Program-made: the position numbers and the translations under genes
The notes under the pieces: generated by a model
Told to the model about the DNA's origin: nothing
The model's input: the letters and a program-made list of their open reading frames with translations, nothing else
The model's database searches: none
Part shown: piece after piece, positions 1 through 64,000 of the stretch
How positions within the stretch are numbered: the stretch's first letter is position 1
How the letters are laid out: every line of letters starts with the position of its first letter
Source of the DNA: Candidatus Parcubacteria bacterium
GTDB taxonomy: Bacteria > Patescibacteriota > Saccharimonadia > UBA4664 > JBIOIQ01
Length of the DNA stretch: 64,000 bases
Direction of reading: 5' to 3'
Assembly (NCBI GenBank): GCA_963718875.1
Contig: OY970378.1
Location: 947,691 to 1,011,690 of the forward strand

Positions 1-189
1 CAGGCACAGCGTCGAAATACTGACAAAGTGTGGCTGCCTTGAGGGAGGTGGCTGGATCGCCGCCTGCAGAGCAGGTATCGTGTCGCATGGCGATCTTGTG
101 AGAGCCTCCAGAGTGACGCTCGAAGGAATCTTCGGTGACCATGCGGCAGGCAAGTTGGCAGAGATCGCTGCTTGATCCTTCCGTCCACC

Positions 190-236
190 ACGACCGTTCC
201 GGGCTATCAACGCCCGGGGCGGTCGTTTTGCTTTTA
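190..236 (+). terminator. GC-rich hairpin (acgaccg...cggtcgt, with inner ccggg/cccgg) followed by a T-run; closes a high-GC (~58%) segment at the left edge of the window
   Basis: Inverted repeat plus tttgctttt read directly from the sequence; the upstream 190 bp is high-GC but has no clean ORF. Confidence 0.35.
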
Positions 237-240
237 AGCC

Positions 241-310
241 TGGTTTTTGAAGTCAGACTTTAATCTTTGGACTTGGGAAATCTCGATTTGAAGTCTGACT
301 TCTGATCTAG
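241..310. repeat. Family-A palindromic element (tttgaagtcagactttaatc ... gatttgaagtctgacttctgatc)
   Basis: Inverted copies of GAAGTCAGACTT/AAGTCTGACTTC; the same unit recurs at 787, 7962, 8604, 15362, 16025 and 41073. Confidence 0.8.
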
Positions 311-630
311 CTGGCGCTGCGGTTTTCAAGCTTGGCAATGCGAAAACCATGGTCTTTGGCATAATCCTTAACCACCACAACGTCGTCTTTGATCTCTGAA
401 AGTTCTTGATGGATCCCGTCTATCAGCATTGTGATCTTCTCAAATTGTTCGTTTACGCCGGTTATAATTGTTTCAACTGCATTATCAATTTTTGAATCAA
501 GCGCATTTAACCTCTGGCCATGCGCAGCGAACCGTGGTTCAACCACCTCGACCACCACAGCTTTAATTTGTTCTAAGTCTTCCTTGGTAAGAGACATTCT
601 TACTCCTTCTTTAGATTTATTGTATCTCAC
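307..630 (-). CDS. Small hypothetical coiled-coil protein; the likely true start is the Met at 597 (MSLTKEDLEQ...), which follows an AAGGAG ribosome-binding site
   Basis: ORF lies between two family-A repeats; the RBS aaggagtaagaATG was read from the sequence; no recognisable domain. Confidence 0.4.
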   Translation of the reverse strand: MRYNKSKEGVRMSLTKEDLEQIKAVVVEVVEPRFAAHGQRLNALDSKIDNAVETIITGVNEQFEKITMLIDGIHQELSEIKDDVVVVKDYAKDHGFRIAKLENRSAS

Positions 631-720
631 CTCTTGTCTCTATCATACCGAACAAAAAGCGAAAGTGCCAGGTTCGGTTAGTCTATCTCGTTCCTCTTCG
701 AACAAGCCTACACATTACCT

Positions 721-778
721 CTGAACTTGTCGAAGGGTCGCAGGGCACGCACATTCCCGGCCTTCGACTACGCTCAGG
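721..778. repeat. Family-C palindromic element (ctgaacttgtcgaagg ... ccttcgactacgctcagg)
   Basis: Inverted repeat; related copies at 5806, 7938, 8576, 33580 (inside alaS), 48866 and 53730. Confidence 0.7.
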
Positions 779-786
779 CCATAATC

Positions 787-857
787 TGGTTTTTTTGAAG
801 TCAGACTTTAATCTTTGATGTTAGGTAACTGTATTTAAAGTCTGGCTTCTAGTCTGG
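787..857. repeat. Family-A palindromic element, directly abutting the family-C copy (composite C+A)
   Basis: tggtttttttgaagtcagactttaatc...aaagtctggcttctagtctgg. Confidence 0.8.
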
Positions 858-1358
858 TTATTTAACGACAAAGTTGACTAGTTTGCGCGGGACGGTAATA
901 GTTTTGACCATTGTTTTACCATCAAGATGCTTTTTGACAGACTCAACCTCCGCAGCGGACTTTTCCAACTCATCCTTGCCCACGTCTACGGCCGCTAGCA
1001 TAGTGCCGCGCAGCTTGCCATTGACCTGGATGGCAATCTCAATGATGTCGTCTTTAATTAACTCTGGATCATATTTGGGCCATGCAGCCACATGTACGCT
1101 CTCGGTTTCGCCCAATGCTTCTTGCCACAGCTCTTCGGCTAAGTGCGGCATGGCTGGAGCTAACATGAGGACTAATGTACGCACAGTTCGTTGCGCCAAT
1201 AAAGCGGCCTCAGGTTGCAAAAGTGATTTACGTATATCCGGCGCGTTCAAGAAGTTTACATATTCCATCAAGCTACTGACCATAGTATTAAAGTGCATAT
1301 CTTGAATATCTTCGTGGACTTTTTTCAAAGTTTTGTGAGTCATACGATCTACTGCCAC
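858..1358 (-). CDS. leuS: Leucyl-tRNA synthetase C-terminal fragment (anticodon-binding and C-terminal domain), separated from the main ORF by a frameshift
   Basis: Ends ...IQVNGKLRG...VPRKLVNFVVK, as bacterial LeuRS C-termini do; starts 2 nt away from the stop of the 840-aa LeuRS ORF but in a different frame. Confidence 0.8.
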   Translation of the reverse strand: MAVDRMTHKTLKKVHEDIQDMHFNTMVSSLMEYVNFLNAPDIRKSLLQPEAALLAQRTVRTLVLMLAPAMPHLAEELWQEALGETESVHVAAWPKYDPELIKDDIIEIAIQVNGKLRGTMLAAVDVGKDELEKSAAEVESVKKHLDGKTMVKTITVPRKLVNFVVK

Positions 1359-1359
1359 C

Positions 1360-3882
1360 TCAATGACCCCCTCGTTCCCACTTGGATTGCGAGGGAGCCT
1401 TGGTTTGGGAGTTTTGAATTAACTTATGCGCCAAGTCCCAAGTACGGTACGTAAAACGCCCTACGCCAGCTAAATGTTCCTCACTCCAGGCCATTTCTTG
1501 ATCATATGGTCCCATAAACATCTCGTACAATCGAAGTATATCTGCTCCATGCGTCGTGATTACGCCGTCTGGATTAATAACATTGCCGCGAGATTTGCTC
1601 ATCTTTTGATTGTCCGGCCCTAAAATCATGCCATGGCTTCGTCTCTTGGCATAAGGCTCGAGAGAGGGCACGAGTTTTTGATCATATAAAAATTTGTGCC
1701 AAAAGCGTGAATACAACAAATGAAGTGTCGTATGCTCCATTCCGCCGTTATAGAGATCAACCATCAACCAGTCTTGTAATTTGGACGTTGAAGCAAAAAC
1801 TTGATCATTGTTGGGGTCAATGTAGCGCAAATAGTACCAGCTAGAGCCAGCCCAGTTGGGCATGGTGTCTGTTTCTCGCTTAGCCGGACCATCACATTGA
1901 GGGCAAACCGTATTAACCCAATCGGTAATTGCCGCCAAGGGGCTTTCACCTGTTTTGGTGGGTTCATAATGTTCAACTTCAGGCAAAGTAAGAGGTAGTT
2001 GATCTTCCGGCACCGGCACGACTCCACACTTGGGACAATGAACCACCGGGATAGGTTCGCCCCAGTAATGCTGGCGACTAAAAATCCAATCGCGCAGTTT
2101 GTACTTGACTGCGTGTTTTGCGGACCCCGCTTTAAACAAATCTTCCACTATGGCTTGCTTTGCTTCGGATCCTAATAAACCGTCGTATTGGCCGGAATTA
2201 ATCAGTTCTCCTTCATCCGTAAGTGCGGTTTCTTTCCATAATTGCTGCCAGACAAATTTTTGGTGGTCAGGTACAAGCCTATCTAAAACTGCTTTTTGTT
2301 CGACCCAAACTAGAGTATGTTGCTTGGATTCGGCGTTGGGAATATTGCCTTGCTGGCTTAGATTGTCAACCTCGGCCATGATCACCATAGTAATGGCCTT
2401 GCGGTTTTGCTGCTTATGCGAGGCGCAGTAACGCGCTCCGGTAACCCAACGTAACTTGCGAACAATATTTATGTCCTGTAAGGCCGCTTCTTCGCGGATC
2501 TCATTTAAGGCGGCAGTTTCAGGTGTTTGCCCGTCTTCAATCCCTCCCATGATGGCAGTAGTTATGCCCTCAAGAGTACCGTGCCAATCAAGCAGGGCAA
2601 ATTTACCAGTGGACTTATCTTTAAGATGGACGATTACCGTGTCCCGAACGACTTCTTCGTACCTGGGTTGAGGTGGATTTTTGGTATCGTCCTCAATAGG
2701 CATGATTACCTGCTTAATTGGTAGGTCAAATTTTTTGGCAAACTCAAAGTCACGCTCATCGTGGGCAGGGACAGCCATAATGGCGCCCGTACCGTAACCC
2801 ATTAAAACGTAGTCGGCGATCCAAACTGGAAGTTCCTCTTTGGTAAGAGGGTTGATCGCCATTGCTCCGGTCCAGACGCCAGTTTTGGGCCGCTCCTGGT
2901 CTTGCCGCATTAACTCTGTCTCGGACTGGACGGTTTTGATATAGCTTTCAGTAACTGATTTTTGACCAGAGGTTGTGATGTCTTTTACTAGTGGATGTTC
3001 AGGCGCCAAGACTAAAAATGTAGCTCCGGCCAATGTGTCGGCACGAGTGGTGAAAACTTCAATATAAGAATTGTCATCCTGAACTCGATTCAGGATCTCT
3101 TGACTTAGTTTAAGAGATTCCGAATCCTGAGCGCTCGCATGGGCATGGTTCGTGCTCGCTTCCGGTCCGGAATGACAGATTGGAAATTTAACCGTCGCCC
3201 CCTCACTTCGACCGATCCAGTTAATTTGTTGCGTGGCCACACGAGGCAAGTAATCGACCGTTTTTAAGTCTTCAATCAGTCTATCAGCATAGGCTGTGAT
3301 TTTGAGTAACCATTGTTTGAGTAATTTTTTTTCGACTTCTGTGCCACAGCGCTCATGACGACCATTAATAACCTCTTCGTTGGCCAACCCAGTCTTACAA
3401 AATGGGCACCAATTAATGGCAATCTCGGCTTGGTAAGCAAGCCCGGCTTTAAGAAGTTGTAAAAAAATCCACTGGGTCCACTTGTAGTACTTAGGGTCAG
3501 TGGTATTAACCTCGCGCGACCAGTCGAAGCTTAGGCCCAAGCTTTTCATTTGGCGACGGAACGTGTCGACATTACGTTCGGTAGCGAGATGAGGGGCAAT
3601 CTTGTTTTTGATTGCATAGTTTTCTGTGGGCAATCCAAAAGCATCCCAGCCCATAGGATAGAGCACATTGAAACCTTGCATACGCTTGTGTCTGGCCATA
3701 ATATCCAGGGCAGTAAAGCTGCGGACATGTCCTACATGCAGCCCATCTCCCGAGGGATAAGGAAATTCTGCCAACAGGTAATATTTGGGCTTAGGATCAA
3801 AATCGACCGCTTGATAAAGCTTAGTGTCCGTCCAAACTTTTTGCCATTTGGGCTCAATTTTGCCTGGTTCGTATGGTTTCAT
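1360..3882 (-). CDS. leuS: Leucyl-tRNA synthetase main body (HVGH ... KMSKS) with an embedded Nudix/MutT-like domain and a repeat-derived insertion
   Basis: HVGHVRS and KMSKSRGN class-I motifs; CP1/editing region (TTRADTLAGATF, AVPAHDERDFEFAKKF); Nudix box GGIEDGQTPETAALNEIREEAAL at about aa 446-468. Confidence 0.9.
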   Translation of the reverse strand: MKPYEPGKIEPKWQKVWTDTKLYQAVDFDPKPKYYLLAEFPYPSGDGLHVGHVRSFTALDIMARHKRMQGFNVLYPMGWDAFGLPTENYAIKNKIAPHLATERNVDTFRRQMKSLGLSFDWSREVNTTDPKYYKWTQWIFLQLLKAGLAYQAEIAINWCPFCKTGLANEEVINGRHERCGTEVEKKLLKQWLLKITAYADRLIEDLKTVDYLPRVATQQINWIGRSEGATVKFPICHSGPEASTNHAHASAQDSESLKLSQEILNRVQDDNSYIEVFTTRADTLAGATFLVLAPEHPLVKDITTSGQKSVTESYIKTVQSETELMRQDQERPKTGVWTGAMAINPLTKEELPVWIADYVLMGYGTGAIMAVPAHDERDFEFAKKFDLPIKQVIMPIEDDTKNPPQPRYEEVVRDTVIVHLKDKSTGKFALLDWHGTLEGITTAIMGGIEDGQTPETAALNEIREEAALQDINIVRKLRWVTGARYCASHKQQNRKAITMVIMAEVDNLSQQGNIPNAESKQHTLVWVEQKAVLDRLVPDHQKFVWQQLWKETALTDEGELINSGQYDGLLGSEAKQAIVEDLFKAGSAKHAVKYKLRDWIFSRQHYWGEPIPVVHCPKCGVVPVPEDQLPLTLPEVEHYEPTKTGESPLAAITDWVNTVCPQCDGPAKRETDTMPNWAGSSWYYLRYIDPNNDQVFASTSKLQDWLMVDLYNGGMEHTTLHLLYSRFWHKFLYDQKLVPSLEPYAKRRSHGMILGPDNQKMSKSRGNVINPDGVITTHGADILRLYEMFMGPYDQEMAWSEEHLAGVGRFTYRTWDLAHKLIQNSQTKAPSQSKWERGGH
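3066..3176. repeat. Family-B/D-like palindromic element inserted in-frame inside leuS
   Basis: ttgtcatcctgaa..ttcaggatc followed by agattccgaatcctgagcgctcgc...cgcttccggtccggaatgac; compare the intergenic B copies ggattccctatccggagcgc...ccgatagggaatgac. It encodes the low-complexity LeuRS segment CHSGPEASTNHAHASAQDSESLKLSQEILNRVQDDNS. Confidence 0.6.
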
Positions 3883-3930
3883 GAGGGTAATTGTACCCTA
3901 GGTAGGCAAAAAGTTCGAGGGCGAGTCCGC

Positions 3931-3969
3931 GATGTCTGACTTCTCTACCCGAGAAGGAAGTCAGACATC
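3931..3969. repeat. Isolated family-A hairpin (gatgtctgacttc / ggaagtcagacatc) between leuS and the high-GC islet
   Basis: 13-bp perfect inverted repeat containing the family-A core gaagtcagac, followed by ttttt. Confidence 0.6.
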
Positions 3970-4107
3970 GAGAACTTTTTTACCGGCAAACAGGAAGTAG
4001 GCAGGTTTGCTTATCCGTGACGGAACTCATGACGCTGAGACACGGTGTACTTTTGAGCTTATTTGTAGTATGGTAATGGTTCGAACCTTCGACAGATTGG
4101 ACGAATC

Positions 4108-4440
4108 ATGACACGTCAAGCAGTAAGGAACAACGACGGGCTTGACCAGATGCTTCACCACGTGGACTGGAGCGCAGCTCACGTCAGCAGGGAAATGCTG
4201 TGCAAGCTGATCGCCGTGGCCCTCGAGAGAGACTCCACTGACTCGGTTATGACCGCAAGCGTAATGCTGGCAATTGTCGCGCCGGTGGAAGGCTGTACAC
4301 CTGCAGATTGGCACGACAACCTCGGTTGGCTGCGCAAGACCCTGGCGATCGAGACGCCAGCACCAACCGGCCGGCACCGGGCGGGCGCGAGTGACGGGAC
4401 CAACCACGATGGCCGCAACGGTTCCTCTTGCGGGCACTAG
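4108..4440 (+). CDS. Hypothetical protein, first gene of a four-gene high-GC plus-strand islet
   Basis: About 60% GC versus about 45% background; the 4428 and 4630 starts have RBSs (aggag, gaggtga); minus-strand ORFs over the same span look like GC artefacts. Confidence 0.35.
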   Translation: MTRQAVRNNDGLDQMLHHVDWSAAHVSREMLCKLIAVALERDSTDSVMTASVMLAIVAPVEGCTPADWHDNLGWLRKTLAIETPAPTGRHRAGASDGTNHDGRNGSSCGH

Positions 4441-4613
4441 CACCAGGAGCTCTGATGGACTCCACTAGAGTTATCATCCCTGCTTGGTTTCCTGCGCCAG
4501 TTGGAGATGTTGACGAGCGGCCAGTTAGACCATCCCAGTGGGCCCCAGAGGTGATGGCTGAAGTGTTAGCCGAGGAGGCCGGAAGCCTCGTTACAACCAT
4601 TCCTCTGCCATGA
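4428..4613 (+). CDS. Hypothetical small protein (likely start MDSTRV at about 4455 after an aggag RBS)
   Basis: High-GC islet; RBS read from the sequence. Confidence 0.3.
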   Translation: MRALAPGALMDSTRVIIPAWFPAPVGDVDERPVRPSQWAPEVMAEVLAEEAGSLVTTIPLP

Positions 4614-4629
4614 CCTACAGAGGTGAGTA

Positions 4630-4878
4630 ATGCCCGCCATTGACACGCATCTGGACTTCCTGCCATTTTCCGTTGATTGGGAGCATACGGAGAGCCGTGC
4701 CAGAGTCGCTTTGGTGGTTCAAGCAGCTCTCATCTGCCCCCCGAGCGCCGTAAAAGCCCACTGCCAAACCTTGGCCGTAATGGCTCCTCTAATGGGCGAA
4801 CAGGGAACGGAAGGTTGGGAAGCCAACCTGGAGTGGCTGAAGCTGACCGATGAAGCTGTGAGCTCAAGTGCCTCTTGA
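4630..4878 (+). CDS. Hypothetical small protein
   Basis: gaggtgagtaATG ribosome-binding site; high-GC islet. Confidence 0.35.
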   Translation: MPAIDTHLDFLPFSVDWEHTESRARVALVVQAALICPPSAVKAHCQTLAVMAPLMGEQGTEGWEANLEWLKLTDEAVSSSAS

Positions 4879-4920
4879 CGGCAGCTCCGCCAACAATCCA
4901 CACCACACTGTGGCTCCTTT

Positions 4921-4982
4921 GAAAGCCACAAGCCCCACCAAGACGGCTCCACCAGCTGTTTTGGTGGGGCTTGTCTTTTATA
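4921..4982 (+). terminator. Rho-independent terminator (ccccaccaa...ttggtgggg hairpin plus T-run)
   Basis: caagccccaccaagacggctccaccagctgttttggtggggcttgtctttta. Confidence 0.6.
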
Positions 4983-5037
4983 AAAGTTGATCGTATAATA
5001 TTCCGCACCCGTACCGCCATAGAACAGGGAGCTCCAA

Positions 5038-5568
5038 ATGACCAGCACTATGACAGACGCCGCACGTGCCCAGCGACGGGCAGTTGCCGCCTCCACATTC
5101 CTTCATCCAGCACCTGGTGCTACGCGCCAAAAACTGACCTTCGCCGAGTGGAATGAAATGCTCGGCAGCACGGACGAGCCAGTCGGCACAGTCGATCCTA
5201 CTACCAAGATCGACTTTGGCGAGTGGGTGGGCGCAGCTACCGGCTGGATGGGATTCTTGGCCAACGACGTCTTGACGCATCTCATCCGACTGGGCATGAC
5301 GTCCACCGAATGGTTCGACGAGGCAGCAAGGATTTTCGTTGCCCAGAACATCAAGTCCGCGCAACTGGAGAAAAAGTCGGTTCAAGACTGGTGGGAGTAC
5401 TTGCGTCTGGCGGCAGACAAGTACAAGTCCAGCTTCGCGAACGGCGTTGGCGAAGAGCCCATCCCCCTCCACACCTTCCTCAACCGGATCCTGTCCACCG
5501 ACCTGAACGTTCAGGCGTGGTATACGCGGTTACGGGGTCTGGCCCCGGCATCTAGCACTGTAACGTAG
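5038..5568 (+). CDS. Hypothetical protein (176 aa), high-GC
   Basis: gggagctccaaATG ribosome-binding site; bracketed by two plus-strand terminators. Confidence 0.5.
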   Translation: MTSTMTDAARAQRRAVAASTFLHPAPGATRQKLTFAEWNEMLGSTDEPVGTVDPTTKIDFGEWVGAATGWMGFLANDVLTHLIRLGMTSTEWFDEAARIFVAQNIKSAQLEKKSVQDWWEYLRLAADKYKSSFANGVGEEPIPLHTFLNRILSTDLNVQAWYTRLRGLAPASSTVT

Positions 5569-5677
5569 TCGCCTACCGACCATATTCGCCGTTCTCCGGC
5601 GAACCCCTATTCAGCCAGGCAGACCCTTCCATTCAACCGTCCTGCGACCTCTCGACCGCAGCCCCATCAGAACAACC

Positions 5678-5715
5678 CCCACCGGTTGTTTTGGTGGGGT
5701 TTGTTCGTTTAATGG
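5678..5715 (+). terminator. Rho-independent terminator (aaccccaccgg...ttggtggggtt plus T-run) closing the high-GC islet
   Basis: Hairpin followed by tttgttcgttt; a second small hairpin gtcccgctggagcgggac plus tttctcttc lies at 5780-5805. Confidence 0.55.
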
Positions 5716-5805
5716 AGCCCAAAGAATCAGCTGACGTAGCAAGACGACCTGGATTAAGAGATCCTGAACAGTATAAACGTCCCGCTGGAGCGGGACTTTC
5801 TCTTC

Positions 5806-5843
5806 CCTTCGACTTTGCTCAGGACCTCTGGCAGGATGACAAT
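5806..5843. repeat. Family-C half-site (cccttcgactttgctcagg) plus the caggatgacaat D-type terminal motif
   Basis: Matches the C copies at 761-778 and 8576-8596, and the D motif at 48993 and 58345. Confidence 0.5.
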
Positions 5844-5870
5844 TTAAAAGCTAGTTGAAATAAATGGTAG

Positions 5871-7007
5871 CTAGAATTGCCCGATAATATTGGACTTAAA
5901 GTTAAAGTTAATCTTCTTTTGCTCATTAAAGCGTTCTTCGGCTAGTCTAATTAGCTCGTCTACCAACTCTACTCCCGACACGCCAGCCGCCCGCCAATTG
6001 TGGTCATACAGCGCGCCAGGCAAAGTATTAATTTCGTTTAAATAAACTTTTCCCGTCTTACCATCAATTAGTAAATCCACCCGGGAAATGCCGGCCGCAC
6101 CGATAGCACGATAGGCCGCAATGGCCATTTGTTCTGATGCCTTAATAAGCTTAGGGTCAATTTTGGCTGGTAGCTCGCTATAATTGCCCTTTTTACCCCC
6201 GCCTTTTTTACCTTGGCCAATATATTTGTCTTCAAAATTAAACAGCTCAGATTTGTTAAGGGCTCGTTCGACCAAGGCAACTCGCGGCTCGGCATTACCC
6301 ATAACCGGCACCGTAACTTCGATTAAGTTGGGTACGCCCTCTTCAACAATCACTTTGTCGTCATAATGCAGCGCCACTTCGATAGCGTTTACAAGTTGGT
6401 CAGGTTTTTGAACTTTGGTAATGGCAATGCTGGAACCCAAATGAACTGGCTTTACAAATAATGGATATTTAAGGCTTTTGAGCTTTTTTTCAACCGCTGA
6501 TTGATTGGCTTGCCAATCATGTCGCATAAACCATTCATAGCGCGGGCTGGGCAGTCCAACCGCACCGGTAACTTGTTTGGTAATGACTTTGTCCATAGCT
6601 ACAGCTGAAGCAAATAAATCGCAACCTACAAACGGCACGCCGGCCATGCGTAAAAGACCCATAAGACTGCCATCTTCGCCGTAAGTGCCATGCATGGCGG
6701 TAAAGGCGACGTCAATTTTTTGCTGGCGGGTCCTTATGGATGGCCAGGTTAAGATAAGTCCGTTATCAAACAGCAGTTGGACCTTTTTCATTTTTTTTAG
6801 CTGACTGGTAAAATCAGGATTTTGGAAAGTTTTAATATCTAACAGTGATGGGTCGCAGTACCACGAACCGTCTTGAGTAATGTAAAGTGGATGCACGGTG
6901 TATTTGCCCGAAGCCTTGAGGCTGGGGATTACCGAAACAAGAGCCGTTACAATTGATACATCGTGCTCAGCTGAACGGCCGCCAAATATTACTAAAACGT
7001 TTTTCAT
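5871..7007 (-). CDS. ddl: D-alanine--D-alanine ligase
   Basis: 378 aa; ATP-grasp Ddl signature region (HGTYGEDGSLMGLLRMAGVPFVG...). Confidence 0.9.
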   Translation of the reverse strand: MKNVLVIFGGRSAEHDVSIVTALVSVIPSLKASGKYTVHPLYITQDGSWYCDPSLLDIKTFQNPDFTSQLKKMKKVQLLFDNGLILTWPSIRTRQQKIDVAFTAMHGTYGEDGSLMGLLRMAGVPFVGCDLFASAVAMDKVITKQVTGAVGLPSPRYEWFMRHDWQANQSAVEKKLKSLKYPLFVKPVHLGSSIAITKVQKPDQLVNAIEVALHYDDKVIVEEGVPNLIEVTVPVMGNAEPRVALVERALNKSELFNFEDKYIGQGKKGGGKKGNYSELPAKIDPKLIKASEQMAIAAYRAIGAAGISRVDLLIDGKTGKVYLNEINTLPGALYDHNWRAAGVSGVELVDELIRLAEERFNEQKKINFNFKSNIIGQF

Positions 7008-7144
7008 AAGCTTAATTATAGCATCCTCGAGCTCGAGACCGATTTGCCATTGGCGAACTGGTATTTTTTGACTTATTTGGCTTAATTAGGCATAATCACT
7101 TCACTACTCGCTTCGAAGCTTGAAGCCCTATCGGAAAGGCTACT

Positions 7145-7597
7145 ATGAGCCGCTTTACGAGACTCCTGAACCTCTACATCATCGTTGTTGGAGCGCTGGC
7201 CGGCCTGTGGCTTCTCTCCGTTATATCCATTGGACTGGGGAGAGGATCTGTCTTCAATACTCGATACGTGATGCTCTGCATTGCAAGCGTAGGTGTACTG
7301 GCCGTCATGGTTCTTGTAACAATCCTGTTGCTGGTAGATGACTGGGATAGCTCACTAATGCTCGCCCGAGTAGTCCCGGCTCACATTGTTGGTGGATCTG
7401 TGGCCTTGGGCTTTGCCTTTCATGTCACGCCAACAACTGGAATGGCGGCGCCTGCCTTAAACTGGCTGGTGGCAGTAATGTTCTACCTCTTGGCCGCGGC
7501 CGCTTGCATATCGATCACCTTGCAGCTCTATCTTGCTTCGCCCGTAAGTAACAAACGCCCACCAAAGGACTCCGGCAAGATCTTGAAGGCGCTGTAG
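7145..7597 (+). CDS. Hypothetical multi-pass membrane protein; GC about 55%
   Basis: Four predicted hydrophobic helices; the stop overlaps the start of the next ORF. Confidence 0.45.
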   Translation: MSRFTRLLNLYIIVVGALAGLWLLSVISIGLGRGSVFNTRYVMLCIASVGVLAVMVLVTILLLVDDWDSSLMLARVVPAHIVGGSVALGFAFHVTPTTGMAAPALNWLVAVMFYLLAAAACISITLQLYLASPVSNKRPPKDSGKILKAL

Positions 7598-7851
7598 TGG
7601 AGATCAACTTCCAGGAACTATTGGGCATGCTCGGCCGGTTCGTGCTTGACGGGTTCAAACGGAAGCGTCTGGCAGCGACGCTGTTCCTTTACTTACTCGG
7701 CGATGCCATCATGATGGGGATGATCGGCGTCATGATAGTAATCGGGCATCCGACGGGTGTAGCTGTGGCACTTGTTGCGACAGTGATGGCGATTTGGTTG
7801 ACACTCCCAACCTTCCGAGCTTGGGAGAGAAACCAGGCAGACATGCGTTAG
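7597..7851 (+). CDS. Hypothetical small membrane protein (two TM helices)
   Basis: Overlapping stop/start with the upstream gene (ATGA coupling); followed by a terminator. Confidence 0.4.
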   Translation: MEINFQELLGMLGRFVLDGFKRKRLAATLFLYLLGDAIMMGMIGVMIVIGHPTGVAVALVATVMAIWLTLPTFRAWERNQADMR

Positions 7852-7862
7852 AACAACAACCA

Positions 7863-7917
7863 CCGGTCCGGCGGCCACGCGCAAGCGCAGCTGCCGGACC
7901 GTTCGGCTTTTATAATC
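7863..7917 (+). terminator. Rho-independent terminator (ggtccggc..gccggacc plus ttcggcttttat)
   Basis: Inverted repeat plus T-run read from the sequence. Confidence 0.5.
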
Positions 7918-7937
7918 TGATTCTACGCTGGGCAAGG

Positions 7938-8033
7938 CCTTCGACCGACTCAGGCAATGATTGGTTTTTTGAAGTCCAACTTTAATCTTCATGGCTTTTG
8001 GCAATCGGGATTTGAAGTCAGACTTCTGATCAG
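7938..8033. repeat. Composite family-C half-site plus family-A element
   Basis: ccttcgaccgactcaggc followed by tggttttttgaagtccaactttaatc...gatttgaagtcagacttctgatcag. Confidence 0.8.
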
Positions 8034-8040
8034 TGTGAAA

Positions 8041-8560
8041 AGGCAAACGGCACCCCCGAGGAGGGGGTGCCGTGAGTGGCCCGCCAAGAAAGCGGCAGGC
8101 CAGTTTGTTTAGGGTGGTCAGCGGATCTGGTAATGGGGCGATTACCGTACTGCGATCCGCCTATCGTAGGGTTTCACACGCCGGATGAGGAACGCCCTCG
8201 TTAAGGCCCCAACTATCGCCACATATGCCCAGAAACCATGGGCCAGCTTTCCAAAAACGTCAAGGCGTTATACTTACTGCACCTGCTGACAATTTCGTCA
8301 GCTCCGCCCGGGCCCTGGTATGCGTATGCCTACGCATACCAGGGTAGATCCCGTTTGGGCCAATCGGCCGTCTGGTCGAGCTTCCGTTCGAGGGTGTGTG
8401 CCGGAGGGACCTGCCCAGGGGCACATTCATGACCCACCAAGAGCCGAGGCGCTTGATACCCTAGGATCCCATTGGACTTGACGGAAGAGCATCGCTTTTC
8501 GCCCGATCGGGGTATGAAAAACGTAGCAAAACTTGACAGAAGTGTCAAGAGAATTTTTGA
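8041..8560 (+). ncRNA. Candidate structured non-coding region (about 520 bp, elevated GC, several perfect hairpins, ends in a terminator); its identity could not be assigned
   Basis: Hairpins ggcaccccc-gagga-gggggtgcc (8049-8071) and ccctggtatgcgta-tgcc-tacgcataccaggg (about 8305-8340); cttgaca-gaag-tgtcaag plus tttttga (8531-8560); the only ORFs are 64-72 aa and unconvincing. Confidence 0.2.
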
Positions 8561-8575
8561 TAAATATTTTTAGTT

Positions 8576-8705
8576 CAGCCTTCGACTATGCTCAGGCAAT
8601 AATTGATTTTTGAAGTCCGACTTTAATCTTAATAGCTTAGCAGTCTCGATTTGAAGTCGGACTTCTGATCTAGGTTTCATTTGAAGTCGGACTTCTGGTC
8701 TGGGT
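8576..8705. repeat. Composite family-C half-site plus an extended family-A element with an extra tandem A arm, abutting the murF stop codon
   Basis: cagccttcgactatgctcagg ... tgatttttgaagtccgactttaatc ... gatttgaagtcggacttctgatctaggtttcatttgaagtcggacttctggtctggg. Confidence 0.8.
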
Positions 8706-10274
8706 TCAGGCGAAGCTATCCGGCCAGTCATTCTGCAGCAACACCACGTCCCCCGCTTTGGTCAGTTTGGGCAACGCCAATAAAGCGCTTATTTCATCGG
8801 CGTAGGTCAACAACTGACCCTTAAAGTCGCCTTCTTTCAAACCAGTTTTGATATATTCCATGACAGACGTTTCAATCAATACCACCACCTCGATACCGGC
8901 CTCTGCGAGCAGGCGCCCAATTGTTTCATGTACTATCTTGGCACGATGGGCAGTTTCGGTGATTCCGGGGGTAACATAAAAGCGTTTGTGTCCCTTTAAG
9001 CTAGCTAAGAAGTTGATTGCTACCCTAGCCCCGTCAGGGTTGCCATTATAGGCATCGTCTATTGTAACCACACCGCTGCCGTCAGTGGATGGCTCCATGC
9101 GGTGTTCAAACGGTTTAGTAGCCGCCAGTCCTTTTTCGATATCGTCCTGCGATAATCCTAAATCTTTCGCTAGTATGGCTACGGCAGCCAATGGCCCAAC
9201 TTGGTGCACTCCTAATAATTGCGACTTAATATGAAGAGTCTCTTTGCCATGCTTCATTTCAAAGTTAGTTCCCTCAAGACCGGTTGAAACTTTGCCTACG
9301 CTCCAGTCGCCAACGCCTTTTGAGCTATAAACTGTGGCTTTGTATTGCTTAGCCCGCTCGGCAGCCAATGAGCTATCGCCGTTAACGTACAGGCTCACAT
9401 TTGTCATCTGACCTTTGACCCCAGATCGAGCCCGGGGCAGGCTATCTGACGCCACGGGCGAAAAACTAGGCTTTGATATCTCAGATTCGGTGCCATCTGG
9501 ATTCAAGGCCTGGTTGGTCTGATTCTGCAGCCAGTCACCCAGCTCATAAATGGTTGAGACTGTGGCGTCAAGTGAACGAAATTTGCTTAGGTGGGCTTCA
9601 TTTATACCGGTAATAACTCCAATATCAGGTTGAACCAAACGGCTGAGCTTAGTAATGTCACCTGGAAAATATTCACCCAGTTCAAAAATTAGGATCTCTT
9701 CGTCGCTTTTTAGGTTTTCGACAAAACGGCTAATCCCTGCCGGCGTGTTTAAATTTCCGGGGGTGGCAGCCACGGCTTTGGCAGTACTCAGTACCGTGAC
9801 TAGCATTTCTTTCATGGTGGTTTTGCCAAAGCTACCTGCAATGGCAATTTTGAAAGCCGGATGATCGGCTAACCGCTTGCTGGTGCGGGCGTCGCGGACC
9901 CTTTCCTGAGGTGTCAAAATGGCAATGCGAGCAATTATGGCCGCCAAGGCTAAACTATATGCCAATAAATAGGGCGCTAAAAGACAAATGATAATTACAG
10001 ACAGCGACCACCAAATTATTAACTTTTGGCTAATGGCAAAATACAGAAGCACCACAATGATGAGCCAAGCCAAGGCAATTTCGAGCCAAACAAACAGCAA
10101 AAAACCTTTGGCGGCGGCCGTCATATCCAGTTTTCGGACGCGGGCTACTTGCTTGAAGTTGCGAGTGCGATGAAACCAACTCAGGTAATCTTGGGGACGG
10201 TACTCACTTTGTTGCAACATGTAAACCAGTGACCTGACAAACTTTAGACTATAGCGGCTAAAAAAATTACGCAT
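8706..10274 (-). CDS. murF: Mur ligase (UDP-MurNAc-tripeptide--D-Ala-D-Ala ligase, MurF-like) with an unusual N-terminal transmembrane extension of about 110 aa
   Basis: AIAGSFGKTTMKEM ATP-binding motif and central/C-terminal Mur ligase domains; the N-terminus has two or three hydrophobic helices (LLFVWLEIALAWLIIVVLLYF..., IIWWSLSVIIICLLAPYLLAYSLALAAII). Confidence 0.8.
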   Translation of the reverse strand: MRNFFSRYSLKFVRSLVYMLQQSEYRPQDYLSWFHRTRNFKQVARVRKLDMTAAAKGFLLFVWLEIALAWLIIVVLLYFAISQKLIIWWSLSVIIICLLAPYLLAYSLALAAIIARIAILTPQERVRDARTSKRLADHPAFKIAIAGSFGKTTMKEMLVTVLSTAKAVAATPGNLNTPAGISRFVENLKSDEEILIFELGEYFPGDITKLSRLVQPDIGVITGINEAHLSKFRSLDATVSTIYELGDWLQNQTNQALNPDGTESEISKPSFSPVASDSLPRARSGVKGQMTNVSLYVNGDSSLAAERAKQYKATVYSSKGVGDWSVGKVSTGLEGTNFEMKHGKETLHIKSQLLGVHQVGPLAAVAILAKDLGLSQDDIEKGLAATKPFEHRMEPSTDGSGVVTIDDAYNGNPDGARVAINFLASLKGHKRFYVTPGITETAHRAKIVHETIGRLLAEAGIEVVVLIETSVMEYIKTGLKEGDFKGQLLTYADEISALLALPKLTKAGDVVLLQNDWPDSFA

Positions 10275-11016
10275 CTATAAACCGTTTCATGGACGCTATG
10301 GTAGCTTTTGGCTCGTCCAAAAACAAATAGTGTCCTGCGCCTGGAAGCACTTCCATTTGGGCGTGGGGGATGGTTTGGTGCAACAATTTACCTCGAGCCA
10401 GCGGCGCATCTGTGTCATGATCTCCCCAAAGAAGCAGGGTGGGGACACTAATTTTGGCGGCGTACTCCCTTTGGTCTTGAGTAATGATGCGACGGTAGCT
10501 TGCTTGCATAACTCCAGAATTCAAATAATCCATGGTGCCGGCATGAGAGTAGAGTCGGGTTTTGAGCCGTCTTGCAATAGCTTGGTTGCGAACAACAAGC
10601 TTTCCAAGTTTTGCCACCACTTTATAAGCCTTTTCCCGTGATGTCGGCTGTGGTCTAACGGCAGAAGCCGCCAAAAGAACCAGTTTTTGCGGCTTAATCT
10701 GCCTGCGGCCAACCAGGTTTACAGCAGTTTGGCCCCCCATTGAATGACCGACTAAAACAGTGGCTTCAATTGATATTTTGTGGCAAAAAGCGCGCGTAAA
10801 AGCAGCATATTCATCTATCCCCCAATCACTGGAGGGGGCCTGGCTTCTACCAAACCCTGGCCAGTCAAACCGCACAACCTGATGTGATTCGTAAAAACTT
10901 TCGGCAACATGGTCATACACCTGCAGGTCCGAGCCCCATCCGTGAAGCATCAACATTACGGGCCCACTGCCATGTACTTGGTAATGTACGTTCAATCCAT
11001 TTAGTATTACGTTCAT
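10267..11016 (-). CDS. Alpha/beta-fold hydrolase
   Basis: HGWGSD and GHSMGG nucleophile-elbow motifs; overlaps murF by 8 nt (operon). Confidence 0.8.
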   Translation of the reverse strand: MNVILNGLNVHYQVHGSGPVMLMLHGWGSDLQVYDHVAESFYESHQVVRFDWPGFGRSQAPSSDWGIDEYAAFTRAFCHKISIEATVLVGHSMGGQTAVNLVGRRQIKPQKLVLLAASAVRPQPTSREKAYKVVAKLGKLVVRNQAIARRLKTRLYSHAGTMDYLNSGVMQASYRRIITQDQREYAAKISVPTLLLWGDHDTDAPLARGKLLHQTIPHAQMEVLPGAGHYLFLDEPKATIASMKRFIDA

Positions 11017-11196
11017 TTAAACTTAATACTAACATACCTTGGAGACGATACTGCCGTCCCCAAATCGAAAAAGCTCATGCAACAGCGATTTGACAATACT
11101 GACGTAAAAACGGAGCTTGGTTTTAACGGTTTTGCCAATGATGACTGTAATACCATGCGGTAGGCTGGTAGCAAGCATTAAGCTAAGGAGGTAACA

Positions 11197-11352
11197 ATGT
11201 TACAAGACCATGACGAAAGCGATTTGAGGGCGGAAGCTGCAGACGCTGCAGACCAAACTGACTTGCCGGCGGGATTTTACGAAGATCTTGACCCGGCTGA
11301 GGTTGACCAGGTAACCGGGGATCAAAAAACTGACGACCGTATCGACCTTTAA
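11197..11352 (+). CDS. Small acidic hypothetical protein (51 aa), below the ORF-track size cutoff
   Basis: Strong ribosome-binding site ctaaggaggtaacaATG; followed at 11371-11400 by the hairpin atcggctgc..gcagccgat plus ttttttat. Confidence 0.4.
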   Translation: MLQDHDESDLRAEAADAADQTDLPAGFYEDLDPAEVDQVTGDQKTDDRIDL

Positions 11353-11370
11353 ACAAAATTTGAAAACATT

Positions 11371-11400
11371 AATCGGCTGCCGAGTGCAGCCGATTTTTTA
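11371..11400 (+). terminator. Rho-independent terminator
   Basis: aatcggctgccgagtgcagccgatttttta. Confidence 0.6.
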
Positions 11401-11478
11401 TGGCTAGAAAAATAAAAGTAGGGTTAGGGAAGATGATTTCGCTTATGGAAATATTAGCGCGTTTTAAGGTCATTTCAG

Positions 11479-12090
11479 CTAGGACAAGGCTGGCACCACC
11501 CGTATATTGCTTTCGCCAGTTACTTGTTTTGACGTAATCACACTTGTGTGTAAGCTACTAATCTCTTGTATCGCATCCTTGTGGGCTTGCCGACCAAAGT
11601 GGCTTTGGCGATATGCGCAATAAAGCGTAAATCTATACTCTCGAGCGAGATTATTCCAGAGTTGCTCCAATAATACAGCTCCGGATTGGTTGTTTTGCTC
11701 CCATAGGACAGAGACCATTTCTCCAAAAGCTTTTACCGTTTGGCCATTACGTGAAAGTCGTTCTATCAACGAGCCAATTATTTCCTCAAAACGCTCCCGG
11801 TTCGGAAGACCATTTACTATGAATTGGTCTAAAGTTTCGGAAGCATTTAAGCAGACCAGGATGTCCTGCTGTTTGGCTTTTGCCAAGTCAAATTTCTTTT
11901 GCTCAAGTAAACCTTCCAGGGCTTTCAAATGAGGAGCAGTCGCGATTACTATACAGGGGTCGCCGTTTTGTAATCCCCCTCCAATAAATTTGCCTAAGTT
12001 TTCATATAGCGCTTTATCCTGATCGTACAGTTCAACAAAATGTTCGTTTTCATAAATTTCGGCTATTGTGTGTGCGTTTCTGGTTTTCAC
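11479..12090 (-). CDS. Putative MEDS-domain (DcmR-like sensory) protein
   Basis: N-terminal EHFVELYDQDKALYENL resembles the MEDS H-x-x-x-F/Y-Y signature; the assignment comes from motif memory only. Confidence 0.4.
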   Translation of the reverse strand: MKTRNAHTIAEIYENEHFVELYDQDKALYENLGKFIGGGLQNGDPCIVIATAPHLKALEGLLEQKKFDLAKAKQQDILVCLNASETLDQFIVNGLPNRERFEEIIGSLIERLSRNGQTVKAFGEMVSVLWEQNNQSGAVLLEQLWNNLAREYRFTLYCAYRQSHFGRQAHKDAIQEISSLHTSVITSKQVTGESNIRVVPALS

Positions 12091-12230
12091 GTGTCCCCTC
12101 TTTATTATTTGGCTAACAGTTTACTTTTAAATCATGCAATATAGTTTGGATAATCATCCAATTATATTGAACTATTTCTTATAGACTTTGTGGTCCCCCA
12201 GACGAGTTAAGAGAAAATTTTATGGTGGAG

Positions 12231-12250
12231 CATAACGGGATCCCGCCACG
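12231..12250 (-). repeat. Partial duplicate of the tRNA-Ala 3' end (tggtggagcataacgggatc), 57 bp from the intact tRNA
   Basis: 20/20 identity with the 3' end of the tRNA at 12307-12382. Confidence 0.7.
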
Positions 12251-12268
12251 GCGGATAAACTTCCCGTT

Positions 12269-12292
12269 GACCTGTCGCCGCGGCGACAGGTC
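12269..12292. repeat. Palindromic direct repeat (gacctgtcgccgcggcgacaggtc), left flank of the tRNA-Ala/GIY-YIG unit
   Basis: Perfect palindrome; a near-identical copy gacctgtcgcctaggcgacc lies at 12660-12679. Confidence 0.6.
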
Positions 12293-12306
12293 TGTTTAAA
12301 AAAACT

Positions 12307-12382
<76 letters not shown>

Positions 12383-12409
12383 CTCAAGTTTTTTCAAAAA
12401 TGTGAGCTA

Positions 12410-12649
12410 CTACAGCCCCATGCTTTTCAATTCATCACTGCCTCTTCCGGTTTTGAGGTACCTTTCTCTGGATACTACTTCTGATCTGGTTTGGAAGTTC
12501 TCAGAGTGAAGTAGAGCGAAGGGCTTATTAAGCTTATCGTAACCACTTTTGCCGGCATTGTGCTCCGATAACCGTTTACTCAGATTATCTGTAGATCCGG
12601 TGTATCGACGCTGATTTTTTTGACTTTTCAGAATATACACATAATACAT
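12410..12649 (-). CDS. GIY-YIG nuclease superfamily small protein (79 aa)
   Basis: MYYVYILKS...RRYTGSTDNLSKRLSEHNAGK is a GIY-YIG core (GIY...YTG...R...EH). Confidence 0.7.
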   Translation of the reverse strand: MYYVYILKSQKNQRRYTGSTDNLSKRLSEHNAGKSGYDKLNKPFALLHSENFQTRSEVVSRERYLKTGRGSDELKSMGL

Positions 12650-12659
12650 AATATTTACC

Positions 12660-12719
12660 GACCTGTCGCCTAGGCGACCGCTCTACCTCCGTCAGCTGAC
12701 GGATGAGCTACTGCCCCGT
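12660..12719. repeat. Right-flank palindromic direct repeat, then the ccgtcagctgacgg palindrome and a fragment resembling a tRNA-Ala 5' end (gagctactgcccc)
   Basis: gacctgtcgcctaggcgacc ... ccgtcagctgacggatgagctactgcccc; the same ccgtcagctgacgg palindrome sits next to the second tRNA-Ala at 14601-14616. Confidence 0.5.
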
Positions 12720-12792
12720 AGTTGTTTTTTAACCAAACTTGGAACTCGGGTTATTCTACCAACTTATAGTTCCGGCAGCAACAGCGGACTTT

Positions 12793-13053
12793 TTAAAAGT
12801 TGGCTAGTTCGGAGTCTAGCTTGGTTTCATCTTCAGTCGGAACATCAAGGTTCTCTTGACTTAATTGGACATCGGCTGACTGAAGATCGCTATCAGACTT
12901 AAGCGTCGCGGTTGGAGTAGTTGCAACAGGCGCAGACGTGGTCGAGCGTTTTGATTTTACTTTGCCTATAACCACCACCAACACTGCTACCACAATTAGT
13001 AAAAGTATGGTCTCTATAATAATTACGCCTGCCTGATTTTTTACTGGTTTCAT
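12793..13053 (-). CDS. Hypothetical membrane-anchored protein (N-terminal TM helix, acidic C-terminus)
   Basis: Start overlaps the stop of the upstream ORF (ATGA). Confidence 0.4.
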   Translation of the reverse strand: MKPVKNQAGVIIIETILLLIVVAVLVVVIGKVKSKRSTTSAPVATTPTATLKSDSDLQSADVQLSQENLDVPTEDETKLDSELANF

Positions 13054-13685
13054 TGAGATACTCCAGTCTTGGTTGTTTCGCCGTTGGCAGCTCTAACAGC
13101 CTTAATCAGCTCTCGTACTGAATCACGGTAGGCTTTTAAGTCACTGCGAGCTAAGGCGGCGCCGGTTTGGAAAGATTTGAGTGTCCCTTTGGGGTTAGTG
13201 CCGTCACACCTGAAGCTACTGGAATCAGTTTTAAGGGTGGAAAGGGTGGCCACCACTTTGTCTTTAGCTGCTTGGATTTGAGCCAGCAAGGCTTGCTCCT
13301 GAGCCACTGTTAAATTTTTCTTAGTAGCAAAATCGCGAACTTTTTGGCTAATATTTTCAAACACTTGCAGCTGTCGCTGAATGTGGACGGTAAAGTTTGA
13401 GGTGTGCTGGCCAATTTTGGCCTCCGCTTGTTGGCACTTTTGCTTTTTAGTACTATCAAGCCTTTCAACTTGTTTAGCCGCCTCAACTCTCTCTTTAAGG
13501 TGCTTGGTTTGTAAGGCACGTAATGCTTCAATCTCGACTTTAGTAGGCTTGCGAATTTCTGTTTCGGTAGCAGAATAAGTAGTTCTTTCCGAACCATTCT
13601 CTTCATTGGCGAGTACAGCTGAGCTTGTGCTCACAACAAGGATGCTCGCCATCAGTAAGCTATGTGTAAATGAGACTTTTTTCAT
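13050..13685 (-). CDS. Hypothetical secreted coiled-coil protein (signal peptide)
   Basis: N-terminal MKKVSFTHSLLMASILVVSTSSAVLA signal-like sequence; heptad-rich. Confidence 0.45.
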   Translation of the reverse strand: MKKVSFTHSLLMASILVVSTSSAVLANEENGSERTTYSATETEIRKPTKVEIEALRALQTKHLKERVEAAKQVERLDSTKKQKCQQAEAKIGQHTSNFTVHIQRQLQVFENISQKVRDFATKKNLTVAQEQALLAQIQAAKDKVVATLSTLKTDSSSFRCDGTNPKGTLKSFQTGAALARSDLKAYRDSVRELIKAVRAANGETTKTGVSQ

Positions 13686-13762
13686 TCAATTTCCTGTTTA
13701 TGCTTAGTTTTAGTTTACTGCTAGTGCTTTAAAAACTCAAATTCTTGAATAACCCAAGTCCT

Positions 13763-14203
13763 TTATCGATGGACGTATTTGATAATAGCCTTGTTTTCTG
13801 TGAGCTCTATGTAAGCAATTTGGTCGTGATTATCTGGCTTGTCTTTAATTGTTGCAGTCGTTCTTTTGCCCACTTGAGGATCTACACCCACTTCTGAGCT
13901 TGACTCCAGAGTCCACCCGACCTTGTCGACGCTAGACTTAAGCTCTTCTAGGGCTAGATTAGCGCTTTTACTTGTGAAGTATGTTCTTTCAATAACTCCA
14001 CATTCCTCCCATCCACCGAAACAAAGGCCAGATATGGAGCCTTTGCCGCTAGTCAAAGCCCAAGTGTGTGGGATGGGAGCATTAAATTTTTTATCTTGAA
14101 AGGCAAGAGCGAGGCTGGCTATAATCGATAAAACAATTAAGATCGATAGTATAGACAGTCCTAGTAAAAGACGTTTTAGTAACTTTTTATTTTTTAAGTT
14201 CAT
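13763..14203 (-). CDS. Hypothetical membrane-anchored or secreted protein
   Basis: N-terminal hydrophobic anchor LLLGLSILSILIVLSIIASLALA. Confidence 0.4.
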   Translation of the reverse strand: MNLKNKKLLKRLLLGLSILSILIVLSIIASLALAFQDKKFNAPIPHTWALTSGKGSISGLCFGGWEECGVIERTYFTSKSANLALEELKSSVDKVGWTLESSSEVGVDPQVGKRTTATIKDKPDNHDQIAYIELTENKAIIKYVHR

Positions 14204-14225
14204 GCGTAGCTATATTAACATAGTT

Positions 14226-14508
14226 CTGGTGAAGCTTAAGGAGATTGTGGCTTCGCCACCTCTCGGAGCCTGCCCCGGACTTGATCCGGGGGTGCTCGAC
14301 ATGAACAAACGATGTTTGTTCATGCTCTCCAGCTCCTCGTTCACCTGAACTCCAAGGGAGTTCTCACTCCCGCATCTCCTGGTGGAGCTTAAGGAGATTG
14401 TGGCTTCGCCACCTCCCTGTGGTGCTCGACATGAACAAACGATGTTTGTTCATGCTCTCCAGCTCCTCGTTCACCTGAACTCCAAGGGAGTTCTCACTCC
14501 CGCATCTC
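14226..14508. repeat. Tandem direct repeat (about 153 bp then 130 bp). Each unit starts with a tRNA-Ala 3'-end-like sequence (ctggtgaagct / ctggtggagct) and contains the hairpin catgaacaaac-gat-gtttgttcatg. It runs directly into tRNA-Ala(CGC)
   Basis: Units 14226-14378 and 14379-14508 are near-identical apart from one roughly 23-bp indel; the ORF-track ORFs 14364..14570 and 14382..14615 are artefacts that span the tRNA. Confidence 0.8.
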
Positions 14509-14509
14509 C

Positions 14510-14585
14510 TGGTGGAGCTGGGGAGATTCGAACTCCCTACCTCTGCAATGCGAATGCAGCGCTCTACCAAGTGAGCTACAGCCCC
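14510..14585 (-). tRNA. tRNA-Ala (anticodon CGC), CCA encoded
   Basis: Reverse complement is GGGGCTGTAGCTCACTTGGTAGAGCGCTGCATTCGCATTGCAGAGGTAGGGAGTTCGAATCTCCCCAGCTCCACCA; G3:U70 pair. Confidence 0.9.
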
Positions 14586-14626
14586 ATAAACTCAATTTTC
14601 ATTTCCGTCAGCTGACGGAGCAATTT

Positions 14627-14833
14627 TCAGTTTTCAGTTTCAGGAGTTTCGGGATTTTCTTGTTTGGGTTCAGTAGCCTCAAGGCGCTGAGACTGCTCTC
14701 TTAGTCTGTCTGCTTCATCGGCTATTTGGCTTAGCCTCTCCTGGTGGGCTTGATCAAGCATCTGACTGATTTCATCCCTCCCCACCTGGGCATTGGGATT
14801 TCCACTTGGATCATTTTCAATACTCATAACCAC
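14627..14833 (-). CDS. Small acidic hypothetical protein (68 aa) downstream of obg
   Basis: ORF only; overlaps the obg stop by a few nt. Confidence 0.25.
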   Translation of the reverse strand: MVMSIENDPSGNPNAQVGRDEISQMLDQAHQERLSQIADEADRLREQSQRLEATEPKQENPETPETEN

Positions 14834-16392
14834 TCCATTTCATTAGTACCGATTCTTATAATATCACCTGGCTCGACTCCATGCTTAATAAGCTCTTTGC
14901 CAACGCCTGTTTTGCGCAAAATGTCGCGCATACGCTCCACAGCATCTTGGTTGTCCCAGTCAGTACGACGGCCATGGCCTTCAATGTTGCCGCCCATCAC
15001 CCGCCAAGAGCCATCCGGTTCTTGTTCTAATTTCCATAAATTTGGAAAATCCATTTGGTCAATAACGGCTTTAGGCTCGGCCTCGGCGGCGGCTTTTCGC
15101 GCCTCTCGTGCCACCATCACTAACTGCGCCGTTCGACGTAACAAAACATCGAGACCCCGGTGAGCTACTGCTGATATGGCGAAAATACTAGTCTTGTCAT
15201 CCTCGACAGAAAGGTCACTCTCATCCACATGATTATTGGCCTTGTCGACCGCTTCTGATCGGGGATCCAGTTGACTAGGTTCCCTATCCGGAGCGAGGTT
15301 GTCTAATTTATGGTTAGTCTCGTCTTCCGATAGGGAATGACGTTTGAGGATGGTTTGTTCGTCTGGATTTGAAATCTGACTTCTGGAGATTACCGATGCT
15401 AGTTTTTCCATTTGACTTTTTAATTCCTCAGCCGTAACTGTTTCGATCTTGGTTAGCACTACCAGTTGCGGACGCTGTGTAAGGTCAACACTGTACGAAG
15501 TTAGCTCGTTTATTATAGTCAGGTAGTCGCGTTCAATGTCGTTTGAGTCAACGCTAATAAGGTGTAGTATTACCGCCGTGCGCTCGATGTGCCGTAAAAA
15601 TTCATCACCTAAGCCTTTGCCTTCGCTGGCTCCTTCAATTAGGCCCGGAATATCGGCTACTAAAAAAGTGTTTTGCTCAAAGTCGACGACACCCAGGTTT
15701 GGCACCAAGGTGGTGAACGGGTAGTCGGCTATTTCTGGCTTGGCGTTACTAATGACGGACAGGAGTGTGGACTTTCCCGCGTTTGGCAATCCTACCAGTC
15801 CAACGTCTGCCACTAGTTTAAGCTCCAAGGCAACGCGAAGTTTTTCGCCCGGCTCGCCTTTTTCCGCTAAATGCGGGGTTTGGCGGACGGAAGATATAAA
15901 GTGTGCATTACCAAACCCGCCGCGGCCACCTTTGGCCACAACCACTTGTTGGCCATCGTCGGTAAGATCGGCCAATACCTTAGCATCGTGAGTCGTGATC
16001 GGAGAGTTGTGAGTTGTCCTTCTATCTGGATTAGAAGTCAGACTTACATCTTTGATGCTTGTAGGACCTGGATTAGAAGTCTGACTTCTAGCCTGGGGCA
16101 TTTCATAAATAACTGTACCTACCGGCACTCTAATAATCATGTCCTGACCACTTTTACCTGCCTTGCGGTTGCCACCACCTGGAGCGCCGTCTTCAGCCTC
16201 TACTTTGCGGTTAGTGCGGTATTTGCTTAAAGTATTTTGGTTGTGGCTTGATTCAAATATAATGCTGCCACCACGGCCGCCATCGCCGCCATCGGCTCCG
16301 CCTTTGGCGCGGTATTTTTCGTGACGAAAGCCCATCTTGCCATCGCCGCCTTTGCCCGCCCGTAATTCGATTTCAGCTTTATCAGTAAACAT
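14824..16392 (-). CDS. obg: GTPase Obg/CgtA, expanded to 522 aa by three in-frame repeat-element insertions
   Basis: Obg fold N-terminus (GGDGGRGGSIIFE), G1 motif GLPNAGKSTLL, C-terminal OCT/TGS-like domain; the extra segments map exactly onto the repeat copies at 15251-15387 and 16025-16096. Confidence 0.9.
   Translation of the reverse strand: MFTDKAEIELRAGKGGDGKMGFRHEKYRAKGGADGGDGGRGGSIIFESSHNQNTLSKYRTNRKVEAEDGAPGGGNRKAGKSGQDMIIRVPVGTVIYEMPQARSQTSNPGPTSIKDVSLTSNPDRRTTHNSPITTHDAKVLADLTDDGQQVVVAKGGRGGFGNAHFISSVRQTPHLAEKGEPGEKLRVALELKLVADVGLVGLPNAGKSTLLSVISNAKPEIADYPFTTLVPNLGVVDFEQNTFLVADIPGLIEGASEGKGLGDEFLRHIERTAVILHLISVDSNDIERDYLTIINELTSYSVDLTQRPQLVVLTKIETVTAEELKSQMEKLASVISRSQISNPDEQTILKRHSLSEDETNHKLDNLAPDREPSQLDPRSEAVDKANNHVDESDLSVEDDKTSIFAISAVAHRGLDVLLRRTAQLVMVAREARKAAAEAEPKAVIDQMDFPNLWKLEQEPDGSWRVMGGNIEGHGRRTDWDNQDAVERMRDILRKTGVGKELIKHGVEPGDIIRIGTNEMEWL
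15251..15342. repeat. Family-B element inside obg (gcttctgatcggggatccag ... ggttccctatccggagcg ... ccgatagggaatgacg)
   Basis: Matches the intergenic B copies at 26516, 32388, 34994, 36237 and 51378. Confidence 0.75.
15362..15387. repeat. Family-A half element inside obg (tctggatttgaaatctgacttctgga)
   Basis: A-family core. Confidence 0.6.
16025..16096. repeat. Full family-A element inside obg (tctggattagaagtcagacttacatc...ctggattagaagtctgacttctagcctgg)
   Basis: Encodes the extra Obg segment QARSQTSNPGPTSIKDVSLTSNPDRRTT between GTVIYE and the KGGRGGFGN region. Confidence 0.8.
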
Positions 16393-16589
16393 TTAGTTCA
16401 AGTTTCATTTAAACAATTTTCATTATCGTTCGAGGAGTCCCCATGGCGAGACGACGAGAGACTAACTGTTACTAGGTCTCACTGCGTTCGAACAATAGTT
16501 TTATTATAGCACGTTACTTGACTTTTAATGATTAAATTAATATAATATTGATACGAGTTCACATATTCTTTTTCTTTGACTGGAGGTCA

Positions 16590-16827
16590 AGTGCTAGTCG
16601 GATTGGCCATTGGCATTGGAATCTACGCCGTCGGTGCGATCATCTTTTTCATCTCGGCCGCCAAATCTCTGCTGAGAGATGGAAGTGAGCGGCTTGACAA
16701 CGTGGTGGCTTTGGCAGTTGGATTCAGCATTGTCTGGCTTCCTTTCATTATCTGGGTCGGGTGGGAGGAGTGGAGGTATTCGTCAAACAAAAATTGGTAC
16801 CGAACCATGTGGAGCAATTGGTTCTAG
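16590..16827 (+). CDS. Small two-TM membrane protein, paralog 1 of 3 (GTG start after a ggagg RBS)
   Basis: TM1 - charged loop - TM2 with a W/G-rich motif (WLPFIIWVGW); GC about 55%. Confidence 0.4.
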
Positions 16828-16876
16828 ATGTGTTCTACCGATGCTAAACCTTGGACCACACCGCGAAGGGGAACAA

Positions 16877-17095
16877 ATGTACCTTGTCACTATCCTTATT
16901 CTTGCCGTTCTGGGCGTATATCTAGCCGTGGGTGCTCGGCTTGGCTGGAAGACTACGACAGACAGTGGCGACGCCATCATTGACAGGCTGGTGTTCGCCT
17001 GGCTGATCGCCATCACCTGGGGGCCGATAGTGGCTTGGGGGTTGAACAGCTCGCGCATGTACAGGGCGCGAAGACGAGACCCCAGTTATCGCTAA
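16877..17095 (+). CDS. Small two-TM membrane protein, paralog 2 of 3
   Basis: aaggggaacaaATG ribosome-binding site; ITWGPIVAWG motif in TM2. Confidence 0.4.
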   Translation: MYLVTILILAVLGVYLAVGARLGWKTTTDSGDAIIDRLVFAWLIAITWGPIVAWGLNSSRMYRARRRDPSYR

Positions 17096-17310
17096 GTACC
17101 CCAACAACCGTCCTGGGGGATCCACCCAAGCTGTCTCCGTCCGCTCGGCCGAGAATCATCGGCCTCACGTCCTCATACCGCGAATCAGGCGACTTTCGCC
17201 CCCGCGGTTTGGGGGCGTTTGTCGTTATAGCACTACTTGACCTTTGGCTTTTCATTAGCATAATATTTATGCACTACCATGCACTTTTTCCGATCCAGGA
17301 GGATTGCGTA

Positions 17311-17547
17311 ATGAAGTTTGGTTTGGCTATCGCATATGCCATTGTCGTTACCACCTACTTCGCGATCGGATTCATTGGCGAGATAAGGTCGCCTGAGTCT
17401 AGCAGGAGGGACAGCAAGTTCAGCACGGCTCTAGGCGTAGGCTGCATCTGGGGATTTGTATTCGTCTTGGAGTACCAGGAAATACAGAACTCACACCCCA
17501 AAAAAATCCGGGCTGCATGGCGGGAGGCTTGGCACGAAGTCTTTTGA
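17311..17547 (+). CDS. Small two-TM membrane protein, paralog 3 of 3
   Basis: ccaggaggattgcgtaATG ribosome-binding site; CIWGFVFVLE motif in TM2. Confidence 0.4.
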   Translation: MKFGLAIAYAIVVTTYFAIGFIGEIRSPESSRRDSKFSTALGVGCIWGFVFVLEYQEIQNSHPKKIRAAWREAWHEVF

Positions 17548-17556
17548 CCAGATCCC

Positions 17557-17856
17557 ATGCCGACTGAATCTGACCAGGAGGCGCTCCAGGCCGCCATCAT
17601 CGAGATCCTGCGTCCACACGGTGGAAACGTTACTACTGTGTTCGTTGCCCTCATGAAGCGCGGCGGTTTTGAATGGGTGGAAGACGGAAGCCCAATCTAC
17701 GCGGCCGTCACGGTACTTAAGAAAAATGGTAAGGTCGAACTAGCTGAAACCTCCCCATATGGATTAGCCTGGCGGCTCACACAGAAAGACTGCACATCCG
17801 CGAGCCATCCGACCCAATCAGGCCCCGCAGGCCCTGCCACAACGTTCAACGACTGA
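17557..17856 (+). CDS. Hypothetical cytoplasmic protein, possibly a winged-helix fold
   Basis: EALQAAIIEILRPHGGNVTTVFVALMKRGG...IYAAVTVLKKNGKVE resembles a wHTH; followed by a terminator. Confidence 0.35.
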   Translation: MPTESDQEALQAAIIEILRPHGGNVTTVFVALMKRGGFEWVEDGSPIYAAVTVLKKNGKVELAETSPYGLAWRLTQKDCTSASHPTQSGPAGPATTFND

Positions 17857-17865
17857 ACGCCCCCG

Positions 17866-17900
17866 GCAGGTTTTGCGGGGACGTTCTTTTTTTTCGAGGG
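17866..17900 (+). terminator. Rho-independent terminator (gaacgcccccg...cggggacgttc plus T8)
   Basis: Read from the sequence. Confidence 0.65.
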
Positions 17901-18014
17901 AGTCGGAAAATGACCGAAGCAATCTCATAAGCGTGCCTGTTGGCAGACAGGAAGAGCCCGAAACCCGCATCTATCAGTTGACGGAGAGACGTATTAATGA
18001 ATGAGCACCACAGC

Positions 18015-18198
18015 GAGGCGTACTAGCAGGTACGTCGAGCGAGGAGCGCAGGGTTTGACGCCGGGATGTGCCAATTAGGGACTTAAAGCCAACTACCTGA
18101 GTGCAGTTCGGATGCAAGATCGAGTACCGTAACCGAGCCGTAGTTGGACCTACGGTGAGGGCGGAACGCAGATATTGCGCCGAAATGTGCCAGGGAGG
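18015..18198. repeat. Two adjacent copies of the family-E structured element (about 90-100 nt each, GC-rich, containing gcgcaggNNttgac...atgYgccaatt)
   Basis: E1 18015-18082 and E2 18101-18198 share ordered blocks with E3 at 36433-36554: gaggcgtact..aggtacg.cga...gcgcagg..ttgac...atg.gccaatt. Confidence 0.6.
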
Positions 18199-18203
18199 TT
18201 GGT

Positions 18204-19520
18204 TTAATAGATGTAGCGGAAGGAGCTGGCGGAGGTAGTCCGGCGAGTAATGCGGCCAAAGTTACCACCATAGTTCATTTCACTAATCGTAACCATGCCT
18301 CCTGAGACAGACTCTACGTATCCAACGTGACCGTAATAACCGGCGCCGGTCCAGGCAATCGCTCCAACGGCTGGCTCGGAGCCAACAGAGTAGCCGCTAA
18401 ACTGTGCGTTGTAATACCAGTCCCTGGCGTTGCCCCAAAAAGGAGGGACGCTGCGGCGGCTCGCCACATACCAAGTACAGTTTCCCCAAGCGTAGGTGTT
18501 GTTGCTGTACCCACCAACAAAGCCGTACGAAGGCAGGGCGAATGAGGGGGCGGGCGCAATTAATGGAGCGGCGACTGGTTTGGGGGCTTCTTGAATTTGC
18601 CCGTCAGGTATAATAATTTGTTGTCCAGGAGTAAGACCTTTGACATCGGCATCATTATATTCTGCCAGTTGTGCGTCGTTAGCCTGGTACCTTGCAGCAA
18701 TGCTAGCTGTTGTGTCACCCGCTTGGACGGTATAAAGAACTCCCGTTACAGGGAGGATTTTTAAAGCTTGTCCGGGTGTGAGACTATCGGCATCAGCAAG
18801 ATTGTTGGCCCAACGAATGGTATTTGACGTAATGCCAAACTTTGTTGCAATTTGAGATAAGGTGTCGCCTGGCTGAACGTTATAGCTGGTAATGGTATGG
18901 CTGGCGGGCTGCGTTGTGGTGACAACCTGACGCTTAGCAAGTACGCCTTCGTTGCCTGCCAATGCGACTTGGCTTGATAACTGCGAGGCAGTTTTGGTAG
19001 CGTCAGCTGACACCAACATGTTGGTGCCTTGGGCCAAATTGGCCGCTACTTCGGCTTGGGAAGTTGTATCGAGCGAAGCGCCAAACCCGGTAGAATTTTG
19101 GTTCAATGCACTTACAAGCGTTGTGCGGGTAGTGATGCTAGTAGCGTGTGCTCCGATAATAACTAAGCTTGCGCCAGCAATTAATCCAGCGTGCGCTAAA
19201 ACACGCGGTTTACCGGTGATAACAGTGAGGCGTTTACTAATACTAAGACTAAAGTTGTAGGCCCGGACAAGGTTCGGACGATGAATTTTCGTAATGTGCC
19301 GGGCATAAGCCCATGCAGTTTTGAGGGATAGCGTTGGTTTTACGCTGGATTTTAGTTTCGAAAAAGTCTTTGCGGTTCCGGCTCCAGTAGCCCACGGGGC
19401 TTGCTGAAACGAATCGAGGGAGCCGCTTAGGGCTTCTCTACTAATAAGCTGTCTCCACCTCACAAGTTTCCAAGTGAGTGCTACCAGACATCTTACTCTC
19501 CAACTGTTTGTTAGAGACAA
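18204..19520 (-). CDS. Secreted peptidoglycan hydrolase: 2x LysM plus a C-terminal CHAP/NlpC-P60-like amidase domain
   Basis: LysM motifs GDTLSQIATKFGITSNTIRWAN and GDTTASIAARYQANDAQLAEYN; C-terminal YAWGNCTWYVA...GHVGYVESV. Confidence 0.8.
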   Translation of the reverse strand: MSLTNSWRVRCLVALTWKLVRWRQLISREALSGSLDSFQQAPWATGAGTAKTFSKLKSSVKPTLSLKTAWAYARHITKIHRPNLVRAYNFSLSISKRLTVITGKPRVLAHAGLIAGASLVIIGAHATSITTRTTLVSALNQNSTGFGASLDTTSQAEVAANLAQGTNMLVSADATKTASQLSSQVALAGNEGVLAKRQVVTTTQPASHTITSYNVQPGDTLSQIATKFGITSNTIRWANNLADADSLTPGQALKILPVTGVLYTVQAGDTTASIAARYQANDAQLAEYNDADVKGLTPGQQIIIPDGQIQEAPKPVAAPLIAPAPSFALPSYGFVGGYSNNTYAWGNCTWYVASRRSVPPFWGNARDWYYNAQFSGYSVGSEPAVGAIAWTGAGYYGHVGYVESVSGGMVTISEMNYGGNFGRITRRTTSASSFRYIY

Positions 19521-19798
19521 GAGGAGTTCGACCGTTAGTTAATCCTCTGTTTCGATGTCTTTAGGTAGGCAAGATGTAAGGTCAGCGTGGGGTTCCCCCA
19601 GATGTTTACGCTAATGCTTACAAATATACGTTAGTAGTTTATCAACTGAATATTGGGGTGTCAAATCAGATTTACAAGAATATACATTGACACAATTTTT
19701 GGCTATACTACAGCCAAAAATTGGGGACTGAGGGTTGGTTGGTAGGGATTAAAGGTAGAAAATATGTCCCATCTACTAACTACTAGGCCCTGGTCCCT

Positions 19799-20839
19799 TT
19801 ATTTAAGGTACTTACTAATATTTGCATTGTGCTGATCCAAAGTGTGGGCAAAATGGGTTTTACCATTTTTGTCGGCAATAAAATAAGTGTAGTCGGTTTT
19901 AGCGGGATGGGCGGCCGCATTAAGAGCGTCAAGTCCTGGACTACATATGGGCCCCACTGGCAGCCCTTTATAGCGGTAAGTATTAAAGGGTGAATCAAGC
20001 TGGGTGTTGAATGGCTGGCCGGTTTGGATGGAGGCGTATATGACGGTGACATCACTTTGTAGTGCCTGGCCTGAAGCCAGACGGCTCAAGAATACCTGAG
20101 CAACAATTGGGCGGTCACTGGCGTTTGCGACTTCATGTTCAATTATCGAAGCCAAGGTAAGTCCTTGATGCAACGAAAGGCCCTGAGCGGCGAACGCATC
20201 TATTAAGTTTGTTGAGATTTTTTGGTCAAAGGCAGTAACCATTTTTTGTATTAGTTGGTGGGCAGTTGTAGAGTTTGTCATTTGATAGCCTTCGGGGAAT
20301 AAATAGCCCTCTAAATCCACCTCTTTGGGTCGCTGAGCAAGATATTTGCCGTCGTATGAGTCTTTTAAGGCGGCCTTGAACTGGCCGGGGGTAATACCAT
20401 GCTTGGCGGCAAGCGCTTCAATCTTAACTAATGTTGAGCCCTCAGGAATTACCAGCAAATTGCTCTTTATTTTACCTTTGCTTAAAATATCGGCGATTTC
20501 GGGCGTAGAAAGTTTACTCGAAAGCGAATAGCTACCTGCCTGAAGAGCACCTCGTAAACCATGTAGGTTTACATAAAATGCAAAAACGTTTTTATCGCGA
20601 ATCAACCCTGCGCTTTTAAGTCGGTTGGCGATTGAAGGCACTCCCATACCTTGGGGTATTTCAAAACTAACTGCTTTAGCTTGACCGGCGCTCATGGGTC
20701 TAAGCTGGTAGCGATAGGCTGCATATAAAGAGGCCGCAAAAAGTCCAAGAAGAATAAGTACTGCCATGAGTGCAACACCTAGCTTTTTTGCAGGCGATCG
20801 CTTGAATTTATACGGTAAATGGTCGTTAATAGGCTTCAT
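19799..20839 (-). CDS. mltG: Endolytic murein transglycosylase MltG (YceG family)
   Basis: N-terminal TM anchor plus a YceG-like domain. Confidence 0.8.
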   Translation of the reverse strand: MKPINDHLPYKFKRSPAKKLGVALMAVLILLGLFAASLYAAYRYQLRPMSAGQAKAVSFEIPQGMGVPSIANRLKSAGLIRDKNVFAFYVNLHGLRGALQAGSYSLSSKLSTPEIADILSKGKIKSNLLVIPEGSTLVKIEALAAKHGITPGQFKAALKDSYDGKYLAQRPKEVDLEGYLFPEGYQMTNSTTAHQLIQKMVTAFDQKISTNLIDAFAAQGLSLHQGLTLASIIEHEVANASDRPIVAQVFLSRLASGQALQSDVTVIYASIQTGQPFNTQLDSPFNTYRYKGLPVGPICSPGLDALNAAAHPAKTDYTYFIADKNGKTHFAHTLDQHNANISKYLK

Positions 20840-21258
20840 AGCATGTCCAAGTAATCCTGCAATATAATGGCGGCTGCTTCGGCATCAATTTGACCTTTGG
20901 ATGTCAACTTTGAGCCAATGCGCTCCCGAGCCAGCTCGCTAGTACCTGCTTCGTCTTGGAGGTGAATCGGCAAATGCAGGCTTGCAAGTTCGGCAGCAAA
21001 AAAGCGGGTGGCTTTGGTTTGATCGGTTTCTCCCCCATCGAGACCGCGAGGCAAACCAACCACCAGCTCTGTGACTTCATACTGGCGAACGATCTGTTGC
21101 AGGTGGTCCCAGTAGTTTCTGGTGGAGGCGTCTAGAGTTTCAAGTGGAGTAGCTATGCGAGTTTGGCGATTACCAAGAGCCAGCCCAATTCTTTTACTAC
21201 CGTAATCAATTCCTAGATAAACCATTAGGGTTAAGTATAACATCCTCTCCTGGTTCAA
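20836..21258 (-). CDS. ruvX: Putative pre-16S rRNA nuclease / Holliday-junction resolvase-like YqgF (RuvX)
   Basis: LGIDYGSKRIGLALG N-terminal motif; 140 aa. Confidence 0.8.
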   Translation of the reverse strand: MNQERMLYLTLMVYLGIDYGSKRIGLALGNRQTRIATPLETLDASTRNYWDHLQQIVRQYEVTELVVGLPRGLDGGETDQTKATRFFAAELASLHLPIHLQDEAGTSELARERIGSKLTSKGQIDAEAAAIILQDYLDML

Positions 21259-21308
21259 GTCGGTTTCCGATTATGCTAAACTAAAAGCAATTGATAAGGA
21301 AGCGGCAA

Positions 21309-21809
21309 ATGACAGATCAACCAGGTGGTCCTATAGGAGCTGGGGCAGGCGACCAAGCCGACCATGGCAGCATAGACAATGCAGCAGATACGTTTACTCC
21401 GCTGGTCGATGCAGAAGTCGAAGTGCCTGAGTCAGCCGAACGGATTCAGGCAACTAAAACAGCGCTAGATAAACTAGTGGAGGCGGCTCGACCTTATGCA
21501 CACCGATTTAATCGACCAATTGAGAGAGTGGAGTATGATTATGATCCACTTGCTACACGCCGTGGTGGCGGGCCGCAAGGAGACTTGGTCGAACGAAGAG
21601 TCCCGGTAGATAATGGTGGTGAAGGGCTGGATCAAGTCGACTTTTGGGCGGCAGTGGATGAAGGTGACGAAAGTCAAGGTGAGTACCGTTTAGTATTGGC
21701 TTTTCCTCATGAATCCCCCGCTGAAGGAGCGGGTGATGAACAGGTCATGCTGAGTAGGGAGTCGGCCTATGACCTTGGCTTTAATCCCGCACATGCAATG
21801 GCTTTATAG
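21309..21809 (+). CDS. Hypothetical acidic protein (GC about 55%)
   Basis: gataaggaagcggcaaATG ribosome-binding site; no recognisable domain. Confidence 0.4.
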   Translation: MTDQPGGPIGAGAGDQADHGSIDNAADTFTPLVDAEVEVPESAERIQATKTALDKLVEAARPYAHRFNRPIERVEYDYDPLATRRGGGPQGDLVERRVPVDNGGEGLDQVDFWAAVDEGDESQGEYRLVLAFPHESPAEGAGDEQVMLSRESAYDLGFNPAHAMAL

Positions 21810-21821
21810 GCTGGGGCGAGG

Positions 21822-22073
21822 GTGGCTGGGCGACGCTGGGAGGACTTTTTATACCGAGGCGGGACAACAACGGAAGTTCCCTACCGTGCAGCCGATTTTA
21901 CTTATGTGTTTAGCTATCGACCGACTGGACGTGAGGCAGCTGGCAGTGCCACTCGCGATCAAGTTGATGAGGTCTTGGGTCTCTTGGCCCGCAGTCACAT
22001 CCGTCGCGGCGAGCAAGATGGGCCGAGAGCCGTTGAGCTGGTACCTGAATTAGCCGAGCTAGTCAGCCATTAG
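21822..22073 (+). CDS. Hypothetical small protein
   Basis: ORF only; convergent with the ATPase gene. Confidence 0.3.
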   Translation: MAGRRWEDFLYRGGTTTEVPYRAADFTYVFSYRPTGREAAGSATRDQVDEVLGLLARSHIRRGEQDGPRAVELVPELAELVSH

Positions 22074-23371
22074 GCAGCTGCTTGGGCCAAGTCACGAAAA
22101 TGGTCCAGCTCCGGGTATGCTTCAATATACCGTTCTAGATGTTGGCTGGGACGGTGTATACCGAGTTCTGGCATATCAAGGTTGATGCGGGGCAAATCGG
22201 ACTCGAACAACTTAACTGAGTTAGTTGGGACTATAAAGGCCGAGCCATCCGGTCCAGTCTCAACCAGCTCGTCAGCCAAACGATATTGACGTCGGATACT
22301 GGCACCATTTTCCGGTTCGTCAATGAATACCAACTGTGGACCGGCTGGGTTGCCCCAGCGTTTTTGGCCAGTTTTGGCCTCTTCGGCGGCAGCTCTTTCA
22401 CTGCGGAGATGTTCAAATAGTCGCTCATCAATAGTTTGACGATGGGACAGCCCGTCTTGGAAGTGCTGCGGCCCACTGCTAATATTATATCCATCTGAGC
22501 TGTAAACCGTATGCCCCCGCCCCATGTCACGGTGCATTTGTGACAGTTCTCCGGCTACGACAGTACTATCATAGTAATGCATGGTGCGTGATGCGTGGCT
22601 TAAGCTGCTAACACTCATGCCTCGGGCAATACTAGGTGCTAAGCCGGCACCGTACAGTTCGGTTAAATCGTCATCTCTGGGATTAAAGACCCAACGTTCT
22701 GCCGTTTCAGCTCCTTCACGCTCAAGGATATCTTGATACTTGGCGGCATAGCGCAAAGCCTTGGCCAAAGTGGTTTTGCCCCTTGCGTTGTCGAAACTAC
22801 AGATAAGTGTAACGCCAGGATTGAACTCCAATACCTCTGGCAACTGGGCTATGGTTTCGAGAATCGCTTTGAGTTCGGCCCGTCGTTCTTCTTTTTTGCG
22901 ACTTGCCTCATCCGGTCTTAACCAGCCCTGAACCTCGAACTCTGGCTCAATGGAGCGGATCATATCCCGATCGAGGTGAACCGTTAATCCAGCCTGTGTT
23001 AGAGCTTCTTTGCGCTCCATAGAAGTTTTTTCTCGAAGAGCTTCGGCTGCTCGGCGATCCTCTTCTTCAGTGGAGGGTTTGGGCGGAGATGGCATGGGTG
23101 CGGCGCGCCCTGGCAGTCTACCGTGACGCGTAACCGTACCTGTTAATGAGCCAAAAGGCGACTCAGCCCAAGGGTCGATGGTAGCCGTATCAGCTTCAGG
23201 AGCACTTGTTCCTGGCGGCACAACAGCTTCATCCACGCCGACTTCCCCATCAGTAGCTAGGCCAGCAGTTTCGGCACCATCCGATGACGCTATCAGATCA
23301 GTGACATCCACCGCCGGATGAAAAACATCGCCTGGTCTGTGGGGCGCTTGTGGCTCAGTCTCGTCAGTCAT
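22070..23371 (-). CDS. ABC/AAA_21-like P-loop ATPase with a roughly 170-aa disordered acidic N-terminus
   Basis: Deviant Walker A FDNARGKTTLAKAL and the ABC-type Walker B / D-loop LVFIDEPENG; start codon is 2 nt after the stop of the upstream membrane-protein gene. Confidence 0.55.
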   Translation of the reverse strand: MTDETEPQAPHRPGDVFHPAVDVTDLIASSDGAETAGLATDGEVGVDEAVVPPGTSAPEADTATIDPWAESPFGSLTGTVTRHGRLPGRAAPMPSPPKPSTEEEDRRAAEALREKTSMERKEALTQAGLTVHLDRDMIRSIEPEFEVQGWLRPDEASRKKEERRAELKAILETIAQLPEVLEFNPGVTLICSFDNARGKTTLAKALRYAAKYQDILEREGAETAERWVFNPRDDDLTELYGAGLAPSIARGMSVSSLSHASRTMHYYDSTVVAGELSQMHRDMGRGHTVYSSDGYNISSGPQHFQDGLSHRQTIDERLFEHLRSERAAAEEAKTGQKRWGNPAGPQLVFIDEPENGASIRRQYRLADELVETGPDGSAFIVPTNSVKLFESDLPRINLDMPELGIHRPSQHLERYIEAYPELDHFRDLAQAAA

Positions 23372-23373
23372 GT

Positions 23374-25045
23374 TTAATTCCCGCTAGCAACTTTTACTTC
23401 AACTTTAATATGACTGGTGATGCGAGGGAGTTTGGATGACCATGGAGGGGAAAGCTTTACCTCCGCTTTAGAAACGCCAGGAAGTTTGCCAGCAAGGTCG
23501 GTGGCGTCGCCGTAACGCTTACCAGTGAGCTGCTTGGCAATAGCAGTGGTATCCAGCTTGGCGCCACCAAATGCGGTGGTGTCAAAAGTAAACGTTGACG
23601 CTGCTCCGGGGTCTAGCTTAACCGGCGTGATACTCAAGCTGCCTGCACCATCATCATAAATTTGACTCCCTGGCCCAATTTGTTTCAGCTCTTGGGCTTT
23701 TAAAACATCACTGAGCTCTGTTTTATCTACCGCAAACATAGAGTAGCTTACTTTTACGTCAACTACTGTTTGGTCGGCCTGCGCTCCCACTGCGGGATTG
23801 GCCGTTATAGTGCCTTGGGCGGTCGAAAATGATTCTTTGATAACTCGCGTGCCGCTAGGAACTTTGTTCTCCAAATCTTTTTGAGCTCCTTCCTTGTCTT
23901 TAGCAAGTAAATCAGCTACAGCCTTATCGACATCGGCTTGTGTCACGACACTAACCGTTTTCGAAGTCCCTCCTGACATTTGGCCTCCAGTACCGTTGAT
24001 ATAGGGTTGTTGGGCGGCGTTGAGTCCAGGAATAGTATATTTGATTCCGCTAGCCAAATTGTACTGGTCGCCACTCGCCTCGGCTTGAACCGCCACAGTT
24101 ACTGCACCAGCTTTGGCGCAACCCAAAATATTAACATTACCACCTGGCACCGTGGCATCTGCGGTGCTAACAAAAATCAGGCCGCCAGGAGATTTAAAAC
24201 GAGTCCCGGCCACGAAGGTGTGGGGGCTATTATCAAAACAGTTGTTGATGGTCATGTTGCCGGCTGCTTTGGTACCGACATCTTGTTTGCCCGTGGCGCT
24301 AGTTGTAGTAGTGAGGTCGTGGCTGGAAGTAAGGTTTGTGGCAGCCAAAACGGCCTTTTCGGCATCGCCGACTTTGATAGTAGGGTCAACTGTAGCCGTG
24401 AAGTTTGTAGTAATTTTTGATCCTTGGGCAAACAGAGTTACGGTGGCGCTAGCAATAAAATAGTTCAATACAAACAATGCAATAACTGCTGTGGCCGCAA
24501 TGCCTCCCCACAATAAGCGTTTTTGCATTTTGTTGAAATCCGGCACCTTGCCAGTTCCTTTGCTAACTTGTGTCCCAGTATCGCCCTCTATGGCTTTTCG
24601 TACTATCATGGGCTTGGCATAACTCGGCTTATTGCCGACATTTAACACCTGACCATTAACGTTTGACACGTGAGGATCGGCTACCTCATCTTCGAGCGGA
24701 TTTGGCGCGGTTGTCTCGTCGGGCTCATCTTCCGCTTCAATTTCATCGCTAGACTGGGGTTGCGGTTTGGCCTCGGTAATTTCAGGTTGACTTGTAATAG
24801 TACTCGCTACTGGCAGTCCGACCCGGCCAGCTAAGTGAGCCGAGGTGCGGTCGCCAGTTACAAGCACCAGTTTTTTACCAGCATCATCGGCGGCTTTTTA
24901 AGCAGTTTGAGATTAACGATGCTCTGCAACAAGGTAGATCGTTTAGGTACAACAATTTTTACGCTTGCGCCCGGCATTTTGGTCAACCGGTCGATAGCGG
25001 CAGTTATTTCCTCGTCAGCCTCAAGATATAATACTTCGTTATTCA
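23374..25045 (-). CDS. Large bitopic membrane protein (cytoplasmic N-domain, one TM, Thr/Gly/Ala-rich extracellular domain), interrupted by an apparent frameshift in an A-run near 24893
   Basis: The ORF-track pieces 24858..25112 (...NLKLLKK) and 23374..24867 (AADDAGKKLVLVTGD...) join through cttaaaaagccgcc by a 1-nt shift; ggagt ribosome-binding site before MNNEVLYLE. Confidence 0.5.
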
Positions 25046-25156
25046 TCAGTAACTCCAAGTAACAAGCAACGAGAAACAAGAAACAAACAACTTCCAACTC
25101 CCAAACTTCCAAAACACAGACTGCTGCGGCTTGGAATTGCTATTGGGCGCCTAACT

Positions 25157-25190
25157 GTATCTTGTATCTTGTATCTTGTATCTTGCATAA
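25157..25190. repeat. Tandem heptamer repeat (tatcttg x4) between ftsA and the downstream membrane-protein gene
   Basis: ctgtatcttgtatcttgtatcttgtatcttgc. Confidence 0.7.
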
Positions 25191-25193
25191 TGC

Positions 25194-26456
25194 TTAGTTA
25201 CTTATAGCTCGACTTAATTTGGCCATAATGCTATCGGTTATACCCTCTGAATGTATCACATCCAGTCCAATATTCGCGAGACCCATGGGAGTAATATCAG
25301 CAAAACTAGTGAGGTTTCCGGTGGTATCCACCACTCGATTAACCTCCTTGGGGCTAATGTGACTAACGCTAGGCTGACGGGCAAAAGCTAATTTTTTAAA
25401 CCAGGTGCGTCCGCGCAAGGCTGTCATGATTTGAGGAAGTCCTGTACCACCACCGCAGAGTAAAATTTTGGAGGGTAGGTGGTCGACCTTATCGAACTCG
25501 GACAACGAGAGTTCCACTCCCGACAGCCACACCTTGACGTCATTTTCTAAAGCTTTCTCTACTTGGGCAGCGGCGGAGGGTTTAAGTTTTCCAGCACCAT
25601 AATCAAGTTTAATTTTTTCGGCTTTTTCGAAACTGGCATTGGCTACTTGGGCAATGCGCTTGGTGAAACTACGGCCACCAATGGCAAACATTTTGGTCCC
25701 TTCAACTCCACCATTATTAACTAGGGCAATATCGGTTGTGCCACCGCCGATGTCAATGAATATGGCACTAAACTCATTTGAATCTTGTTGACCAACGGAC
25801 TTAGCTACTGCAAATGGCTCCGCTGCTACGTTTATAAGGTTCAGGTCCAGGTTGTTGGCTACTGTCTGTAGTGCGCCTAAGTGCACCATGGGCGCAAAGG
25901 CGCAAAAAAGTTGGATGTTGACGTCCCGACCCTGGAAGCCGATGGGGTTGGTAACACGGTAGCCATCGATCTGGACATCCACAATGGCGGTATTTACCAG
26001 CTGAACTTCAATCTCCTTATATCCAGTTTCCCATGCCAGCTGCTCTCGTGCCCGCTCAAATGCCCTCATTTGGACGCGGTCAAGAATTTTGCGCAATTCA
26101 GCTAAATCAATTGGTTCGGCAGGGTGGTTGCGTTTGTACTTGATGTTGGTAGAAGTGCCTTTTACAAGCTCACCGGCAATGCCAATGACAGTGTCTTTAG
26201 CCACAACACCACTCATTTTTTCGGCCGCACGCAGGGCTAAATCACAATTTTCGGTAACACCGGCAATGTCTGTAACGGCGCCAGATTGCATGTCAGTTAG
26301 GCGCTGGCGCTGTCGGCCCACCCCAATAACCCCAGCTGTATCACCGTTAACTTTGGCGATTAAAGCTTTGACAAACTCGGTGCCGATATCAAGTGCAATG
26401 ATGTGCTCGGTTTGATCTCGATTGCGCAATCTAACAAATTTTTGCAACAGCTTCAT
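25194..26456 (-). CDS. ftsA: Cell division protein FtsA (actin-like ATPase)
   Basis: IALDIGTEFVK phosphate-1 and IFIDIGGGTTDIAL phosphate-2 motifs; 420 aa. Confidence 0.8.
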   Translation of the reverse strand: MKLLQKFVRLRNRDQTEHIIALDIGTEFVKALIAKVNGDTAGVIGVGRQRQRLTDMQSGAVTDIAGVTENCDLALRAAEKMSGVVAKDTVIGIAGELVKGTSTNIKYKRNHPAEPIDLAELRKILDRVQMRAFERAREQLAWETGYKEIEVQLVNTAIVDVQIDGYRVTNPIGFQGRDVNIQLFCAFAPMVHLGALQTVANNLDLNLINVAAEPFAVAKSVGQQDSNEFSAIFIDIGGGTTDIALVNNGGVEGTKMFAIGGRSFTKRIAQVANASFEKAEKIKLDYGAGKLKPSAAAQVEKALENDVKVWLSGVELSLSEFDKVDHLPSKILLCGGGTGLPQIMTALRGRTWFKKLAFARQPSVSHISPKEVNRVVDTTGNLTSFADITPMGLANIGLDVIHSEGITDSIMAKLSRAISN

Positions 26457-26515
26457 ACGGCGTCGTCCTCAATAGAAAGGCTAGTTTCAAGTTTTATTTT
26501 TTTAAGTGAATTAAC

Positions 26516-26590
26516 CGCTTCTGATCGGAGATCCAGCCGATTTCCTGCCGTGAGCGCTCCTCTCTCGCTTCCGATAGGGAACAATGTGGG
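26516..26590. repeat. Family-B element upstream of ftsA
   Basis: ccgcttctgatcggagatccag...gcgctcctctctcgcttccgatagggaac. Confidence 0.75.
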
Positions 26591-26939
26591 AACTGAAGCT
26601 CGAAGACCGATCTCCCAAGTGGGCAAAATTCGTGCTTGGAGTTTGGGCATTAGAGCTTGTTTGATCATTGCTTGTTGCTTTGTTATTGCTTAGTATTGTA
26701 CCTCTTATGCTACGTCAAGTAAAATTGACATTTTACACTTAAAATGATCAAAATAAGGTACATCTGGCCGCTCGGGCTGGACTCACATAAGGAGGCCGAG
26801 ATGGCCATTGATCAAGCGCTTCAACTCGGCGACGTCATGACGTCGCTTTGGGGTATGCGCCACCTGGCGTTTTATTTAGCTGAGGACATCGGGCCCGACA
26901 GTCGACCGGTACTGGATGGTCAAATCTTCCTGTAAGAGT

Positions 26940-27400
26940 GTGGCCCTTTTGGGGGTATCCCGACTCGGAGCGATATCACAGACGGGCCCGAACTCAGAAG
27001 ACCACATTTCGCCTCCCCGAGCAGCCTTCAGATCTCGGTAGTTCCTTGGAGTGTACGGGATCGAGCAGTTTGCGGTGAGGCAATCGAGGTGCACTACCTC
27101 GGTTTCGATTCGAGTGGTGAACGATTGCCCGGAACAACCATCACGGTTGGACCGGTGCTCGCCTAGCGGTCAAGATCGCCGGGCGGTGCCTTGCATGGAG
27201 TCGCCTCCCATGTATGCGACATCGCCGCGGTACCCCGGCCGGCGGAGAGCGGTGCCCACCTCTCTCCGCCGGCCGGCTCTCTTTCAATTACCGCACGCTT
27301 GAGCACCCGCCATGTGCGGTTTTTTTGTAGTTCTACGGATTGACTCAGACAGGCAAAATAGGTAAACTAAGCAGTACTTGTCAAATCGACAGGAGTTCCA
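26940..27400 (+). other. High-GC structured leader upstream of the ECF sigma gene, including a perfect 15-bp inverted repeat at about 27232-27272
   Basis: ccggccggcggagag-cggtgcccac-ctctctccgccggccgg; followed by ccgcacgc..gtgcgg plus T7 at about 27285-27330. Confidence 0.3.
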
Positions 27401-27421
27401 CCCGAGCCCCAAAGGAGGGCA

Positions 27422-28234
27422 GTGTCTAAATCAGCCCCTGACGATGACGGCCCTTCCGAGGGCTATCAGGCTGTAATACCTTTCGAAGAAGCGCGCCTGG
27501 TTGCCGCCGCCAAGGCGGGAGATTCCAACGCACTTACAGCATTGGTTGAAGCTACCCAAGCCGATGTCTACACTTTGGCTTACCGCATTGTTGGTAACGA
27601 AGATGATGCCCGTGACGTAGTGCAGGAGGCGTACCTTCGAGCATTCCGATCGCTCAGGCGGTTCCGTGGTGACGCCAGATTCTCAACCTGGATGTTTCGT
27701 ATCACCGCTAACTGCGCCGCTACGCATTTGACGGGGCGATCAAAGTTTCGACATGAAGAGCTCGGTGACGATGACAACGTGCTGGACGAGAGGCCAGAAT
27801 CCGATCCTGAGGCTATGGCCGAAGCAGGGGCTCTGAGGGACAAAGTAACGGCCGCGTTGGCTAGTCTTCCTCCCAAATTAAGAGCCGTAGTAGTGCTGCG
27901 AGATGTTTACGACCTGCCCCACGATGTCATTGCAAGCGAATTGGGTATTACGGAGTCCGCGGCCAAGGTACGCTTGCATCGCGCCCGACGGAAGCTCCGG
28001 GAGAGGCTTTTCCCGGTCCCCCAGGTTGACCACCCTACCTATGATCATCAAGCAGCTATGGAAAAGCCCACTCTGCCGGAAGTCATACAAATGAGACAAC
28101 GAGGTCTCACCTTTCGACAGATTGGTGACATCCTGAGTGTATCCGCGGGTGCCGCCCAAAAAAGACACAAGCGAGCAGAAGAGCTATTGGCCCCGGAGAA
28201 TGGCTCGCATGAGCCCACGGCAATGGAGGGGTGA
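27422..28234 (+). CDS. ECF-type sigma-70 family factor with an additional C-terminal HTH-containing extension; GC about 57%
   Basis: Region 2 (DARDVVQEAYLRAFRSL) and region 4 (VVVLRDVYDLPHDVIASELGITESAAKVRLHRARRKLRE); a second HTH-like RGLTFRQIGDILSVSAGAAQKRHKRA lies in the last 70 aa. Confidence 0.75.
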   Translation: MSKSAPDDDGPSEGYQAVIPFEEARLVAAAKAGDSNALTALVEATQADVYTLAYRIVGNEDDARDVVQEAYLRAFRSLRRFRGDARFSTWMFRITANCAATHLTGRSKFRHEELGDDDNVLDERPESDPEAMAEAGALRDKVTAALASLPPKLRAVVVLRDVYDLPHDVIASELGITESAAKVRLHRARRKLRERLFPVPQVDHPTYDHQAAMEKPTLPEVIQMRQRGLTFRQIGDILSVSAGAAQKRHKRAEELLAPENGSHEPTAMEG

Positions 28235-28369
28235 GGAAGCAATTAGCTTCACCCCTCCGGTGGCCCGTTTGACACGTTTGTGTTGAGCGGGTCCTATTCT
28301 TTTATGGGCTTTTATGATATAAATTTTGTGACTTTTACGCATACCGACAGCTTGGCGAAAGGATGAGCC

Positions 28370-28825
28370 GTGCATTTTCTGCTTATAGTTTTTGCAGGGG
28401 ATCAAGACCCTCGTTCTGGAACGGCGGAACAGGAGCTGCGACAAGATCCCCGTGTTCTCGAAGTCGTATCAGGGAATGGAGGGGAAGATGCTTTGGGAAG
28501 AATCCAGGAGTGCTTGACCTGCGGTTCCCACACAGAACAGCGTTTGGCCGCACTACATTCAATCAGGCAACGGAAGCCACCCGACATGGGGTACCTTACG
28601 CAAGCCGACTTTCGAGCCTTTTGTCCTGGATTCACAACTCCTGAAGGGGCGGATGAGATTTTTGAAAAGCTATTCACTTCCGCCGGCCCAAACGGCAGTC
28701 AACGGCTGGTAGTTAAAGGCAAGCGGATCCAGATCAGGAGTTTTGTCCAGTACGTCTTTCAGACCGATATCCTTCCCAACGGTTCAGATGCGCTGCTAAC
28801 GGAACTAGCTCGAATGCTGTGCTAA
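28370..28825 (+). CDS. Hypothetical protein downstream of the sigma factor (start uncertain)
   Basis: High GC; terminator hairpin aacccgtttacggcg...cgccttaggcgggtt plus T-run at 28837-28885. Confidence 0.3.
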   Translation: MHFLLIVFAGDQDPRSGTAEQELRQDPRVLEVVSGNGGEDALGRIQECLTCGSHTEQRLAALHSIRQRKPPDMGYLTQADFRAFCPGFTTPEGADEIFEKLFTSAGPNGSQRLVVKGKRIQIRSFVQYVFQTDILPNGSDALLTELARMLC

Positions 28826-28939
28826 CCGGACGCAACAACCCGTTTACGGCGACAAAGGATGCGCCTTAGGCGGGTTCTTTGTTTTTAAGCATAAGGAAAT
28901 CAAGGGAGGCTCCCTCTTAATCCTAACGGTTAGCCGCTA

Positions 28940-30547
28940 TTAGCCCCACTCGATGGTTACTGGGGGTTTGTCGGATATGCGATAGACAACCGAGGCGATC
29001 TCGGGGATTTCATTGGTTATACGACGAGAAACGTAGCGCAGGAAATCGTATGGCAGTTCTGCCCACTCCGCAGTAAAGCCGTTAACACTCCAAACCGCCC
29101 ATAGTGCCAGCACCATGCCGCTGCCGGCATCATCACCTTTGGTATATGTTGCTACTGAGCTGGTTAGGTTAGCTCCGGTTTGCCAAACTGTTTCGTATAA
29201 GTTAGCTTTTCTAAGTTCACTAATGAATATGCCGTCGGCTTTACGGACTATTTTTAACTTTTCGGCTGTGACTTCGCCTTCAATACGCACTACTAAGCCA
29301 GGTCCTGGAAATGGGTGGCGCACCAACAGATCTTCTGGCACTCCAATGCTTCGACCAATAGCCCTGGCGGAATCTTTGACACAATCATCGATGGGCGTAA
29401 GTTCATCGCAAAAAAACCCCAACCCAGTATTGTGATGTAGTCTTGTCTGGGCTTTGCGCGCACCAGACTGATAGCCGAGTCCGCTCTCTGACAGGTCAGT
29501 GTAAATTGTTCCTTGGGCAATGAATTTTGCGTCAAAGTTTTTGGCTTGATCTTCTAAAACCGACTTATAAACACCACGCATGGCTTTACGTTTCTCAAGC
29601 GAATCAGTATGACCAGCGAGAGCCTCCAAAAATAGTTGAGTGGCATCCACGAAAACTAAATCTAAACGGTCAAAATACTTCCTTACAAAAGCCTCGTCGT
29701 CTGGTCTGTCGATACCACGGATGTAAACTGCCCGGATTTGGTCTGGTCTTAGAGCGGCCGAGATTAACCCTTCGACCACCGAAGAATCACTTCCGCCAGA
29801 CAAAGCCAACAAGACCTTGTCTAACCCAACAGTCTCGCGAATTTCAGCTACTTTACGAGCGGCTACATCCTCGGCTGGAAAACGATCTTTGGCCTGACAA
29901 ATGCCAAAGACAAAATTTTCGAACAGACGAGCACCAATGGCTGTAGCCGTAACTTCGGGATGAAACTGTACGCCCCACAAATGCCCCATACGGGCTGCCG
30001 CCACCGGTGCGTTTTCGGTCGAGGCTAGCACTACTAGGCTTGGGTCTTTTTTAACACCCAAGCCATGACTCTGTAATACTGGCTGATCTGTTTTAATGGC
30101 TTTAAATAAGGCACCATCGCCCGGTTTGCTAGATTTAAGCAGAGACAGGCTGTGGGTGCCAAACTCCTTAGTTTCGCTTGGTACGACCAAAATCCCTTTT
30201 TGGTGTGCCCACATTTGAAAACCAAGGCAGATTCCCAAAACCGGAATCCCGAGTTCAAAAATTTTGTTGTCAAACGGAGGCACTTCAATGTGAACTGAAG
30301 CTGGGCCACCCGAAAGTATTATGCCGATAGGTGCCAGTTTTTGGATGTCGACGGCGGAGACTTGAGCCGGATCGGCCACTAGGCAATAGACACCGAGGCG
30401 ATCTAGGTGTTGTTTTATAAGATGGTCAAATTGACTCCCCAAGGCAAAAAGGATGAACAGTTCGCGAGTTTTTCGCACCTGCTTTTCTTCTTCGATTTCA
30501 GCAAGTGTATCCGCTGAGGCGTCAGTTAGGGTTGTAATCACAAGCAT
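28940..30547 (-). CDS. guaA: GMP synthase (glutamine-hydrolysing)
   Basis: Class-I GATase domain, ATP-PPase SGGSDSSV motif, C-terminal dimerisation domain ending IEWG. Confidence 0.9.
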   Translation of the reverse strand: MLVITTLTDASADTLAEIEEEKQVRKTRELFILFALGSQFDHLIKQHLDRLGVYCLVADPAQVSAVDIQKLAPIGIILSGGPASVHIEVPPFDNKIFELGIPVLGICLGFQMWAHQKGILVVPSETKEFGTHSLSLLKSSKPGDGALFKAIKTDQPVLQSHGLGVKKDPSLVVLASTENAPVAAARMGHLWGVQFHPEVTATAIGARLFENFVFGICQAKDRFPAEDVAARKVAEIRETVGLDKVLLALSGGSDSSVVEGLISAALRPDQIRAVYIRGIDRPDDEAFVRKYFDRLDLVFVDATQLFLEALAGHTDSLEKRKAMRGVYKSVLEDQAKNFDAKFIAQGTIYTDLSESGLGYQSGARKAQTRLHHNTGLGFFCDELTPIDDCVKDSARAIGRSIGVPEDLLVRHPFPGPGLVVRIEGEVTAEKLKIVRKADGIFISELRKANLYETVWQTGANLTSSVATYTKGDDAGSGMVLALWAVWSVNGFTAEWAELPYDFLRYVSRRITNEIPEIASVVYRISDKPPVTIEWG

Positions 30548-30633
30548 TGCCTTTCTTCCTTATCGTACCTAAAAGTCTTAAGCGTCGCAATCACTTGCAA
30601 TAATGTCAATCTGGGGCTAATCTGTAATAGTTC

Positions 30634-31275
30634 TTGTTTCTCAACCCAGGAGGACTGGCAGAAATGGCTCAGTCACAGGTAACGTCCCAACCCGAAGTAG
30701 ACAGAGGTTTGTGGACCGTACCTAACGCGATCTCCATCCTCCGTCCGATCGCCATCATCCCGGCTCTCATCAAACTGTCGGACTCGATAGACCGCCCAAC
30801 CAGGGCCTGGTGGTCGTTTGTGATTGCCGGTATCATACTGGGTCTTGACGTTGTGGACGGGTGGATCGCTCGTCACTACCACCAAACCAGCCGAATCGGA
30901 AAGCTGATTGACCCAACCGCCGATAAACTTGTCGGCTTCACCTGCCTTGGATTCATGCTGGTAGTTCTCAGCAACAAAGCTGGAACTGGATTTTTCGCTG
31001 CCCTCTTGGGCATCGTAGCCATTCGGCTGGTGCAGGATCTCGTTTCGTTTTTCCTATACGTGCGGGACTGGAAGGCGAACCAAGTCAAGGGATCGAATTT
31101 CCCCGGGAAGGTCAAGACTTGGGCCGAACTGATCGGATCTGCGCTGGGACTCGCCTGGCTGATGAGTAAGGGCTCGGAGCAGGCCAACATCAGCGCGCTG
31201 CTCGTGATAATAGGCTGCTCTATCTCGGCTGGGGCCGCGACAATCAGCCTACGTCGCAAGTTGACTTCGCGTTAG
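30634..31275 (+). CDS. CDP-alcohol phosphatidyltransferase (PgsA-like); GC about 56%
   Basis: DVVDGWIARHYHQTSRIGKLIDPTADK matches D-G-x2-A-R-x8-G-x3-D-x3-D. Confidence 0.75.
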   Translation: MFLNPGGLAEMAQSQVTSQPEVDRGLWTVPNAISILRPIAIIPALIKLSDSIDRPTRAWWSFVIAGIILGLDVVDGWIARHYHQTSRIGKLIDPTADKLVGFTCLGFMLVVLSNKAGTGFFAALLGIVAIRLVQDLVSFFLYVRDWKANQVKGSNFPGKVKTWAELIGSALGLAWLMSKGSEQANISALLVIIGCSISAGAATISLRRKLTSR

Positions 31276-31296
31276 GGGTTGCAAAACAAAGCTCAA

Positions 31297-31335
31297 TAAG
31301 CGGCCCTCCGGAGTTTTCGGAGGGCCGCTTCTCAT
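31297..31335 (+). terminator. Rho-independent terminator (gcggccctccg..cggagggccgc)
   Basis: Perfect 11-bp stem followed by ttctcatt. Confidence 0.55.
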
Positions 31336-31376
31336 TGTGGAGGTTAGGATGACGATAATATGATAGTATGTAAACC

Positions 31377-31850
31377 ATGAAGAAAAGCGCCAAAGCAACG
31401 GTCGTAGGGTTTAGCCTGGTAGGGGTTGTACTAATTATAATGGCCGTTTTTGCACTTCAACCCAAAGCCAAGAACGCTGCTACATCAACATCAACTGATC
31501 AAGGAACAAAAAAAGTGGATACAAATGCTAAATTAGAATCAATTGATGAAGTTGTCGGCACCGGAGCCGAAGCCAAAGTGGACGCAAACATTACTGTAAA
31601 ATACACTGGCAAGTTAGCTGATGGCACAGTATTTGATTCAACCGAAAAACAGGGCGGAACACCCGCAACTTTTCAGCTTTCTCAAGGCAGGCTAATTGAC
31701 GGTTGGGTACAAGGTATTCCCGGTATGAAAGTTGGCGGCAAGCGAAAATTAGTGATTCCTCCGGCGCTTGGTTACGGCGACCGCCCCAATGGCAGCATAC
31801 CGGCCAACTCGACCCTGACGTTCGAGATCGAACTGATCGACGTCAAATAA
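31377..31850 (+). CDS. FKBP-type peptidyl-prolyl cis-trans isomerase with an N-terminal anchor
   Basis: VKYTGKLADGTVFDST...LIDGWVQGIPGMKVGGKRKLVIPPALGYG. Confidence 0.85.
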   Translation: MKKSAKATVVGFSLVGVVLIIMAVFALQPKAKNAATSTSTDQGTKKVDTNAKLESIDEVVGTGAEAKVDANITVKYTGKLADGTVFDSTEKQGGTPATFQLSQGRLIDGWVQGIPGMKVGGKRKLVIPPALGYGDRPNGSIPANSTLTFEIELIDVK

Positions 31851-31988
31851 TTACAAAAAACATTATCTTTTTTCTTTTTTATTTGTAATTTGTTCTAATT
31901 TCGTGAAAAAAGTTTTATAATTCAGGTGACTCTGATTTATTGTCCTTGTTGACCACGTACTTACTCATGAGCCCTTAAGGGGGATAAA

Positions 31989-32294
31989 TTGCCATCGTCA
32001 TTTCGAGGTACCGATATAGGCCTGAGGAGCTCCGATCTCGCCGGTCTTCCTCCCGAAACACCGCTCGTTTTGGTCCGCGGCACCACTAGAGAAGTTGTAT
32101 TGCTCGTCGCAGTGGTGCCGCTTGAGGTAGGCGCATTCAACTCTCCTCGCAACATTGCCATCGTACAGAGGCAAGAAGGGGGCAGAATCGCGCTGCTTCT
32201 CTCGGACTGGCTGGCCGAAGCGACGGAGGGCGTATGGAACTGGAGAGAACAGTACATCGATCGAGTGCCAGCTCAGACATCGATATTCGCATAA
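31989..32294 (+). CDS. Hypothetical protein (TTG start), high-GC
   Basis: aagggggataaattgccTTG; followed by the strong hairpin gggacggtgggcctcaaggcctgccgtccc plus T-run (32318-32365). Confidence 0.3.
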   Translation: MPSSFRGTDIGLRSSDLAGLPPETPLVLVRGTTREVVLLVAVVPLEVGAFNSPRNIAIVQRQEGGRIALLLSDWLAEATEGVWNWREQYIDRVPAQTSIFA

Positions 32295-32387
32295 CCGCGT
32301 ACTTATGCGGATGCCGTCTAATCAAGGGACGGTGGGCCTCAAGGCCTGCCGTCCCTGACGCTTTTTACAAGTTACCTACTTTATTTC

Positions 32388-32431
32388 TGGATCCCCTATC
32401 CGGAGCGCTATGCTTCCGATAGGGGACGACA
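32388..32431. repeat. Family-B element
   Basis: ctggatcccctatccggagcgctatgcttccgataggggacgac. Confidence 0.8.
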
Positions 32432-32444
32432 AAAATGTGTATTT

Positions 32445-32858
32445 TTATGGTAGCAAGTGATGGGTCTGCAAGAAGCGCACCAAGTTAGGATAAAGCTTAG
32501 ATTTAATGACATCGGGGCTAAACCAATCCGAATGTTCTTCGCCACGACGAGTGTATTTTATGGGGCTAGCTAAAAATATTGTTAACGCAATGGCTTCTTT
32601 AGTAATAGGATGGGCGTAACGGAATTCTCCTAGAGACTTTTCAATCCGCACTTCCCAGCCACTCTCCTCCAGGGTTTCGCGAGCGGCAGTTTCCTCAAGC
32701 GTTTCACCAACTTCGGCGTGGCCCTTGGGCAAGCTCCAATAGACATACCGGGAATCTTTCGATAGTAGCATGCGCCCATGAGTGTCAATTACTACGCAGC
32801 CGGCTTTCTTGGTTTCTCCAGCTTCATTTAATACTGGAATTTGTTCTGGATTGGACAA
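32445..32858 (-). CDS. NUDIX hydrolase
   Basis: Nudix box GHAEVGETLEETAARETLEESGW. Confidence 0.85.
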   Translation of the reverse strand: MSNPEQIPVLNEAGETKKAGCVVIDTHGRMLLSKDSRYVYWSLPKGHAEVGETLEETAARETLEESGWEVRIEKSLGEFRYAHPITKEAIALTIFLASPIKYTRRGEEHSDWFSPDVIKSKLYPNLVRFLQTHHLLP

Positions 32859-32926
32859 TTTATGTGCTCAACTTTCAATTATTTTGTGAACATCCAACTG
32901 ATATGACCGTGGTATCTGGTACAACA

Positions 32927-34906
32927 TTACTCGAGTACAGCTTTGATTCTCCGGATACCGGCCGATGAGGCTTCTTCTTTGGTAATTTTGAATTTACCCA
33001 AAGTTCCGGTGTGCTCCACATGCGGCCCCCCGCAGATTTCCTGACTGTACCACTCCCCGACTGGATCGCCAGCAGTGTAAACTTTGACTGTGTCGCCGTA
33101 TTTATGGCCGAATGCCCCCAAGACCCCTCGTTTTAGTGCACCTTGTGTGTCTTCTTCCCTCCAACTCATTGGCCAGTCTTTGGCGATGTTTTCGTTGACG
33201 ATGCGCTCGATTTCTTTGATTTGCTCTGGAGTAACTTTTTCGGGATGGCTAAAATCAAAGCGCAAGCGCTCGGGAGTAATATTGCTACCGCGCTGAGTAA
33301 CGTGATCGCCCAGGACGAGACGCAGGGCTTTGTACATTAGGTGGGTGGCGGTGTGGTATTTGGTGCTCATCTCGCTGTGATCAGCCAAGCCGCCTTTAAA
33401 CTGGCCTTGAGTGGCGGTGCGAGAGCGTTCCTTTTGCTCGGCCATCAATTTATCGAAGTCCGCTTTCCAATTTGGATCAATTTCAACCTTTAAACGATCC
33501 GCTTCTTCAAGGCTCAACTCAAAAGGAAACCCGTAAGTGTCGAATAATTCGAATATAACTTTGCCTGTTATTTTATTGCCTGAGCCTTGCCTGCCGGCAG
33601 GCAGGCTTGTCGAAGGCTCTAAATCGGCGGCGCCCTTCGACTCCGTTATCACTTTGCTCAGGGAATATTTTGGACCCCCGGAGACACGGCGTTCGAATTC
33701 TCTAATCCCCTTCTCCAGCGTTGTGCGAAACTGAGTCTCCTCGCGCATCAGCACATCCATGACTTCGTTCTCGCGTTCTTTGACTTCCGGGTAGGCTTCG
33801 CGATAAATACCGGTGATGACGGGGACGATTTGGTCCATAAAGTCTTCGCGCAGATCTAAGACAAGAGCTTGACGGATGGCGCGGCGAATAAAGCGGCGCA
33901 TCACATATCCCTGAGCAGTGTTGGATGGTACGACTCCGTCGACGGCCAGGAAAGTAGCGGCGCGAAGGTGGTCGGCAATAATACGCATGGCGTTGGTCTG
34001 GTCGGCGTAATCAAAACCGGACAACTCCTGAAGTTTTTCGATGATGGGCCAAAGGACACTAATTTTAAACATATCGGGAGAATTGATGGCTGCGGCGGCG
34101 ATGCGCTCTAACCCGCCACCAAAATCTACGTTTTGACGAGGCAATTCATAGATTCCGCCGTCTTCGCTTTTAAGATATTGCATAAAGACCGAGTTACCGA
34201 TTTCCATGAAACGCCCGCAATCACAGTTAGGATGACAATGCTTGCCCCATTTAGAATCGTGCTCTACTTCATCGAATAGATAGAAAACTTCCGCGCAAGG
34301 ACCGCACGGATCGCCTACTGGCGTGGTTTCAGGACCTTTTTCACCGCGATTCCACCAGTTCTTCTTGGCCTCGTATAAAAAAATGCGCTCGCCATCTTTA
34401 ACGCCGCGCTCATAGCCGTCACCTTCTGATCCGATTTCAGCCACTTGCGGCTCTATGCCCTTCACTTTGTATAGTTTTTTCCAAATTTCAACTGACTCGG
34501 TATCTTGGGGGATATTGTATTTTTTATCACCGATGAAGGCTGTTACATAAAGCTTCTCCGGATTAAGCCCGATCGTATCAGTCAGGAACTCCCAAAACCA
34601 TGGTAACTCCTCGTCTTTAAAATATTCACCAAGACTCCAGTTACCTAGCATTTCGAACAAAGTAGTGTGTCGATTGTCCCCTACTTCGTCAATATCTTCA
34701 GCCCGAAAACAAGGTTGAGAATCAACTAACCTTGTACCCTGAGGATGTTTCTCACCCAGCAGATATGGCACAAGCGGCTGCATGCCTGAACCGGTAAAAA
34801 GAGTGGTGGCGTCTTCGGCCGGCACCAAGTTAGACCGCGGGATAATGGTGTGTCCGCGGTCGGTGAAAAACTGTAAAAATTTGGAACGAATTTCCTCGGT
34901 AGTCAT
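32927..34906 (-). CDS. alaS: Alanyl-tRNA synthetase, short form (659 aa; catalytic, tRNA-recognition and editing domains, no C-Ala/DHHA1 tail), with an in-frame family-C insertion
   Basis: Class-II AlaRS N-terminus (FTGSGMQP..., RAEDIDEVGDNRHTTLFEMLGNWS), editing HxxxH...CGGPH; ends directly after the editing domain. Confidence 0.9.
   Translation of the reverse strand: MTTEEIRSKFLQFFTDRGHTIIPRSNLVPAEDATTLFTGSGMQPLVPYLLGEKHPQGTRLVDSQPCFRAEDIDEVGDNRHTTLFEMLGNWSLGEYFKDEELPWFWEFLTDTIGLNPEKLYVTAFIGDKKYNIPQDTESVEIWKKLYKVKGIEPQVAEIGSEGDGYERGVKDGERIFLYEAKKNWWNRGEKGPETTPVGDPCGPCAEVFYLFDEVEHDSKWGKHCHPNCDCGRFMEIGNSVFMQYLKSEDGGIYELPRQNVDFGGGLERIAAAAINSPDMFKISVLWPIIEKLQELSGFDYADQTNAMRIIADHLRAATFLAVDGVVPSNTAQGYVMRRFIRRAIRQALVLDLREDFMDQIVPVITGIYREAYPEVKERENEVMDVLMREETQFRTTLEKGIREFERRVSGGPKYSLSKVITESKGAADLEPSTSLPAGRQGSGNKITGKVIFELFDTYGFPFELSLEEADRLKVEIDPNWKADFDKLMAEQKERSRTATQGQFKGGLADHSEMSTKYHTATHLMYKALRLVLGDHVTQRGSNITPERLRFDFSHPEKVTPEQIKEIERIVNENIAKDWPMSWREEDTQGALKRGVLGAFGHKYGDTVKVYTAGDPVGEWYSQEICGGPHVEHTGTLGKFKITKEEASSAGIRRIKAVLE
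33580..33650. repeat. Family-C palindromic element inserted in-frame in alaS
   Basis: cctgagccttgcctgccggcaggcaggcttgtcgaaggctc...gcccttcgactccg; encodes the extra AlaRS segment ...SKGAADLEPSTSLPAGRQGSG... Confidence 0.65.
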
Positions 34907-34993
34907 GACGACTATTGTACCCTAGAAAGTGGTTTTTTTGAACCTGTGCGCTCAATACCCAACCTCAAACTGTCATCCTCGATCTGAGCGTCG

Positions 34994-35060
34994 GCTGGAT
35001 TCCCTATCCGGAGCACCAAACTAGGCAATGGTGGAGTTTGGCTACCGATAGGGAATGACG
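34994..35060. repeat. Family-B element (alaS-mnmA intergenic)
   Basis: ctggattccctatccggagcaccaaactaggcaatggtggagtttggctaccgatagggaatgacgg. Confidence 0.8.
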
Positions 35061-35133
35061 GATGTTTGTCTTGTGGCTGACGATTGAATAATCTCATGAG
35101 ACTGCTTTATCGCAAACGCTCTTCGCAGCGACG

Positions 35134-36186
35134 CTAGGCGATAATTCCGCCGCCGACTACGCGTGTGCCATCGTAAATGACGGCTGATTGGCCCGGAGTG
35201 ATGGCGCGGTCGGTGCGATCCATATTAATATGAAATCCGTCATCGCTCTGGGTAAGTTCACAACCAATGAGCGGGGCCCGATAGCGTGTTCTAACATGAT
35301 AGCGCCCAGGATGAGGTGAGCCATTGATCCAATGTTGGTCTGTTATATCAAATTGGTTCGATAGCAAGGTTAGGTCTGATGGGTCGTCGGTAACTGTAAC
35401 GGTGTTCGCCCTCATATTTTTACGGATGACATAAAACGGTTTACCGCCCCCGACGCGTAAGCCATGGCGTTGGCCGATAGTATAAAATATGGCGCCTTCG
35501 TGGGTGCCTAGTGTTTTACCTCTTTTGTCGACAATGTCTCCGGGAAACGTACTAACGTACTGGCGCAAAAAGTCCCGTAATCCAACTTCTCCTACGAAAC
35601 AAAGACCTTGTGAATCTGGCTTGTTGGCCGTCGGCAAGCCAAACTCTTCGGCAAGTTCGCGAATCTTAGGCTTGGTATATTCCCCCACCGGCATAAGAGT
35701 TTTTTGTAATGCGCTAGCCGAAACGCGATGCAGAAAGTAGGTTTGATCTTTGGTCGTGTCGATGGCGGAATGGAGCTCGTCACCATTTAATACTTGTGCG
35801 TAGTGACCGGTGGCAATTTTGTCGGCTCCATCAGCAAAAGCCGCATCCAAAAACAGTTTAAACTTAATTTCTTGGTTACACATAATATCGGGGTTTGGTG
35901 TCCGCCCAGCTTGGTATTCAATAACCATATAATCGACAACTTTTTGCTTATACTGATCTTGAAAGTCATATGTTTTCAAGGGGATGTCTAAAACGGCTGC
36001 CACTGCTTTGGCGCTTGCAAGATCTTCTTTCCAGGGGCACTCAACACCGGCCACATCCTGGGTCCAGTTTTGCATATATACTCCAGTTACATCATAGCTC
36101 TGTTGTTGCAACAAGGCTGCCGCCACAGAGCTATCTACGCCGCCGCTTAAACCAACGAATACTTTTTTGACATCATCTTTGATCAT
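35134..36186 (-). CDS. mnmA: tRNA-specific 2-thiouridylase MnmA
   Basis: VGLSGGVDSSVAA PP-loop; 350 aa. Confidence 0.9.
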   Translation of the reverse strand: MIKDDVKKVFVGLSGGVDSSVAAALLQQQSYDVTGVYMQNWTQDVAGVECPWKEDLASAKAVAAVLDIPLKTYDFQDQYKQKVVDYMVIEYQAGRTPNPDIMCNQEIKFKLFLDAAFADGADKIATGHYAQVLNGDELHSAIDTTKDQTYFLHRVSASALQKTLMPVGEYTKPKIRELAEEFGLPTANKPDSQGLCFVGEVGLRDFLRQYVSTFPGDIVDKRGKTLGTHEGAIFYTIGQRHGLRVGGGKPFYVIRKNMRANTVTVTDDPSDLTLLSNQFDITDQHWINGSPHPGRYHVRTRYRAPLIGCELTQSDDGFHINMDRTDRAITPGQSAVIYDGTRVVGGGIIA

Positions 36187-36236
36187 TACGGAATATTACT
36201 GGGTGAGGGGTTAAATGACAAGCTATTCGTGTTTTG

Positions 36237-36345
36237 CCTGGATCCCCTATCCGGAGCGCTCCTGTCTCGCTTCCGATAGGGGATGACAAGGGGGAGGGGT
36301 TGAACCTAGCTTCCAATAAGGGGCGACAGTGGGGAAGGGTTGGCG
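36237..36345. repeat. Family-B element plus a partial second copy
   Basis: ctggatcccctatccggagcgctcctgtctcgcttccgataggggatgacaaggggg... then cttccaataaggggcgacagtggggaaggg. Confidence 0.8.
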
Positions 36346-36432
36346 CTGACTTTGAAGGAAAAATGTGCCCAGGCATAGAATTGCACACTTTGATGCAGTT
36401 CAAGATGAGACTGATGCCCGATGAATTAATCT

Positions 36433-36554
36433 GGGGCTTGCGCAATTGAATGCAGTTCGAGGAAAGCCGAGCATCGCAAATGAGGCGTACTTAGAGGTAC
36501 GACGAATGCGAAGCGCAGGCCTTGACAATGAAATGCGCCAATTGTGCAAGCCCC
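36433..36554. repeat. Family-E structured element (third copy), closed by the long-range stem ggggcttgcgcaattg / caattgtgcaagcccc
   Basis: Ordered sequence blocks shared with 18015-18198. Confidence 0.6.
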
Positions 36555-37508
36555 TTAGTCGGTGAAGTTTTGAGTGACCATAAGGCCATAAGGGCCGCCG
36601 TCAATAATACCAATACCGACTGTATTATAATTGGGTGACAAAATATTAGCTTTGTGACCTGGCGAGTTCATGAGGCCATTGTGCGCCAAATTTAGAGTGG
36701 GGGCTAAGGCCAAATTTTCACCGGCTGCTCCAAACTCAACCTTGCCGGCTTTCATGCGATCAAATGGGGTTAGACCTTCGGGAGTAATGTGTGAAAAATA
36801 TCCACGCGCAAACATATCAATGCTGTGGGACCGAGCCACTTTTTGAGCAGTTGGGTTTGCTACCAGTGCATTAAGCCCCCGGCTGGTACGCTCGCGGTTT
36901 ACCAGTACTAACATCCGTATCTCATCAACTTGGTCAACTTTGACATTGGTAGTAGTAAATCCCAACTCAACTGTTTTTTCGCTTTCAGGCTCAACAGTAA
37001 AAAAGTTGAGCGAATCGTTAATGGCGTGACCAAACTGACGATTAAAAGCTTGTTGCAGGCCGCCACTATATGATAAGAGCACGCGAGGAATAGCTGCCGA
37101 AGTAACTATTTGTTTTTGGTTAGCCGTAATAGGTAGTGCAGCAAATACTACCAATCCCAGCATGACAAAAATTACTGTCCGAAATACATTTACAGCCGCT
37201 CCGGCCGCAAGATTTAATGGCGATGTTAGTAATTGAGAAGGAAGTTTACGTAAAAAATAGTTTATGACTAGAGCGAAGGTTAGTTGGAACAGCGCTATCA
37301 CTAATAAAAAAGCAATGGCGTCGCTAAACGATGGAATGATTTTGAATTGAGTTGAAATAAGTTGCGCTAATGCCTTATGGCTTAAAGCCGCTATTATCAA
37401 TGCTACTGCTAACCCAGCCAAGTCAGTTGCTACCGTTATAAACCCCCGCTTGTAGCCCATAACCCCACCTAAGATAAGTAAGCCAATTATGATTAGGTTG
37501 ACTATCAT
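36555..37508 (-). CDS. Fusion protein: N-terminal CvpA-like membrane domain plus a C-terminal CAP/SCP (PR-1/YkwD-like) domain
   Basis: Four N-terminal TM helices; C-terminal ...FSHITPEGLTPFDRMKAGKVEFGAAGENLA...SPGHKANILSPNYNTVGIG. Confidence 0.65.
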   Translation of the reverse strand: MIVNLIIIGLLILGGVMGYKRGFITVATDLAGLAVALIIAALSHKALAQLISTQFKIIPSFSDAIAFLLVIALFQLTFALVINYFLRKLPSQLLTSPLNLAAGAAVNVFRTVIFVMLGLVVFAALPITANQKQIVTSAAIPRVLLSYSGGLQQAFNRQFGHAINDSLNFFTVEPESEKTVELGFTTTNVKVDQVDEIRMLVLVNRERTSRGLNALVANPTAQKVARSHSIDMFARGYFSHITPEGLTPFDRMKAGKVEFGAAGENLALAPTLNLAHNGLMNSPGHKANILSPNYNTVGIGIIDGGPYGLMVTQNFTD

Positions 37509-38098
37509 AATTTTTTCTCAAATAGCATGGTGTAAATAGTTTTTTGCAGCTCCGAAAACGTTAAAGACCGGCTATAATCGGTGGCCCACCAATTTGCTCT
37601 GCGCCAACTTTTATCAGTAGTTGAGTGGTTAAGAACGACGACATCGCGGTCCAGCGCTGCCCGGAAAGCCGTGCTGGCGCGTCTCTGATGGTATGGCGAT
37701 GTAACGAGTATGACCTTATGATAATGGCCCTTCTTAACTAGATTGCTCACGCCGATGGCATTTTGATCCGTATTTATGGACGTCTCATCGAGCATAATTG
37801 CACTTGCCGGAACATTATGGTCTAGGGCAATTTGGCGCATAGCGCGGGCATTAGATGGGCTGTGGGGGTCGAGAGCCGCACCGGAAAAGATGATATGAGG
37901 CGCCCAGCCATCCTGATAAAGTCTTATTGCTTCCAGAGTACGCGAATCCGTTTCTCCACCACTAATGGCAACTATGGCATCACTTTTGGACAGTGAGCTT
38001 TGCGGGGATAAAAAAAACCCCAAACCCAAAAATGCGCTTACCCCTAGAAAAAGTAGACATATAAAAATTCCCAACACGATTTTCGTAGAACGTCTCAC
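37505..38098 (-). CDS. DUF218/SanA-YdcF family protein with an N-terminal anchor
   Basis: DAIVAISGGETDSRTLEAIRLYQDGWAPHIIFSG. Confidence 0.65.
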   Translation of the reverse strand: MRRSTKIVLGIFICLLFLGVSAFLGLGFFLSPQSSLSKSDAIVAISGGETDSRTLEAIRLYQDGWAPHIIFSGAALDPHSPSNARAMRQIALDHNVPASAIMLDETSINTDQNAIGVSNLVKKGHYHKVILVTSPYHQRRASTAFRAALDRDVVVLNHSTTDKSWRRANWWATDYSRSLTFSELQKTIYTMLFEKKL

Positions 38099-38115
38099 GT
38101 AGGTATTGTAGCCAC

Positions 38116-39321
38116 TTAAGTGGTGTGTGCCAACTGCCTTAAGCGTTTGACAATATGTGGTAGAACTTTTATTAGCTGGTCGATATCAGCCTTAGCCGAG
38201 CTCAAGCCGGTGGTAAAGCGTAAGCTGGCGCTAGCTTGCGCGCGACTACAACCGATAGCTAAAAGGACATGGGATGGGTCGGTTTTGCCGGTACTACAAG
38301 CAGATCCGGTTGAAGCCAAAATACCCTCTTGGTCAAGATAGAGTACCGCAGTCTCACCATTGATACCTGGAATTGTAATATTAATGTTATTGGACAGGCG
38401 CTTGGTGGGGTGGCCGTTTAGGGTTAGGTCGGGAATAACGGTCTTGAGCCCGAGCCAAGCATAATTTTTTAGTTCTGTTAAGCGCTCAGTCTCAGATTCA
38501 CGGCGAGCTTGGGCCAGCACTATGGCCGTTGCAAAACCGATTATGCCAGCCACGTTTTCCGTACCGCTACGAAGCCCGCGTTCCTGACCTCCTCCATAAA
38601 TAATCGGTTCAAGCGGAGTTCCGGTGCGGACATAAAGACCTCCGACTTGTTTCGGGCCGTATATCTTTGATCCATTAAAAGACATGAGATCAATGCCCAG
38701 ACGGCTGACATGTAAATCAAGGGCTCCGGCTGCTTGGCAGGCGTCAGTATGGAAATACAGTGGCGTTAGGATTTTGCGTTTAAGACGATCCTGGCGTATT
38801 GCTTGAATAGACTTGGCAATATCACCAATGGGTTGGATGGTGCCGATCTCGTTGTTGGCGTACATTACGCTCACAAGAATAGTGTGGTCATCAATTGCCC
38901 GCTCGACCACTTTGACATCCACTAAACCATCTGGATTAACAGGAATCACGCTCGTTTCATGGCCTTCACGTTTTAGTACAGGTAGGCAGGCTAAGACTGA
39001 ATCATGCTCTATGGCTGTAGTTACAAATTTATATGGTACTATGGAGCGGCTTAATGAACGTATGACACCAAGAATAGCTAAATTAACGCTTTCCGTCCCT
39101 CCGGCGGTAAAAATAACTTCGGTTTTTTTGGCGCCCAAGGTTTGAGCTACTTGCCATCGGGCATCTTCAACGGCGCCTTTAACAAGACGAGAGACCCGAT
39201 AAAGACTAGAGGGGTTATAAAAGTCTTGTTTTAGATACGGCTGCATGACTGCTAGAACCTGAGGATCAAGTGGAGTAGCTGCGGCGTGGTCAAGATATAT
39301 TGATTGCTTGTGTTTTGACAT
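38116..39321 (-). CDS. Cysteine desulfurase (class-V aminotransferase, IscS/NifS family)
   Basis: 401 aa; PLP-dependent fold with the conserved SGSACS-type region (LASTGSACSTGK). Confidence 0.85.
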   Translation of the reverse strand: MSKHKQSIYLDHAAATPLDPQVLAVMQPYLKQDFYNPSSLYRVSRLVKGAVEDARWQVAQTLGAKKTEVIFTAGGTESVNLAILGVIRSLSRSIVPYKFVTTAIEHDSVLACLPVLKREGHETSVIPVNPDGLVDVKVVERAIDDHTILVSVMYANNEIGTIQPIGDIAKSIQAIRQDRLKRKILTPLYFHTDACQAAGALDLHVSRLGIDLMSFNGSKIYGPKQVGGLYVRTGTPLEPIIYGGGQERGLRSGTENVAGIIGFATAIVLAQARRESETERLTELKNYAWLGLKTVIPDLTLNGHPTKRLSNNINITIPGINGETAVLYLDQEGILASTGSACSTGKTDPSHVLLAIGCSRAQASASLRFTTGLSSAKADIDQLIKVLPHIVKRLRQLAHTT

Positions 39322-39393
39322 GTTAGTGTAATATGCTTTAAGTTCTGTAATGAGTCAAGGACGTACTCGAGACTTGGGGCTAGGAGGTCCTTT

Positions 39394-39696
39394 ATGGGTA
39401 AGGTGCGTATGCTCGCAATTGTCGGGGGTGCGGCAGTAGTTGCCGGAGTTGTGAACCACGAGCTTGGTGACCCGCGTCCACGGCAAAAGGCACACCAGTG
39501 TCTTAGTAAGGCCGATGAGGCGCTTCGGAACGGAAACTCTGATGCAGCCAGGGGAATTGCTGCTGAGCTGAGAGAGTACGTTCGAAGGGTGCAGGGACCA
39601 GACAAGGTCGTTCCCTTCCTTGTCTGGTTGGACATTCGAGCACTGATCATCATCCACCCAGACCGTAACCGACACCGCCGCTGGCTCATACGCTGA
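39394..39696 (+). CDS. Hypothetical small protein, GC about 57%
   Basis: Strong RBS ggggctaggaggtcctttATG; followed by caccaagt...acttggtg plus gtgtttgtgtttttttac (terminator 39728-39770). Confidence 0.45.
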   Translation: MGKVRMLAIVGGAAVVAGVVNHELGDPRPRQKAHQCLSKADEALRNGNSDAARGIAAELREYVRRVQGPDKVVPFLVWLDIRALIIIHPDRNRHRRWLIR

Positions 39697-39869
39697 CCAA
39701 GCCGTGTTTTATCTACATCACCAAGTGCGGCTATTGTGCTGTACTTGGTGGTGTTTGTGTTTTTTTACAAACTTACCTGTTTACCAGCAAGCTTTTTCGA
39801 AATCTTTTAATAAAAATGTGTCGATCTAAGTCTTCTCTGCATCCAAATCCCATCTGTCCCAGGTGCTCT

Positions 39870-39924
39870 TATATCTTTTTGCAATATTGAAATTTGTAAT
39901 ACAATCCATTACAATACATTACAA
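39870..39924 (+). promoter_or_regulatory. AT-rich direct repeats (attacaat / attacaaa x3) immediately upstream of the RHH-Nudix gene; candidate operator for its RHH domain
   Basis: ttgaaatttgtaatacaatccattacaatacattacaaatgacaag. Confidence 0.3.
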
Positions 39925-40596
39925 ATGACAAGACATTCAAAAATTATAAACTTCTCCTTATCGCCCCAACAATATGACGAATTGGATAGCTTAGCCGTTG
40001 CTAGCGGACGTAATCGTAGCGAACTGATGCGGAGTATTATTAGTGCTTCGCTGCAAGGTATGAAACAAAGGGATGTGGGATCGAATACAATTTTTAGAGA
40101 AAATAATGCGGACATAGCTAGTATGTTAAAAGATTTTTGGCTAGCCCGTACTAGCTCGCCTTTAGAAATAAAGGTAGCGGGTTTAATTATTGCCGTTAAC
40201 GATGAGGGTCGGGTTTTAATTGGCAAGCGCCATCAGACCGATCCTAACGTGCCAAACCTGACCTGGTCTTTTCCTGGAAGTCGCTTACAAACTTTGGACT
40301 TTCAGAAAGAGTTAACCAAGAGCTTCCATGAACGCACCGGTTTACATGTAAACATTAATAAAGTAGTAGCTGCTCGTGTAATTCCCGAAAGCGGCCAAAA
40401 CGGCGCACAAGTTGTTGCCTTGTATGCACATGGTCCCGTCCAAGGGAACCAGCACTTTACCGCTCAAGCCCCTTATTCGGAACTCAAGTGGGTCAAGCCT
40501 TTGGATGTATTCAAGTATTTTACAAGCTCAACTACCGACGAAGTCACCGCTTTTTTAAATAGTTTGGACAGCGCTTCAGACTTTGATCCCAAATAA
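39925..40596 (+). CDS. Fusion of a ribbon-helix-helix (CopG/Arc-like) DNA-binding domain with a degenerate Nudix-fold domain
   Basis: N-terminal INFSLSPQQYDELDSLAVASGRNRSELMRSII; the C-terminal Nudix-like fold (GSRLQTLDFQKELTKSFHERTGL) lacks the catalytic REx2EE. Confidence 0.55.
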   Translation: MTRHSKIINFSLSPQQYDELDSLAVASGRNRSELMRSIISASLQGMKQRDVGSNTIFRENNADIASMLKDFWLARTSSPLEIKVAGLIIAVNDEGRVLIGKRHQTDPNVPNLTWSFPGSRLQTLDFQKELTKSFHERTGLHVNINKVVAARVIPESGQNGAQVVALYAHGPVQGNQHFTAQAPYSELKWVKPLDVFKYFTSSTTDEVTAFLNSLDSASDFDPK

Positions 40597-41451
40597 CTCT
40601 GCCGCATTGCGGCTCGTGGCATTCCCGAGAGTATTGAATGATTCCCCTCTTAACTGTGCTAAAAACTCGGCAGTAAATTTAGCATTTGCCGGTTCATTCA
40701 CTTTTCCTCGTCTTGGCACTGGGGTTAAAAACGGGCAGTCTGTTTCTAGTACTAGGTTCTGTAACGGAACAGCTTTTGCAGCTGCCAGCTGTACCTCGTC
40801 CTTGGTAAAAGTCATGATGCCATTAAGCGCTATGAGGAAACCCCGCTCAACAGCTTTTTTCATATTAGCCGTTGTGCTGCTAAAACAGTGTACTATGCCA
40901 CGCAGTCCTGGATACTCGTCCACAATTCTAAAAAAATCATCAAAAGCATCGTCGCCTGTGCCTGCGGCTATCGATGGAGCTGAGGGTCGTACATGCCACA
41001 CCATCGGTTTATTGTACTCCAGGGCAAGTTCAATTTGAATTCGAAAAGCCTGCTCCTGCCATTGGCGGGTGGCAGAAGTCAAACTTTTGATCTTAGTCTG
41101 TGGGTAATCTGGATTTGAAGTCTGACTTTGATCTGGTCGGCCCTTCTCTAGTCGATAATAGTCTAAACCGCACTCACCAATTGCAACCACCTTAGGATAT
41201 GATAATAGCCTCCTAAAGGTTACTGGCCAGGTAGCATTATTTGCAATGCTTGCGTCTTCGGGGTGTAAGCCTACTGTGGCATAAACTTCTTGGTATTTGT
41301 TGGTTACCTCCACAGCTTCAACACTATCAGCCTCGTTCGTGCCCACGTTCACGATTACATTAATGCCAGCAACATGAGCATTCTCTACTACTTCATCAAT
41401 CCGGTTTTTAAGCCCTTCATGGTGCAGATGGGCGTGAGTGTCGATCAACAA
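40576..41451 (-). CDS. tatD: TatD-family metal-dependent DNase, with an in-frame family-A insertion
   Basis: MLIDTHAHL, IGECGLDYY and hydrolase motifs; extra segment KGRPDQSQTSNPDYPQTKIKSLTSA. Confidence 0.85.
   Translation of the reverse strand: MLIDTHAHLHHEGLKNRIDEVVENAHVAGINVIVNVGTNEADSVEAVEVTNKYQEVYATVGLHPEDASIANNATWPVTFRRLLSYPKVVAIGECGLDYYRLEKGRPDQSQTSNPDYPQTKIKSLTSATRQWQEQAFRIQIELALEYNKPMVWHVRPSAPSIAAGTGDDAFDDFFRIVDEYPGLRGIVHCFSSTTANMKKAVERGFLIALNGIMTFTKDEVQLAAAKAVPLQNLVLETDCPFLTPVPRRGKVNEPANAKFTAEFLAQLRGESFNTLGNATSRNAAELFGIKV
41073..41137. repeat. Family-A element inside tatD
   Basis: gaagtcaaacttttgatcttagtctgtgggtaatctggatttgaagtctgactttgatctgg. Confidence 0.8.
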
Positions 41452-41540
41452 TTTTTATTTCTCCAATTTTTATTTTTCATTTATGCCCTTTGCCGTCCCG
41501 GACCGTCAGCAGACGGTTGAGCCGGGTTCCACCAACAGCC

Positions 41541-42989
41541 TTATTCGACACTCGTAACTTCAACATGCTCGAGCCGGGGAAAAAGAATGCCCACATCCAT
41601 ATTTACTTTGCCGTTTTGGAAGGTTTGACTAATTTTGGCGCTAGTCTCCGGTAGAAACGGTAGTAGCAAATCAGCCACTTGAAGTAAGTCAGCGACTAAA
41701 TGTAGCAAAACTTCTTTTAGGTGACCATCATTGGTTTTGGCCAATACCCAAGGCTTTTCTTCTTCGATCAACTGATTTAAGCCGCGGATGGTTTGCCATA
41801 TTTCGCCCAACGCTCGGTCAAGCTGAAATTGGCCGACAGCTTCGTACACAGGCGAAGCATCGTGCGAATGAGCCTCAACTGGACCAGTAACGCCATCTAG
41901 ATATTTAACAATCATGCTGGCTGTGCGCTGCACAAGATTGCCAAGGTCGTTGGCGAGCTCTGTAGTGTAGAGCGTTTCAAACCGTGAGTAACTAAAATCC
42001 CCATCCGAGCCAAGGGGAATTTCTCGGAGCAAATAGTAGCGTAAGGGATCGATGCCATATTTGGCCGTAAGCTCAAGAGGGTCAATGGCGTTACCCAATG
42101 ACTTGGAAATTTTGGTTCCTTCAATGGTGAAAAATCCATGAGCGACAACTTTTTCAGGTAAATCTAATTTTGCGCTCATAAGCATGGCCGGCCACATAGT
42201 ACAGTGAAACCGAATAATATCCTTACCAACAACATGCACATTGGGTGGCCACCATTGCTTATACTTGTCGCCCGGGAAGCCGGCGGCAGTCAAATAATAT
42301 GTAAGCGCATCAAACCAAACATATACTACTTGGTCTTTATCGTTAGGGAAAGGGATTCCCCAGTCTTTAAGTTTGCGTGAAATACTAATATCTTTAAGCC
42401 CGCTCTCTAGAAAAGACACGACCTCGTTGCGGCGTGTTTCTGGAGCTATAAACCCAGGGTTGGACTTAATGTGGTCAAGTAATGGTTGCTGGTATTTACT
42501 GAGCTTAAAAAAGTAGTTTTCCTCTTTGAGCCACTCAGCTTTTTTGTTGTGGTCGGGACATACCCCTTTTACCAATTCATCTTCGGTCTTAAAAGATTCA
42601 CAGCCCACGCAATACCAGCCTTCATACTCACCCTTGTAAATATCATCAGCCGCTTCCACGCGTTTGATAAACTCATAAACGGTTTTTTGGTGATCAGAGC
42701 TGGTGGTTCGAGTAAACTTATCGTGGCTTATACCCAGTTCCTTCCAAGTTGTTTCCCAAACTTCAGCCATTCCGTCGGCATAGACTTTGACATCTTTGAC
42801 TTCGGCTTTCTCGGCCGCCTGAGTGGTTTTTTGGCTGTTTTCGTCCGTTCCGATTGAAAATAACACTTCATCATTGTGTTGACGATGAAAACGCGCCAAT
42901 ACGTCTGCCACGATGGTGGAATAGGTGTGGCCGATGTGCGGCTTATCATTAATGTAGTAGATGGGAGTTGTAACGTAAAATTTGCTCAT
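41541..42989 (-). CDS. metG: Methionyl-tRNA synthetase, short form (482 aa, no C-terminal tRNA-binding extension)
   Basis: HIGHTYSTIVADV and KISKSLGN motifs. Confidence 0.9.
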   Translation of the reverse strand: MSKFYVTTPIYYINDKPHIGHTYSTIVADVLARFHRQHNDEVLFSIGTDENSQKTTQAAEKAEVKDVKVYADGMAEVWETTWKELGISHDKFTRTTSSDHQKTVYEFIKRVEAADDIYKGEYEGWYCVGCESFKTEDELVKGVCPDHNKKAEWLKEENYFFKLSKYQQPLLDHIKSNPGFIAPETRRNEVVSFLESGLKDISISRKLKDWGIPFPNDKDQVVYVWFDALTYYLTAAGFPGDKYKQWWPPNVHVVGKDIIRFHCTMWPAMLMSAKLDLPEKVVAHGFFTIEGTKISKSLGNAIDPLELTAKYGIDPLRYYLLREIPLGSDGDFSYSRFETLYTTELANDLGNLVQRTASMIVKYLDGVTGPVEAHSHDASPVYEAVGQFQLDRALGEIWQTIRGLNQLIEEEKPWVLAKTNDGHLKEVLLHLVADLLQVADLLLPFLPETSAKISQTFQNGKVNMDVGILFPRLEHVEVTSVE

Positions 42990-43126
42990 TTTTTGACTCT
43001 CTCGCGAATAAACAATTAGGTATTATGAATTAAGGGTTAGGGCTTTAATGTTGCAGCTTGGGTCCTTCTAAAAATAAGACGAAAAGACGGATGAGTGACG
43101 CGCAATCATTATTCTTTATTCATAAT

Positions 43127-44995
43127 TCATTCTTCGCGTTTCTGCTGGCGTGAGCGTAATTTTACCATGACCAAAGGCAAGCCGGCAATCAAGAGCAGGG
43201 CCGGAACGGCTATCACTGTTATATATGACGACTCCACGCGAGACGTAGCAAGCACCAGTGTTTGGCCATTGGCAGAACGGGATAATTTAACCTCAGGCGC
43301 ATTATTCCATCCTCCCCCCACTATTAGGCGATTGATTGTGCTGCGCTGGGAGGGGGCGAGCGAGCCTAGTTGGAGCTTTTCATTGCCAATAGACAAGGTG
43401 TTGTTATCACTAGCAATCCCAGGTTGGGAGGTATAACTGACGTGATCGATAGAGATGAACGGCAAAATTGCATAACGATGCACGCTGACTTTGCCGGTGT
43501 TTGGTACTGGAGTGACTTTGCTTTGGTAACTCAAAGTGGCTTTTTCATACTGATAATTTAGGTCTGCCCCGCCAGACATAACGGCTCCAGGCAGTCCATC
43601 TTGCTCCCCCCAGACTGCAAACGCAAAGTGGTCGAGGTCGCTTTTACCAAAGTCATTAAATTTTTCACCCCAAGTTGGGTCAAATGTCATCCAACCAATG
43701 CCGGGCACATATGCCTCCACCCAAGCATGAAGTGAGTCGTCAACTGCGGATGAGGTTTTAAGGTTGCCACTGTAAGCATACCCAATAGGCATGCGCGCAG
43801 GAATGCCTTGGCTGCGCAACATCCCGATCATAAGGTCTGCATACTCCAAACAAACAACGTTGGTGGGATTGGCTAGCGCTTTGGCAGCGCCTTGGCGAAT
43901 ATTGAATTTAATCTTGTCGTCGTTGTAGCTTAATTTATCAATAACGGCTTTATAGATAGCTTGGACGTTGTTGATAACTGGGGCATTAGGATCGGTTACT
44001 CTCCGAGCTTCGGCAGCCACGGCCCCTGTGGTTTGCCAATACTGGGAACTGCGGGTGTATTTTGATACAAGACTGGCTGGAATTGCCGATTTCTTACCGG
44101 AAGCACCCAAATCATACTCCAGATAGTTGACGGTGCCAGATACTTTAGTTTTAACTACAATGCTCTGATGCGGCTTTAAGCGGTAATCGGCTAAAACATT
44201 TCCGTCGGCGTCCAAACGGGTGCCACTGGGCTGGGGGTCAAGCGAGTTTATGATTGACTTCTGGTTGTTGAGGTCAGGAGGCAAGGTAATGGTGAGTCGA
44301 TGGGGCAAGGGGCTGTCGTTATTTAAGGGGAAGTTAAAATTGAGATTATAAATTGTGCTATCGCCAAAGGCTAGAGCCAGAGAATGCGCCACTAGGTCGG
44401 CTTTGGCAAAAGTATAATATTGGCGCCCTTCCGTAACGCCTCCTGAAGCCGCTTGGGCCCCAGCAAAGTGGGGATTTCCGAATTCAGCCGGCACGTCCAC
44501 AGTGGCCGTATAGGTATCACTGGGATCGCCTTCTTCGATAGATGGTACGTAGATGGTATGGGAGCTACCCTTGGTATCCACCAAACCTGTAGCTGTATAC
44601 GAAACATTAAATGCCCAGGTTTTGTTTTGGCCGTAGGTCTGGCGAGGAAAGTTGATATTTATTTCTTGGTAATTGTAACTTATCCCTCCCGACGTTCGTG
44701 TGTGTTTAGAGGTTGTAGCCGGGATGGCTGCACCATCGGCGTATTTAACGGTTACGCCAGAAATGCTATCGGTGGGGGTCAATAATTTTATGCCAGTCAA
44801 ATATTGACGGGCGGTATTATTTGTAACAGTGTAAACTTCGCTAACACTAGTCGTATCGTTAGTGTTAACGCGATAGGTTACGTTGGTGTCGTAGGTAAAA
44901 TTGACAGCCGCGGCAGTAGCTTGGGGTAATAAAATTGACGCAAAACTGGCAAACCAGATGACAAGAGTAAGCCAAATTTTTTTCCTGGGCGTCAT
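43127..44995 (-). CDS. Large surface protein with a transglutaminase-like catalytic core and a C-terminal TM anchor
   Basis: N-terminal signal; CLEYADLMIGMLRSQGIPAR...HAWVEAYVPGIGWMTFDPTWG (Cys-His-Asp core); C-terminal VIAVPALLLIAGLPLVMVKLRSRQQK. Confidence 0.7.
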   Translation of the reverse strand: MTPRKKIWLTLVIWFASFASILLPQATAAAVNFTYDTNVTYRVNTNDTTSVSEVYTVTNNTARQYLTGIKLLTPTDSISGVTVKYADGAAIPATTSKHTRTSGGISYNYQEININFPRQTYGQNKTWAFNVSYTATGLVDTKGSSHTIYVPSIEEGDPSDTYTATVDVPAEFGNPHFAGAQAASGGVTEGRQYYTFAKADLVAHSLALAFGDSTIYNLNFNFPLNNDSPLPHRLTITLPPDLNNQKSIINSLDPQPSGTRLDADGNVLADYRLKPHQSIVVKTKVSGTVNYLEYDLGASGKKSAIPASLVSKYTRSSQYWQTTGAVAAEARRVTDPNAPVINNVQAIYKAVIDKLSYNDDKIKFNIRQGAAKALANPTNVVCLEYADLMIGMLRSQGIPARMPIGYAYSGNLKTSSAVDDSLHAWVEAYVPGIGWMTFDPTWGEKFNDFGKSDLDHFAFAVWGEQDGLPGAVMSGGADLNYQYEKATLSYQSKVTPVPNTGKVSVHRYAILPFISIDHVSYTSQPGIASDNNTLSIGNEKLQLGSLAPSQRSTINRLIVGGGWNNAPEVKLSRSANGQTLVLATSRVESSYITVIAVPALLLIAGLPLVMVKLRSRQQKREE

Positions 44996-45008
44996 CCCAG
45001 CCCAACCA

Positions 45009-45066
45009 TGTCATTCCCTATAGGAAGTGCCGCTACTGCGAAACGCTCCTGATAGGGAATCCAGGG
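45009..45066. repeat. Family-B element in inverted orientation
   Basis: tgtcattccctataggaagtgccgctactgcgaaacgctcctgatagggaatccagg. Confidence 0.75.
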
Positions 45067-45165
45067 TAGGTGGTGGTGGTGGTATTTCAGTTCCTGAATC
45101 ATTCTTTAATAATAGCCGTTGTGCTTAAGCGAGGCAAACGAGGATTTGGACGAAATTTATTAAAA

Positions 45166-45215
45166 GAAAAGCCGCCAGGCGCCCGGACCGTGTGTGGTCT
45201 GGCTACCTGGCGGAC
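45166..45215 (-). terminator. Hairpin terminator for the 45240..45638 gene (ccgccagg...cctggcgg, T-run on the minus strand)
   Basis: gccgccaggcgcccggaccgtgtgtggtctggctacctggcgg, preceded on the plus strand by aaaagaaaag. Confidence 0.45.
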
Positions 45216-45239
45216 GTTGAGCTGCAGCACGAGACTCGG

Positions 45240-45638
45240 TCAAGCCGGAACGTTGGGTAGCGTGGCGTTGGCGTATGCCTCGAACGATGAGAAGCTGCGC
45301 GTATTGTCGGCGGGGTCGTACGGGAGCTCCACAATGACATCACGAGTGACGCAGTTGACGTGAACTGTCACGATTGCAATTGTGGAGCCAGCCCCTACTC
45401 GAATGTCAGAGAGTGCACAGACTTTGGACAGCTCCCAAACAAGCAGAGGTATGACTGCCGATGCGTCGATGTCGCTCCGTTGGGCAGCAAGATTGCGCAA
45501 CACTGATGCCGAGCAACGCAGGAACTCGTCCAGACTCGGCGTGTGATGAGCCCGAACATAAAGCATGATTTCGCCTTTTCCAGAAATTGCCCCGGAAACA
45601 ATTACTGCACCGCTGGTACTGGTCACGGCAACCTCCAT
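45240..45638 (-). CDS. Hypothetical protein (132 aa), high-GC islet
   Basis: ORF with a downstream terminator; weak ribosome-binding site. Confidence 0.35.
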   Translation of the reverse strand: MEVAVTSTSGAVIVSGAISGKGEIMLYVRAHHTPSLDEFLRCSASVLRNLAAQRSDIDASAVIPLLVWELSKVCALSDIRVGAGSTIAIVTVHVNCVTRDVIVELPYDPADNTRSFSSFEAYANATLPNVPA

Positions 45639-45736
45639 GTAGGAATGTCACTCAGGTTGAGCTATTAGCTATTATAACACATTTTTAACACTTTGGTCAA
45701 TTTTATCGACCAAGCGATTTTTTTTGATTCTTCCAC

Positions 45737-46813
45737 ATGGTAAACTTTTTCCTAATGGAACTAATCAAACTTCCTGGCTTGGTCGATTTGCATGTACATC
45801 TTCGCGACCCGGGACAGACTCACAAAGAAGACTTTTTGACAGGTACAAGCGCGGCACTGGCCGGTGGTTATACGATGATCTTTGACATGCCAAATAACGC
45901 TACACCGATTACTACGGCCGAGGCGTTAGACGCTAAGATTGAGAGTGCTCAGTCTCAGATTGTCTGTGATGTGGGGTTTTATTTTGGCTCGCTCGGAGAC
46001 AATTTAAAGGAGTTTGCTAGCGTCCGAGATAAGGTTGTTGGTATCAAGCTTTATCTCAATATGACAACGGGCCAGTATCTGCTCGATACATCTAAACTGA
46101 TGGAAACCTTTGCTGCCTGGGACTCTACCAAACCAATTCTGGTGCATGCTGAGGATGAAAATGACATGTTGGGAGCTGTGATCGAGGCGGTCAAGGAGAC
46201 TGGGCAAAAAACTTACATTTGTCATTTGTCACAAGCATCGGAGCTGAAGAAAGTTATTGCCGCTAAAGATAAAGGGCTGCCAATCAGTTGTGGCGTTACC
46301 CCTCATCACCTTTTTCTAAACGATCAAGATGCTGTTCGCTTGGGTGGTTTTGGCCATATGAAACCAGTGCTCAAACCGCAGTCCGATGTGGACTTTTTGT
46401 GGGCGAATTTGGATGCGGTCGACGTGATCGAATCTGACCACGCGCCTCATACGAGGAGCGAAAAAGCCGAAGGGACATTTGGGGTACCGGGGCTGGAAAC
46501 GGCCCTGCCTCTATTGCTGCAAGCTGAGTACGAGGGTAAGATTTCGCGCGAAGATATTATTGATAAATGCCACACCGAACCCTTGAAGATTTTGGGTCTC
46601 GAGGCAGATTCGGACACCTATATTGAAGTGAGTCGAAAAGCCCACATTATTCACGACGAGGATCTAAAGACTAAGTGCGGCTGGTCGCCTTTTAAGGGCC
46701 AAGAAGTGCACGGAAAGGTCCAGACTGTTTACATACGTGGGCAAAAAGTTTATGAAAACGGGCAAATTCTAGCCCAGCCTGGTTCGGGCAGGATCATCGC
46801 GTCGACTGCTTGA
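45737..46813 (+). CDS. pyrC: Dihydroorotase (likely start MELIKLPGLVDLHVHLRDPG at about 45755)
   Basis: DLHVHLRDPG metal-binding motif; amidohydrolase fold. Confidence 0.85.
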   Translation: MVNFFLMELIKLPGLVDLHVHLRDPGQTHKEDFLTGTSAALAGGYTMIFDMPNNATPITTAEALDAKIESAQSQIVCDVGFYFGSLGDNLKEFASVRDKVVGIKLYLNMTTGQYLLDTSKLMETFAAWDSTKPILVHAEDENDMLGAVIEAVKETGQKTYICHLSQASELKKVIAAKDKGLPISCGVTPHHLFLNDQDAVRLGGFGHMKPVLKPQSDVDFLWANLDAVDVIESDHAPHTRSEKAEGTFGVPGLETALPLLLQAEYEGKISREDIIDKCHTEPLKILGLEADSDTYIEVSRKAHIIHDEDLKTKCGWSPFKGQEVHGKVQTVYIRGQKVYENGQILAQPGSGRIIASTA

Positions 46814-47885
46814 TCTCAATCGCCAAGTTGGGATTCCACATGGCCCCCGTAGCACTCATAACGCAGTCGGCACCCAATGAGCGATATTCTTGATAGTCGC
46901 TTGGTGTCATAACACCACCAACACCAATAATTTCATATTTCAGGTTGTCGCGCTTGCGAATGCCATCTAGGCGCTTAACCATATCGAGGCCAGCCCATTT
47001 TATACTTGCCCCACACATTCCACTCTTAAGGCGCCCCTCGCCTGGCAAAGCCTGCTCTCCGTGCTCGTTTACAACTGGTGCAGCAATTGTGTTGATACTA
47101 GAAATAGCGCCGACATAGGGCACCATCTCGCGCACAATAGTTTCAAGCAGATCATTTTGGGCGGCACTAAAATAGCCAAGCTTGGCAATTAAAGGAACCT
47201 CTCCAATTTGCTGTTTAACACGTCGGCAAATTTCGGCTACAGCCTGCGGGGTATAGCACAACACGCCTTCACTGGCTACGTTGGGGCAAGATAAATTAAC
47301 TTCTATGGCTTTAACTCCGGCATCGGCAGCCATTTTAGCGGCTTCAGCAAAGTCGTCATAATAATCCTCGGATGAAAAGCCGTCCTTAATAGTACCGACA
47401 ACGCTTTTGATTAATATTTGACCTTCGGCCTGTGCGTCCAAAGCCTGCTTTACATCCGGAACCCAAAACTGAGGGCCCTTAGACGGGTTGCCAAACGAGT
47501 TTGTAATGGTTAGCTTATGCGGATGAGCATCAGTAGATTGCCGGCCGACCAACGGCTCCCGAGCTTTCTCCAAAGTGAGATCTCCGTCTACGTCGACATA
47601 TAGGACATTGGGGAAACTATTACAGTCAAACTGGGTGCTACGCTGGGTTTTATAGCAAACGACATCAAAGCCTTTAGCAAAAGCGGCGGTTACGTAGCGT
47701 CCGTGCAGCAATGGGCCGGCAGGGATACCGAATGGCTCATGTACAGGATACCCAAGAAAGGTGTATTTTGGCTCTCCTTGGTTTTGATATATTTCGGGAT
47801 CTACAAATTCGCCAAATGGACCGTCATTAAAGTTTTCTTCGTAACTCTTGGCCGGATCGTAGATTGGTTGGCTGACTAGTTTCAT
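46794..47885 (-). CDS. pyrD: Dihydroorotate dehydrogenase
   Basis: FMN-binding TIM-barrel motifs (IAKLGY..., IGVGGVMTPSDYQEYRSLGADCVMSATG). Confidence 0.85.
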   Translation of the reverse strand: MKLVSQPIYDPAKSYEENFNDGPFGEFVDPEIYQNQGEPKYTFLGYPVHEPFGIPAGPLLHGRYVTAAFAKGFDVVCYKTQRSTQFDCNSFPNVLYVDVDGDLTLEKAREPLVGRQSTDAHPHKLTITNSFGNPSKGPQFWVPDVKQALDAQAEGQILIKSVVGTIKDGFSSEDYYDDFAEAAKMAADAGVKAIEVNLSCPNVASEGVLCYTPQAVAEICRRVKQQIGEVPLIAKLGYFSAAQNDLLETIVREMVPYVGAISSINTIAAPVVNEHGEQALPGEGRLKSGMCGASIKWAGLDMVKRLDGIRKRDNLKYEIIGVGGVMTPSDYQEYRSLGADCVMSATGAMWNPNLAIEIKQSTR

Positions 47886-47924
47886 ACTTGAAATAATAAT
47901 AACACTTTTTAAAAGAGGTGTTTT

Positions 47925-48785
47925 TTAATTAACTGTGGGCCGATTATCCGAGTTAGGCCGGTCAAAACGATCTTTGATATTTCCCCCTCCACCCGTATGA
48001 CGGCTGAGCGCACCGGCAGCTTTGAATAATAGTCCAGCCAGGATAATAACAACGCCCAAGACCGCTAAAAGTACTGCTGCTATGCCAAAGTTGTTGGCCA
48101 CCCCAGCCAATACAGATTTGAAAAAACTTATCAATACTGGAATAAGGGGGTTTTCCTTGGCCGTCGATTTTAGAAATGAATCCAGTAAACTGGGTGTGAA
48201 TTTGAATAGTATGAATACCAGCATTTCGGAGAAAGCCGCGCCAAAGCAAATTTTGGCACCCACTTTAAAACGATCCCAGCCTTTATTTATCAGCATTAGC
48301 AGTGTAAGTAACAGCAGTCCAATTACTGGAGCAGCAACTTTTATAAAATTGAGCCAACTAAATAATGTTTTCGCACCTTTGGCTTCTGGAATTGTGATTG
48401 GCTTATCTAGCGGGCTATCTGGTGGCACTTGGAACCCTTGGCGGTTAACTTCTGCGCTCAAGTCCGATAAATCCAAGCTTGGAGCTGGTGCATCGGCGGA
48501 GTAGTGAGCCTGCAAGCTTTCAATTAAAGGGTTGAGTTTGGTTTTAACATAAGTGCTGGAAATTGTATCTGCAAGAGCCTGACGAGCCACTAAGGCCTCG
48601 GGCGTTTCGCCACGCACTAGGCTGTGGGGAAGTGCTTGCGACACAGAATCATAAACCCCCGATGTTTCGGCCTTAGACTCCAAGTAACGGGCGTTTAATA
48701 GGGTGCTTGTAAGGATATAGGCGGAGACTGTGGCTGTAATAGCTAATATTACTACCGAACTAAGTAATTTGTGTAATAATTTCAC
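47925..48785 (-). CDS. Hypothetical multi-pass membrane protein
   Basis: N-terminal signal or anchor and several hydrophobic helices; Gly-rich C-terminus. Confidence 0.45.
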   Translation of the reverse strand: MKLLHKLLSSVVILAITATVSAYILTSTLLNARYLESKAETSGVYDSVSQALPHSLVRGETPEALVARQALADTISSTYVKTKLNPLIESLQAHYSADAPAPSLDLSDLSAEVNRQGFQVPPDSPLDKPITIPEAKGAKTLFSWLNFIKVAAPVIGLLLLTLLMLINKGWDRFKVGAKICFGAAFSEMLVFILFKFTPSLLDSFLKSTAKENPLIPVLISFFKSVLAGVANNFGIAAVLLAVLGVVIILAGLLFKAAGALSRHTGGGGNIKDRFDRPNSDNRPTVN

Positions 48786-48865
48786 TTGGCTATCATAGCG
48801 CTAATGTTTTATGATTGGCAAACTGCGGTTTTAACGCCCCTTCTATCCTTATAGCTTACGTTACT

Positions 48866-49090
48866 CCCTGAGCTTGTCGAAGGGTCGGACCGGCTTTGCC
48901 TCTCTTAGTATGATAACGATGAAAACTTAGGGTTTAAGAGGTGCTGAACAGTAGGAGCGGCCATGCTCCGCGGCGCATCTGGTGACTCAATACTGGCCTT
49001 CCTCTTCAGTATGACGATTAGAATATTTGGTTCAACAAAAGTTGGTGGATCCTGAAATAAATTCAGGATGACAAACAAGGGGGGAGGCGA
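48866..49090. repeat. Repeat cluster: family-C half-site (48866-48888), family-D element (48993-49019), atcctgaa..ttcaggatgacaaacaagggggg element (49049-49090)
   Basis: ccctgagcttgtcgaagggtcgg; ctggccttcctcttcagtatgacgat (compare 58345-58372); compare 3068-3098 and 36286-36300. Confidence 0.65.
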
Positions 49091-49124
49091 TGATGACAGG
49101 AGGGATGTGGAGGGAAGAGTTGGA

Positions 49125-49958
49125 CTAGGTCAGCAATCGCTGTTTCTCGGCCGCGCGGTAAAGTTTTTCCCAATCATTTAAACTCAGCTCCTGTGCGCGA
49201 GCTGTAGGATTGAGCTTGGCCTGAACCAACAGTTGGCCCGTCATATCAACACTGGCATTTAAGCCACCAGCAAGTGCGTTTTTTAATTGCTTGCGCTTTT
49301 CGCTAAAACCAGCTTTTATGAGGCGGAACAGCTTGGTGGTATCGGCTTCAAAAGCTGGTTTAGGGCGTCTTACAATTTGTAAAATGGCTGAATCTACTTT
49401 GGGGGCTGGCCAGAATTTATGGCGCTCTACGACACCAACTAAGCGAGCCTGGGCGTAGTATTGGACTGATAGTGCCAGGATGGAAAGCTGGCCTGGTTTT
49501 GCCACTACCCGGGCAGCCACCTCTTTTTGAACAAGCAGTGACATAACCGTTGGCGGATTGGAGTTTTCGAGCAAAAGACGAAATATTTTTGAGGTTAGAT
49601 AGTATGGTAAATTTGCTACGACTTTATATGACTCCCCCATTTGACTTAAGTCAAAATGCAGGATATCCTCCGACCGAACGTCGAGGTTTGAAGCAGCGTC
49701 TTTTGCCAGTAATTCCGCTAGAGCTCGATCGGCCTCTACTGCCACCACTGACTTGCAAGAACTTGTTAAAAGGTTAGTCATTACGCCTAAGCCCGGTCCT
49801 ATTTCCAGTACCGTGTCATCGGGTTGAAGTTCTGCGGCAGCAACCACAGTCATGAGCGCGTCTTTATCAATTAAAAAATGCTGGCCCAGCCCCTTGTTTG
49901 GTGATATACCGGCCAGCCTCATAGCAATCCGTAAATCTTCGAGCTGACTTAAATCCAT
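49125..49958 (-). CDS. rsmA: 16S rRNA (adenine1518/1519-N6)-dimethyltransferase RsmA/KsgA
   Basis: LEIGPGLGVMTNLL SAM-binding motif. Confidence 0.9.
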   Translation of the reverse strand: MDLSQLEDLRIAMRLAGISPNKGLGQHFLIDKDALMTVVAAAELQPDDTVLEIGPGLGVMTNLLTSSCKSVVAVEADRALAELLAKDAASNLDVRSEDILHFDLSQMGESYKVVANLPYYLTSKIFRLLLENSNPPTVMSLLVQKEVAARVVAKPGQLSILALSVQYYAQARLVGVVERHKFWPAPKVDSAILQIVRRPKPAFEADTTKLFRLIKAGFSEKRKQLKNALAGGLNASVDMTGQLLVQAKLNPTARAQELSLNDWEKLYRAAEKQRLLT

Positions 49959-50001
49959 ATATCAAGTTTACCTTAAACCTGGCGTAAGCTCTAATCTGGG
50001 A

Positions 50002-51114
50002 CTAAATCATTTTACTCCAACAGCTCTTTGAGGCCAACCAGGGTGCTGTAGCGTTTTTTTGTGCTAAACGTCCAGCGGTCGCCTCAATTTGGGCGGGACC
50101 GTCAAAAATCGTACTCATGGGGTGGCCGTAAGATTTCCAAGTAGCTGCACTGTACTGGTAAAGGCCAAAGTGACTGCCGTTGGAAGCGTTGGCATCGCCA
50201 CGCGACTCACAATGCATTATGGCAAGCATCAAATTTGGGTCAACCCCCCACCGGGCCGCAGACTCTAAAACAAATGGGCGCCAGTGCTCAATCGAGCCAG
50301 AAAAAGCTACTTTTGTACCAGCCACCACAATTTGATTTACTGGTTCTTGTTGCCCCGTCACGGCCAAAACTATGCGCGATTTTTCGACTCCATTCTCATA
50401 ATGAATCCGATAGCTTACTTGCCGACGTCCGTTAACTCCAGCGACCTGAACTATTGAAACCCCCTTTGGCTGGTTGGGGTCTGTAACTGTTTTCGAGGTA
50501 AAGGGTATAACTTCGGTCACGTCAACATCGGTGTCAGTCACGCGAGTAATACTAACGGTAATACCATTTACAATCGGCGCGTCTAAGGCCGGTTGAATAG
50601 TATCTTTACTCCCTAGTTGAATGCCCGCGTCTGCTAAAAGCTTACCAACCGATGAGGCATGGCTACGGACGGTGTCTGTTTTGCCGTCGGCGCTTAACGT
50701 GATTGGCGTTGCCCGTTTGATAACTACTTGTTGTCCCACGGCAGGGGCGCTGACAAAGTCTTGGACTCGGCTGGCATCGGCTTCGTCCTCAGGGTAAAGC
50801 TTAATGCCTGCGTCTTCGGCGATCAAACGGGGAGAACGATGGGCGCTGGTAACAAGTTTTGACTGCTCGCCATCTAACACGCGGTAAACTTCTGCACGGT
50901 AGACATTAACGTTAAAAAAGCCATTAGGTAGAGCTGTTTGGGGAGCTGGTTCTACAAGGTCATTAGCCCCTACGCTTATACTAGCGCGGTCTAATACTTC
51001 CTCTACCGTATCGACGTCAGTCGTAACAATGCGAGTGCGGCCGTCTGAAGTAATACTAACAACTTTATGAGTTTCGGCCATGGCCAAATTGCGAACTGGA
51101 ATGTGGTCGGCCAC
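50002..51114 (-). CDS. RpfB/YabE-like cell-wall protein: DUF348 repeats, a G5 domain, and a C-terminal Rpf-type transglycosylase-like domain
   Basis: C-terminal LMLAIMHCESRGDANASNGSHFGLYQYSAATW. Confidence 0.7.
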   Translation of the reverse strand: MADHIPVRNLAMAETHKVVSITSDGRTRIVTTDVDTVEEVLDRASISVGANDLVEPAPQTALPNGFFNVNVYRAEVYRVLDGEQSKLVTSAHRSPRLIAEDAGIKLYPEDEADASRVQDFVSAPAVGQQVVIKRATPITLSADGKTDTVRSHASSVGKLLADAGIQLGSKDTIQPALDAPIVNGITVSITRVTDTDVDVTEVIPFTSKTVTDPNQPKGVSIVQVAGVNGRRQVSYRIHYENGVEKSRIVLAVTGQQEPVNQIVVAGTKVAFSGSIEHWRPFVLESAARWGVDPNLMLAIMHCESRGDANASNGSHFGLYQYSAATWKSYGHPMSTIFDGPAQIEATAGRLAQKNATAPWLASKSCWSKMI

Positions 51115-51377
51115 AAAAGCTGATCCGAGAGTGGCGGCAATTATGCCGCCGACGATTATTAACTTTGCCTTAGTGTTAGCGTGCCTCCAGGCAGCTAATC
51201 GAATCCGAATAAATGTACTTAAAATAGAAGCCTCTATGGTTATCTGTGGGGCTTTTATGTTAAGTTTGTGTTTTTTGACTAGTAAAGTTTAACGTACTTA
51301 TGCTTAAGTACAGTTTTTATTGTATATCGACAGATTTGGTCTGTCAAATTGAGTGAGTTTTATCGCTTATTTTCTTT

Positions 51378-51445
51378 CTGGATTCCCTATCCTGAGCGCC
51401 AAGCTAGGCAATAGTTGAGCTTGTCTTTCCGGTAGGGAATGACAA
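51378..51445. repeat. Family-B element
   Basis: ctggattccctatcctgagcgccaagctaggcaatagttgagcttgtctttccggtagggaatgacaag. Confidence 0.8.
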
Positions 51446-51499
51446 GTAAAGGTTCGGGATTTAAGGCTCAGATTTTGATCATAAACGTTTTCGGGTCTG

Positions 51500-53713
51500 C
51501 TAGTCTAGTTTTTCTATTGGCGCAAAACTGAGACTGAGTTTTTTACTGCCCACACCGGCAAACGCAGCCATAAGCTCATCTCCTGACAAACTTATTACTA
51601 TGCCGTCGCCAAATTTGGCGTGTCGTATGCGGTCACCTGGGCTGAAGTCTTCAGCTGTGAGTTGTGGGTTGTGAGTCAGATCGGACGTCCTACTCGTGAC
51701 TCTTGACTCAGGACTCACTACTGCAGTTTGCAGCTCCGCTGGGATGTCGAGTAAAAACCGCGACGGAGGATTACGCATGGTCGAACCATAAAGAAGACGG
51801 CTGCTGGCGTGAATCAAAAAAAGTTGTTGACGAGCACGAGTCATACCGACATAACAAAGTCGGCGCTCTTCTTCCATTTGGGATGCATCGTATAGACTGC
51901 GACTGTGCGGAAAAATTCCCTCTTCCATGCCGGGCATAAAAATTACCGGAAACTCTAATCCCTTGGCAGAGTGTAGCGTCATGAGTGTTACGGCATTGGT
52001 GTCTGTAGCATAATTGTCGACATCACTAATAAGGGCCACCTCCTCCAAGAAGGTGGCCAGTCCGCCGTTACCAAATTCCTCGGCCACACTTAGCAACTCT
52101 TTGACATTTTCTATTCGATCACCCGCCAGTACTGACCCGTCATCCAGATGTTCCAGGTATCCGCTCTTCTTTATGGTTAGCTCAAGCAGCCCTGCAACGC
52201 TGAGCCTTTCGACTGCCTGTCGCAAGCTGGTTATGAGTTGTCCGAACTGCATAAATGACTGTGTGGCCCGGGGAGTTAGTCCAGGCACGCGGTCTGCTTC
52301 TAGTAGGCTCGTTAAGAGGATGGGTCTAGCTGAGCCAGACAGCCTGGCTTGCTGAAGATGGTCGAGAATGGTGGCAATGCTTTTGGCGCCTAAACCACGC
52401 GGCGGCAAGTTGACGATTCGTTCAAAACTGACTGTATCTTCAGGTTGATAAATAAAGCGCAGGTAGGCCAAAGCGTCTTTGATCTCTTTGCGCTCATAGA
52501 AGCGCACCCCTCCAACAATCTTGTATGGCACCTGTGCCCTTAAAAACTGCTCTTCCAGAGCGCGTGATTGGGCGTTAGTGCGATACAACACTGCAAAATC
52601 CTTGTAAGAGCTTACTGCTGGCGAGGCTTGCGAATCAAGACCAGGTATTGAAGACGGTCTTAAAACCTGGTCTTTTATTCGGTTGACAATTAGTTCACCC
52701 TCTTGAATTTCGTTATAAGCCTGCTCCACGCTTATGGAAGCACCAGCTGAATGCTCCGTCCAGAGTTCTTTGTGACTGCGCTGAATGTTTTTACTTATAA
52801 CACTGTGGGCGGCATCCAAGATGTTTTTGGTGGAACGATAATTTTGCTCCAGTTTAATAATGTTTGCCTTGGGATAATCTTTTTCAAAATCCAAGATATT
52901 CTTAAAATTAGCCCCTCGCCAACTATAAATACTTTGCCAATCGTCACCAACTACGCAGATGTTTTGATGGGCAGCGGCGAGTAGCTTAACTAATTGATAC
53001 TGCGCATGGTTAGTGTCTTGGTATTCATCAATCATGATGTAACGAAATTGCTGCTGATACTTTTCAAGCATTGGTTGGTGCTTACGAAACATTGTGACGG
53101 TACTCATAATAATGTCGTCAAAATCGAGTGCGCCGGCTTGGTTGAGCAGGCTTTGATAAAGTGGGTAGACTTTGGCGGCGATATTTTGAGCTTGCCCAGA
53201 AGCCAGCTCTGCATAAGCGATGGGGCCAATAAGCTCATTCTTGGCGCTGGAAATGAGGTTTGCGATTAGGCTCGGTGGAAACTGCTTTTCGTCAATGCCG
53301 AGCTGACGATAAGCCTGCTTGATGACGGCTAGCGAGTCGCCCATATCAAAAATGACAAAGTTGCTGGCTACGCCCGCTTGGGTAGCTTCCCGACGTAAAA
53401 GCCGAACACAAATGGAGTGAAATGTACCCATGAAGGGCAGATACCCACGGTCAAGACCAGGTCTTGTGGTTTCAAGACCTGGTCTTAATAAACTCAATAC
53501 GCGTTCGCGCATTTCACCAGCAGCTTTATTAGTAAAAGTTACCGCCAAAATGTTGGTTGGGGGTATATGCTTTTGTGATACCAGGTAGGCAATGCGGTGA
53601 GTTAGTGCCTTGGTCTTACCGCTACCGGCACCAGCTAGCATTAATACGGGGCCCTCTGTAGTCTGAACAGCCGCTTTTTGTTGAGGATTTAGGTCTGCTA
53701 ACAAATTGTTCAT
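51500..53713 (-). CDS. ATP-dependent DNA helicase UvrD/PcrA family
   Basis: LAGAGSGKT Walker A; 737 aa; C-terminal Tudor-like HAKFGDGIV. Confidence 0.9.
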   Translation of the reverse strand: MNNLLADLNPQQKAAVQTTEGPVLMLAGAGSGKTKALTHRIAYLVSQKHIPPTNILAVTFTNKAAGEMRERVLSLLRPGLETTRPGLDRGYLPFMGTFHSICVRLLRREATQAGVASNFVIFDMGDSLAVIKQAYRQLGIDEKQFPPSLIANLISSAKNELIGPIAYAELASGQAQNIAAKVYPLYQSLLNQAGALDFDDIIMSTVTMFRKHQPMLEKYQQQFRYIMIDEYQDTNHAQYQLVKLLAAAHQNICVVGDDWQSIYSWRGANFKNILDFEKDYPKANIIKLEQNYRSTKNILDAAHSVISKNIQRSHKELWTEHSAGASISVEQAYNEIQEGELIVNRIKDQVLRPSSIPGLDSQASPAVSSYKDFAVLYRTNAQSRALEEQFLRAQVPYKIVGGVRFYERKEIKDALAYLRFIYQPEDTVSFERIVNLPPRGLGAKSIATILDHLQQARLSGSARPILLTSLLEADRVPGLTPRATQSFMQFGQLITSLRQAVERLSVAGLLELTIKKSGYLEHLDDGSVLAGDRIENVKELLSVAEEFGNGGLATFLEEVALISDVDNYATDTNAVTLMTLHSAKGLEFPVIFMPGMEEGIFPHSRSLYDASQMEEERRLCYVGMTRARQQLFLIHASSRLLYGSTMRNPPSRFLLDIPAELQTAVVSPESRVTSRTSDLTHNPQLTAEDFSPGDRIRHAKFGDGIVISLSGDELMAAFAGVGSKKLSLSFAPIEKLD

Positions 53714-53729
53714 ACCATAAATTCGAAAC

Positions 53730-53750
53730 CTTGAGCGTAGTCGAAGGGTT
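53730..53750. repeat. Family-C half-site (cttgagcgtagtcgaaggg)
   Basis: Matches cctgagcgtagtcgaagg (the reverse complement of 761-778). Confidence 0.5.
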
Positions 53751-53883
53751 GAGGATTAAGTTCAGCTAATAAAACGGTCATTTGTCTATTGTACGTTGCC
53801 AAGCAAAGGAGAGGAAGGCTTGACAATAGACGAAAGAGGCAGTTCAATAAAGTTGACTCATTCGCTAGCGAGGGAAGTTACGT

Positions 53884-54216
53884 ATGTCTAGAGTAGTAGC
53901 ACCACCTGCCCACAGAGTCATTGACGTATCGTCTGATACAGACGCTGAGGGATGGGACCTTCTGGATACAGAGGACCACCCTCTACCCCGCTGGGCCACC
54001 ATCTTCGCAGCAGTTAGGGACAGGGGCCCTCTGGTATTCCGGTACAGGAGGATCGCGGATGGAACCGAAGGCTTCGAAGAGCTGTTCCTCTGGGACATCA
54101 AGCTGGATGGGAACGTCCTTGGAGGGGTCAACTCGGATCGCACTCGTAGGGTCACCATGCTGCTAGGAGTCAACGGCATTCCGGTATCCATCCAGTTCAG
54201 GCCGAACCTCGCCTGA
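53884..54216 (+). CDS. Hypothetical protein (110 aa), GC about 60%
   Basis: gagggaagttacgtATG ribosome-binding site; terminator ccccggtaacgggg plus ctcacgtttttt at 54258-54293. Confidence 0.4.
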   Translation: MSRVVAPPAHRVIDVSSDTDAEGWDLLDTEDHPLPRWATIFAAVRDRGPLVFRYRRIADGTEGFEELFLWDIKLDGNVLGGVNSDRTRRVTMLLGVNGIPVSIQFRPNLA

Positions 54217-54291
54217 TCTTTCCTCCATACTCTGCCCCGTTCGCCGACTCCACGCATCAGGCGTGAACCCCGGTAACGGGGCTCACGTTTT

Positions 54292-54477
54292 TTAATATCT
54301 AGAGATATCGATTGACTTAGTCGACTTAGGCGAGGGCTTATCGGTAGTTTTTCTTAAATTAACGGTTCCTGGCGGCCGCTTTGCAGCTTTTTTCTTAGCG
54401 ACAAGAGTACCGCAACCCAGGCACATGTGGCCGGGTTTTGCCAGGACCATTGGATTTTGACAATCGGGGCAGTTCAT
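54292..54477 (-). CDS. Small zinc-ribbon protein (CxxC...CxxC) with a Lys-rich tail
   Basis: MNCPDCQNPMVLAKPGHMCLGCGTL. Confidence 0.4.
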   Translation of the reverse strand: MNCPDCQNPMVLAKPGHMCLGCGTLVAKKKAAKRPPGTVNLRKTTDKPSPKSTKSIDISRY

Positions 54478-54479
54478 AA

Positions 54480-55271
54480 CTATGCCGCTTCCGCACCTGC
54501 CACAGCTTGGGCGGTTTTAATCATTGAGGCAAACTCTTCATAATTAAGGCTTGCTCCCCCTACCAATAATCCATCTACCCCCGGCAATTCAACATAGGCT
54601 CGCGTATTGTCGGGGTTACAGCTGCCTCCATACAAAACCAAGGCACTTGTACCGTAACCCTCGCCGTACAAATCTTCTATCGAGTCTCTAATAGATTGAA
54701 TCATGGGAGCGACTTCGTAGGGCTTGGCAAAGGTACCGTGCCCATCTCCGGAGCTAATAGCCCAGACAGGCTCATAAGTTATGATTATACTGCCCAACTC
54801 ATCGGCCGTTAGCATAGACAAGCACGCGGTCAGCTGGTCATTTACCACTCTACGAGAATGGCCTTGCATGCGGTCGGCTAATCTATCTCCTACGCATAGG
54901 ATTGGGGTTATATTGTGCCTGATGGCTGCCGCCACTTTCTTAGCTATAACGTCGTCGCGTTCGCCCTCTTCGCGTCGGCGCTCGGAATGGCCGATAATGG
55001 CGTATTCCACCATTCCATGCAACATGGCTGCAGATACCTCGCCTGTGTGGGCTCCAGCATCTTCGTGGTGAAGGTTTTGGCTACCCAGTTTAAACTTGGC
55101 ACTATTTAGGTCTTTGGCGACAGGATAAAGGTCAATATAGGGCGGACATATAATTACCCGCACATTGCGATCCGCTTCGACTTTTTTATCCAGCCTGTGA
55201 ACAAGCAGGCTAGCCTCATGAGGCGTTAAATTCATCTTCCAATTTGCGATTAAAAGTAACTTTTTGGCCAT
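54480..55271 (-). CDS. tpiA: Triosephosphate isomerase
   Basis: ANWKMN N-terminus, catalytic IIGHSERR and YEPVWAIS. Confidence 0.9.
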   Translation of the reverse strand: MAKKLLLIANWKMNLTPHEASLLVHRLDKKVEADRNVRVIICPPYIDLYPVAKDLNSAKFKLGSQNLHHEDAGAHTGEVSAAMLHGMVEYAIIGHSERRREEGERDDVIAKKVAAAIRHNITPILCVGDRLADRMQGHSRRVVNDQLTACLSMLTADELGSIIITYEPVWAISSGDGHGTFAKPYEVAPMIQSIRDSIEDLYGEGYGTSALVLYGGSCNPDNTRAYVELPGVDGLLVGGASLNYEEFASMIKTAQAVAGAEAA

Positions 55272-55571
55272 GATTGCTCTTTAAGAAATGCTTATGGCTA
55301 TTGTAACACAGGCCTTTTTTTATTTCTAAACCGTCGGCTGTCAGTCAAAATCTCTTGACCATGGTTGGTGGCTAATTTGCAAAAACTTCTTTTAATTATA
55401 TTGTCAGTGACAACTTTTTTATATCTGTATCCAACCCCTCCCGGGACTTAACTCTTTAGCCATATTACCTCTTCAAAAGTACTAATATATTAGTACTTTT
55501 GGTGATATAAAACGGCTAGAAGATATGCGGTGCTCTGCTTTCCAGCAAACGAGTTCAGGACGACAGCGGGA

Positions 55572-56729
55572 TTAAGCTTGCAGCGCTTCCAGGCCCGGCA
55601 TCGGTTTCCCGGCCATTAATTCAAGACTGGCTCCTCCACCAGTAGAAACAAAGCTAAACTTATCGTGCCAGCCCATGCCGTCAACATAATCGGCAGTGTC
55701 TCCACCCCCAATAATACTAAAGGCTCCTGATGCAAATATTCCTTCGGCCAAGCGTTTGGAGCCCATGCTGAATTGCTCCACTTCGGTAATCCCAAGCGGT
55801 CCGTTCCAAATTACTGTTCCTCCATCAATGGTAGCGAGGGCTGTGTCAATTGTTTCCGGGCCAAGGTCCACAATGTAATCATCCTTTGTCACGGCCGTAA
55901 CTGCCACCATCTTAGCCTCACCGGTTTCGTCGATGGTTTTAGACACAACAACATCCGTAGGTAAAATTATATTCATACCATGGCTGTCGGCCGTATCAAG
56001 CACATTTTGCGCCACCTGCTTTTCTGCTGGCTCATACAAACTTTTACCTATGGGGGTTCCTAGACTGGCCAGAAATGTGTTGGCCATTTCGCCGCCTATG
56101 AGCAGGTGATCAACTTTGGCAAGCAGGTTGTGGATAACGTCAATCTTGGTGGCAATTTTGGCTCCCCCTATGACTGCCAGTACCGGCCGCTTAGGATTTT
56201 CCATGGCCTTAGTGATGGTTTCGACTTCTAGTAGCACTTGGAGTCCGGCAGCGCTGGGTAGTATTTTGGGAATTCCCACCATTGATGCGTGAGCTCGGTG
56301 CATGGTAGTAAAGTCGTCGTCTACATAGACGTCTCCAAGGCTAGCCAGCAAATGGGCAAAACCTTCATCGTTAGCTTCTTCCTCGGGGTGAAAGCGGAGG
56401 TTTTCTAGCATAACCACCGACCCATTGGGGGCAGACTGAATAGTTTCGATGACGGTTGGCCCCACACAGTCGGGCACAAACGTGACTGGCTGGTTGAGCA
56501 GGGCGGCCAGAGCTTGAGCTACTGGGGCAAGACTTTGCCCCTCGTGACTGTGATGGCTCATTAGTACAACTTTGGCGTCATGCTCTAAGAGGTACTTAAT
56601 AGTCGGAACAGCCGCCTTAAGCCGCAAATCATCATCAACTTTTCCGTCTTCGATAGGGACATTGAGCGAGGCCCGGAGAAGAACAGTTTTATGTTTTACA
56701 TGGAGATCTTGGAGGGTTTTGAGTTTCAT
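55572..56729 (-). CDS. pgk: Phosphoglycerate kinase
   Basis: 385 aa; N- and C-terminal PGK domains (VIGGAKIATKIDVI..., GGGDTA). Confidence 0.9.
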   Translation of the reverse strand: MKLKTLQDLHVKHKTVLLRASLNVPIEDGKVDDDLRLKAAVPTIKYLLEHDAKVVLMSHHSHEGQSLAPVAQALAALLNQPVTFVPDCVGPTVIETIQSAPNGSVVMLENLRFHPEEEANDEGFAHLLASLGDVYVDDDFTTMHRAHASMVGIPKILPSAAGLQVLLEVETITKAMENPKRPVLAVIGGAKIATKIDVIHNLLAKVDHLLIGGEMANTFLASLGTPIGKSLYEPAEKQVAQNVLDTADSHGMNIILPTDVVVSKTIDETGEAKMVAVTAVTKDDYIVDLGPETIDTALATIDGGTVIWNGPLGITEVEQFSMGSKRLAEGIFASGAFSIIGGGDTADYVDGMGWHDKFSFVSTGGGASLELMAGKPMPGLEALQA

Positions 56730-56767
56730 ATTAACTACAGTGTAACGGAAAACGATGGCGATTAAAA

Positions 56768-56810
56768 ACGAAGAACCCCCGGTGACGCCTAAGCGTCGGG
56801 CCGGGGGTTT
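56768..56810 (-). terminator. GC-rich hairpin plus T-run on the minus strand, downstream of the high-GC membrane ORF
   Basis: Minus-strand reading: cccccggcccgacgc-ttag-gcgtcaccggggg followed by ttcttcgttttt. Confidence 0.45.
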
Positions 56811-56828
56811 TCGTGTTCGATCGATGGA

Positions 56829-57251
56829 TCAGCTGAAGATGAGGGGCGAGATGGCCCAGAAGAAGGTGATGGTGCCGAGCATGGTGAAGATGATGACACC
56901 CCAGATGGTCCTCCAGCTGTCGTCCTTGGTGAAGAGGCGTGCGTGGAGGTAGACGCCCATGGTCGCGAACGCGACCAGGGCCTGAACCGCGTCGTAGGGG
57001 TGGGACGATCCGAGCTGGTCGCTCATGATCCGCGATGCGATCAGGATCGCGTTGACCGCGATCAGCGTGGCACGAACCGACCTTGATGCACGAATGTCCT
57101 GGTCGGCTTCTTGAGTGGGCGAAAGCATCATGACGCATCCTCCTTGGGGAGCGTAGAGTTTGATCAGGTTTTCGATGAACACGAACGACAACAGGCTGTT
57201 TTCCTCCATTCCGTTTTGAATCAGGACAGTCAACCCGTAGAGTGTCATCAT
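56829..57251 (-). CDS. Hypothetical small membrane protein in a roughly 65% GC islet (probable true start at the internal Met near 57135)
   Basis: Three hydrophobic helices; GC drops sharply upstream of about 57135; divergent from and abutting the IS30 transposase start. Confidence 0.35.
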   Translation of the reverse strand: MMTLYGLTVLIQNGMEENSLLSFVFIENLIKLYAPQGGCVMMLSPTQEADQDIRASRSVRATLIAVNAILIASRIMSDQLGSSHPYDAVQALVAFATMGVYLHARLFTKDDSWRTIWGVIIFTMLGTITFFWAISPLIFS

Positions 57252-58229
57252 GGTAAAAGCTACTAAACTAACATCGGCAGAGCGTTCGGAAATAGAAATT
57301 CTTTTAAATAAAGGTCACACTCTTAGGGCCATTGGTCGGGCTTTGGGCCGGAGCCCCAATACCATCAGTGATGAGGTGAAGCGTAATAAGACCCCGGAAG
57401 GCTACAATGCCCGCATCGCCAAACAAAAAGCCTACGTCAAACGCAAGTATGCCAAGTACCAGGGCAAGAAGATCCAGGAGAATGATGATTTGCGCTGGTA
57501 CATCATTGTGCGCCTCATGGATGGCTGGAATCCCGATGAGATAGCGGGACGACTAAAAAAAGATCAGCACGGTTACTATGCCTCTAAGACAGCCATCTAC
57601 GAATGGCTCGACAGCGCCAGAGGGCAGAAGTACTGTGACTACCTGCCCTCCCGTAGGTACAGACCAAAGAAGCGCAAACCAAAGACCGATCGGGTGATGA
57701 TTCCAGATCGGGTGAGTATTACAGAGCGCCCCCATGAAGCTACCGTCCGGAGCGAAGTGGGCCACTATGAGGGGGATACCATCGTTAGCGGCAAGCGGAC
57801 TGGATCAAAAGCAGCAATCGTAGTGATTCAGGAACGAGTCACCAGACTGATTGCTGCTAGACCCATCCCAGACTTGTGTCCGGTGAGCTTTAATGGAGCC
57901 ATCAGCTCTTCCAAACTGGTCTTGCTCTCATCAGCAGTCTGACTCTCGACAACGGTATCGAGAACCGTTGGCACAGATTGCTCGATATGCTCGTTTTTTT
58001 CTGTGACCCCTATTCTAGCTGGCAAAAAGGAGGGGTGGAAAACGCCAACCGAATGATTCGGCACTACTTGCCCAAAGGCATGGATCTAGCCACCGTGACG
58101 AACAAAGAATTGCAGCGTATCATTACGATCATAAACAACAAACCCAGGAAGATCCTGGGATATATGTCCGCTATTGAAATGGCTAAAGAGAAAGGAGTTT
58201 TACGAGAGACTGTCCTGATTGAGGGGTGA
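57250..58229 (+). mobile_element. Degenerate IS30-family transposase gene, internally deleted and split into two ORFs (57250..57942 and 57978..58229)
   Basis: N-terminal HTH (LLNKGHTLRAIGRALGRSPNTISDEV), first DDE aspartate region HYEGDTIV, then a C-terminal FFCDPYSSWQKGGVENANRMIRHYLPKG; the central roughly 100 aa carrying the second Asp are missing. Confidence 0.7.
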
Positions 58230-58344
58230 ATTCAGGACTGTTTATCGTGTATTATACTAGCATAAGTAGTTTAAAATGTCAATAGTTTATCAAGGTATCT
58301 ACTCACACCCCTTCTAACAAATCCGCTCACTCACGATTTGCATT

Positions 58345-58372
58345 CTGGCCTTCCTCTTCAGGATGACAATCG
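58345..58372. repeat. Family-D element (ctggccttcctcttcaggatgacaatcg)
   Basis: Near-identical to 48993-49019. Confidence 0.7.
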
Positions 58373-58451
58373 TGGGTGGGTGGTTTGACTGAAATTTGGT
58401 GCTTGGAATTTATTTGTAACTTGACCCTTGTATCTTGTTGCTTGCGTAAGC

Positions 58452-59855
58452 CTATTTAACCACTTCCACGCGCACCGTGTCGGTCTCACCACTTACCCCG
58501 GGCCGCTGGCCGGAAGCAATAACGACTGCCTCTCCCCTCTTAATATTGCCGGCCTTTTTGAGTTGGGCAATCACCTTGGCAGCGGCTTCCTTGGGCGAGT
58601 CGGCATAAAAAGACTTACATCCCCACAATAATGCCATCTGCTGATAAGTTGCTTGGTTATGAGTGATGGCAATTATTGGAACGGGTGGACGAAAACTGGC
58701 TAAGCTTCGGGCCGTTTGACCAGATGAGGTTTCGGCAATTATAGCTTTGGCGCCCGTAATTTGAGCCAAAGTTATGGCAGCCTGAGAAATATCGCCCGGT
58801 CTAGATTCGCGGGAAGGAATAATATTTGACGCTCTAGTAACCGCCTGGGTCGCTACAATAATCCGCTTCATTGTAGCAACAGTGGCAATGGGATAGTCGC
58901 CAATAGTGGTTTCATCAGACAACATCACTGCGTCGGCTTTTTGCATAACAGCCGTGGCTACATCTGATACTTCGGCGCAAGTGGGTTGGGGCGCGTGCAT
59001 CATTGATAAAAGCATTTGAGTGGCGATAATTACCGGTTTTTGGTAGATTTGCCCATACTCCACCATTCGTTGTTGAATAGCAGGCACTTGCTCGGATGCA
59101 ATTTCTTGGCTTAAATCGCCTCGAGCTACCATAACGGCATCACTAACTTTAACAATCTCCTCCAGGTGCTCAACAGCCAACTTGGTTTCGACTTTGGTAA
59201 TAACCGCTGCGGCAGAGCCAGCTTTGTACAGGCGCCTCTTGAGGTTGGTGACATCGCCTGGACGCTGAACAAAAGATAAACCAATGTAGTCAGCCTGCTG
59301 ATCAATGCCAAAGGCCAGGTCGGCAGAATCTTTTACAGTAAAGGTGTCTTCGCCAAAGTCTGTATCAGGAAGGTTAATGCCCTTGCGGCTAGTAAGTATG
59401 CCTCCAGTTACAACGGTAGCGGTTATGACTCGTCCACGAACGCTTTTTACCTGCAAGCGAAATCTTCCGTCGGCTAAGGCAATGGCTTCGCCGTGCTTAA
59501 CCTTGCCCGCAATGTCATACTGGACCGGTAAAATGCCCGTGGTGCCATAGTTAGCCCCCAGAGCAAGTTGAATAGTTTTGCCCGGTGTTAAAATAACTCC
59601 TTCGGCCGGTAAATCGCCCATGCGGATTTTGGGGCCTTGCAGATCTACCAGGATAGATACCGGCTTTTTAAGCTCGGTTTGAACTTTTCGGCCCCACGCT
59701 ATGCGCCGGGAATGTTCAGTATGGTCACCGTGCGACATATTGAGGCGCAAACAATTGGCGCCAGCGGCTACAAGCTCTTTTATTGACTGATAACTGTCGG
59801 TAGCAGGTCCGAGAGTAACAACTAACTTGGTGCGTTTAAAATCAGTTGCTAGCAT
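58452..59855 (-). CDS. pyk: Pyruvate kinase
   Basis: 467 aa; TKLVVTLGPA N-terminus and PK barrel motifs (NMSHGDH, MVARGDLS). Confidence 0.9.
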   Translation of the reverse strand: MLATDFKRTKLVVTLGPATDSYQSIKELVAAGANCLRLNMSHGDHTEHSRRIAWGRKVQTELKKPVSILVDLQGPKIRMGDLPAEGVILTPGKTIQLALGANYGTTGILPVQYDIAGKVKHGEAIALADGRFRLQVKSVRGRVITATVVTGGILTSRKGINLPDTDFGEDTFTVKDSADLAFGIDQQADYIGLSFVQRPGDVTNLKRRLYKAGSAAAVITKVETKLAVEHLEEIVKVSDAVMVARGDLSQEIASEQVPAIQQRMVEYGQIYQKPVIIATQMLLSMMHAPQPTCAEVSDVATAVMQKADAVMLSDETTIGDYPIATVATMKRIIVATQAVTRASNIIPSRESRPGDISQAAITLAQITGAKAIIAETSSGQTARSLASFRPPVPIIAITHNQATYQQMALLWGCKSFYADSPKEAAAKVIAQLKKAGNIKRGEAVVIASGQRPGVSGETDTVRVEVVK

Positions 59856-59980
59856 AACTCAATTTTCATTTTTACAAGTTTCATTTTTTTAGTCCCGATT
59901 GTTTACTGTTTAATTCCGATCTGCTATGAGCTAATTATAAGCATAAGCGGCGCTAAGTCATACGGTATAATGCCGTTATT

Positions 59981-60721
59981 ATGGAAGTCTCGGTTTTGCA
60001 ATGGAATATTTGGGAGCAGGAGCCGATTCATAATGTGGTGGCTTTTTTGAAGTCGCACATGGCCGATATCATTTGTTTACAAGAGTTGACTATCGGAGCG
60101 GCAAACCAGTCAATCAAGCATGGGCCTAATTATATTGCGAAAGAGTTAGGTTATAATTATTACTTCAAAGAGTGTCCGGTTGAGACGGTTAGTGGCGTAA
60201 CAGAGTTGTTTGCCAATGGCATTTTTAGTCGTTTTCCAATTGTTAAATCTAGTTGGTCGCGGATAAATGAGCCGTCTGGAACCGGCGGCTATGACGATGA
60301 AAACCGAGTATATGCTGAAGTTACGCTTAAGATAGACGGCCATAACTTTAGCGTAGGGACTACGCATATGTCTTATACCCATATGTTTGAGGGTACTGAG
60401 CGCAAGCGAACAGAGACCGATAAGATACTTGCCCAGATAGGCCAGCACGAGCAGCAGTTTATTTTCACGGGCGACCTCAATGCCTTGCCCGGGTCATATA
60501 CTGTGGAGGGTATTGGCAAGAAGCTGGTGAATGCCGGACCAGGCTTTGATCAAAAAACTTGGACAACCAAGCCCTTCTCTTACCAAGGGTTTGAAGCTAA
60601 TGAGCTTAGCTGGAGATTGGACTATATTTTTGCCACGCCCGACATTAAAGTTATTTCTTCGGAAATCGTTGCCACTGAGTATTCAGATCACTTGCCTATG
60701 CTAGTTAAATTTAAGCTCTAG
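59981..60721 (+). CDS. Endonuclease/exonuclease/phosphatase (EEP) family protein
   Basis: LQWNIW N-terminus ... SDHLPMLVKF C-terminus. Confidence 0.7.
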   Translation: MEVSVLQWNIWEQEPIHNVVAFLKSHMADIICLQELTIGAANQSIKHGPNYIAKELGYNYYFKECPVETVSGVTELFANGIFSRFPIVKSSWSRINEPSGTGGYDDENRVYAEVTLKIDGHNFSVGTTHMSYTHMFEGTERKRTETDKILAQIGQHEQQFIFTGDLNALPGSYTVEGIGKKLVNAGPGFDQKTWTTKPFSYQGFEANELSWRLDYIFATPDIKVISSEIVATEYSDHLPMLVKFKL

Positions 60722-60800
60722 CCTACTAAAATACGACGACCCAGCAAATGCGCTGGATCGTCGCATCTGCTGGGTCATTAATTTTTGAGCTTACAGCCGG

Positions 60801-61829
60801 TTATACTCCGGCTGGCTCCATGTCTCGGCTGTAGCTGCCGGTGGCGGCGGCTGCGGCGCAGGCTGCGCGGTGGGAGGCCACCTTCTGGGCCTCGGCGACG
60901 TTCTCGCTCGAGCCCTTCCAGGCCTTCAGCGCCCCGTCCTGCAGCGCCCGGCCATATGAGAAGGTCAGCACCCAGGGGTGGGGGCCCGCCTTGTTCATGA
61001 GGTCGAGGTGCTCGGTGGCCACTGCGGCTGACTGCCCGCCGGACAGGAAGGCGATGCCGGGTACCGCGGCGGGCACGGTGCGGTAGAGGAGATCGAGGGT
61101 GCGGTTGGCCACCTCCTGTGCGCTGGCCTGCACGTCGCACTCCTTGCCCGAGATGACCATGTTGGGCTTGAGAACCATGCACCGCAGATCCACCTGCTGC
61201 CGGTGCAGCTCCTGGAAAACCCTGCGATGGGCGCGCAGAGTGGCTTGGTAACAGGCGTCGATGTTGTGCTCGCCGTCCATCACCACCTCGGGCTCGATGA
61301 CCGGCACCAAGCCACCCTCCTGGCAGAGGGCGCCGTAGCGGGCCAGGGCGTGGGCGTTGCAATGGAGGGCGTAGTCGGACGGGTACCCCAGGAGTTCGTC
61401 GATGATGAACACGGCCCGCCACTTGGCGAACTTGGCGCCCAGGCTGACGAACTCCTCGATGCGCTCGCGGAGTCCGTCGAGGCCCTCGGTGACCTGCTCG
61501 TCGTTGTCGAGCGCAAGCGGCTTGGAGCCCGTGTCGACCTTGATCCCCGGCAGGATGTGCTTGGCCTCCAGCAGCTTCGGGAAGGGGGTGCCGTCAGCGG
61601 AGCTCTGCCGGATAGTCTCTTCGTAGAGGATGACGCCACTGATATACTCCTCGAGGCCCGGAATGCTCAGTAGGGTGTCGCGGTAGGCGCGGCGGTTTTC
61701 CTCAGTGGAATCGATGTCGAGCGCCCCGAAGCGCTTGGTGATGGTGGCGTTGCTCTCGTCGGCCGCTAGAACTCCTCGGCCGTGGGCGACCATGGCTTGG
61801 GCCACTGCAGCCAAATCGGTTACAGACAT
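60801..61829 (-). CDS. fba: Fructose-bisphosphate aldolase, class I, in a roughly 65% GC segment
   Basis: GVLAADESNATITKRF...EENRRAYRDTLL...ISGVILYEETI are class-I FBA hallmarks; GC is far above the neighbouring pyk. Confidence 0.85.
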   Translation of the reverse strand: MSVTDLAAVAQAMVAHGRGVLAADESNATITKRFGALDIDSTEENRRAYRDTLLSIPGLEEYISGVILYEETIRQSSADGTPFPKLLEAKHILPGIKVDTGSKPLALDNDEQVTEGLDGLRERIEEFVSLGAKFAKWRAVFIIDELLGYPSDYALHCNAHALARYGALCQEGGLVPVIEPEVVMDGEHNIDACYQATLRAHRRVFQELHRQQVDLRCMVLKPNMVISGKECDVQASAQEVANRTLDLLYRTVPAAVPGIAFLSGGQSAAVATEHLDLMNKAGPHPWVLTFSYGRALQDGALKAWKGSSENVAEAQKVASHRAACAAAAATGSYSRDMEPAGV

Positions 61830-62006
61830 TCATACCGCCTTCTGTTCGTTGGAAGCCGATGATCTCGGCCGTTATATTATAGGCTTTAGGGCTTGTTTGA
61901 GGCAATCAAAAGCGTTTTGGCATTACCGTGGGAGCACTTGGTTTTATTGACTTAATAAAGCCTCTGATTTAGAGTTGGCCATACGTTGCATTCTACCGAG
62001 TGAGAG

Positions 62007-62888
62007 GTGGTTAAGATGGACAACGATACGCTTAGAGGCCTCATGCCTTACGGACCCCAATTTCTCCTGATCGACCAAGTGGTCAGCTGGCAACCCGGTG
62101 TTTCGGCTAGGGGTACTTACATGACCGACCCTGATCGGGAGCTAGCGGTAGCCGATCATTTCCCGGATGCGATCTATTGGCCAGGCGTATATAGCGTCGC
62201 CGGGTTGGCAGAGCTGGCCTGGAAGCTTGTCCAGCATCAAGCGCCCGGCATTTTTTGGCGACTAAGCCGACTAGTCGAGGCAAAGTTTTTGCGGCCTGGC
62301 CAGGTCGGCGACCTGCTCGCGATGGACTGTCAGATTGAACGACCCACTGAGCCTCAGCGTGATGGGGTTGTCCAGGTGCGCTGCACAAGCAAGCTTGGTG
62401 CGGGCAAGCGATGCTGCACTGCCATATTGCAGTTCGAGGCCTGTACAGAGGTTGACCCGCGCCGCTTGCGAGCGGCACCTGCTTCCGGTCGTACCGGCTA
62501 TGTCCTGCTTGATTCGCCGCCGATCGTGTCCAATGACGGACTAATCATGACTTCGCAATACCAGATCACCGGACAAGAAACGTTTAGCCTGGCATCGCTT
62601 TTTGGCCACCCCTTGTGGTGGCTGGTACTGGGCGTGGAAACTCCTGCCCAGGCTGGTGTTGTAGCCCTGCGCTCCGATCCGCGCTTTGCTAGTAAGCGGA
62701 TCTTGTTCAGGGGCATCGAAAACGCTGTCTTTCACGCCCTTCCTCTAATTGGACATATGGTGGAGGCGTTGGCCGAACTTGATGCAATGACGGCCGAGGC
62801 AACCCGAGGAGGCGGAAGAGCCACTATGCGGATAGGCGGGGAGCTTTTTGCTGAATCGAGGATCATGTTCAGCTTTATCCCCATGTAG
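62007..62888 (+). CDS. Hotdog-fold (FabZ/FabA-like dehydratase) protein, probably a double hotdog; high-GC
   Basis: MPYGPQFLLIDQVV...ADHFPDAIYWPGVYSVAGLAELA resembles the FabZ N-terminal motif. Confidence 0.4.
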   Translation: MVKMDNDTLRGLMPYGPQFLLIDQVVSWQPGVSARGTYMTDPDRELAVADHFPDAIYWPGVYSVAGLAELAWKLVQHQAPGIFWRLSRLVEAKFLRPGQVGDLLAMDCQIERPTEPQRDGVVQVRCTSKLGAGKRCCTAILQFEACTEVDPRRLRAAPASGRTGYVLLDSPPIVSNDGLIMTSQYQITGQETFSLASLFGHPLWWLVLGVETPAQAGVVALRSDPRFASKRILFRGIENAVFHALPLIGHMVEALAELDAMTAEATRGGGRATMRIGGELFAESRIMFSFIPM

Positions 62889-62963
62889 GCTTGTTACTTC
62901 GGAGGGCGGGGAAGTGTTCCCGCCCTCCGACTACTTTCAACCGTTATTATAAATTGATTAAAA

Positions 62964-63010
62964 CACGAAAGCCGCCCAGCAGGACGATTTTCGCGTCCTA
63001 CTGAACGGCC
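62964..63010 (-). repeat. 3'-flanking hairpin element (copy 1), located immediately after the WhiB-like stop codon
   Basis: cacgaaagccgcccagcaggacgattttcgcgtcctactgaacggccgc; a second copy at 63684-63730 carries compensatory stem changes (ggacg/cgtcc to ggaca/tgtcc). Confidence 0.6.
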
Positions 63011-63663
63011 GCTTCCTCCAGATCAGTCCTTAACTGCCTAGCCAACCGGTTTGCTCGAGCTATGGTTCCGAATGAGTCACGGTATTGTTCTGCAGACCTG
63101 CAAAAGCCCTGGGCGTGGAGGCTGTCTAGACCCGGCGAGCCCACCGAACCGCCCACATAATCCTGAAGCGTTACTAAGTCGGCTAACAGACCTCGCTGCT
63201 CATCAGATACAGGCTCTGGCGCTTGAACAGGAGGGGGAGTTGATACAAGCGGAGCATCAGTTGTTACAACCACAGCTGCAGCAGGTTCCTTTGCCTCGTT
63301 CTTTCGCGGCCGGCCGCGGGGACGCTTGGTGGCTTGGACTTTGCCCTTGTAGAAATACCGGCCACCCCATACACCAGCAGGTTCACGACGGGCCAGTGCA
63401 TCTGTAAAACATGCTTCCTTTACAGGGCATTCTCCGCAAAAAGCTTTGGCGCGGGCGATGTCGTCCAGTTGTTCGGAAAAAAACAGGGCGACGAGGTGTC
63501 CCGTGCCGTCATTGCATCTGGCGTAACTCCATAGGTCAAGCTCTAGTTCTGTACTGTCGATTGCTGACGTAACTGGAATCACCCCCTCTACGATCTCAAG
63601 GAAACTGCTGACGTTACCATTATTGACCCTTGGACTTATATCGTCAATTAATTGAAAGTCCAT
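62998..63663 (-). CDS. WhiB-like (Wbl) Fe-S transcription factor with an AT-hook and long terminal extensions
   Basis: Four-Cys pattern ARC...AFCGECPVKEAC plus GVWGG; AT-hook KRPRGRPRK directly after it. Confidence 0.7.
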   Translation of the reverse strand: MDFQLIDDISPRVNNGNVSSFLEIVEGVIPVTSAIDSTELELDLWSYARCNDGTGHLVALFFSEQLDDIARAKAFCGECPVKEACFTDALARREPAGVWGGRYFYKGKVQATKRPRGRPRKNEAKEPAAAVVVTTDAPLVSTPPPVQAPEPVSDEQRGLLADLVTLQDYVGGSVGSPGLDSLHAQGFCRSAEQYRDSFGTIARANRLARQLRTDLEEAAVQ

Positions 63664-63683
63664 ACTTAAATTTAGTTTTAAAG

Positions 63684-63730
63684 CACGAAAGCCGCCCAGA
63701 TGGACAACTTACGTGTCCGACTGAACGGCG
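63684..63730 (-). repeat. 3'-flanking hairpin element (copy 2), immediately after the stop of the 63749.. ORF
   Basis: cacgaaagccgcccagatggacaacttacgtgtccgactgaacggcggg. Confidence 0.6.
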
Positions 63731-63748
63731 GGATGAGTCGGGATGTTA

Positions 63749-63997
63749 TTAACCAGGGCCGTCGACTACCGTGGCCCTAAGCGCTACATCGACGGCCAGA
63801 TGAGGTGTGGTCTTCTTCCCAGTTGTGAGAATAATGATTCCCGTATCCGGATGAAATTCGCCCACTTGACGCCTTCCTGTACCTGGGTAATCAACCCAGG
63901 CGCCGGGCTTAAGTTTTCTTTTCCTAAGTATAGCCTGAAGTCCATCCTGGATTTTCCCCTCAATGTCCTCAGCTGTGTCAGAGTCCTTAATTTTCAC
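63749..63997 (-). CDS. Hypothetical protein (partial at the window edge)
   Basis: ORF only. Confidence 0.3.
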   Translation of the reverse strand: MKIKDSDTAEDIEGKIQDGLQAILRKRKLKPGAWVDYPGTGRRQVGEFHPDTGIIILTTGKKTTPHLAVDVALRATVVDGPG

Positions 63998-64000
63998 TCC

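What the first reader, a model, noticed from the sequence alone, without database searches (positions are those of the whole stretch)
241..58372. At least four interrelated short palindromic element families (A-D) with composite architecture
Family A has the core ttgaagtcagactt...aagtctgacttc (copies at 241, 787, 3931, 7962, 8604, 15362, 16025, 41073). Family B is ggattccctatccggagcgc...ccgatagggaatgac (3115, 15251, 26516, 32388, 34994, 36237, 45009 inverted, 51378). Family C is ctgagcgtagtcgaagg / ccttcgactacgctcagg (721, 5806, 7938, 8576, 33580, 48866, 53730). Family D is ctggccttcctcttcagRatgacRat (48993, 58345), sharing the caggatgacaa terminal motif with B, 5828 and 49049. C is repeatedly found immediately 5' of A (721/787, 7938/7962, 8576/8604), which suggests composite units. 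All are hairpin-forming and 30-100 bp, which is MITE/REP-like. This density, several copies per 10 kb, is unusual for a reduced genome.
Basis: seen in the sequence. Interest (0 to 1): 0.65.

Follow-up and report, generated by a model that had tools for sequence, protein, structure and literature searches.

The report
REP/REPIN-like palindromic repeats invading genes
A small (about 1.2 Mb) Saccharibacteria-like genome carries several related families of hairpin-forming REP-type repeats, one of which matches the repeats that flank IS200-like (RAYT) transposase genes in other bacteria, and several copies sit in frame inside essential genes such as obg, leuS and alaS.

Summary
All four families occur at the stated coordinates, far above chance, and they fold as hairpins.

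**Family A** is a REPIN-like doublet of the 13-bp palindrome GAAGTC-N-GACTTC.
- The same doublet is widespread in metagenomes.
- In 13 of 120 metagenome loci, and in a Candidatus Kaiserbacteria genome, the palindrome flanks a Y1/HUH transposase gene (RAYT, Pfam Y1_Tnp). This is a REPtron layout.

- tag YGTC, a stem starting with AT, and a CCA(G) tail;
- head-to-head dimers.
- B is a long-stem variant with compensatory stem changes.

**Family C** is a CCTGAGC-N3-GTCGAAGG module. It occurs alone, as inverted pairs, or fused to A through a conserved junction.

Elements lie in frame inside Obg (two sites), LeuRS, AlaRS, TatD and probably MurF. They sit exactly where homologues show insertions, and in Obg the AlphaFold model is disordered there. 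This resembles Rickettsia RPEs.

**Limits and verdict.**
- A syntenic relative has no such repeat families.
- The window holds no transposase, and the rest of the source genome could not be read.
- Verdict: a new member of a known kind, of moderate interest.

The parts
242..310 (+). Family A REPIN: two GAAGTCNGACTTC-type palindromes 41 nt apart. Its right end, CTAG, supplies the TAG stop of the minus-strand ORF 307-630. It lies just after a plus-strand terminator-like hairpin at 190-226.
   Evidence: (z -4.3)
721..779 (+). Family C inverted pair: CTGAACTTGTCGAAGG, loop, CCTTCGACTACGCTCAGG. It is joined to the next A element through the conserved junction.
792..857 (+). Family A REPIN with core spacing 40. 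It abuts the stop codon (858-860) of the LeuRS C-terminal ORF.
   Evidence: (z -4.9)
3072..3096 (+). Short canonical CGTC-type REP (family E): TGTC-ATCCTGAA-CTCGA-TTCAGGAT. It lies inside LeuRS and forms a head-to-head dimer with B at 3115-3179.
3115..3179 (+). Family B copy inside LeuRS. It lies within the 37-aa insertion (aa 236-272) seen relative to T. thermophilus LeuRS.
3931..3969 (.). A-related variant hairpin upstream of the LeuRS start: GATGTCTGACTTC, 13 nt, GAAGTCAGACATC.
5805..5843 (+). Family C unit followed by the CAGGATGACAA tag end.
7936..8033 (+). Composite unit: C (7936-7955) plus an A REPIN (7964-8033, core spacing 43). It lies directly after a minus-strand terminator-like hairpin at 8073-8047.
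8577..8703 (+). Composite unit: C (8577-8597) plus A with three palindrome units (spacings 41 and 30). It abuts the TGA stop (8706-8708) of the MurF-like gene.
9396..9518 (-). Probable degenerate composite insertion of 41 aa in the MurF-like protein. It is absent from the L007 orthologue. The DNA keeps ...CTTGAATCCAGAT... and ...TCAGATGACAA motifs.
   Evidence: inference; weak
15194..15385 (+). Obg insertion site 2 (aa about 335-400): a head-to-head dimer of B (15194-15270 inverted, 15274-15343) plus a half A unit (15360-15385). All are in frame.
   Evidence: pLDDT below 50 for residues 341-400
16029..16096 (+). Obg insertion site 1 (aa about 100-122): an A REPIN with core spacing 42, read as RSQTSN...SLTSN.
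   Evidence: (pLDDT below 50 for residues 102-133)
26514..26587 (+). Degenerate B half plus a B copy, upstream of the FtsA-like gene.
   Evidence: (D14, D15)
32386..32432 (+). Family B copy with a short apical part, 13 nt downstream of the stop of the NUDIX gene. It carries the compensated stem variant ATCCCC/GGGGAT.
33583..33685 (-). Inverted pair of C units, each carrying an internal insert. It lies in frame in AlaRS, within the 34-aa insertion (aa 408-441) seen relative to solved AlaRS structures.
34994..35061 (+). Family B copy between the AlaRS and MnmA genes.
   Evidence: z -3.6
36238..36329 (+). Family B copy (36238-36289) plus a partial second right arm (36298-36329).
41068..41134 (+). 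A REPIN in frame in TatD (aa about 106-128, within the insertion at aa 101-129). Core spacing 42, read as QSQTSN...KSLTSA.
45008..45064 (-). Family B copy in the opposite orientation: TGTC-ATTCCCTATAGGAAG...CTGATAGGGAAT-CCAG reads on the plus strand.
48867..48884 (-). Family C unit (CTGAGCTTGTCGAAGGG).
48993..49073 (+). D copy (48993-49017), followed 32 nt later by a short canonical REP, family E (49049-49073; on the minus strand TGTC-ATCCTGAA-TTTAT-TTCAGGAT-CCAC).
   Evidence: z -4.1
51377..51446 (+). Family B copy between the G5/SLT-domain gene and PcrA.
53731..53748 (-). Family C unit just upstream of the PcrA start.
58345..58369 (+). D copy. Its reverse complement reads TGTC-ATCCTGAAGAGGAAGG-CCAG.

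Best explanation
These are REP-type, non-autonomous, hairpin-forming repeats that multiplied in this lineage of a small, probably Saccharimonadia (Patescibacteria/CPR) genome.

**Family A** is a REPIN: two copies of the palindrome GAAGTC-N-GACTTC form a hairpin of 60-70 nt. It most likely spreads through a RAYT, a domesticated IS200-like Y1/HUH transposase. Such enzymes recognise the REP hairpin on single-stranded DNA and cut and rejoin it. The RAYT would act in trans from one or a few genes elsewhere in the genome.

**Families B, D and E** belong to the CGTC/TGTC-tagged REP superfamily, whose mobilising enzyme is unknown. B is a long-stem derivative.

**Family C** is an associated module that travels alone, as inverted pairs, or fused to A.

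**Where copies survive.** Copies persist where they do little harm: just after stop codons and terminators, and in frame in permissive surface loops or linkers of proteins, where they are translated as disordered peptides. This is the Rickettsia RPE situation.

**Shown here:**
- repeat families, hairpins and stem covariation;
- in-frame position at insertion sites;
- RAYT association of the A core in other genomes.

**Inferred:**
- a RAYT exists in this genome and moved these copies;
- the inserted peptides are actually made.
For: **Repeats and hairpins.**
- Repeat counts are far above shuffles.
- A and B fold as DNA hairpins with z -2.9 to -4.9.
- On the 15-pair B stem, 88% of cells are paired, 4 pairs and 9 cells show compensatory change, and 0 of 500 shuffles reach this.

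**RAYT link for family A.**
- Clustering the ORFs of those loci gave one dominant family of about 235 aa in 13 loci, with Pfam Y1_Tnp and the HUH motif NHFHLL.
- In 11 of the 13, a core palindrome lies within 21 nt of the ORF or inside it. In the six loci whose core positions I inspected it lies at both ends of the ORF.
- In a Candidatus Kaiserbacteria contig, the RAYT gene 10001-10708 is flanked by AAGCGAAGTCAGACTTCGCTAG and CTAGCGAAGTCTGACTTCACTAG.
- The named homologues of this RAYT family are mostly Patescibacteria.

**CGTC-type signature for B, D and E.**
- B, D and E carry the YGTC tag, an AT-start stem and a CCA(G) tail, and they form head-to-head dimers. These match the published definition (PMC3733652).
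- Canonical TGTC-ATTCCCGC-GAAA-GCGGGAAT-CCAG REPs occur in two of the same metagenome contigs as the A doublets.

**Intragenic copies.**
- They coincide with insertions relative to homologues: Obg, LeuRS, TatD, AlaRS and MurF.
- The Obg insertions are predicted to be disordered.
- Both intragenic REPINs have a core spacing of 42, a multiple of 3, while the intergenic ones have 40, 41, 41 and 43. All three intragenic A copies use the same stop-free frame.

**Presence and absence among relatives.**
- B is at Obg site 2 in the window and in L006, but not in L005.
- Syntenic L007 has no repeat families.
Against: - No RAYT or other transposase lies in the 64-kb window. The rest of the source genome could not be read, so a cognate enzyme in this organism is unproven.
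- No close relative (above 67% Obg identity) was available. Exact element boundaries, empty sites and recent movement could not be shown.
- The copies are 65-95% alike, so many may be old and immobile.
- A lacks the GTAG tag of classical REPs.
- For B to E, no mobilising enzyme is known for any CGTC REP (PMC3733652).
- The spacing and frame argument rests on only two intragenic REPINs.
Confidence: 0.72

Rival explanations
1. The elements are selected RNA structures: transcription terminators, 3' stabilisers against exonucleases, or sRNA sources. On this reading they were kept for function rather than spread by transposition.
For: - Most intergenic copies lie between co-directional or convergent genes.
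- They abut stop codons (307, 858, 8706) or sit a few nt after them (32445).
- Nearly all share one orientation relative to the minus-strand genes.
- REPs in other bacteria are thought to act this way (PMC3733652).
Against: - None of the elements in 1-20000, the only part of the window scanned, is followed by a T run, and none was picked up by the terminator scan there. Genuine terminator-like hairpins lie next to two A copies.
- Copies inside Obg, LeuRS, AlaRS and TatD cannot act as terminators.
- Function as RNA does not explain the RAYT association.
- The two readings are not exclusive. Co-option after spread is possible.
Confidence: 0.15
2. The palindromes are binding sites for a DNA-binding protein (a regulator, a nucleoid protein, gyrase or IHF as at E. 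coli BIMEs) or are DNA-uptake sequences of a naturally competent CPR bacterium.
For: - GAAGTC-N-GACTTC is a perfect 6-N-6 dyad, like an operator.
- The doublets sit about four helical turns apart.
- The core is conserved across many unrelated metagenome contigs while the flanks vary.
Against: - There are only about 8 loci in 64 kb, far below uptake-sequence densities.
- Copies lie inside coding regions.
- The protein that recurs next to the palindrome is a Y1 transposase, not a regulator.
- Syntenic relatives lack the sites altogether.
Confidence: 0.06
3. They are classical MITEs, that is, deletion derivatives of a DDE-transposase insertion sequence with terminal inverted repeats and target-site duplications.
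For: - Their size is 30-100 bp and they are palindromic.
- An HTH_38 protein lies at 57250-57942, about 400 nt from a D copy. Its helix-turn-helix domain is the kind found at the N-terminus of IS30 transposases.
Against: - No DDE domain was found in the window.
- No inverted D copy lies on the other side of the HTH_38 gene.
- No target-site duplications are evident in the flanks.
- The A core is tied to Y1 transposases instead.
Confidence: 0.05

Closest known systems
REPIN-RAYT systems (REP doublets forming hairpins, with REP-associated tyrosine transposases; Bertels & Rainey, PMC3116915, PMC3337134, PMC5581495). The nearest subclass may be TnpA_REP 2.4 of Quentin et al. (PMC6006769).
   Same: - Family A is an inverted doublet of a short palindrome that forms one long hairpin.
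- It has many dispersed copies, mostly extragenic and near the 3' ends of genes.
- The same palindrome flanks single Y1/HUH transposase genes in other genomes.
- Those RAYT genes have the NH[F]H motif and carry REP copies inside their own coding sequence (L036, L102, L120). That trait is reported for subclass 2.4.
   Different: - There is no GTAG tag.
- The host is a CPR bacterium with a genome of about 1.2 Mb.
- Three of the eight A loci are intragenic.
- No cognate RAYT has been seen in this genome.
CGTC-tagged REP superfamily (Di Nocera et al. 2013, PMC3733652), which includes Neisseria dRS3 and Rickettsia RPE-4 and RPE-6.
   Same: - B, D and E have the terminal CGTC/TGTC tag, a stem beginning with AT and a CCA(G) tail.
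- They form head-to-head dimers, occur inside genes, and have no adjacent transposase.
- E (ATCCTGAA / TTCAGGAT, loop 5) fits the canonical 8-9 bp stem and 4-5 nt loop.
   Different: - B has a basal stem of about 15-16 bp plus a variable apical segment of 3-35 nt that often pairs further. It is 47-70 nt long instead of about 30.
- This phylum is not among the five reported to carry CGTC REPs.
Rickettsia palindromic elements (RPE) inserted in frame in protein-coding genes.
   Same: - Palindromic repeats sit in frame in housekeeping genes of a reduced genome.
- They lie at sites that tolerate extra loops.
- They include tRNA synthetase genes, as reported for intragenic REPs generally.
   Different: - The host phylum is different.
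- Sequence similarity to RPE-1 and its relatives was not tested.
- Here several families, A, B, C and E, all contribute insertions.

Membership tests
REPIN-RAYT system (family A) | A short, imperfectly palindromic REP present in many dispersed copies | tested here: met
   Seventeen core matches with up to 2 substitutions fall at 8 A loci (one further match, at 33455, lies outside any element). Chance expectation for the 14-mer is 0.64.
REPIN-RAYT system (family A) | REPs arranged as inverted doublets separated by a spacer, folding into one hairpin (REPIN) | tested here: met
   Six doublets have core spacings of 40-43. They fold with 12-15 bp stems and z -3.8 to -4.9.
REPIN-RAYT system (family A) | A cognate RAYT (Y1/HUH transposase) gene flanked by the same REP | tested here: inconclusive
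   Met in other genomes: 13 of 120 metagenome loci, and Candidatus Kaiserbacteria L129. Absent from the window. The other roughly 95% of the source genome could not be read.
REPIN-RAYT system (family A) | A conserved GTAG tetranucleotide at one end of the REP | tested here: not met
   Window copies have TTTG, TTAG or TCAG. Among 597 core flanks in the metagenome loci, GTAG accounts for only 29.
CGTC-tagged REP superfamily (B, D, E) | An unpaired terminal CGTC (or TGTC/CCTC) tag | tested here: met
   Nine of ten aligned B copies have CGTC or TGTC. D and E read TGTC.
CGTC-tagged REP superfamily (B, D, E) | A stem beginning with A-T and T-A pairs, and an unpaired CCA tail | tested here: met
   The first pair is AU in 7 of 10 and GU in 2 of 10. 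The second pair is UA in 10 of 10. The tail is CCAG in 7 of 10.
CGTC-tagged REP superfamily (B, D, E) | A stem of 8-9 bp and a loop of 4-5 nt | tested here: not met
   Met for E (3072-3096 and 49049-49073: 8 bp stem, 5 nt loop). Not met for B, which has about 15 pairs plus a 3-35 nt apical part. B is therefore a variant, not a canonical member.
CGTC-tagged REP superfamily (B, D, E) | Predominantly head-to-head dimers | tested here: met
   There are two head-to-head dimers with tags on the outside: Obg site 2 (B with B) and LeuRS (B with E). The other B copies are singletons, so this feature has limited support.
Rickettsia palindromic elements (RPE) | A palindromic repeat inserted in frame in protein-coding genes, leaving the ORF intact | tested here: met
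   Obg (twice), LeuRS, AlaRS and TatD. Each lies at an insertion relative to homologues.
Rickettsia palindromic elements (RPE) | Sequence homology to the RPE families of Rickettsia | not tested
The only link is through the CGTC tag, since RPE-4 and RPE-6 are classed as CGTC REPs in PMC3733652.
MITE (DDE-type) | Terminal inverted repeats matching a parent insertion sequence, and target-site duplications | tested here: inconclusive
   No DDE transposase is present in the window. No duplications are visible in the flanks. No empty sites from close relatives were available to fix the boundaries.
Intrinsic terminator | A G+C-rich hairpin followed directly by a T run | tested here: not met
   None of the A, B or C elements in 1-20000 appears among the terminator-like sites. 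A has its T run before the hairpin on the plus strand, which becomes an A run after it on the minus strand.

The most novel reading that the evidence does not exclude
The same RAYT machinery that moves the A REPINs may also move the CGTC/TGTC-tagged families (B to E) in this lineage.

**Hints:**
- A, B and D share the CTGG terminus.
- The C-to-A junction is conserved in three composite copies.
- B and A lie side by side in Obg.
- Canonical CGTC REPs co-occur with A doublets in metagenome contigs L037 and L061.

If true, this would name the long-missing enzyme for CGTC REPs, including Neisseria dRS3 and Rickettsia RPE-4 and RPE-6. It would also make a tiny, now genetically tractable group of bacteria a test bed for the question.
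Probability: 0.1. Interest if true: 0.75.

Novelty: new member of a known kind. Interest (0 to 1): 0.5.

Why it matters
REP/REPIN elements and in-frame palindromic insertions are known from Proteobacteria, Cyanobacteria, Rickettsia and a few other groups. My literature searches found no description of them in Saccharibacteria or other CPR bacteria.

What the window shows:
- A genome of about 1.2 Mb devotes roughly 2% of this window to at least five related hairpin families.
- The repeats have added 20-70 residue disordered segments to essential proteins: Obg, LeuRS, AlaRS, TatD and probably MurF.
- A syntenic relative has no such repeat families.

Practical consequences:
- It gives a concrete source for the lineage-specific insertions often seen in CPR proteins.
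- It warns annotators that some 'hypothetical' peptides and length differences between orthologues are repeat-derived.
- GAAGTC-N-GACTTC is a convenient marker for one large RAYT family that is common in groundwater and sediment metagenomes.

Tried and rejected
- **Genome scan for B.** I scanned the species-representative genomes with the B 19-mer CTGGATYCCCTATCCGGAG. There were only four isolated hits. The one I inspected lies inside an rplJ-like coding sequence and looks like chance.
- **Finding the source genome.**
  - An exact look-up of the Ddl protein found nothing.
  - The look-up of the window's Obg found a 1,189,924-bp NCBI contig and a Logan contig, but returned no DNA.
- **Looking for the source genome's RAYT.** I ran a profile search with the metagenomic RAYTs and looked for a hit whose contig length is 1,189,924. 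None was among the 120 hits listed, out of at least 7,929.
- **Families A and C in relatives.** No matches to A or C were found in relatives' loci L005-L008 at the mismatch levels tried. L007 Obg does carry a C-like pair that is too divergent for the pattern.
- **GTAG tag for A.** It is not enriched enough to count.
- **Terminator reading.** The scan of 1-20000 does not pick up the elements.
- **Rfam.** Only two tRNAs reach the gathering threshold.
- **Target-site duplications and exact ends.** These could not be determined, because the nearest Obg relative is only 67% identical.
- **Strand bias relative to replication.** I did not pursue this. GC skew in the window is weak, and most genes are on one strand, so transcription and replication cannot be separated.

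Full report
**Source and setting.** The window has 46-55% G+C and is densely packed with housekeeping genes, mostly on the minus strand. They include LeuRS, Ddl, a MurF-like ligase, Obg, GuaA, a short AlaRS, MnmA, TatD, MetRS, PcrA, glycolytic enzymes and others. The window's Obg is identical to a database protein whose longest contig is 1,189,924 bp. The nearest named homologues, at 50-63% identity, are Candidatus Saccharimonadia and Saccharimonadales. The source is therefore probably a small TM7/Patescibacteria genome.

**Checking the observation.**
- Each family motif is far above chance: A 19 matches against 0.64 expected, B 7 against 0.36, C 4 against 0.03, D 2 against 0.
- Representative A and B copies fold as single strands far better than shuffles, with z -2.9 to -4.9. 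C pairs fold only marginally better.
- On ten aligned B copies, a 15-pair basal stem is paired in 88% of cells. Four pairs and nine cells change on both sides, for example ATTCCC/GGGAAT to ATCCCC/GGGGAT. No shuffle out of 500 reaches this, and slid registers collapse to 25-56% paired.
- The C-then-A adjacency is real, with a conserved junction in three copies.

**Anatomy of family A.**
- A is a doublet of the 13-bp palindrome GAAGTC-N-GACTTC.
- The consensus is roughly CTGG-TTTTTGAAGTCNGACTTTAATCTT, a loop, then ATCTSGATTTGAAGTCNGACTTCTGATCT.
- Because each unit is itself palindromic, the two units are both direct and inverted repeats. Together they form a stem of 12-15 bp.
- This is the REPIN layout: REP doublets forming hairpins (PMC3337134, PMC3116915).
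- Intergenic copies hug gene ends. The element's CTAG supplies the stop of ORF 307-630, and two others abut the stops at 858 and 8706. Two lie directly after terminator-like hairpins, at 190-226 and at 8073-8047.

**Anatomy of families B, D, E and C.**
- Read on the minus strand, B is YGTC-ATTCCCTATCGGAAGC, then 3-35 nt, then GCGCTCCGGATAGGGAAT-CCAG.
- Di Nocera et al. define CGTC REPs by four features: a terminal CGTC (often TGTC), stems that almost always begin with AT, a CCA tail, and head-to-head dimers. They include Neisseria dRS3 and Rickettsia RPE-4 and RPE-6, and they note that no dedicated transposase is known (PMC3733652).
- B matches the tag, the AT start, the tail and the dimers. 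Its stem is about twice as long, and its apex is variable.
- A tag-anchored hairpin search found 16 sites against about 4 in Markov controls.
- C (CCTGAGC-N3-GTCGAAGG) shares CCTGAGC with the inner arm of B. At 5805-5843 it is followed by the tag end. It occurs singly, as inverted pairs (721-779 and 33583-33685), and fused to A.
- Canonical TGTC-ATTCCCGC-GAAA-GCGGGAAT-CCAG REPs were found in metagenome contigs L037 and L061, with the same termini as B.

- *Obg length.* The window's Obg is 522 aa, against about 420 aa in relatives. Alignment shows two insertion sites.
- *Obg site 1.* It holds an A REPIN read as PQARSQTSNPGPTSIKDVSLTSNP.
- *Obg site 2.* It holds a half A unit plus a head-to-head B dimer.
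- *Obg model.* An AlphaFold model gives pLDDT below 50 and no secondary structure for residues 102-133 and 341-400, while the conserved domains fold (the alignment was shallow and mean pLDDT is 66.8).
- *Obg relatives.* L006 (67% identical) keeps one B at site 2, and L005 has none. L007 has a C-like pair at site 2 and heptamer tandem repeats at site 1. These loops therefore accept different inserts repeatedly.
- *LeuRS.* The insertion at aa 236-272, relative to T. thermophilus LeuRS, is B plus a small hairpin plus E.
- *TatD.* The insertion at aa 101-129 is an A REPIN.
- *AlaRS.* The insertion at aa 408-441 is an inverted C pair.
- *MurF.* A 41-aa insertion relative to L007 looks like a decayed composite.
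- *Frame and spacing.* All three intragenic A copies use the frame that reads (R/Q)SQ(T/I)SNP. Both intragenic REPINs have a core spacing of 42, a multiple of three. The intergenic ones have 40, 41, 41 and 43. The sample is small, but this is what a filter for stop-free copies would produce.

**Who moves them.**
- The window has no Y1 or DDE transposase. I scanned all ORFs of 100 aa or more, plus some shorter ones, against Pfam or NCBIfam, and ran tblastn and a RAYT profile on the six-frame translation.
By my own rough estimate, chance would give about one hit.
- The palindrome core is constant while the flanks and spacers vary.
- All-against-all clustering of the 679 ORFs in those loci gave one dominant family: 13 loci, about 235 aa, Pfam Y1_Tnp, HUH motif NHFHLL.
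- In 11 of the 13, a core palindrome lies within 21 nt of the ORF or inside it. In the six loci whose core positions I inspected it lies at both ends. This is the REPtron layout of RAYT genes.
- A profile of these proteins finds at least 7,929 homologues. The named ones include Candidatus Kaiserbacteria, Candidatus Taylorbacteria and 'Patescibacteria group'.
- In the Kaiserbacteria contig, the RAYT gene is bracketed by GAAGTCAGACTTC and GAAGTCTGACTTC. Two other members are bracketed by different palindromes, as expected if REP and RAYT co-evolve.
- Some of these RAYT genes carry in-frame REPs themselves, a trait reported for TnpA_REP subclass 2.4.
- Twenty-three of 127 metagenomic doublets lie inside long ORFs, including LeuRS and MetRS homologues.
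- The link between the A core and RAYTs is therefore well supported in general. Whether this particular genome has the enzyme is untested.

**Lineage specificity.**
- The B 19-mer is essentially absent from 185,579 species-representative genomes.
- Relatives' loci L005-L008 lack A.
- L007 is syntenic with the window across GuaA to MurF. It has no repeat families and has shorter orthologues of Obg and MurF.
- The expansion is therefore recent on the scale of this clade.

**Rivals.**
- The elements are not intrinsic terminators.
- A role as RNA stabilisers after spread is possible but untested.
- A regulator-site or uptake-sequence reading does not fit the intragenic copies, the low density, or the transposase association.
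- A DDE-type MITE reading has no support beyond an HTH_38-only protein near one D copy.

**Comparison and verdict.**
- A behaves like, and probably is, a REPIN of a RAYT family that is common in Patescibacteria, but it lacks the classical GTAG tag.
- E and D are CGTC-type REPs. B is a long-stem variant of that superfamily. C is an associated module.
- The in-frame insertions parallel Rickettsia RPEs.
- I found no paper describing REP/RAYT or RPE-like elements in Saccharibacteria or other CPR bacteria. I therefore rate this a new member of a known kind, of moderate interest.

Noticed in passing
window 858-3882 (minus strand), break at about 1360-1421: LeuRS is split into an 840-aa ORF and a 166-aa ORF that carries the anticodon-binding domain. 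The two are in different frames, and both frames are open across 1360-1421. That stretch contains a run of five G. This could be an assembly indel, a pseudogene or a genuinely split enzyme.
   Followed up: partly
window 2232-2652 (minus strand; LeuRS aa 411-550): LeuRS carries a 140-aa insertion relative to T. thermophilus LeuRS. It contains a Nudix-box-like motif (GGIEDGQTPETAALNEIREEAAL). It is not repeat-derived and looks like a domain inserted into the synthetase.
   Followed up: no
window 25056-25185, 43106-43135, 51656-51676; L007 10313-10392; L005 Obg site 1: There are heptanucleotide tandem repeats: CAAGAAA, CAACTTC, TGTATCT, TCATTAT and TGTGAGT. In relatives, heptamer arrays (GAGTCAA x4, AGCTACC x4, GGTCAAA-like) sit in frame in the same Obg loop where the window has an A element. 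They recall cyanobacterial STRR repeats.
   Followed up: partly
window 62958-63009 and 63678-63729: A 52-nt direct repeat (85% identical) brackets the WhiB-domain gene at 62998-63663.
   Followed up: no
window 14226-14519 and 12223-12326: Near-identical duplications of 104 nt (98% identical) and 37 nt lie next to the two tRNA genes. They include copies of tRNA 3'-end-like sequence (TGGTGGAGC...). These may be tRNA gene remnants or an integration scar.
   Followed up: no
window 57250-57942 (plus strand): A 230-aa protein has only an HTH_38 domain, the helix-turn-helix found at the N-terminus of IS30 transposases. It has no DDE domain. A D copy lies about 400 nt downstream.
   Followed up: partly
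window 4928-4974 and 5660-5701: Two long terminator-like hairpins share CCCCACCAAAACA / TTTTGGTGGGG.
   Followed up: no
L036 2549-3310, L102 1007-1813, L120 904-1674 (metagenome loci): RAYT genes of the GAAGTCNGACTTC family themselves contain in-frame copies of the palindrome, translated as EVGLP, EVRLP or KSDF.
   Followed up: partly
L032 3004-3044 and L087 1099-1139 (metagenome loci): Doublets of the same palindrome lie inside a LeuRS homologue and a MetRS homologue of unrelated organisms. Aminoacyl-tRNA synthetases therefore seem to be recurrent hosts.
   Followed up: partly
window 32325-32360 (minus strand): A CGTC-tagged hairpin with an 8-bp stem that does not start with AT (CGTC-AGGGACGG...CCGTCCCT). 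It lies directly beside the B copy at 32386.
   Followed up: no

Follow-up and report, generated by a model that had tools for sequence, protein, structure and literature searches.

Probable REP/RPE-type hairpin repeats within the coding sequences of housekeeping genes in a Saccharimonadia genome

Described palindromic repeats and their counterparts in Saccharimonadia

The Rickettsia palindromic elements (RPEs; Ogata et al., 2000, 2002), as summarized in two later papers (PMC10969869, PMC3733652), are short repeats of several palindromic families in a small genome, occurring in intergenic DNA as well as in-frame within housekeeping genes that are unrelated to one another. According to these summaries, each RPE family encodes a recognizable peptide and is inserted where the protein fold tolerates it. 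The same traits are found in the DNA examined here, a 64-kb stretch (the window) of the 1.19-Mb genome of a Saccharimonadia (Patescibacteria/CPR) organism, a tiny candidate-phylum bacterium. The host is different, Rickettsia being an alphaproteobacterium, and the units are smaller (25-110 nt, as compared with about 150 bp for RPE-1). Unlike RPEs as summarized there, the inserts are also patchily common to quite distant relatives.

A second point of comparison is the superfamily of CGTC-tagged REPs (Di Nocera, De Gregorio and Rocco, 2013, PMC3733652). [quoted passage not shown] Family D agrees with the definition given in the survey in its tag, its stem beginning with AT, its loop and its tail; both systems have inverted dimers of units separated by 20-100 bp, copies situated shortly 3' of ORFs, and intragenic dimers that encode 20-40 residues. 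In family B, however, the stem is much longer and interrupted, with a loop of 9 to ~35 nt; the C copies of the window have no tag, and family A is untagged. The survey, in its accessible text, places CGTC REPs in five phyla, mostly in alpha-Proteobacteria, and does not mention CPR bacteria.

The Neisseria NTS/dRS3 and SRM repeats and the SsnA GIY-YIG ssDNA nucleases were characterized by Chenal et al. (2025; PMC11893778), whose discussion covers neither in-frame genic copies nor Patescibacteria. The ends of family B are those of the NTS flanks (CGTCATTCCC...GGGAATCYRG). The SRM-ssn-SRM architecture is matched in metagenome contigs that carry the D hairpin on both sides of small GIY-YIG genes, and the canonical TGTCATTCCCGCGAAGGCGGGAATCCA is present in one of them (L105). 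In contrast, the published degenerate SRM search pattern gave 0 matches in the 64-kb window, and no hairpin-flanked ssn gene was identified there.

Bacterial MITEs that fuse in-frame with genes (Coxiella QMITE1, intragenic ERIC, Anabaena MITEs; PMC5896051, PMC10969869) are likewise short and non-autonomous, with inverted ends, and leave ORFs unbroken. In the window, however, inspection by eye showed no target-site duplications, and neither a parent IS nor a transposase was found; the repeat ends are REP-type hairpins, not IS-derived terminal inverted repeats.

Repeat families in the window

Families B and D share the layout of CGTC/TGTC-tagged REPs, in which a tag is combined with a stem that starts with AT, a short loop and a CCA tail. 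Family D has the canonical form of such a REP (TGTC tag, 8-bp stem beginning AT, 5-nt loop, CCA/CTC tail). Family B, (C/T)GTCATTCCC...GGGAATCCAG, is related but elongated, and its ends are those of NTS/dRS3. Family C is a short hairpin with the core CCTTCGAC-nnn-CTCAGG, which is likewise widespread, whereas the palindrome of family A, ~70 nt long, is lineage-specific. Neither families B and D nor the C core are specific to this genome; they belong to the widespread, already described tagged-REP class.

For families A and B, hidden Markov models (nhmmer) were trained on four intergenic copies each, with the genic copies left out, and these models nevertheless retrieved the genic A and B copies in a scan of the window. 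Patterns for families C and D were counted in the window and compared with the numbers expected from shuffled sequences. The C core occurs in 7 units, two of them in alaS, against 0.01 expected from dinucleotide shuffles, and the D pattern occurs twice (in leuS and at 49048-49072) against 0.00. Every copy folds into a hairpin (z from -2 to -6).

Intergenic copies mostly lie just 3' of stop codons (Table 1). The B copy at 34974-35063 reads, on the minus strand, CGTC/ATTCCCTATCGG..CCGGATAGGGAAT/CCAG, and the intergenic D hairpin reads TGTC/ATCCTGAA/TTTAT/TTCAGGAT/CCA. Within genes, the A frame is identical in tatD and obg and the B frame identical in leuS and obg. The intergenic A copies contain stop codons in the frame used by the genic ones, and family D is open in three of its six frames. 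Each family has a characteristic peptide: RSQTSNP..IK..SLTS (A), (C/R)HS(G/L)(P/S)E (B), PST..GSG (C) and ILNxVQDD (D).

Table 1. Host genes, repeat copies and related features in the 64-kb window
Feature	Position	Strand	Evidence or remark
Family-A copy, intergenic, immediately past stop codon of ORF 307-630	241..313	+	nhmmer
C+A composite, intergenic, immediately past stop codon of leuS C-terminal ORF	760..860	+	nhmmer, C pattern
leuS (LeuRS, 840-aa ORF)	1360..3882	-	Pfam tRNA-synt_1, editing domain, NUDIX; aligned to T. thermophilus LeuRS 2V0C
leuS composite insert, in-frame	3069..3179	-	Inverted dimer, two tagged hairpins, tags outward
Composite, intergenic: GATCCTGAAC.., hairpin, C unit (5806-5823), ..GGCAGGATGACAA	5756..5844	+	C pattern
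C+A composite overlapping N-terminal end of unannotated ORF 7693-8046	7936..8037	+	nhmmer, C pattern, blastn
C+A composite + extra A half-unit, intergenic, immediately past murF stop codon	8578..8706	+	nhmmer, C pattern
murF segment, ~40 extra residues vs solved MurF 3ZL8	9350..9542	-	Possible degenerate repeat composite, unproven
Small single-domain GIY-YIG gene (79 aa), sole nuclease candidate in window	12410..12649	-	Pfam GIY-YIG 1.8e-17; UPF0213 EF2693 5e-7
obg (522 aa vs homolog median 430 aa)	14824..16392	-	Pfam GTP1_OBG, MMR_HSR1, DUF1967
obg insert 2, composite, in-frame, within residues 332-459	15194..15386	-	nhmmer; ~70 extra residues vs 1UDX
obg insert 1, family-A copy, in-frame, residues about 99-136	16028..16099	-	nhmmer E=8.8e-11; aligned to 1UDX
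Family-B copy, intergenic, upstream of ftsA-like gene; degenerate tag	26516..26590	+	nhmmer E=3e-18 (one of four training copies)
Family-B copy, intergenic, 9 nt downstream of NUDIX gene	32380..32436	+	nhmmer E=3.6e-11 (outside training set)
alaS (short AlaRS, 659 aa)	32927..34906	-	Pfam tRNA-synt_2c, tRNA_SAD
alaS insert, in-frame, two inverted family-C units = one long hairpin	33575..33668	-	Pattern 7 vs 0.01 expected
Family-B copy, intergenic, between mnmA and alaS	34974..35063	+	nhmmer, fold
Family-B copy, intergenic, upstream of mnmA	36236..36292	+	nhmmer
tatD (TatD-family hydrolase, 291 aa vs ~252 aa in homologs)	40576..41451	-	Pfam TatD_DNase E=5.8e-66
tatD family-A copy, in-frame	41073..41137	-	nhmmer E=2.1e-11
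Family-B copy, intergenic, orientation opposite to others, upstream of transglutaminase-like gene	45004..45068	-	nhmmer E=1.7e-8
Family-C unit, intergenic	48867..48883	-	C pattern
Family-D hairpin, intergenic, 53 nt downstream of ksgA	49048..49072	-	D pattern, fold
Family-B copy, intergenic, 54 nt downstream of uvrD/pcrA	51376..51446	+	nhmmer, fold

In-frame copies in leuS, alaS, tatD and obg

An earlier note on this DNA had proposed that repeats of the intergenic families also stand in-frame in leuS, alaS and tatD, as well as in obg. Its coordinates and peptides for the genic copies were reproduced on re-checking, and the HMMs, the shuffle-tested patterns and pairwise blastn between them place the repeats in the four genes, the products of which were identified by Pfam, as was that of murF. 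The leuS, alaS and tatD inserts keep the frame and add residues that the solved structures and most homologs lack. Among homologs at 58-79% protein identity, the additions to LeuRS, AlaRS, TatD and Obg have no counterpart in most orthologs.

In leuS, the B/D-like copy had been placed at 3066-3176, before the VFTTRADT motif of the editing domain, and this was borne out for both units. On the coding strand, a B unit (3116-3179; TGTC/ATTCCGGA..TTCGGAAT/CTC) is followed by a spacer and then by a D unit (3073-3097; GAG/ATCCTGAA-TCGAG-TTCAGGAT/GACA), together forming an inverted dimer of ~110 nt. The B unit scored E=3.2e-5 against the HMM of intergenic B copies, and the D hairpin has a single intergenic twin in the window, at 49048-49072. 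The insert is predicted to fold into a multibranch structure closed by terminal inverted repeats, and its product (CHSGPEAS...ILNRVQDDN) lies immediately N-terminal of VFTTRADT, at a site that holds 37 residues here and 5 in T. thermophilus LeuRS. None of the 19 closest homologs has the insert; in other lineages, whole alpha/beta-hydrolase or ASCH domains occupy the site. The leuS reading frame is itself frameshifted, the C-terminal anticodon-binding part resuming in ORF 858-1358 (tblastn with P0122).

For alaS, the proposed assignment to family C held, but the insert is larger than the 33580-33650 first given. Its two inverted units (33579-33616 on the minus strand and 33634-33662 on the plus strand) share the core CCTTCGAC..CTCAGG, the second unit of the reading frame (33579-33616) containing an extra internal palindrome, CCTGCCTGCCGGCAGGCAAGG. 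The RNA fold has an energy of -38.5 kcal/mol (z=-2.6), and the product, YSLSKVITESKGAADLEPSTSLPAGRQGSGN, adds ~34 residues. In most homologs, the site is a loop of 4-6 residues, which represents the basal state, and it is hypervariable across the class.

The tatD copy, proposed to follow IGECGLDYY, was likewise recovered, with an HMM match spanning 41075-41137, and pairwise blastn against the intergenic copy at 249-318 gave 79% identity over 71 nt (E=6e-8). Its product, DQSQTSNPDYPQTKIKSLTSA, lies between strand beta4 (IGECGLDYY) and helix alpha4, adding ~24 residues relative to 1J6O, and the DNA forms a hairpin (z=-2.7). The insert is missing from 20 of 22 aligned homologs; one homolog (P0002) has it, and another (P0003) carries a shorter, unrelated insert at the same site. 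AF2 modeling predicts that the inserts are disordered loops in both TatD (residues 102-117, pLDDT <50) and AlaRS (residues 411-443, pLDDT 31-37).

The standing of obg as a further host was upheld by three copies. Insert 1, in which the HMM match spans 16031-16097, encodes RSQTSNPGPTSIKDVSLTSNP and forms a hairpin (z=-4.1). Insert 2 comprises an A half-unit (15359-15386; RSQISNPD, E=5.6e-4), a B hairpin (15250-15345, HMM match 15250-15343; RHSLSEDE..APDREP, E=1.2e-10) and a terminal motif, AGGATGACAA (15194-15203; VEDDKT). The repeat peptides were found in none of the best 150 Obg homologs.

A degenerate copy had also been suspected in murF. The extra residues are present, but they do not resemble the repeat families significantly, the best match being 25 nt at 88% to 14267-14291 (E=0.12), and the copy is unproven. 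By eye, TTGAATCCAGAT and CAGATGACAA in this segment look like A and D ends.

Distribution, origin and possible function

The D hairpin gave 132 matches in more than 120 metagenome contigs. A preceding GA was present in 125 of these and a 5-nt loop in 131, neither being specified by the search pattern. The contigs (0.74 Mb) hold 12 small GIY-YIG (Ssn-like) ORFs, nine of which have tagged hairpins at 0-140 nt, mostly on both sides. Nine of the 132 hairpins lie deep within long ORFs, seven of which were identified by Pfam (PheT twice, a class-I aaRS, PriA, UppP, a glycosyltransferase and a methyltransferase); the hairpin thus recurs in-frame in pheT, a class-I aaRS gene, priA and uppP of other organisms. 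In the window, the one small GIY-YIG gene aligns with the subgroup that has no flanking hairpins, no tagged hairpins were found beside it, and no mobilizing enzyme for the repeats was identified.

Taken together, these data make it probable that the segments are small hairpin-forming dispersed repeats of the REP/RPE type fixed inside coding sequences, and the RPE-like intragenic REP phenomenon itself is real. The genic inserts appear to be old or recurrent and patchily distributed, rather than recent strain-specific hops, since the two alaS units are shared at the DNA level with L001 (76% AlaRS identity), the tatD insert with P0002 as a peptide (61%) and the leuS D hairpin with L002 (58% LeuRS identity). 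The alaS insert also shows conservation at the nucleotide level: its third-codon identity to L001 is 0.85 (22/26), as compared with 0.46 for the remainder of the gene (p=5.6e-5, on 26 codons only), so that the DNA motif itself is being preserved.

A different account, which we regard as unlikely but worth weighing, is that the genic hairpins are kept by selection on nucleic acid and are not merely tolerated junk, for example as sites at which an Ssn-type ssDNA nuclease binds or cuts and so limits recombination or transformation near essential genes, or as structured DNA/RNA elements acting on replication, transcription or translation. The high third-codon identity of the alaS insert to L001 would fit this account, amino-acid identity there being lower than elsewhere in the gene (0.62 against 0.78). 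The leuS D hairpin is identical to that at the same site in L002 at 26 of 27 nt, the 25-nt hairpin is constant over contigs of GC content 0.23 to 0.71, and Neisseria NTS repeats modulate transformation via SsnA (PMC11893778). Gene conversion among copies, or independent recent insertions at permissive sites, would, however, give an equal signal; the first leuS hairpin is in another frame in L002, favoring independent events or later indels, and the window yielded no ssn orthologue.

That the inserts are ancestral lineage-specific protein loops, with only a chance low-complexity likeness to intergenic DNA, is very improbable. The recurrence of the alaS, tatD and leuS copies in relatives at 58-76% identity (61-76% for tatD and alaS) agrees in part with ancestry, and the sites vary class-wide, with many unrelated inserts; most orthologs, including close homologs, nevertheless have no insert. 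Such an account is contradicted by DNA E-values down to 2e-11 from models blind to the genic copies, the count of C units and the pairwise blastn match. The peptides, too, recur in proteins that are unrelated to one another: TatD and Obg share that of A, LeuRS and Obg that of B, and that of D is found in PheT, PriA, UppP and others. Repeat-induced misjoins in assembly or binning are hardly credible: this is a lone public metagenome-assembled sequence of an uncultured lineage with a frameshifted leuS, but frames are open across every insert, both flanks are collinear with orthologs, and the pattern recurs in independent assemblies (alaS in L001, leuS in L002, TatD in P0002 and nine metagenome ORFs).

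If the segments are indeed dispersed repeats fixed in genes, copies may spread, by analogy with NTS/SRM, by way of hairpins in single-stranded DNA and a GIY-YIG nuclease of the Ssn type or another enzyme, with a possible contribution of gene conversion between copies. Within genes, only those copies would survive that fall into a surface loop or a linker between domains where additions are tolerated, lengthen the gene by a multiple of three and are read in a stop-free frame; survivors would be read out as hydrophilic, disordered loops. The open frames suggest that the inserts are translated, and the decorated proteins are presumably functional. Translated repeats inside housekeeping genes, known from Rickettsia, would thus extend to a new lineage, and with a repeat class that is very widespread in bacteria.

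Repeat families and their in-frame copies

The window has a GC content of 49% and is tightly packed with housekeeping genes, the majority on the minus strand (leuS, ddl, murF, obg, an ftsA-like gene, guaA, alaS, mnmA, tatD, ksgA, uvrD, pgk and pyk). The top matches of its proteins are from uncultured Patescibacteria, several of them labelled Candidatus Saccharimonadia. Four repeat families, A to D, were reconstructed from the window sequence (see table). Because circularity had to be avoided, profile HMMs were trained on intergenic copies only and then run over the window. These models recovered the copies in tatD, obg and leuS, confirming the earlier note's proposal that the genic segments belong to the same families as the intergenic repeats, and the B model also recovered two additional intergenic copies. 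The segments described in that note are present in leuS, alaS and tatD and encode the peptides it quoted. Comparison with shuffled controls, named in the note as a way to refute the similarity, yielded within the window seven C cores versus 0.01 expected from dinucleotide shuffles (two of the seven forming an inverted pair in alaS) and two D hairpins, one inside leuS and one downstream of ksgA, versus 0 expected. Folding gave a negative z-score for the hairpin of every copy.

Amongst the intergenic copies, three family-A elements start 0-10 nt past stop codons, a placement typical of REPs acting on mRNA 3' ends, and other repeat copies lie 9-71 nt downstream of a NUDIX gene, ksgA, uvrD and mnmA. 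An Rfam search of the window returned no family for any repeat and only two tRNA-Ala genes. A strict scan for GTCA plus a 7-bp stem retrieved just three hairpins (1.05 expected), as the interiors of family B are long. Intein, intron and CRISPR readings were dismissed on the basis of size, missing signatures and irregular spacing. Two further repeat pairs in the window are included in the table: the 52-nt direct repeat, which is unrelated to families A-D, and an intergenic pair that was not assigned to a family.

Repeat families, genic copies and neighboring features (window coordinates)
Feature	Position	Description
Family A		imperfect palindrome, ~70 nt: ..TTTGAAGTCnGACTTTAATC..(~20 nt)..GATTTGAAGTCnGACTTCTGATC..
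Family B		long hairpin, minus-strand reading: (C/T)GTCATTCCCTATCGGAAGC..loop..GCTCCGGATAGGGAATCCAG
Family C		core CCTTCGAC-n-CTCAGG
Family D		hairpin: TGTC-ATCCTGAA-nnnnn-TTCAGGAT-CCA
leuS segment	3069-3179	B + D inverted composite
alaS segment	33575-33668	two inverted C units
tatD segment	41073-41137	one A copy
A model match, tatD	41075-41137	E=2.1e-11
A model match, obg	16031-16097	E=8.8e-11
A model match, obg	15359-15386	half-unit, E=5.6e-4
B model match, obg	15250-15343	E=1.2e-10
B model match, leuS	3116-3179	E=3.2e-5
A elements past stop codons	241-313, 789-860, 8604-8706	past ORF 307-630, leuS C-terminal ORF, murF
B/D copy	26516-26590	tag degenerate
B/D copies	34998, 36241, 51381, 49048	unpaired tail CCA(G)
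murF extra segment	9350-9542	~40 extra residues
TatD second segment	40950-40995	residues ~156-167
leuS frameshift	1300-1450	junction of ORFs 1360-3882 and 858-1358
LeuRS NUDIX domain	~2250-2560	residues ~442-544
tRNA-Ala(GGC)	12307-12382	intact
GIY-YIG gene	12410-12649	79 aa, Pfam 1.8e-17
tRNA-Ala-like halves	~12723-12664, ~12295-12230	5' half, 3' half
Tandem duplication	14226-14530	104-114 nt, 96-98% identity, + 37-nt unit at 97%
tRNA-Ala(CGC)	14510-14585	3' end adjoined/overlapped by the duplication
52-nt direct repeat	62958-63009, 63678-63729	85% identity, either side of ORF 62998-63663; internal hairpin GGACG..CGTCC
Intergenic repeat pair	18015-18076, 36482-36543	62 nt, 74% identity, E=1e-5

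The genic copies are all in-frame, stop-free and extra with respect to orthologs, and are patchy among relatives. LeuRS carries 37 residues, compared with five in T. thermophilus LeuRS, at the linker into the editing domain. Nothing is present at this position in the 19 closest homologs (60-69% identity), and some more distant ones carry entire alpha/beta-hydrolase or ASCH domains there, which indicates that the site is permissive. In AlaRS, the site of the insert corresponds to a loop of 4-6 residues in most Saccharimonadia and is hypervariable in the others. TatD has ~24 extra residues between beta4 and alpha4, missing in 20 of 22 aligned homologs; one homolog (P0002) has the same insert and another (P0003) a shorter, unrelated one. 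Obg comprises 522 aa against a median of 430 aa, and none of the best 150 representatives of its homologs contains A-, B- or D-type peptides. AlphaFold2 models were confident overall, with pLDDT <50 exactly at the inserts (TatD 102-117, AlaRS 411-443) and confident secondary structure either side of both, and the two inserts are predicted to occupy fold-compatible positions, i.e., a surface loop. Family A is read in one shared frame in tatD and obg (RSQTSNP..IK..SLTS), as is family B in leuS and obg ((C/R)HS(G/L)(P/S)E); in the tatD/obg frame, the intergenic A copies are interrupted by stop codons. The earlier note had also suspected a degenerate copy in murF. Extra residues are indeed present there when compared with a solved MurF, but their similarity to the repeat families is not significant, and murF was not retained as a fifth host gene.

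Other features of these genes were also observed. A frameshift within a low-complexity linker divides leuS in two: in the alignment of the LeuRS homolog P0122, residues 1-801 fall in one frame and residues 775-975 in the following one, and the public LeuRS protein is likewise an 840-aa truncation. Possible explanations are an error in sequencing, a LeuRS that is genuinely split, or a pseudogene. Within LeuRS, a NUDIX hydrolase domain (Pfam PF00293) follows the editing domain; it is common to most Saccharimonadia homologs and present in nearly all of the best 120 matches. A second extra segment of TatD, PSAPSIAAGTGD, is smaller and follows the WHVR strand; P0003 has PSTGSGDSGGGAK, a family-C peptide, in this place. 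The DNA encoding the segment in the window, CCATCGATAGCCGCAGGC, bears a loose resemblance to a C unit, and the segment may be a decayed family-C copy.

Sharing of the inserts among relatives

Not every insert is young. At the tatD insert site, SQTSDLDGPQDSIKSLTS is found in the closest TatD (P0002, 61% identity), and the alaS gene of a syntenic contig from a relative (L001, 76% AlaRS identity) contains the same two inverted C units, with no further C unit in 22 kb of that contig. At the leuS site of a second relative (L002, 58% LeuRS identity), we found GTCATTCC..hairpin, a spacer and then GATCCTGAATCAAGTTCAGGATGACAAG. Its D hairpin is identical to that of the window at 26/27 nt, and its first hairpin is read in a different frame from the window's. 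The earlier note had allowed that the inserts might turn out to be ancestral features conserved in the lineage; sharing was seen with these three relatives, most homologs being without an insert.

Identity between window and L001 at third codon positions of alaS was 0.85 (22/26) in the insert versus 0.46 across the gene (binomial p=5.6e-5), whereas amino-acid identity showed the opposite trend (0.62 in the insert versus 0.78 outside). Something therefore preserves or refreshes the nucleotide motif: the hairpin itself may be under selection, other copies may have converted it, or a conserved element may have inserted repeatedly.

Relation to known repeat classes and occurrence beyond the window

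The inserts are of an already known kind, represented by Rickettsia palindromic elements (RPEs), intragenic CGTC REPs and in-frame MITEs. In the study by Di Nocera et al. (2013; PMC3733652), CGTC/TGTC-tagged REPs are defined as a tag, an 8-9 bp stem starting with AT, a loop of 4-5 nt and a CCA tail, arranged mainly as inverted dimers directly downstream of ORFs. These authors equate CGTC-1 with Neisseria dRS3, and CGTC-1 and CGTC-4 with RPE-6 and RPE-4 of Rickettsia, and describe intragenic in-frame copies from several species. Family D fits this definition exactly (ATCCTGAA, 5 nt, TTCAGGAT). Family B has the tag, AT start and CCAG tail in common with the class but differs in its longer, interrupted stem and its larger loop or interior. 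The (C/T)GTC tag is present on 8/10 B/D copies of the window, the unpaired tail reads CTC in leuS, and the inverted dimer in leuS and the copies near ORF 3' ends are arranged as in that class. The genic copies also resemble RPE-like intragenic palindromic repeats, a functional kind, in being dispersed (with both intergenic and genic members), in-frame, stop-free and, by structure prediction, loop-sited. As for a MITE reading, the leuS composite has inverted ends (TGTCATYCC...GGATGACA). No target-site duplication was seen by eye at the leuS, tatD or alaS inserts, where orthologs are too diverged for base-level comparison with empty sites, and no transposase was found among the subset of window ORFs scanned.

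Family B is also similar to the Neisseria NTS (CGTCATTCCCGCGMAVGCGGGAATCYRG), which, together with related Ssn-related motifs (SRMs), flanks small GIY-YIG nucleases (Ssn) that cut NTS/SRM as single-stranded DNA (Chenal et al., 2025; PMC11893778). The ends of family B equal the NTS flanks, B copies ending in GGGAATCCAG, and GTCATYCC..GGRAYC occurs seven times in the window versus 0.13 expected; the conserved 5' GTCAT flank, the semi-palindrome and the 3' ATCYRG flank are all present. The published SRM pattern, HGTCWYN(0-2)YYVSBRHN(0-5)WNVSBRGN(0-2)RNCYNB, had no match in the window (shuffle mean 0.22); the repeats are therefore not strict SRMs, although the architecture is the same. An Ssn was taken to be a small single-domain GIY-YIG gene (cd10448) flanked by the motif. 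The GIY-YIG gene of the window aligns with a UPF0213-like subgroup lacking flanking hairpins. It was accordingly set aside, for now, as a cognate Ssn, and hence no cognate nuclease was identified in the window.

This gene lies beside an intact tRNA-Ala(GGC). A second tRNA-Ala-like sequence is apparently halved and encloses both, with a small palindromic insertion in each half (GACCTGTCGCCnnGGCGACAGGTC; CCGCCGTGGCGG in the T-loop). The arrangement (12230-12725) suggests an element inserted into a tRNA gene, bringing a replacement copy. A perfect palindrome, CATGAACAAACGATGTTTGTTCATG, was also found inside the tandem duplication at tRNA-Ala(CGC).

Metagenome contigs were scanned exactly for TCCTGAA-N(3-7)-TTCAGGATGACAA, and the matches listed came from more than 120 contigs with a GC content of 0.23-0.71. 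Amongst these matches, GA, which lay outside the search pattern, precedes the hairpin in 125/132 and extends the stem to 8 bp, 131/132 have a 5-nt loop (3-7 being allowed), and 42/132 have an inverted tagged partner hairpin within 130 nt. Partner stems vary (TCCTGAA, TTCCGAA, TGCTGAA, TCCCGAA, TTCCGGA), with a complementary 3' half in each. The 0.74 Mb of listed loci contain 12 small GIY-YIG ORFs, nine of which are flanked by tagged hairpins at 0-140 nt, mostly on both sides; one locus (L105) has a canonical NTS-like TGTCATTCCCGCGAAGGCGGGAATCCA. Nine of the 132 listed hairpins lie deep within long ORFs; the seven hairpin ORFs searched against Pfam encode PheT (two contigs), a class-I aaRS, PriA, UppP, a glycosyltransferase and a methyltransferase. 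Such genic hairpins encode CHPE(L/F)(V/I)SGS and/or ILKQVQDD, which makes the window one case of a broad pattern. On one metagenome contig (Ga0206858_1037), seven D hairpins were observed in 14.8 kb on both strands. A conserved ATCA(A/G)GG.. flank follows 6/7 of them, suggesting that in that organism a larger repeated element terminates in the hairpin.

The C core was found in seven unrelated metagenome loci, with a TGTC tag in one. A scan for family-A 18-mers in a collection of genome contigs, the source genome being outside it, gave 15 matches, approximately the estimated chance number, and family A appears to be lineage-specific. The exception was a Saccharibacteria MAG contig (CAZBVM010000002.1) with similar units: at 3370-3450, an ORF for a 731-aa Wzy_C protein (Wzy-type O-antigen ligase) contains four in-frame GAAGTCsGA(A/C)TT(C/T) units, three of which are GAAGTCsGACTTC/AAGTCGGACTTC, encoding ..KSDFSRSPTSRSPEVGLQMPNSDFRR... 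Family-A-like units are therefore intragenic in another Saccharibacteria genome too.

Origin and significance of the inserts

Most probably, REP/RPE-type hairpin repeats, which are usually placed directly past stop codons, have in some cases also landed in permissive loops of housekeeping proteins; the manner of their spread is inferred. Survival within genes would be limited to in-frame, stop-free copies, which are predicted to be translated as disordered loops. The synonymous-site conservation in the alaS insert is evidence for a rival explanation, in which the intragenic hairpins are functional nucleic-acid sites; this rival has real support, but we regard it as unlikely. Slightly less probable is the broader proposal that tagged hairpins within Patescibacteria essential genes are functional sites and for this reason keep their nucleotide sequence, the peptide loops being a by-product. 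On this proposal, the finding of identical hairpins, patchily distributed over distant lineages yet at the same sites in the proteins, would reflect site-directed insertion or selection, not chance. If the hairpins were functional sites, candidate roles would be as targets of Ssn-type nucleases, controlling which incoming or replicating DNA recombines at core genes, or as structured elements acting in replication or translation. Coincidental resemblance of ancestral loops is effectively excluded by the intergenic-trained HMM matches and the C-pattern enrichment, as is an assembly artefact by comparable inserts in other contigs (L001, L002 and metagenome ORFs).

In our literature searches, we encountered no account of such inserts from Saccharibacteria or the candidate phyla radiation (CPR), and none of the host lineage, of families A and C, or of in-frame copies linked to Ssn-associated hairpins in Patescibacteria-like contigs. 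Protein-coding palindromes have so far been best documented in Rickettsia and a small number of other bacteria; the findings extend them to the CPR, whose members, too, have small genomes and are host-dependent. They also tie in-frame repeats to the tagged-REP/NTS class, the cognate ssDNA nuclease family of which (Ssn) was described only in 2025. CPR annotation and phylogenomics are affected, as peptides such as CHPELVSGS, ILKQVQDD, RSQTSNP and PSTGSG are repeat-derived rather than lineage-specific functional motifs, and repeat-derived peptides occur in aaRSs, Obg, PriA and other proteins. Finally, the synonymous-site conservation of the alaS insert provides a testable handle on whether intragenic hairpins are tolerated or used.

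What the first reader, a model, noticed from the sequence alone, without database searches (positions are those of the whole stretch)
4030..5720. A 1.7-kb high-GC plus-strand islet of four unknown genes with its own terminators, inserted between leuS and ddl
GC is about 60% against about 45% in the flanks. Four consecutive plus-strand ORFs with ribosome-binding sites (4108, 4428/4455, 4630, 5038) end in two strong GC-hairpin terminators (4921-4982, 5678-5715), then a family-C repeat. Antisense ORFs of similar length exist only because of the GC richness. No domain was recognised in any of the products. The composition and architecture suggest horizontal acquisition, for example from a high-GC actinobacterial host or phage if this organism is a Saccharibacteria-type epibiont.
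Basis: partly seen in the sequence, partly recalled or inferred. Interest (0 to 1): 0.6.

Follow-up and report, generated by a model that had tools for sequence, protein, structure and literature searches.

The report
High-GC orphan-gene islet beside leuS
A 1.7-kb GC-rich patch between two housekeeping genes of a Saccharibacteria genome is a real set of small self-contained genes of unknown function, found only in a few close relatives and apparently swapped between them, so it is an ordinary kind of accessory "islet" and shows no sign of coming from an actinobacterial host.

Summary
Window 4030-5720 is 57.5% GC (peaks 62%) against 45-47% flanks, the second strongest compositional outlier in the window. 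It lies antisense between ddl and leuS of a Saccharimonadales genome. Genes A (4108-4440) and C (4630-4878) are paralogues. D (5038-5568) is a real gene (dN/dS 0.16-0.32) with a conserved promoter, ribosome-binding site and terminator. ORF B is doubtful. The two terminators are strong and belong to one hairpin family.

No domain, fold, phage, plasmid or defence match was found. An exhaustive search of 1.84 billion representatives found only four D-family proteins. In the two relatives whose DNA could be read, D lies directly upstream of leuS (LeuS about 70% identical). The islet is therefore clade-specific, not new to this genome.

D alleles are 47-62% identical regardless of host relatedness. 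In two hosts whose flanks are 90.6% identical, similarity collapses about 40 nt into D, which points to allele replacement. The ddl-leuS junction is a variable slot across the order (24 bp to 4.7 kb).

The islet's composition matches high-GC Saccharimonadales relatives, so no actinobacterial or phage donor is needed, and none was found. Verdict: a new member of a known kind. Function is unresolved. Interest is modest.

The parts
3924..3976 (.). REP-like palindromic hairpin upstream of leuS. It is a variant of the genome's GAAGTCnGACTTC repeat family and lies in native sequence at the left edge of the islet.
   Evidence: Inverted repeat of 20 nt, 90% complementary. Folds at -29 kcal/mol, z -3.9. 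The repeat family is dispersed through the window.
4108..4440 (+). Gene A, the first paralogue of the A/C family of small helical proteins. The conserved domain covers about aa 1-84; the C-terminal tail is not conserved.
   Evidence: BLASTP against C gives E 1e-4. The motif W-x-x-N-L-x-W-L is shared with C and with a gene fragment in L059. GC3 is 0.72, in phase. The 99.4%-identical strain L058 has two 1-nt deletions at 4359 and 4388 that end the protein at 94 aa.
4455..4613 (+). ORF B (52 aa from the ATG; 61 aa from the TTG at 4428). Doubtful as a gene; possibly the decayed remnant of a gene in A's frame.
   Evidence: It has a good AGGAG site. Against it: GC periodicity is out of phase with the ORF, no family match in Pfam, PADLOC or NCBIfam (no homologue search was run on B), and its stop codon is lost in L058.
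4630..4878 (+). Gene C, the second paralogue of the A/C family (82 aa). The model is a three-helix bundle of low confidence.
   Evidence: The only database match is itself. AF2 pLDDT is 66.
4920..4980 (+). Intrinsic terminator T1 after gene C. Its T-tract overlaps the -35 box of the D promoter.
   Evidence: 21-bp stem, -41.9 kcal/mol, z -8.6. It belongs to the same hairpin family as T2.
4971..4999 (+). Sigma-70-type promoter of D (TTGTCT, 17 nt, TATAAT).
   Evidence: 10 of 12 consensus matches. The -10 box and its surroundings are conserved upstream of the D homologues in L059 and L060.
5026..5568 (+). Gene D with its Shine-Dalgarno site (AGGGAG at 5026-5031; ORF 5038-5568, 176 aa). It belongs to a four-member orphan family that lies next to leuS wherever the DNA could be read.
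   Evidence: Homologues are P0002, P0005 and P0006 only. The alignment is gap-free. dN/dS is 0.16-0.32. Homologues lie directly upstream of leuS in L059 and L060. GC3 is 0.71.
5653..5707 (+). Intrinsic terminator T2 after gene D.
   Evidence: -32.5 kcal/mol, z -5.2. It is conserved after the D homologue of L059, with a compensatory A-U to G-C change.
5779..5842 (.). Native right edge: a short GC hairpin (5779-5796, plausibly the ddl terminator on the minus strand) plus a copy of the dispersed CAGGATGACAA repeat.

Best explanation
The segment is a genuine accessory-gene islet in the chromosome of a Saccharimonadales bacterium. It sits, in antisense orientation, in a slot of the conserved murF-ddl-leuS cluster that varies across the order.

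It is built from self-contained ('moron-like') transcription units. Gene D has its own sigma-70-type promoter, ribosome-binding site and strong intrinsic terminator. Between leuS and the D promoter lies a block of about 0.95 kb with two paralogous small genes (A and C) that ends in a second copy of the same terminator family. ORF B is probably not a gene.

The D and A/C families are orphan families known only from a narrow Saccharimonadales clade. In the two relatives with readable DNA, D lies next to leuS.

The islet keeps its foreign composition because the cassette is repeatedly replaced by divergent alleles drawn from related, higher-GC Saccharimonadales lineages. The likely route is natural transformation and homologous recombination anchored in the conserved promoter, 5' end and terminator sequences.

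Shown: the anatomy, coding status, synteny, allele discordance and absence of outside homologues. Inferred: the donor pool, the recombination route and the function.

The products are small, soluble, Trp-rich helical proteins. My best guess, marked as inference, is that they are strain-variable conflict or immunity-type accessory proteins and not metabolic enzymes.
For: Composition and ORFs.

A and C are paralogues.

D is coding and under purifying selection: gap-free alignment of four proteins and dN/dS 0.16-0.32.

The promoter, ribosome-binding site and terminator are conserved in L059 and L060, with a compensatory change in the terminator stem.

Synteny: murF-ddl-leuS is conserved, with a ddl-leuS gap of 24 bp to 4.7 kb that holds unrelated, co-directional genes such as guaA (identified by eye from the translation) in relatives.

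D homologues lie directly upstream of leuS in L059 and L060, and an A/C homologue lies downstream of D in L059.

Discordance: L059 and L060 are 90.6% identical across the leuS 5' end, the intergenic region and the first 39 nt or so of D, then 42-64% identical inside D. Pairwise identity within the family is 47-62% and does not follow host relatedness. The two alleles differ in GC (59% against 51%) in near-identical hosts.

No outside homologues.

Composition matches high-GC Saccharimonadales (L003, L013, L037, L038; ddl GC3 0.70-0.73).

Saccharibacteria are naturally competent (PMC10633639). Most detected transfers into Patescibacteria come from other Patescibacteria (PMC12455944).
Against: Only four D-family proteins and three readable relative loci exist, so the allele-replacement inference rests mainly on one close pair (L059 and L060), and the L060 copy is truncated.

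No donor genome carrying D or A/C was found, including the high-GC relatives L003 and L038 within 10 kb either side of ddl.

No recombination junction was shown on the 3' side.

No promoter was detected for A.

Function is entirely unassigned. The AF2 models are poor (pLDDT 57 and 66) and the fold searches gave nothing better than E of about 1.6.

Persistently high GC could also come from a local process such as biased gene conversion, not from donor composition.
Confidence: 0.55

Rival explanations
1. One reading: a recent horizontal acquisition from a high-GC actinobacterial host, or from a phage, into this particular genome.
For: There is a strong GC and GC3 contrast. The units are autonomous, with a promoter and terminator like phage morons. 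The organism is a Saccharibacteria, whose cultivated members live on Actinobacteria (PMC10633639). Other segments of the window, such as class I FBA with GC3 0.87, look even more actinobacterial.
Against: No homologue of D was found in 1.84 billion representative proteins outside four proteins; the contigs with readable DNA are Saccharimonadales. A and C also have none in a word-seeded search. Nothing was found in IMG/VR, INPHARED phages, PLSDB plasmids or PHROGs. There is no integrase, att site or tRNA nearby. D already lies next to leuS in relatives whose LeuS is only about 70% identical, so the association is old. GC3 of 0.6-0.72 is below typical actinobacterial values (my own knowledge) and equals that of high-GC Saccharimonadales.
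Confidence: 0.12
2. The genes are native, vertically inherited and clade-specific. Their high GC is produced locally, for example by GC-biased gene conversion at a recombination hotspot or by selection on mRNA or protein composition, and not by import.
For: D is at the same locus in three lineages. High GC recurs in the window and in L059. Many small GC-rich accessory segments occur in this genome and in the sister strain L058, which could reflect a general rule that accessory or recombining genes are GC-richer than the core.
Against: L059 and L060 have nearly identical flanks but D alleles with 47% amino-acid identity and different GC (59% against 51%). This fits import of different alleles better than a locus-specific bias. 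The abrupt identity drop about 40 nt into D is not expected from vertical descent.
Confidence: 0.18
3. The segment is decaying junk: remnants of a once longer inserted element, with ORFs that are no longer functional or are chance ORFs in GC-rich DNA.
For: B has the wrong codon periodicity and loses its stop codon in the sister strain. A's tail carries two frameshifting indels between 99.4%-identical strains. The D copy in L060 is truncated at about aa 105. The islet differs from L058 at about 1% of positions against about 0.2% in leuS (small numbers).
Against: D has dN/dS of 0.16-0.32 over saturated synonymous divergence, a gap-free four-way alignment, and conserved promoter, SD and terminator. 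The A/C domain is conserved across paralogues and in L059.
Confidence: 0.1
4. Assembly chimera: GC-rich DNA from another organism was wrongly joined into the contig.
For: The window assembly carries at least one indel that splits leuS. The sister-strain contig L058 breaks inside the islet at window position 4626.
Against: The left junction (leuS to A to B) is reproduced at 99.4% identity in an ENA assembly. The gene spacing of a Logan contig corresponds to window 4651-6073, the right junction (C-D-ddl); its DNA was not read, and the run may be the one used for this assembly. D homologues adjoin leuS in three further assemblies.
Confidence: 0.02

Closest known systems
Genomic islands and islets (horizontally acquired accessory segments), as catalogued in Patescibacteria (PMC12455944)
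   Same: Compositional deviation in GC and oligonucleotides. Sporadic distribution among relatives. Insertion in an otherwise syntenic core cluster. Hypothetical gene content. Exchange mostly within the phylum.
   Different: Only 1.7 kb long. No integrase or other mobility gene, no tRNA target, and no clear flanking direct repeats. The gene families are tied to one chromosomal locus, next to leuS.
Phage 'morons': autonomous promoter-gene-terminator units of deviant composition inserted between phage genes (concept of Hendrix and colleagues; from my own knowledge)
   Same: D has its own promoter and factor-independent terminator, and its base composition differs from its neighbours. C ends in the same kind of terminator.
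   Different: The flanking genes are cellular housekeeping genes (ddl, leuS), not prophage genes. There are no phage homologues.
Integron gene-cassette arrays
   Same: Short single-gene units in one orientation, each followed by a member of one family of imperfect palindromes. The order of units differs between relatives (A-C-D in the window, D then an A/C-like gene in L059).
   Different: No IntI integrase or attI was seen in the islet. The palindromes are classic terminators with T-tails. D carries its own promoter, whereas integron cassettes are typically promoterless.
Arrays of small immunity genes of polymorphic toxin systems (from my own knowledge of that literature)
   Same: Tandem paralogous small soluble helical proteins with conserved Trp residues, extreme allele divergence between close strains, and a narrow distribution.
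   Different: There is no adjacent toxin gene and no match to any immunity or toxin Pfam family. This is a functional analogy only.
Pfam DUF6117 (PF19612)
   Same: Gene A and its L058 allele give a weak local match (E 0.04-0.06, 13.7 bits).
   Different: The score is far below the 27-bit cut-off. C and the L059 homologue do not match. I treat it as chance.

Membership tests
Classical genomic island | Base composition deviating from the genome | tested here: met
   GC 57.5% against 47-49%. z = 2.7 for GC and 2.5 for tetranucleotides. GC3 0.6-0.72 against 0.45-0.50.
Classical genomic island | Mobility gene (integrase, transposase or recombinase) inside or at the edge | tested here: not met
   No Pfam hit for any ORF on either strand. 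The nearest transposase-like fragment is at 57.2 kb.
Classical genomic island | Insertion next to a tRNA or tmRNA gene, with flanking direct repeats | tested here: not met
   The nearest tRNAs are at 12.3 and 14.5 kb. Only a weak 12-14 nt imperfect repeat flanks the A-B-C block.
Classical genomic island | Sporadic presence among related genomes | tested here: met
   Absent from 57 ddl loci fetched from GTDB genomes (mostly Saccharimonadales). Present in L058, L059 and L060/L061 only.
Phage moron | Own promoter and own intrinsic terminator around a single gene | tested here: met
   D has a promoter at 4971-4999 (10 of 12) and terminator T2. Both are conserved in L059. These are sequence predictions only; there are no transcript data.
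Phage moron | Located within a phage or prophage genome | tested here: not met
   The flanks are leuS and ddl. There are no PHROG, IMG/VR or INPHARED matches.
Integron cassette array | IntI tyrosine recombinase and attI next to the array | tested here: not met
   No recombinase domain in the islet or its flanks.
Integron cassette array | attC recombination sites at cassette 3' ends | tested here: inconclusive
   One family of imperfect palindromes ends C and D. They have T-tails typical of terminators, and no attC model was available to test them.
Toxin-antitoxin or toxin-immunity module | Recognisable toxin or immunity domain, or a paired toxin gene | tested here: not met
   No Pfam, PADLOC or NCBIfam match.
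Pfam DUF6117 | Score at or above the family's gathering cut-off (27 bits) | tested here: not met
   13.7 bits, E 0.06, and only for A and its L058 allele.
Structured RNA locus (an alternative cause of local high GC) | Match to an Rfam family | tested here: not met
   No hit at E of 1 or below in 3880-8710. Only two tRNAs in the window at gathering score.

The most novel reading that the evidence does not exclude
The leuS-proximal cassette is a dedicated hypervariable locus. A conserved promoter, the first codons of D and the terminator would serve as homology anchors. Through them, naturally competent Saccharimonadales swap highly divergent alleles of D (and shuffle A/C-type units). The products would be immunity or anti-effector proteins used in conflicts with hosts, phages or rival epibionts. 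This would be a previously undescribed, lineage-specific allele-swapping system made of two new protein families.
Probability: 0.15. Interest if true: 0.6.

Novelty: new member of a known kind. Interest (0 to 1): 0.3.

Why it matters
If the reading is right, the segment is one concrete, well-delimited example of how reduced epibiotic genomes keep a small flexible gene pool. Self-contained gene units sit in fixed slots of otherwise frozen core clusters and are exchanged among relatives of different base composition. It also warns against reading every GC-rich patch in a Saccharibacteria genome as host-derived DNA. It defines two orphan protein families (D; A/C) that could be tested in the genetically tractable Saccharibacteria models. 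Beyond that, it is an ordinary accessory islet of unknown function.

Tried and rejected
Domain and family searches of A, B, C, D and the four antisense ORFs gave nothing. Pfam, PHROGs, PADLOC, NCBIfam and PDB sequence profiles produced only sub-threshold noise such as DUF6117, Glyoxalase_7 and T6SS_Tse3_N.

The AlphaFold2 models of D (pLDDT 57) and C (pLDDT 66, three helices) were too weak. Foldseek against the PDB gave no hit better than E of about 1.6. The afdb50 library was unavailable.

A profile-profile comparison of the D family with the A/C family showed no relationship.

Nothing was found with DNA or protein searches of phage and plasmid records, IMG/VR scans or two metagenome-contig scans.

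DNA for the JGI contig carrying P0002 could not be fetched, so its neighbours (98 and 82 aa) remain unseen.

Exact-protein look-ups of Ddl and of the 7145-7597 ORF, meant to find the sister strain's right-hand junction, returned nothing.

Rfam gave no RNA family in or near the islet, so a structured-RNA explanation for the high GC was dropped.

An integron-like reading was considered and rejected because there is no integrase and D has its own promoter.

A misassembly reading was rejected because the left junction recurs in another assembly and the gene spacing of a Logan contig matches the right one.
Full report
1. THE OBSERVATION

The stretch 4030-5720 is 57.5% GC. 300-nt windows reach 0.62, while leuS (1360-3882, minus strand) and ddl (5871-7007, minus strand) are 0.45-0.47. 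Among 312 sliding 1.7-kb windows the islet ranks just behind the region around a class I aldolase gene at 60.8-61.8 kb. Its z-score is 2.7 for GC and 2.5 for tetranucleotide deviation. It is an outlier but not unique: about ten more segments of at least 54% GC occur in the 64 kb.

The four plus-strand ORFs exist. In A (4108-4440), C (4630-4878) and D (5038-5568), GC rises at the third codon position (0.72, 0.60, 0.71, against 0.45-0.50 in core genes) and is in phase with the ORFs. The antisense ORFs show no such phase.

ORF B (4455-4613) has a good AGGAG site. However, its GC periodicity follows A's frame and not its own.

Both terminators are real. Hairpin 4920-4980 folds at -41.9 kcal/mol (z -8.6) and hairpin 5653-5707 at -32.5 kcal/mol (z -5.2). 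Each has a T-rich tail, and they share a 26-nt arm at 88% identity. This hairpin family occurs nowhere else in the window.

To the right lie a short hairpin (5779-5796) and a copy of a dispersed CAGGATGACAA repeat, which has 7 copies against 0.83 expected. To the left lies a REP-like palindrome (3924-3976) of a family spread through the window.

No RNA family matches the region.

2. WHOSE GENOME, AND IS THE JUNCTION NORMALLY CONTIGUOUS?

A scan of GTDB species representatives with the Ddl protein returned 57 loci, mostly labelled Saccharibacteria or Saccharimonadales. The best identity was only 55-56%, so the source species is not in that set.

In these loci murF-ddl-leuS is a conserved, co-directional cluster. 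The ddl-leuS gap ranges from 24-75 bp (L001, L002, L004, L007, L008, L016, L031) to 4.7 kb. Where the gap is filled, it holds co-directional ordinary-looking genes. By eye these resemble guaA and an aminotransferase. The gap GC never exceeds the flanks by more than 0.06.

The junction is therefore a variable slot across the order. The window is unusual in filling it with antisense, GC-rich orphan genes. The murF-ddl gap of the window (7008-8705) holds a second GC-rich plus-strand insertion.

3. ARE THE ORFs GENES, AND WHO ELSE HAS THEM?

A and C are paralogues (BLASTP E 1e-4). They share a motif, AP-x(6-8)-W-x-x-N-L-x-W-L.

D has one homologue in the word-seeded search of 5.8 billion protein clusters (P0002, 55% identical). 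It has two more in an exhaustive HMMER search of 1.84 billion representatives (P0005 and P0006). Those four proteins are the whole family.

The four D proteins align without a gap over the shared length. Nei-Gojobori dN/dS is 0.16-0.32 at near-saturated dS. D is therefore a real protein-coding gene under purifying selection.

C matched only itself. A matched only its allele in a sister strain.

No member of either family occurs in the 57 relatives' ddl loci, as shown by an HMM search of six-frame translations. None occurs in IMG/VR, phage records, plasmid records or the metagenome contig collection.

No Pfam, PHROG, PADLOC, NCBIfam or PDB-sequence match reaches significance. AF2 models are poor: D has pLDDT 57, and C has pLDDT 66 and forms a three-helix bundle. 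Foldseek finds nothing better than E of about 1.6. D and A/C are unrelated to each other.

4. CONTEXT IN RELATIVES: THE KEY RESULT

Contig L058 is a sister strain, 99.4% identical over window 183-4626. It carries leuS, A and B and then ends. A 1423-bp Logan contig holds D with neighbouring genes spaced exactly as in window 4651-6073, that is C-D-ddl. Its DNA could not be read. Together these make a chimeric junction unlikely.

In L059 and in L060/L061 the D homologue lies immediately upstream of leuS and is divergent from it. In those contigs LeuS is 69-71% identical to the window's. L059 also has an A/C-family gene just downstream of D.

The D promoter, the Shine-Dalgarno context (AGGAGCTCCAAATGACC) and the terminator are conserved between the window and L059. 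In L060 the promoter and Shine-Dalgarno context are conserved, but its truncated D lacks the terminator. The stem carries a compensatory A-U to G-C change.

The sequence that is single-copy in L059 and L060 (...AAGTAGGCGGTGGGTTTGCTTTTTGTAATATTACTTGTATAATAT) appears split in the window. Its left part lies at about 4000-4020 and its right part at about 4963-4999, on either side of A-B-C-T1. This suggests that the roughly 0.95-kb A-B-C block is an insertion between leuS and an older D unit. The alignment is short and imperfect, so this step is inferred.

5. DISCORDANCE

L059 and L060 are 90.6% identical over 394 nt. That stretch covers the leuS 5' end, the intergenic region and the first 39 nt or so of D. 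Identity then drops to 42-64% inside D.

Pairwise amino-acid identity within the family is 47-62% and does not follow host relatedness. L059 and L060 are close hosts with 47% identity in D. The window and L059 are distant hosts with 52-56%. The two alleles in near-identical hosts also differ in GC, 59% against 51%.

This pattern is expected from allele replacement by recombination, not from vertical descent.

Between the window and L058, the islet shows about 1% differences. These include two frameshifting indels in A's tail and loss of B's stop codon. leuS shows about 0.2%. The numbers are small. They fit weak constraint on A's tail and on B.

6. WHERE COULD THE GC COME FROM?

The relatives closest by LeuS or MurF identity (L003, L013, L038) are themselves 55-59% GC, with ddl GC3 of 0.70-0.73. 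These values match the islet. The islet's trinucleotide composition is closer to those loci (distance 0.034-0.038) than to the window's core (0.056). That comparison mostly reflects GC and cannot single out a donor.

Saccharibacteria are naturally competent (PMC10633639). A survey of Patescibacteria found islands and transferred genes making up as much as 13% of genome length, mostly exchanged within the phylum (PMC12455944). An intra-order gene pool is therefore sufficient. No actinobacterial or viral source was found despite very large searches.

7. EXPLANATION AND RIVALS

Best explanation (confidence about 0.55): a clade-restricted accessory islet made of moron-like units in a variable slot, renewed by allele replacement from related higher-GC lineages. 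Its products are small soluble helical proteins, possibly conflict-related; that function is inferred.

Rivals:
- Native genes with locally driven GC, such as biased gene conversion (0.18). This is weakened by the different GC of alleles in near-identical hosts.
- A host or phage donor (0.12). This is weakened by the total lack of homologues and by the old association with leuS.
- Decaying junk (0.10). This may be true for B and A's tail, but not for D.
- Assembly chimera (0.02).

8. COMPARISON WITH KNOWN KINDS, AND VERDICT

The segment works like a mini genomic island and like phage morons, but it fails the membership tests for both. It has no mobility gene, no tRNA target and no prophage context. 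It also fails the tests for integron cassettes (no IntI, and D has its own promoter). It is a new member of a known kind, an accessory islet in a hotspot, and it carries two orphan protein families.

Its interpretation is partly supported: foreign and exchangeable, yes; actinobacterial or phage donor and recent arrival, no. Interest is 0.3. The most novel reading still open is a dedicated allele-swapping immunity-type locus next to leuS, with a probability of about 0.15.

Noticed in passing
window 858-3882 (minus strand), indel near 1378-1382: leuS is split into two ORFs (840 aa and 166 aa) by a 1-nt difference in a short C-run. The 99.4%-identical strain L058 has a single intact 1007-aa gene. 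This is likely an assembly indel, or a very recent frameshift in an essential gene.
   Followed up: partly
window 1360-3882 (minus strand), LeuS aa 442-544: LeuS carries a NUDIX hydrolase domain (28.5 bits, cut-off 21.1) inserted after the editing domain. The same family is recorded for the L058 LeuS. This is an unusual fusion for a leucyl-tRNA synthetase and deserves its own look.
   Followed up: partly
window 7008-8705: The murF-ddl junction is 10-100 bp in most relatives. Here it holds a second GC-rich (53-57%) plus-strand insertion. It has two membrane-like orphan ORFs (7145-7597 and 7597-7851), then about 700 nt with few ORFs and REP-like repeats. There are no Pfam, PADLOC, NCBIfam or Rfam matches.
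   Followed up: partly
window 244-313, 792-860, 7966-8037, 8607-8706, 15362-15382, 16025-16099, 41086-41128; variant at 3924-3976: A dispersed family of REP-like palindromic intergenic repeats built on GAAGTCnGACTTC. They often sit at the edges of variable segments. The alignment with strain L058 breaks down at one of them.
   Followed up: no
window 3071-3097, 5832-5842, 49064-49074, 58359-58369 and three 1-mismatch copies: A short repeat family containing CAGGATGACAA has 7 copies against 0.83 expected. One palindromic copy lies in frame inside leuS and codes for part of a lineage-specific insertion.
   Followed up: partly
window 60801-61829 (minus strand): The class I fructose-bisphosphate aldolase gene has 66% GC and GC3 0.87. 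It is the strongest compositional outlier of the window and a better candidate for transfer from a very GC-rich donor than the islet studied here.
   Followed up: no
L058 4202-6075: The sister strain carries three tandem paralogous GC-rich orphan genes (131, 146 and 176 aa) with a shared NRW...WGDL motif, beyond the end of leuS. They do not align with the window's first 182 bases. This is another strain-variable orphan array.
   Followed up: partly
window 26876-28825: Another GC-rich (56-63%) plus-strand segment contains an ECF-type sigma-70 factor (27422-28234) flanked by small orphan ORFs.
   Followed up: no
window 57250-58229: An ORF with transposase-type HTH_38 and HTH_23 domains (57250-57942) is followed by a short ORF (57978-58229) that looks, by eye, like a transposase catalytic remnant. 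Together they suggest a broken IS30-like insertion sequence.
   Followed up: no
window 14226-14519: A 104-nt direct repeat at 98% identity (14286-14389 and 14416-14519), plus shorter repeats, overlaps the 3' end of tRNA-Ala(cgc). It looks like a duplicated tRNA-end or att-like structure.
   Followed up: no
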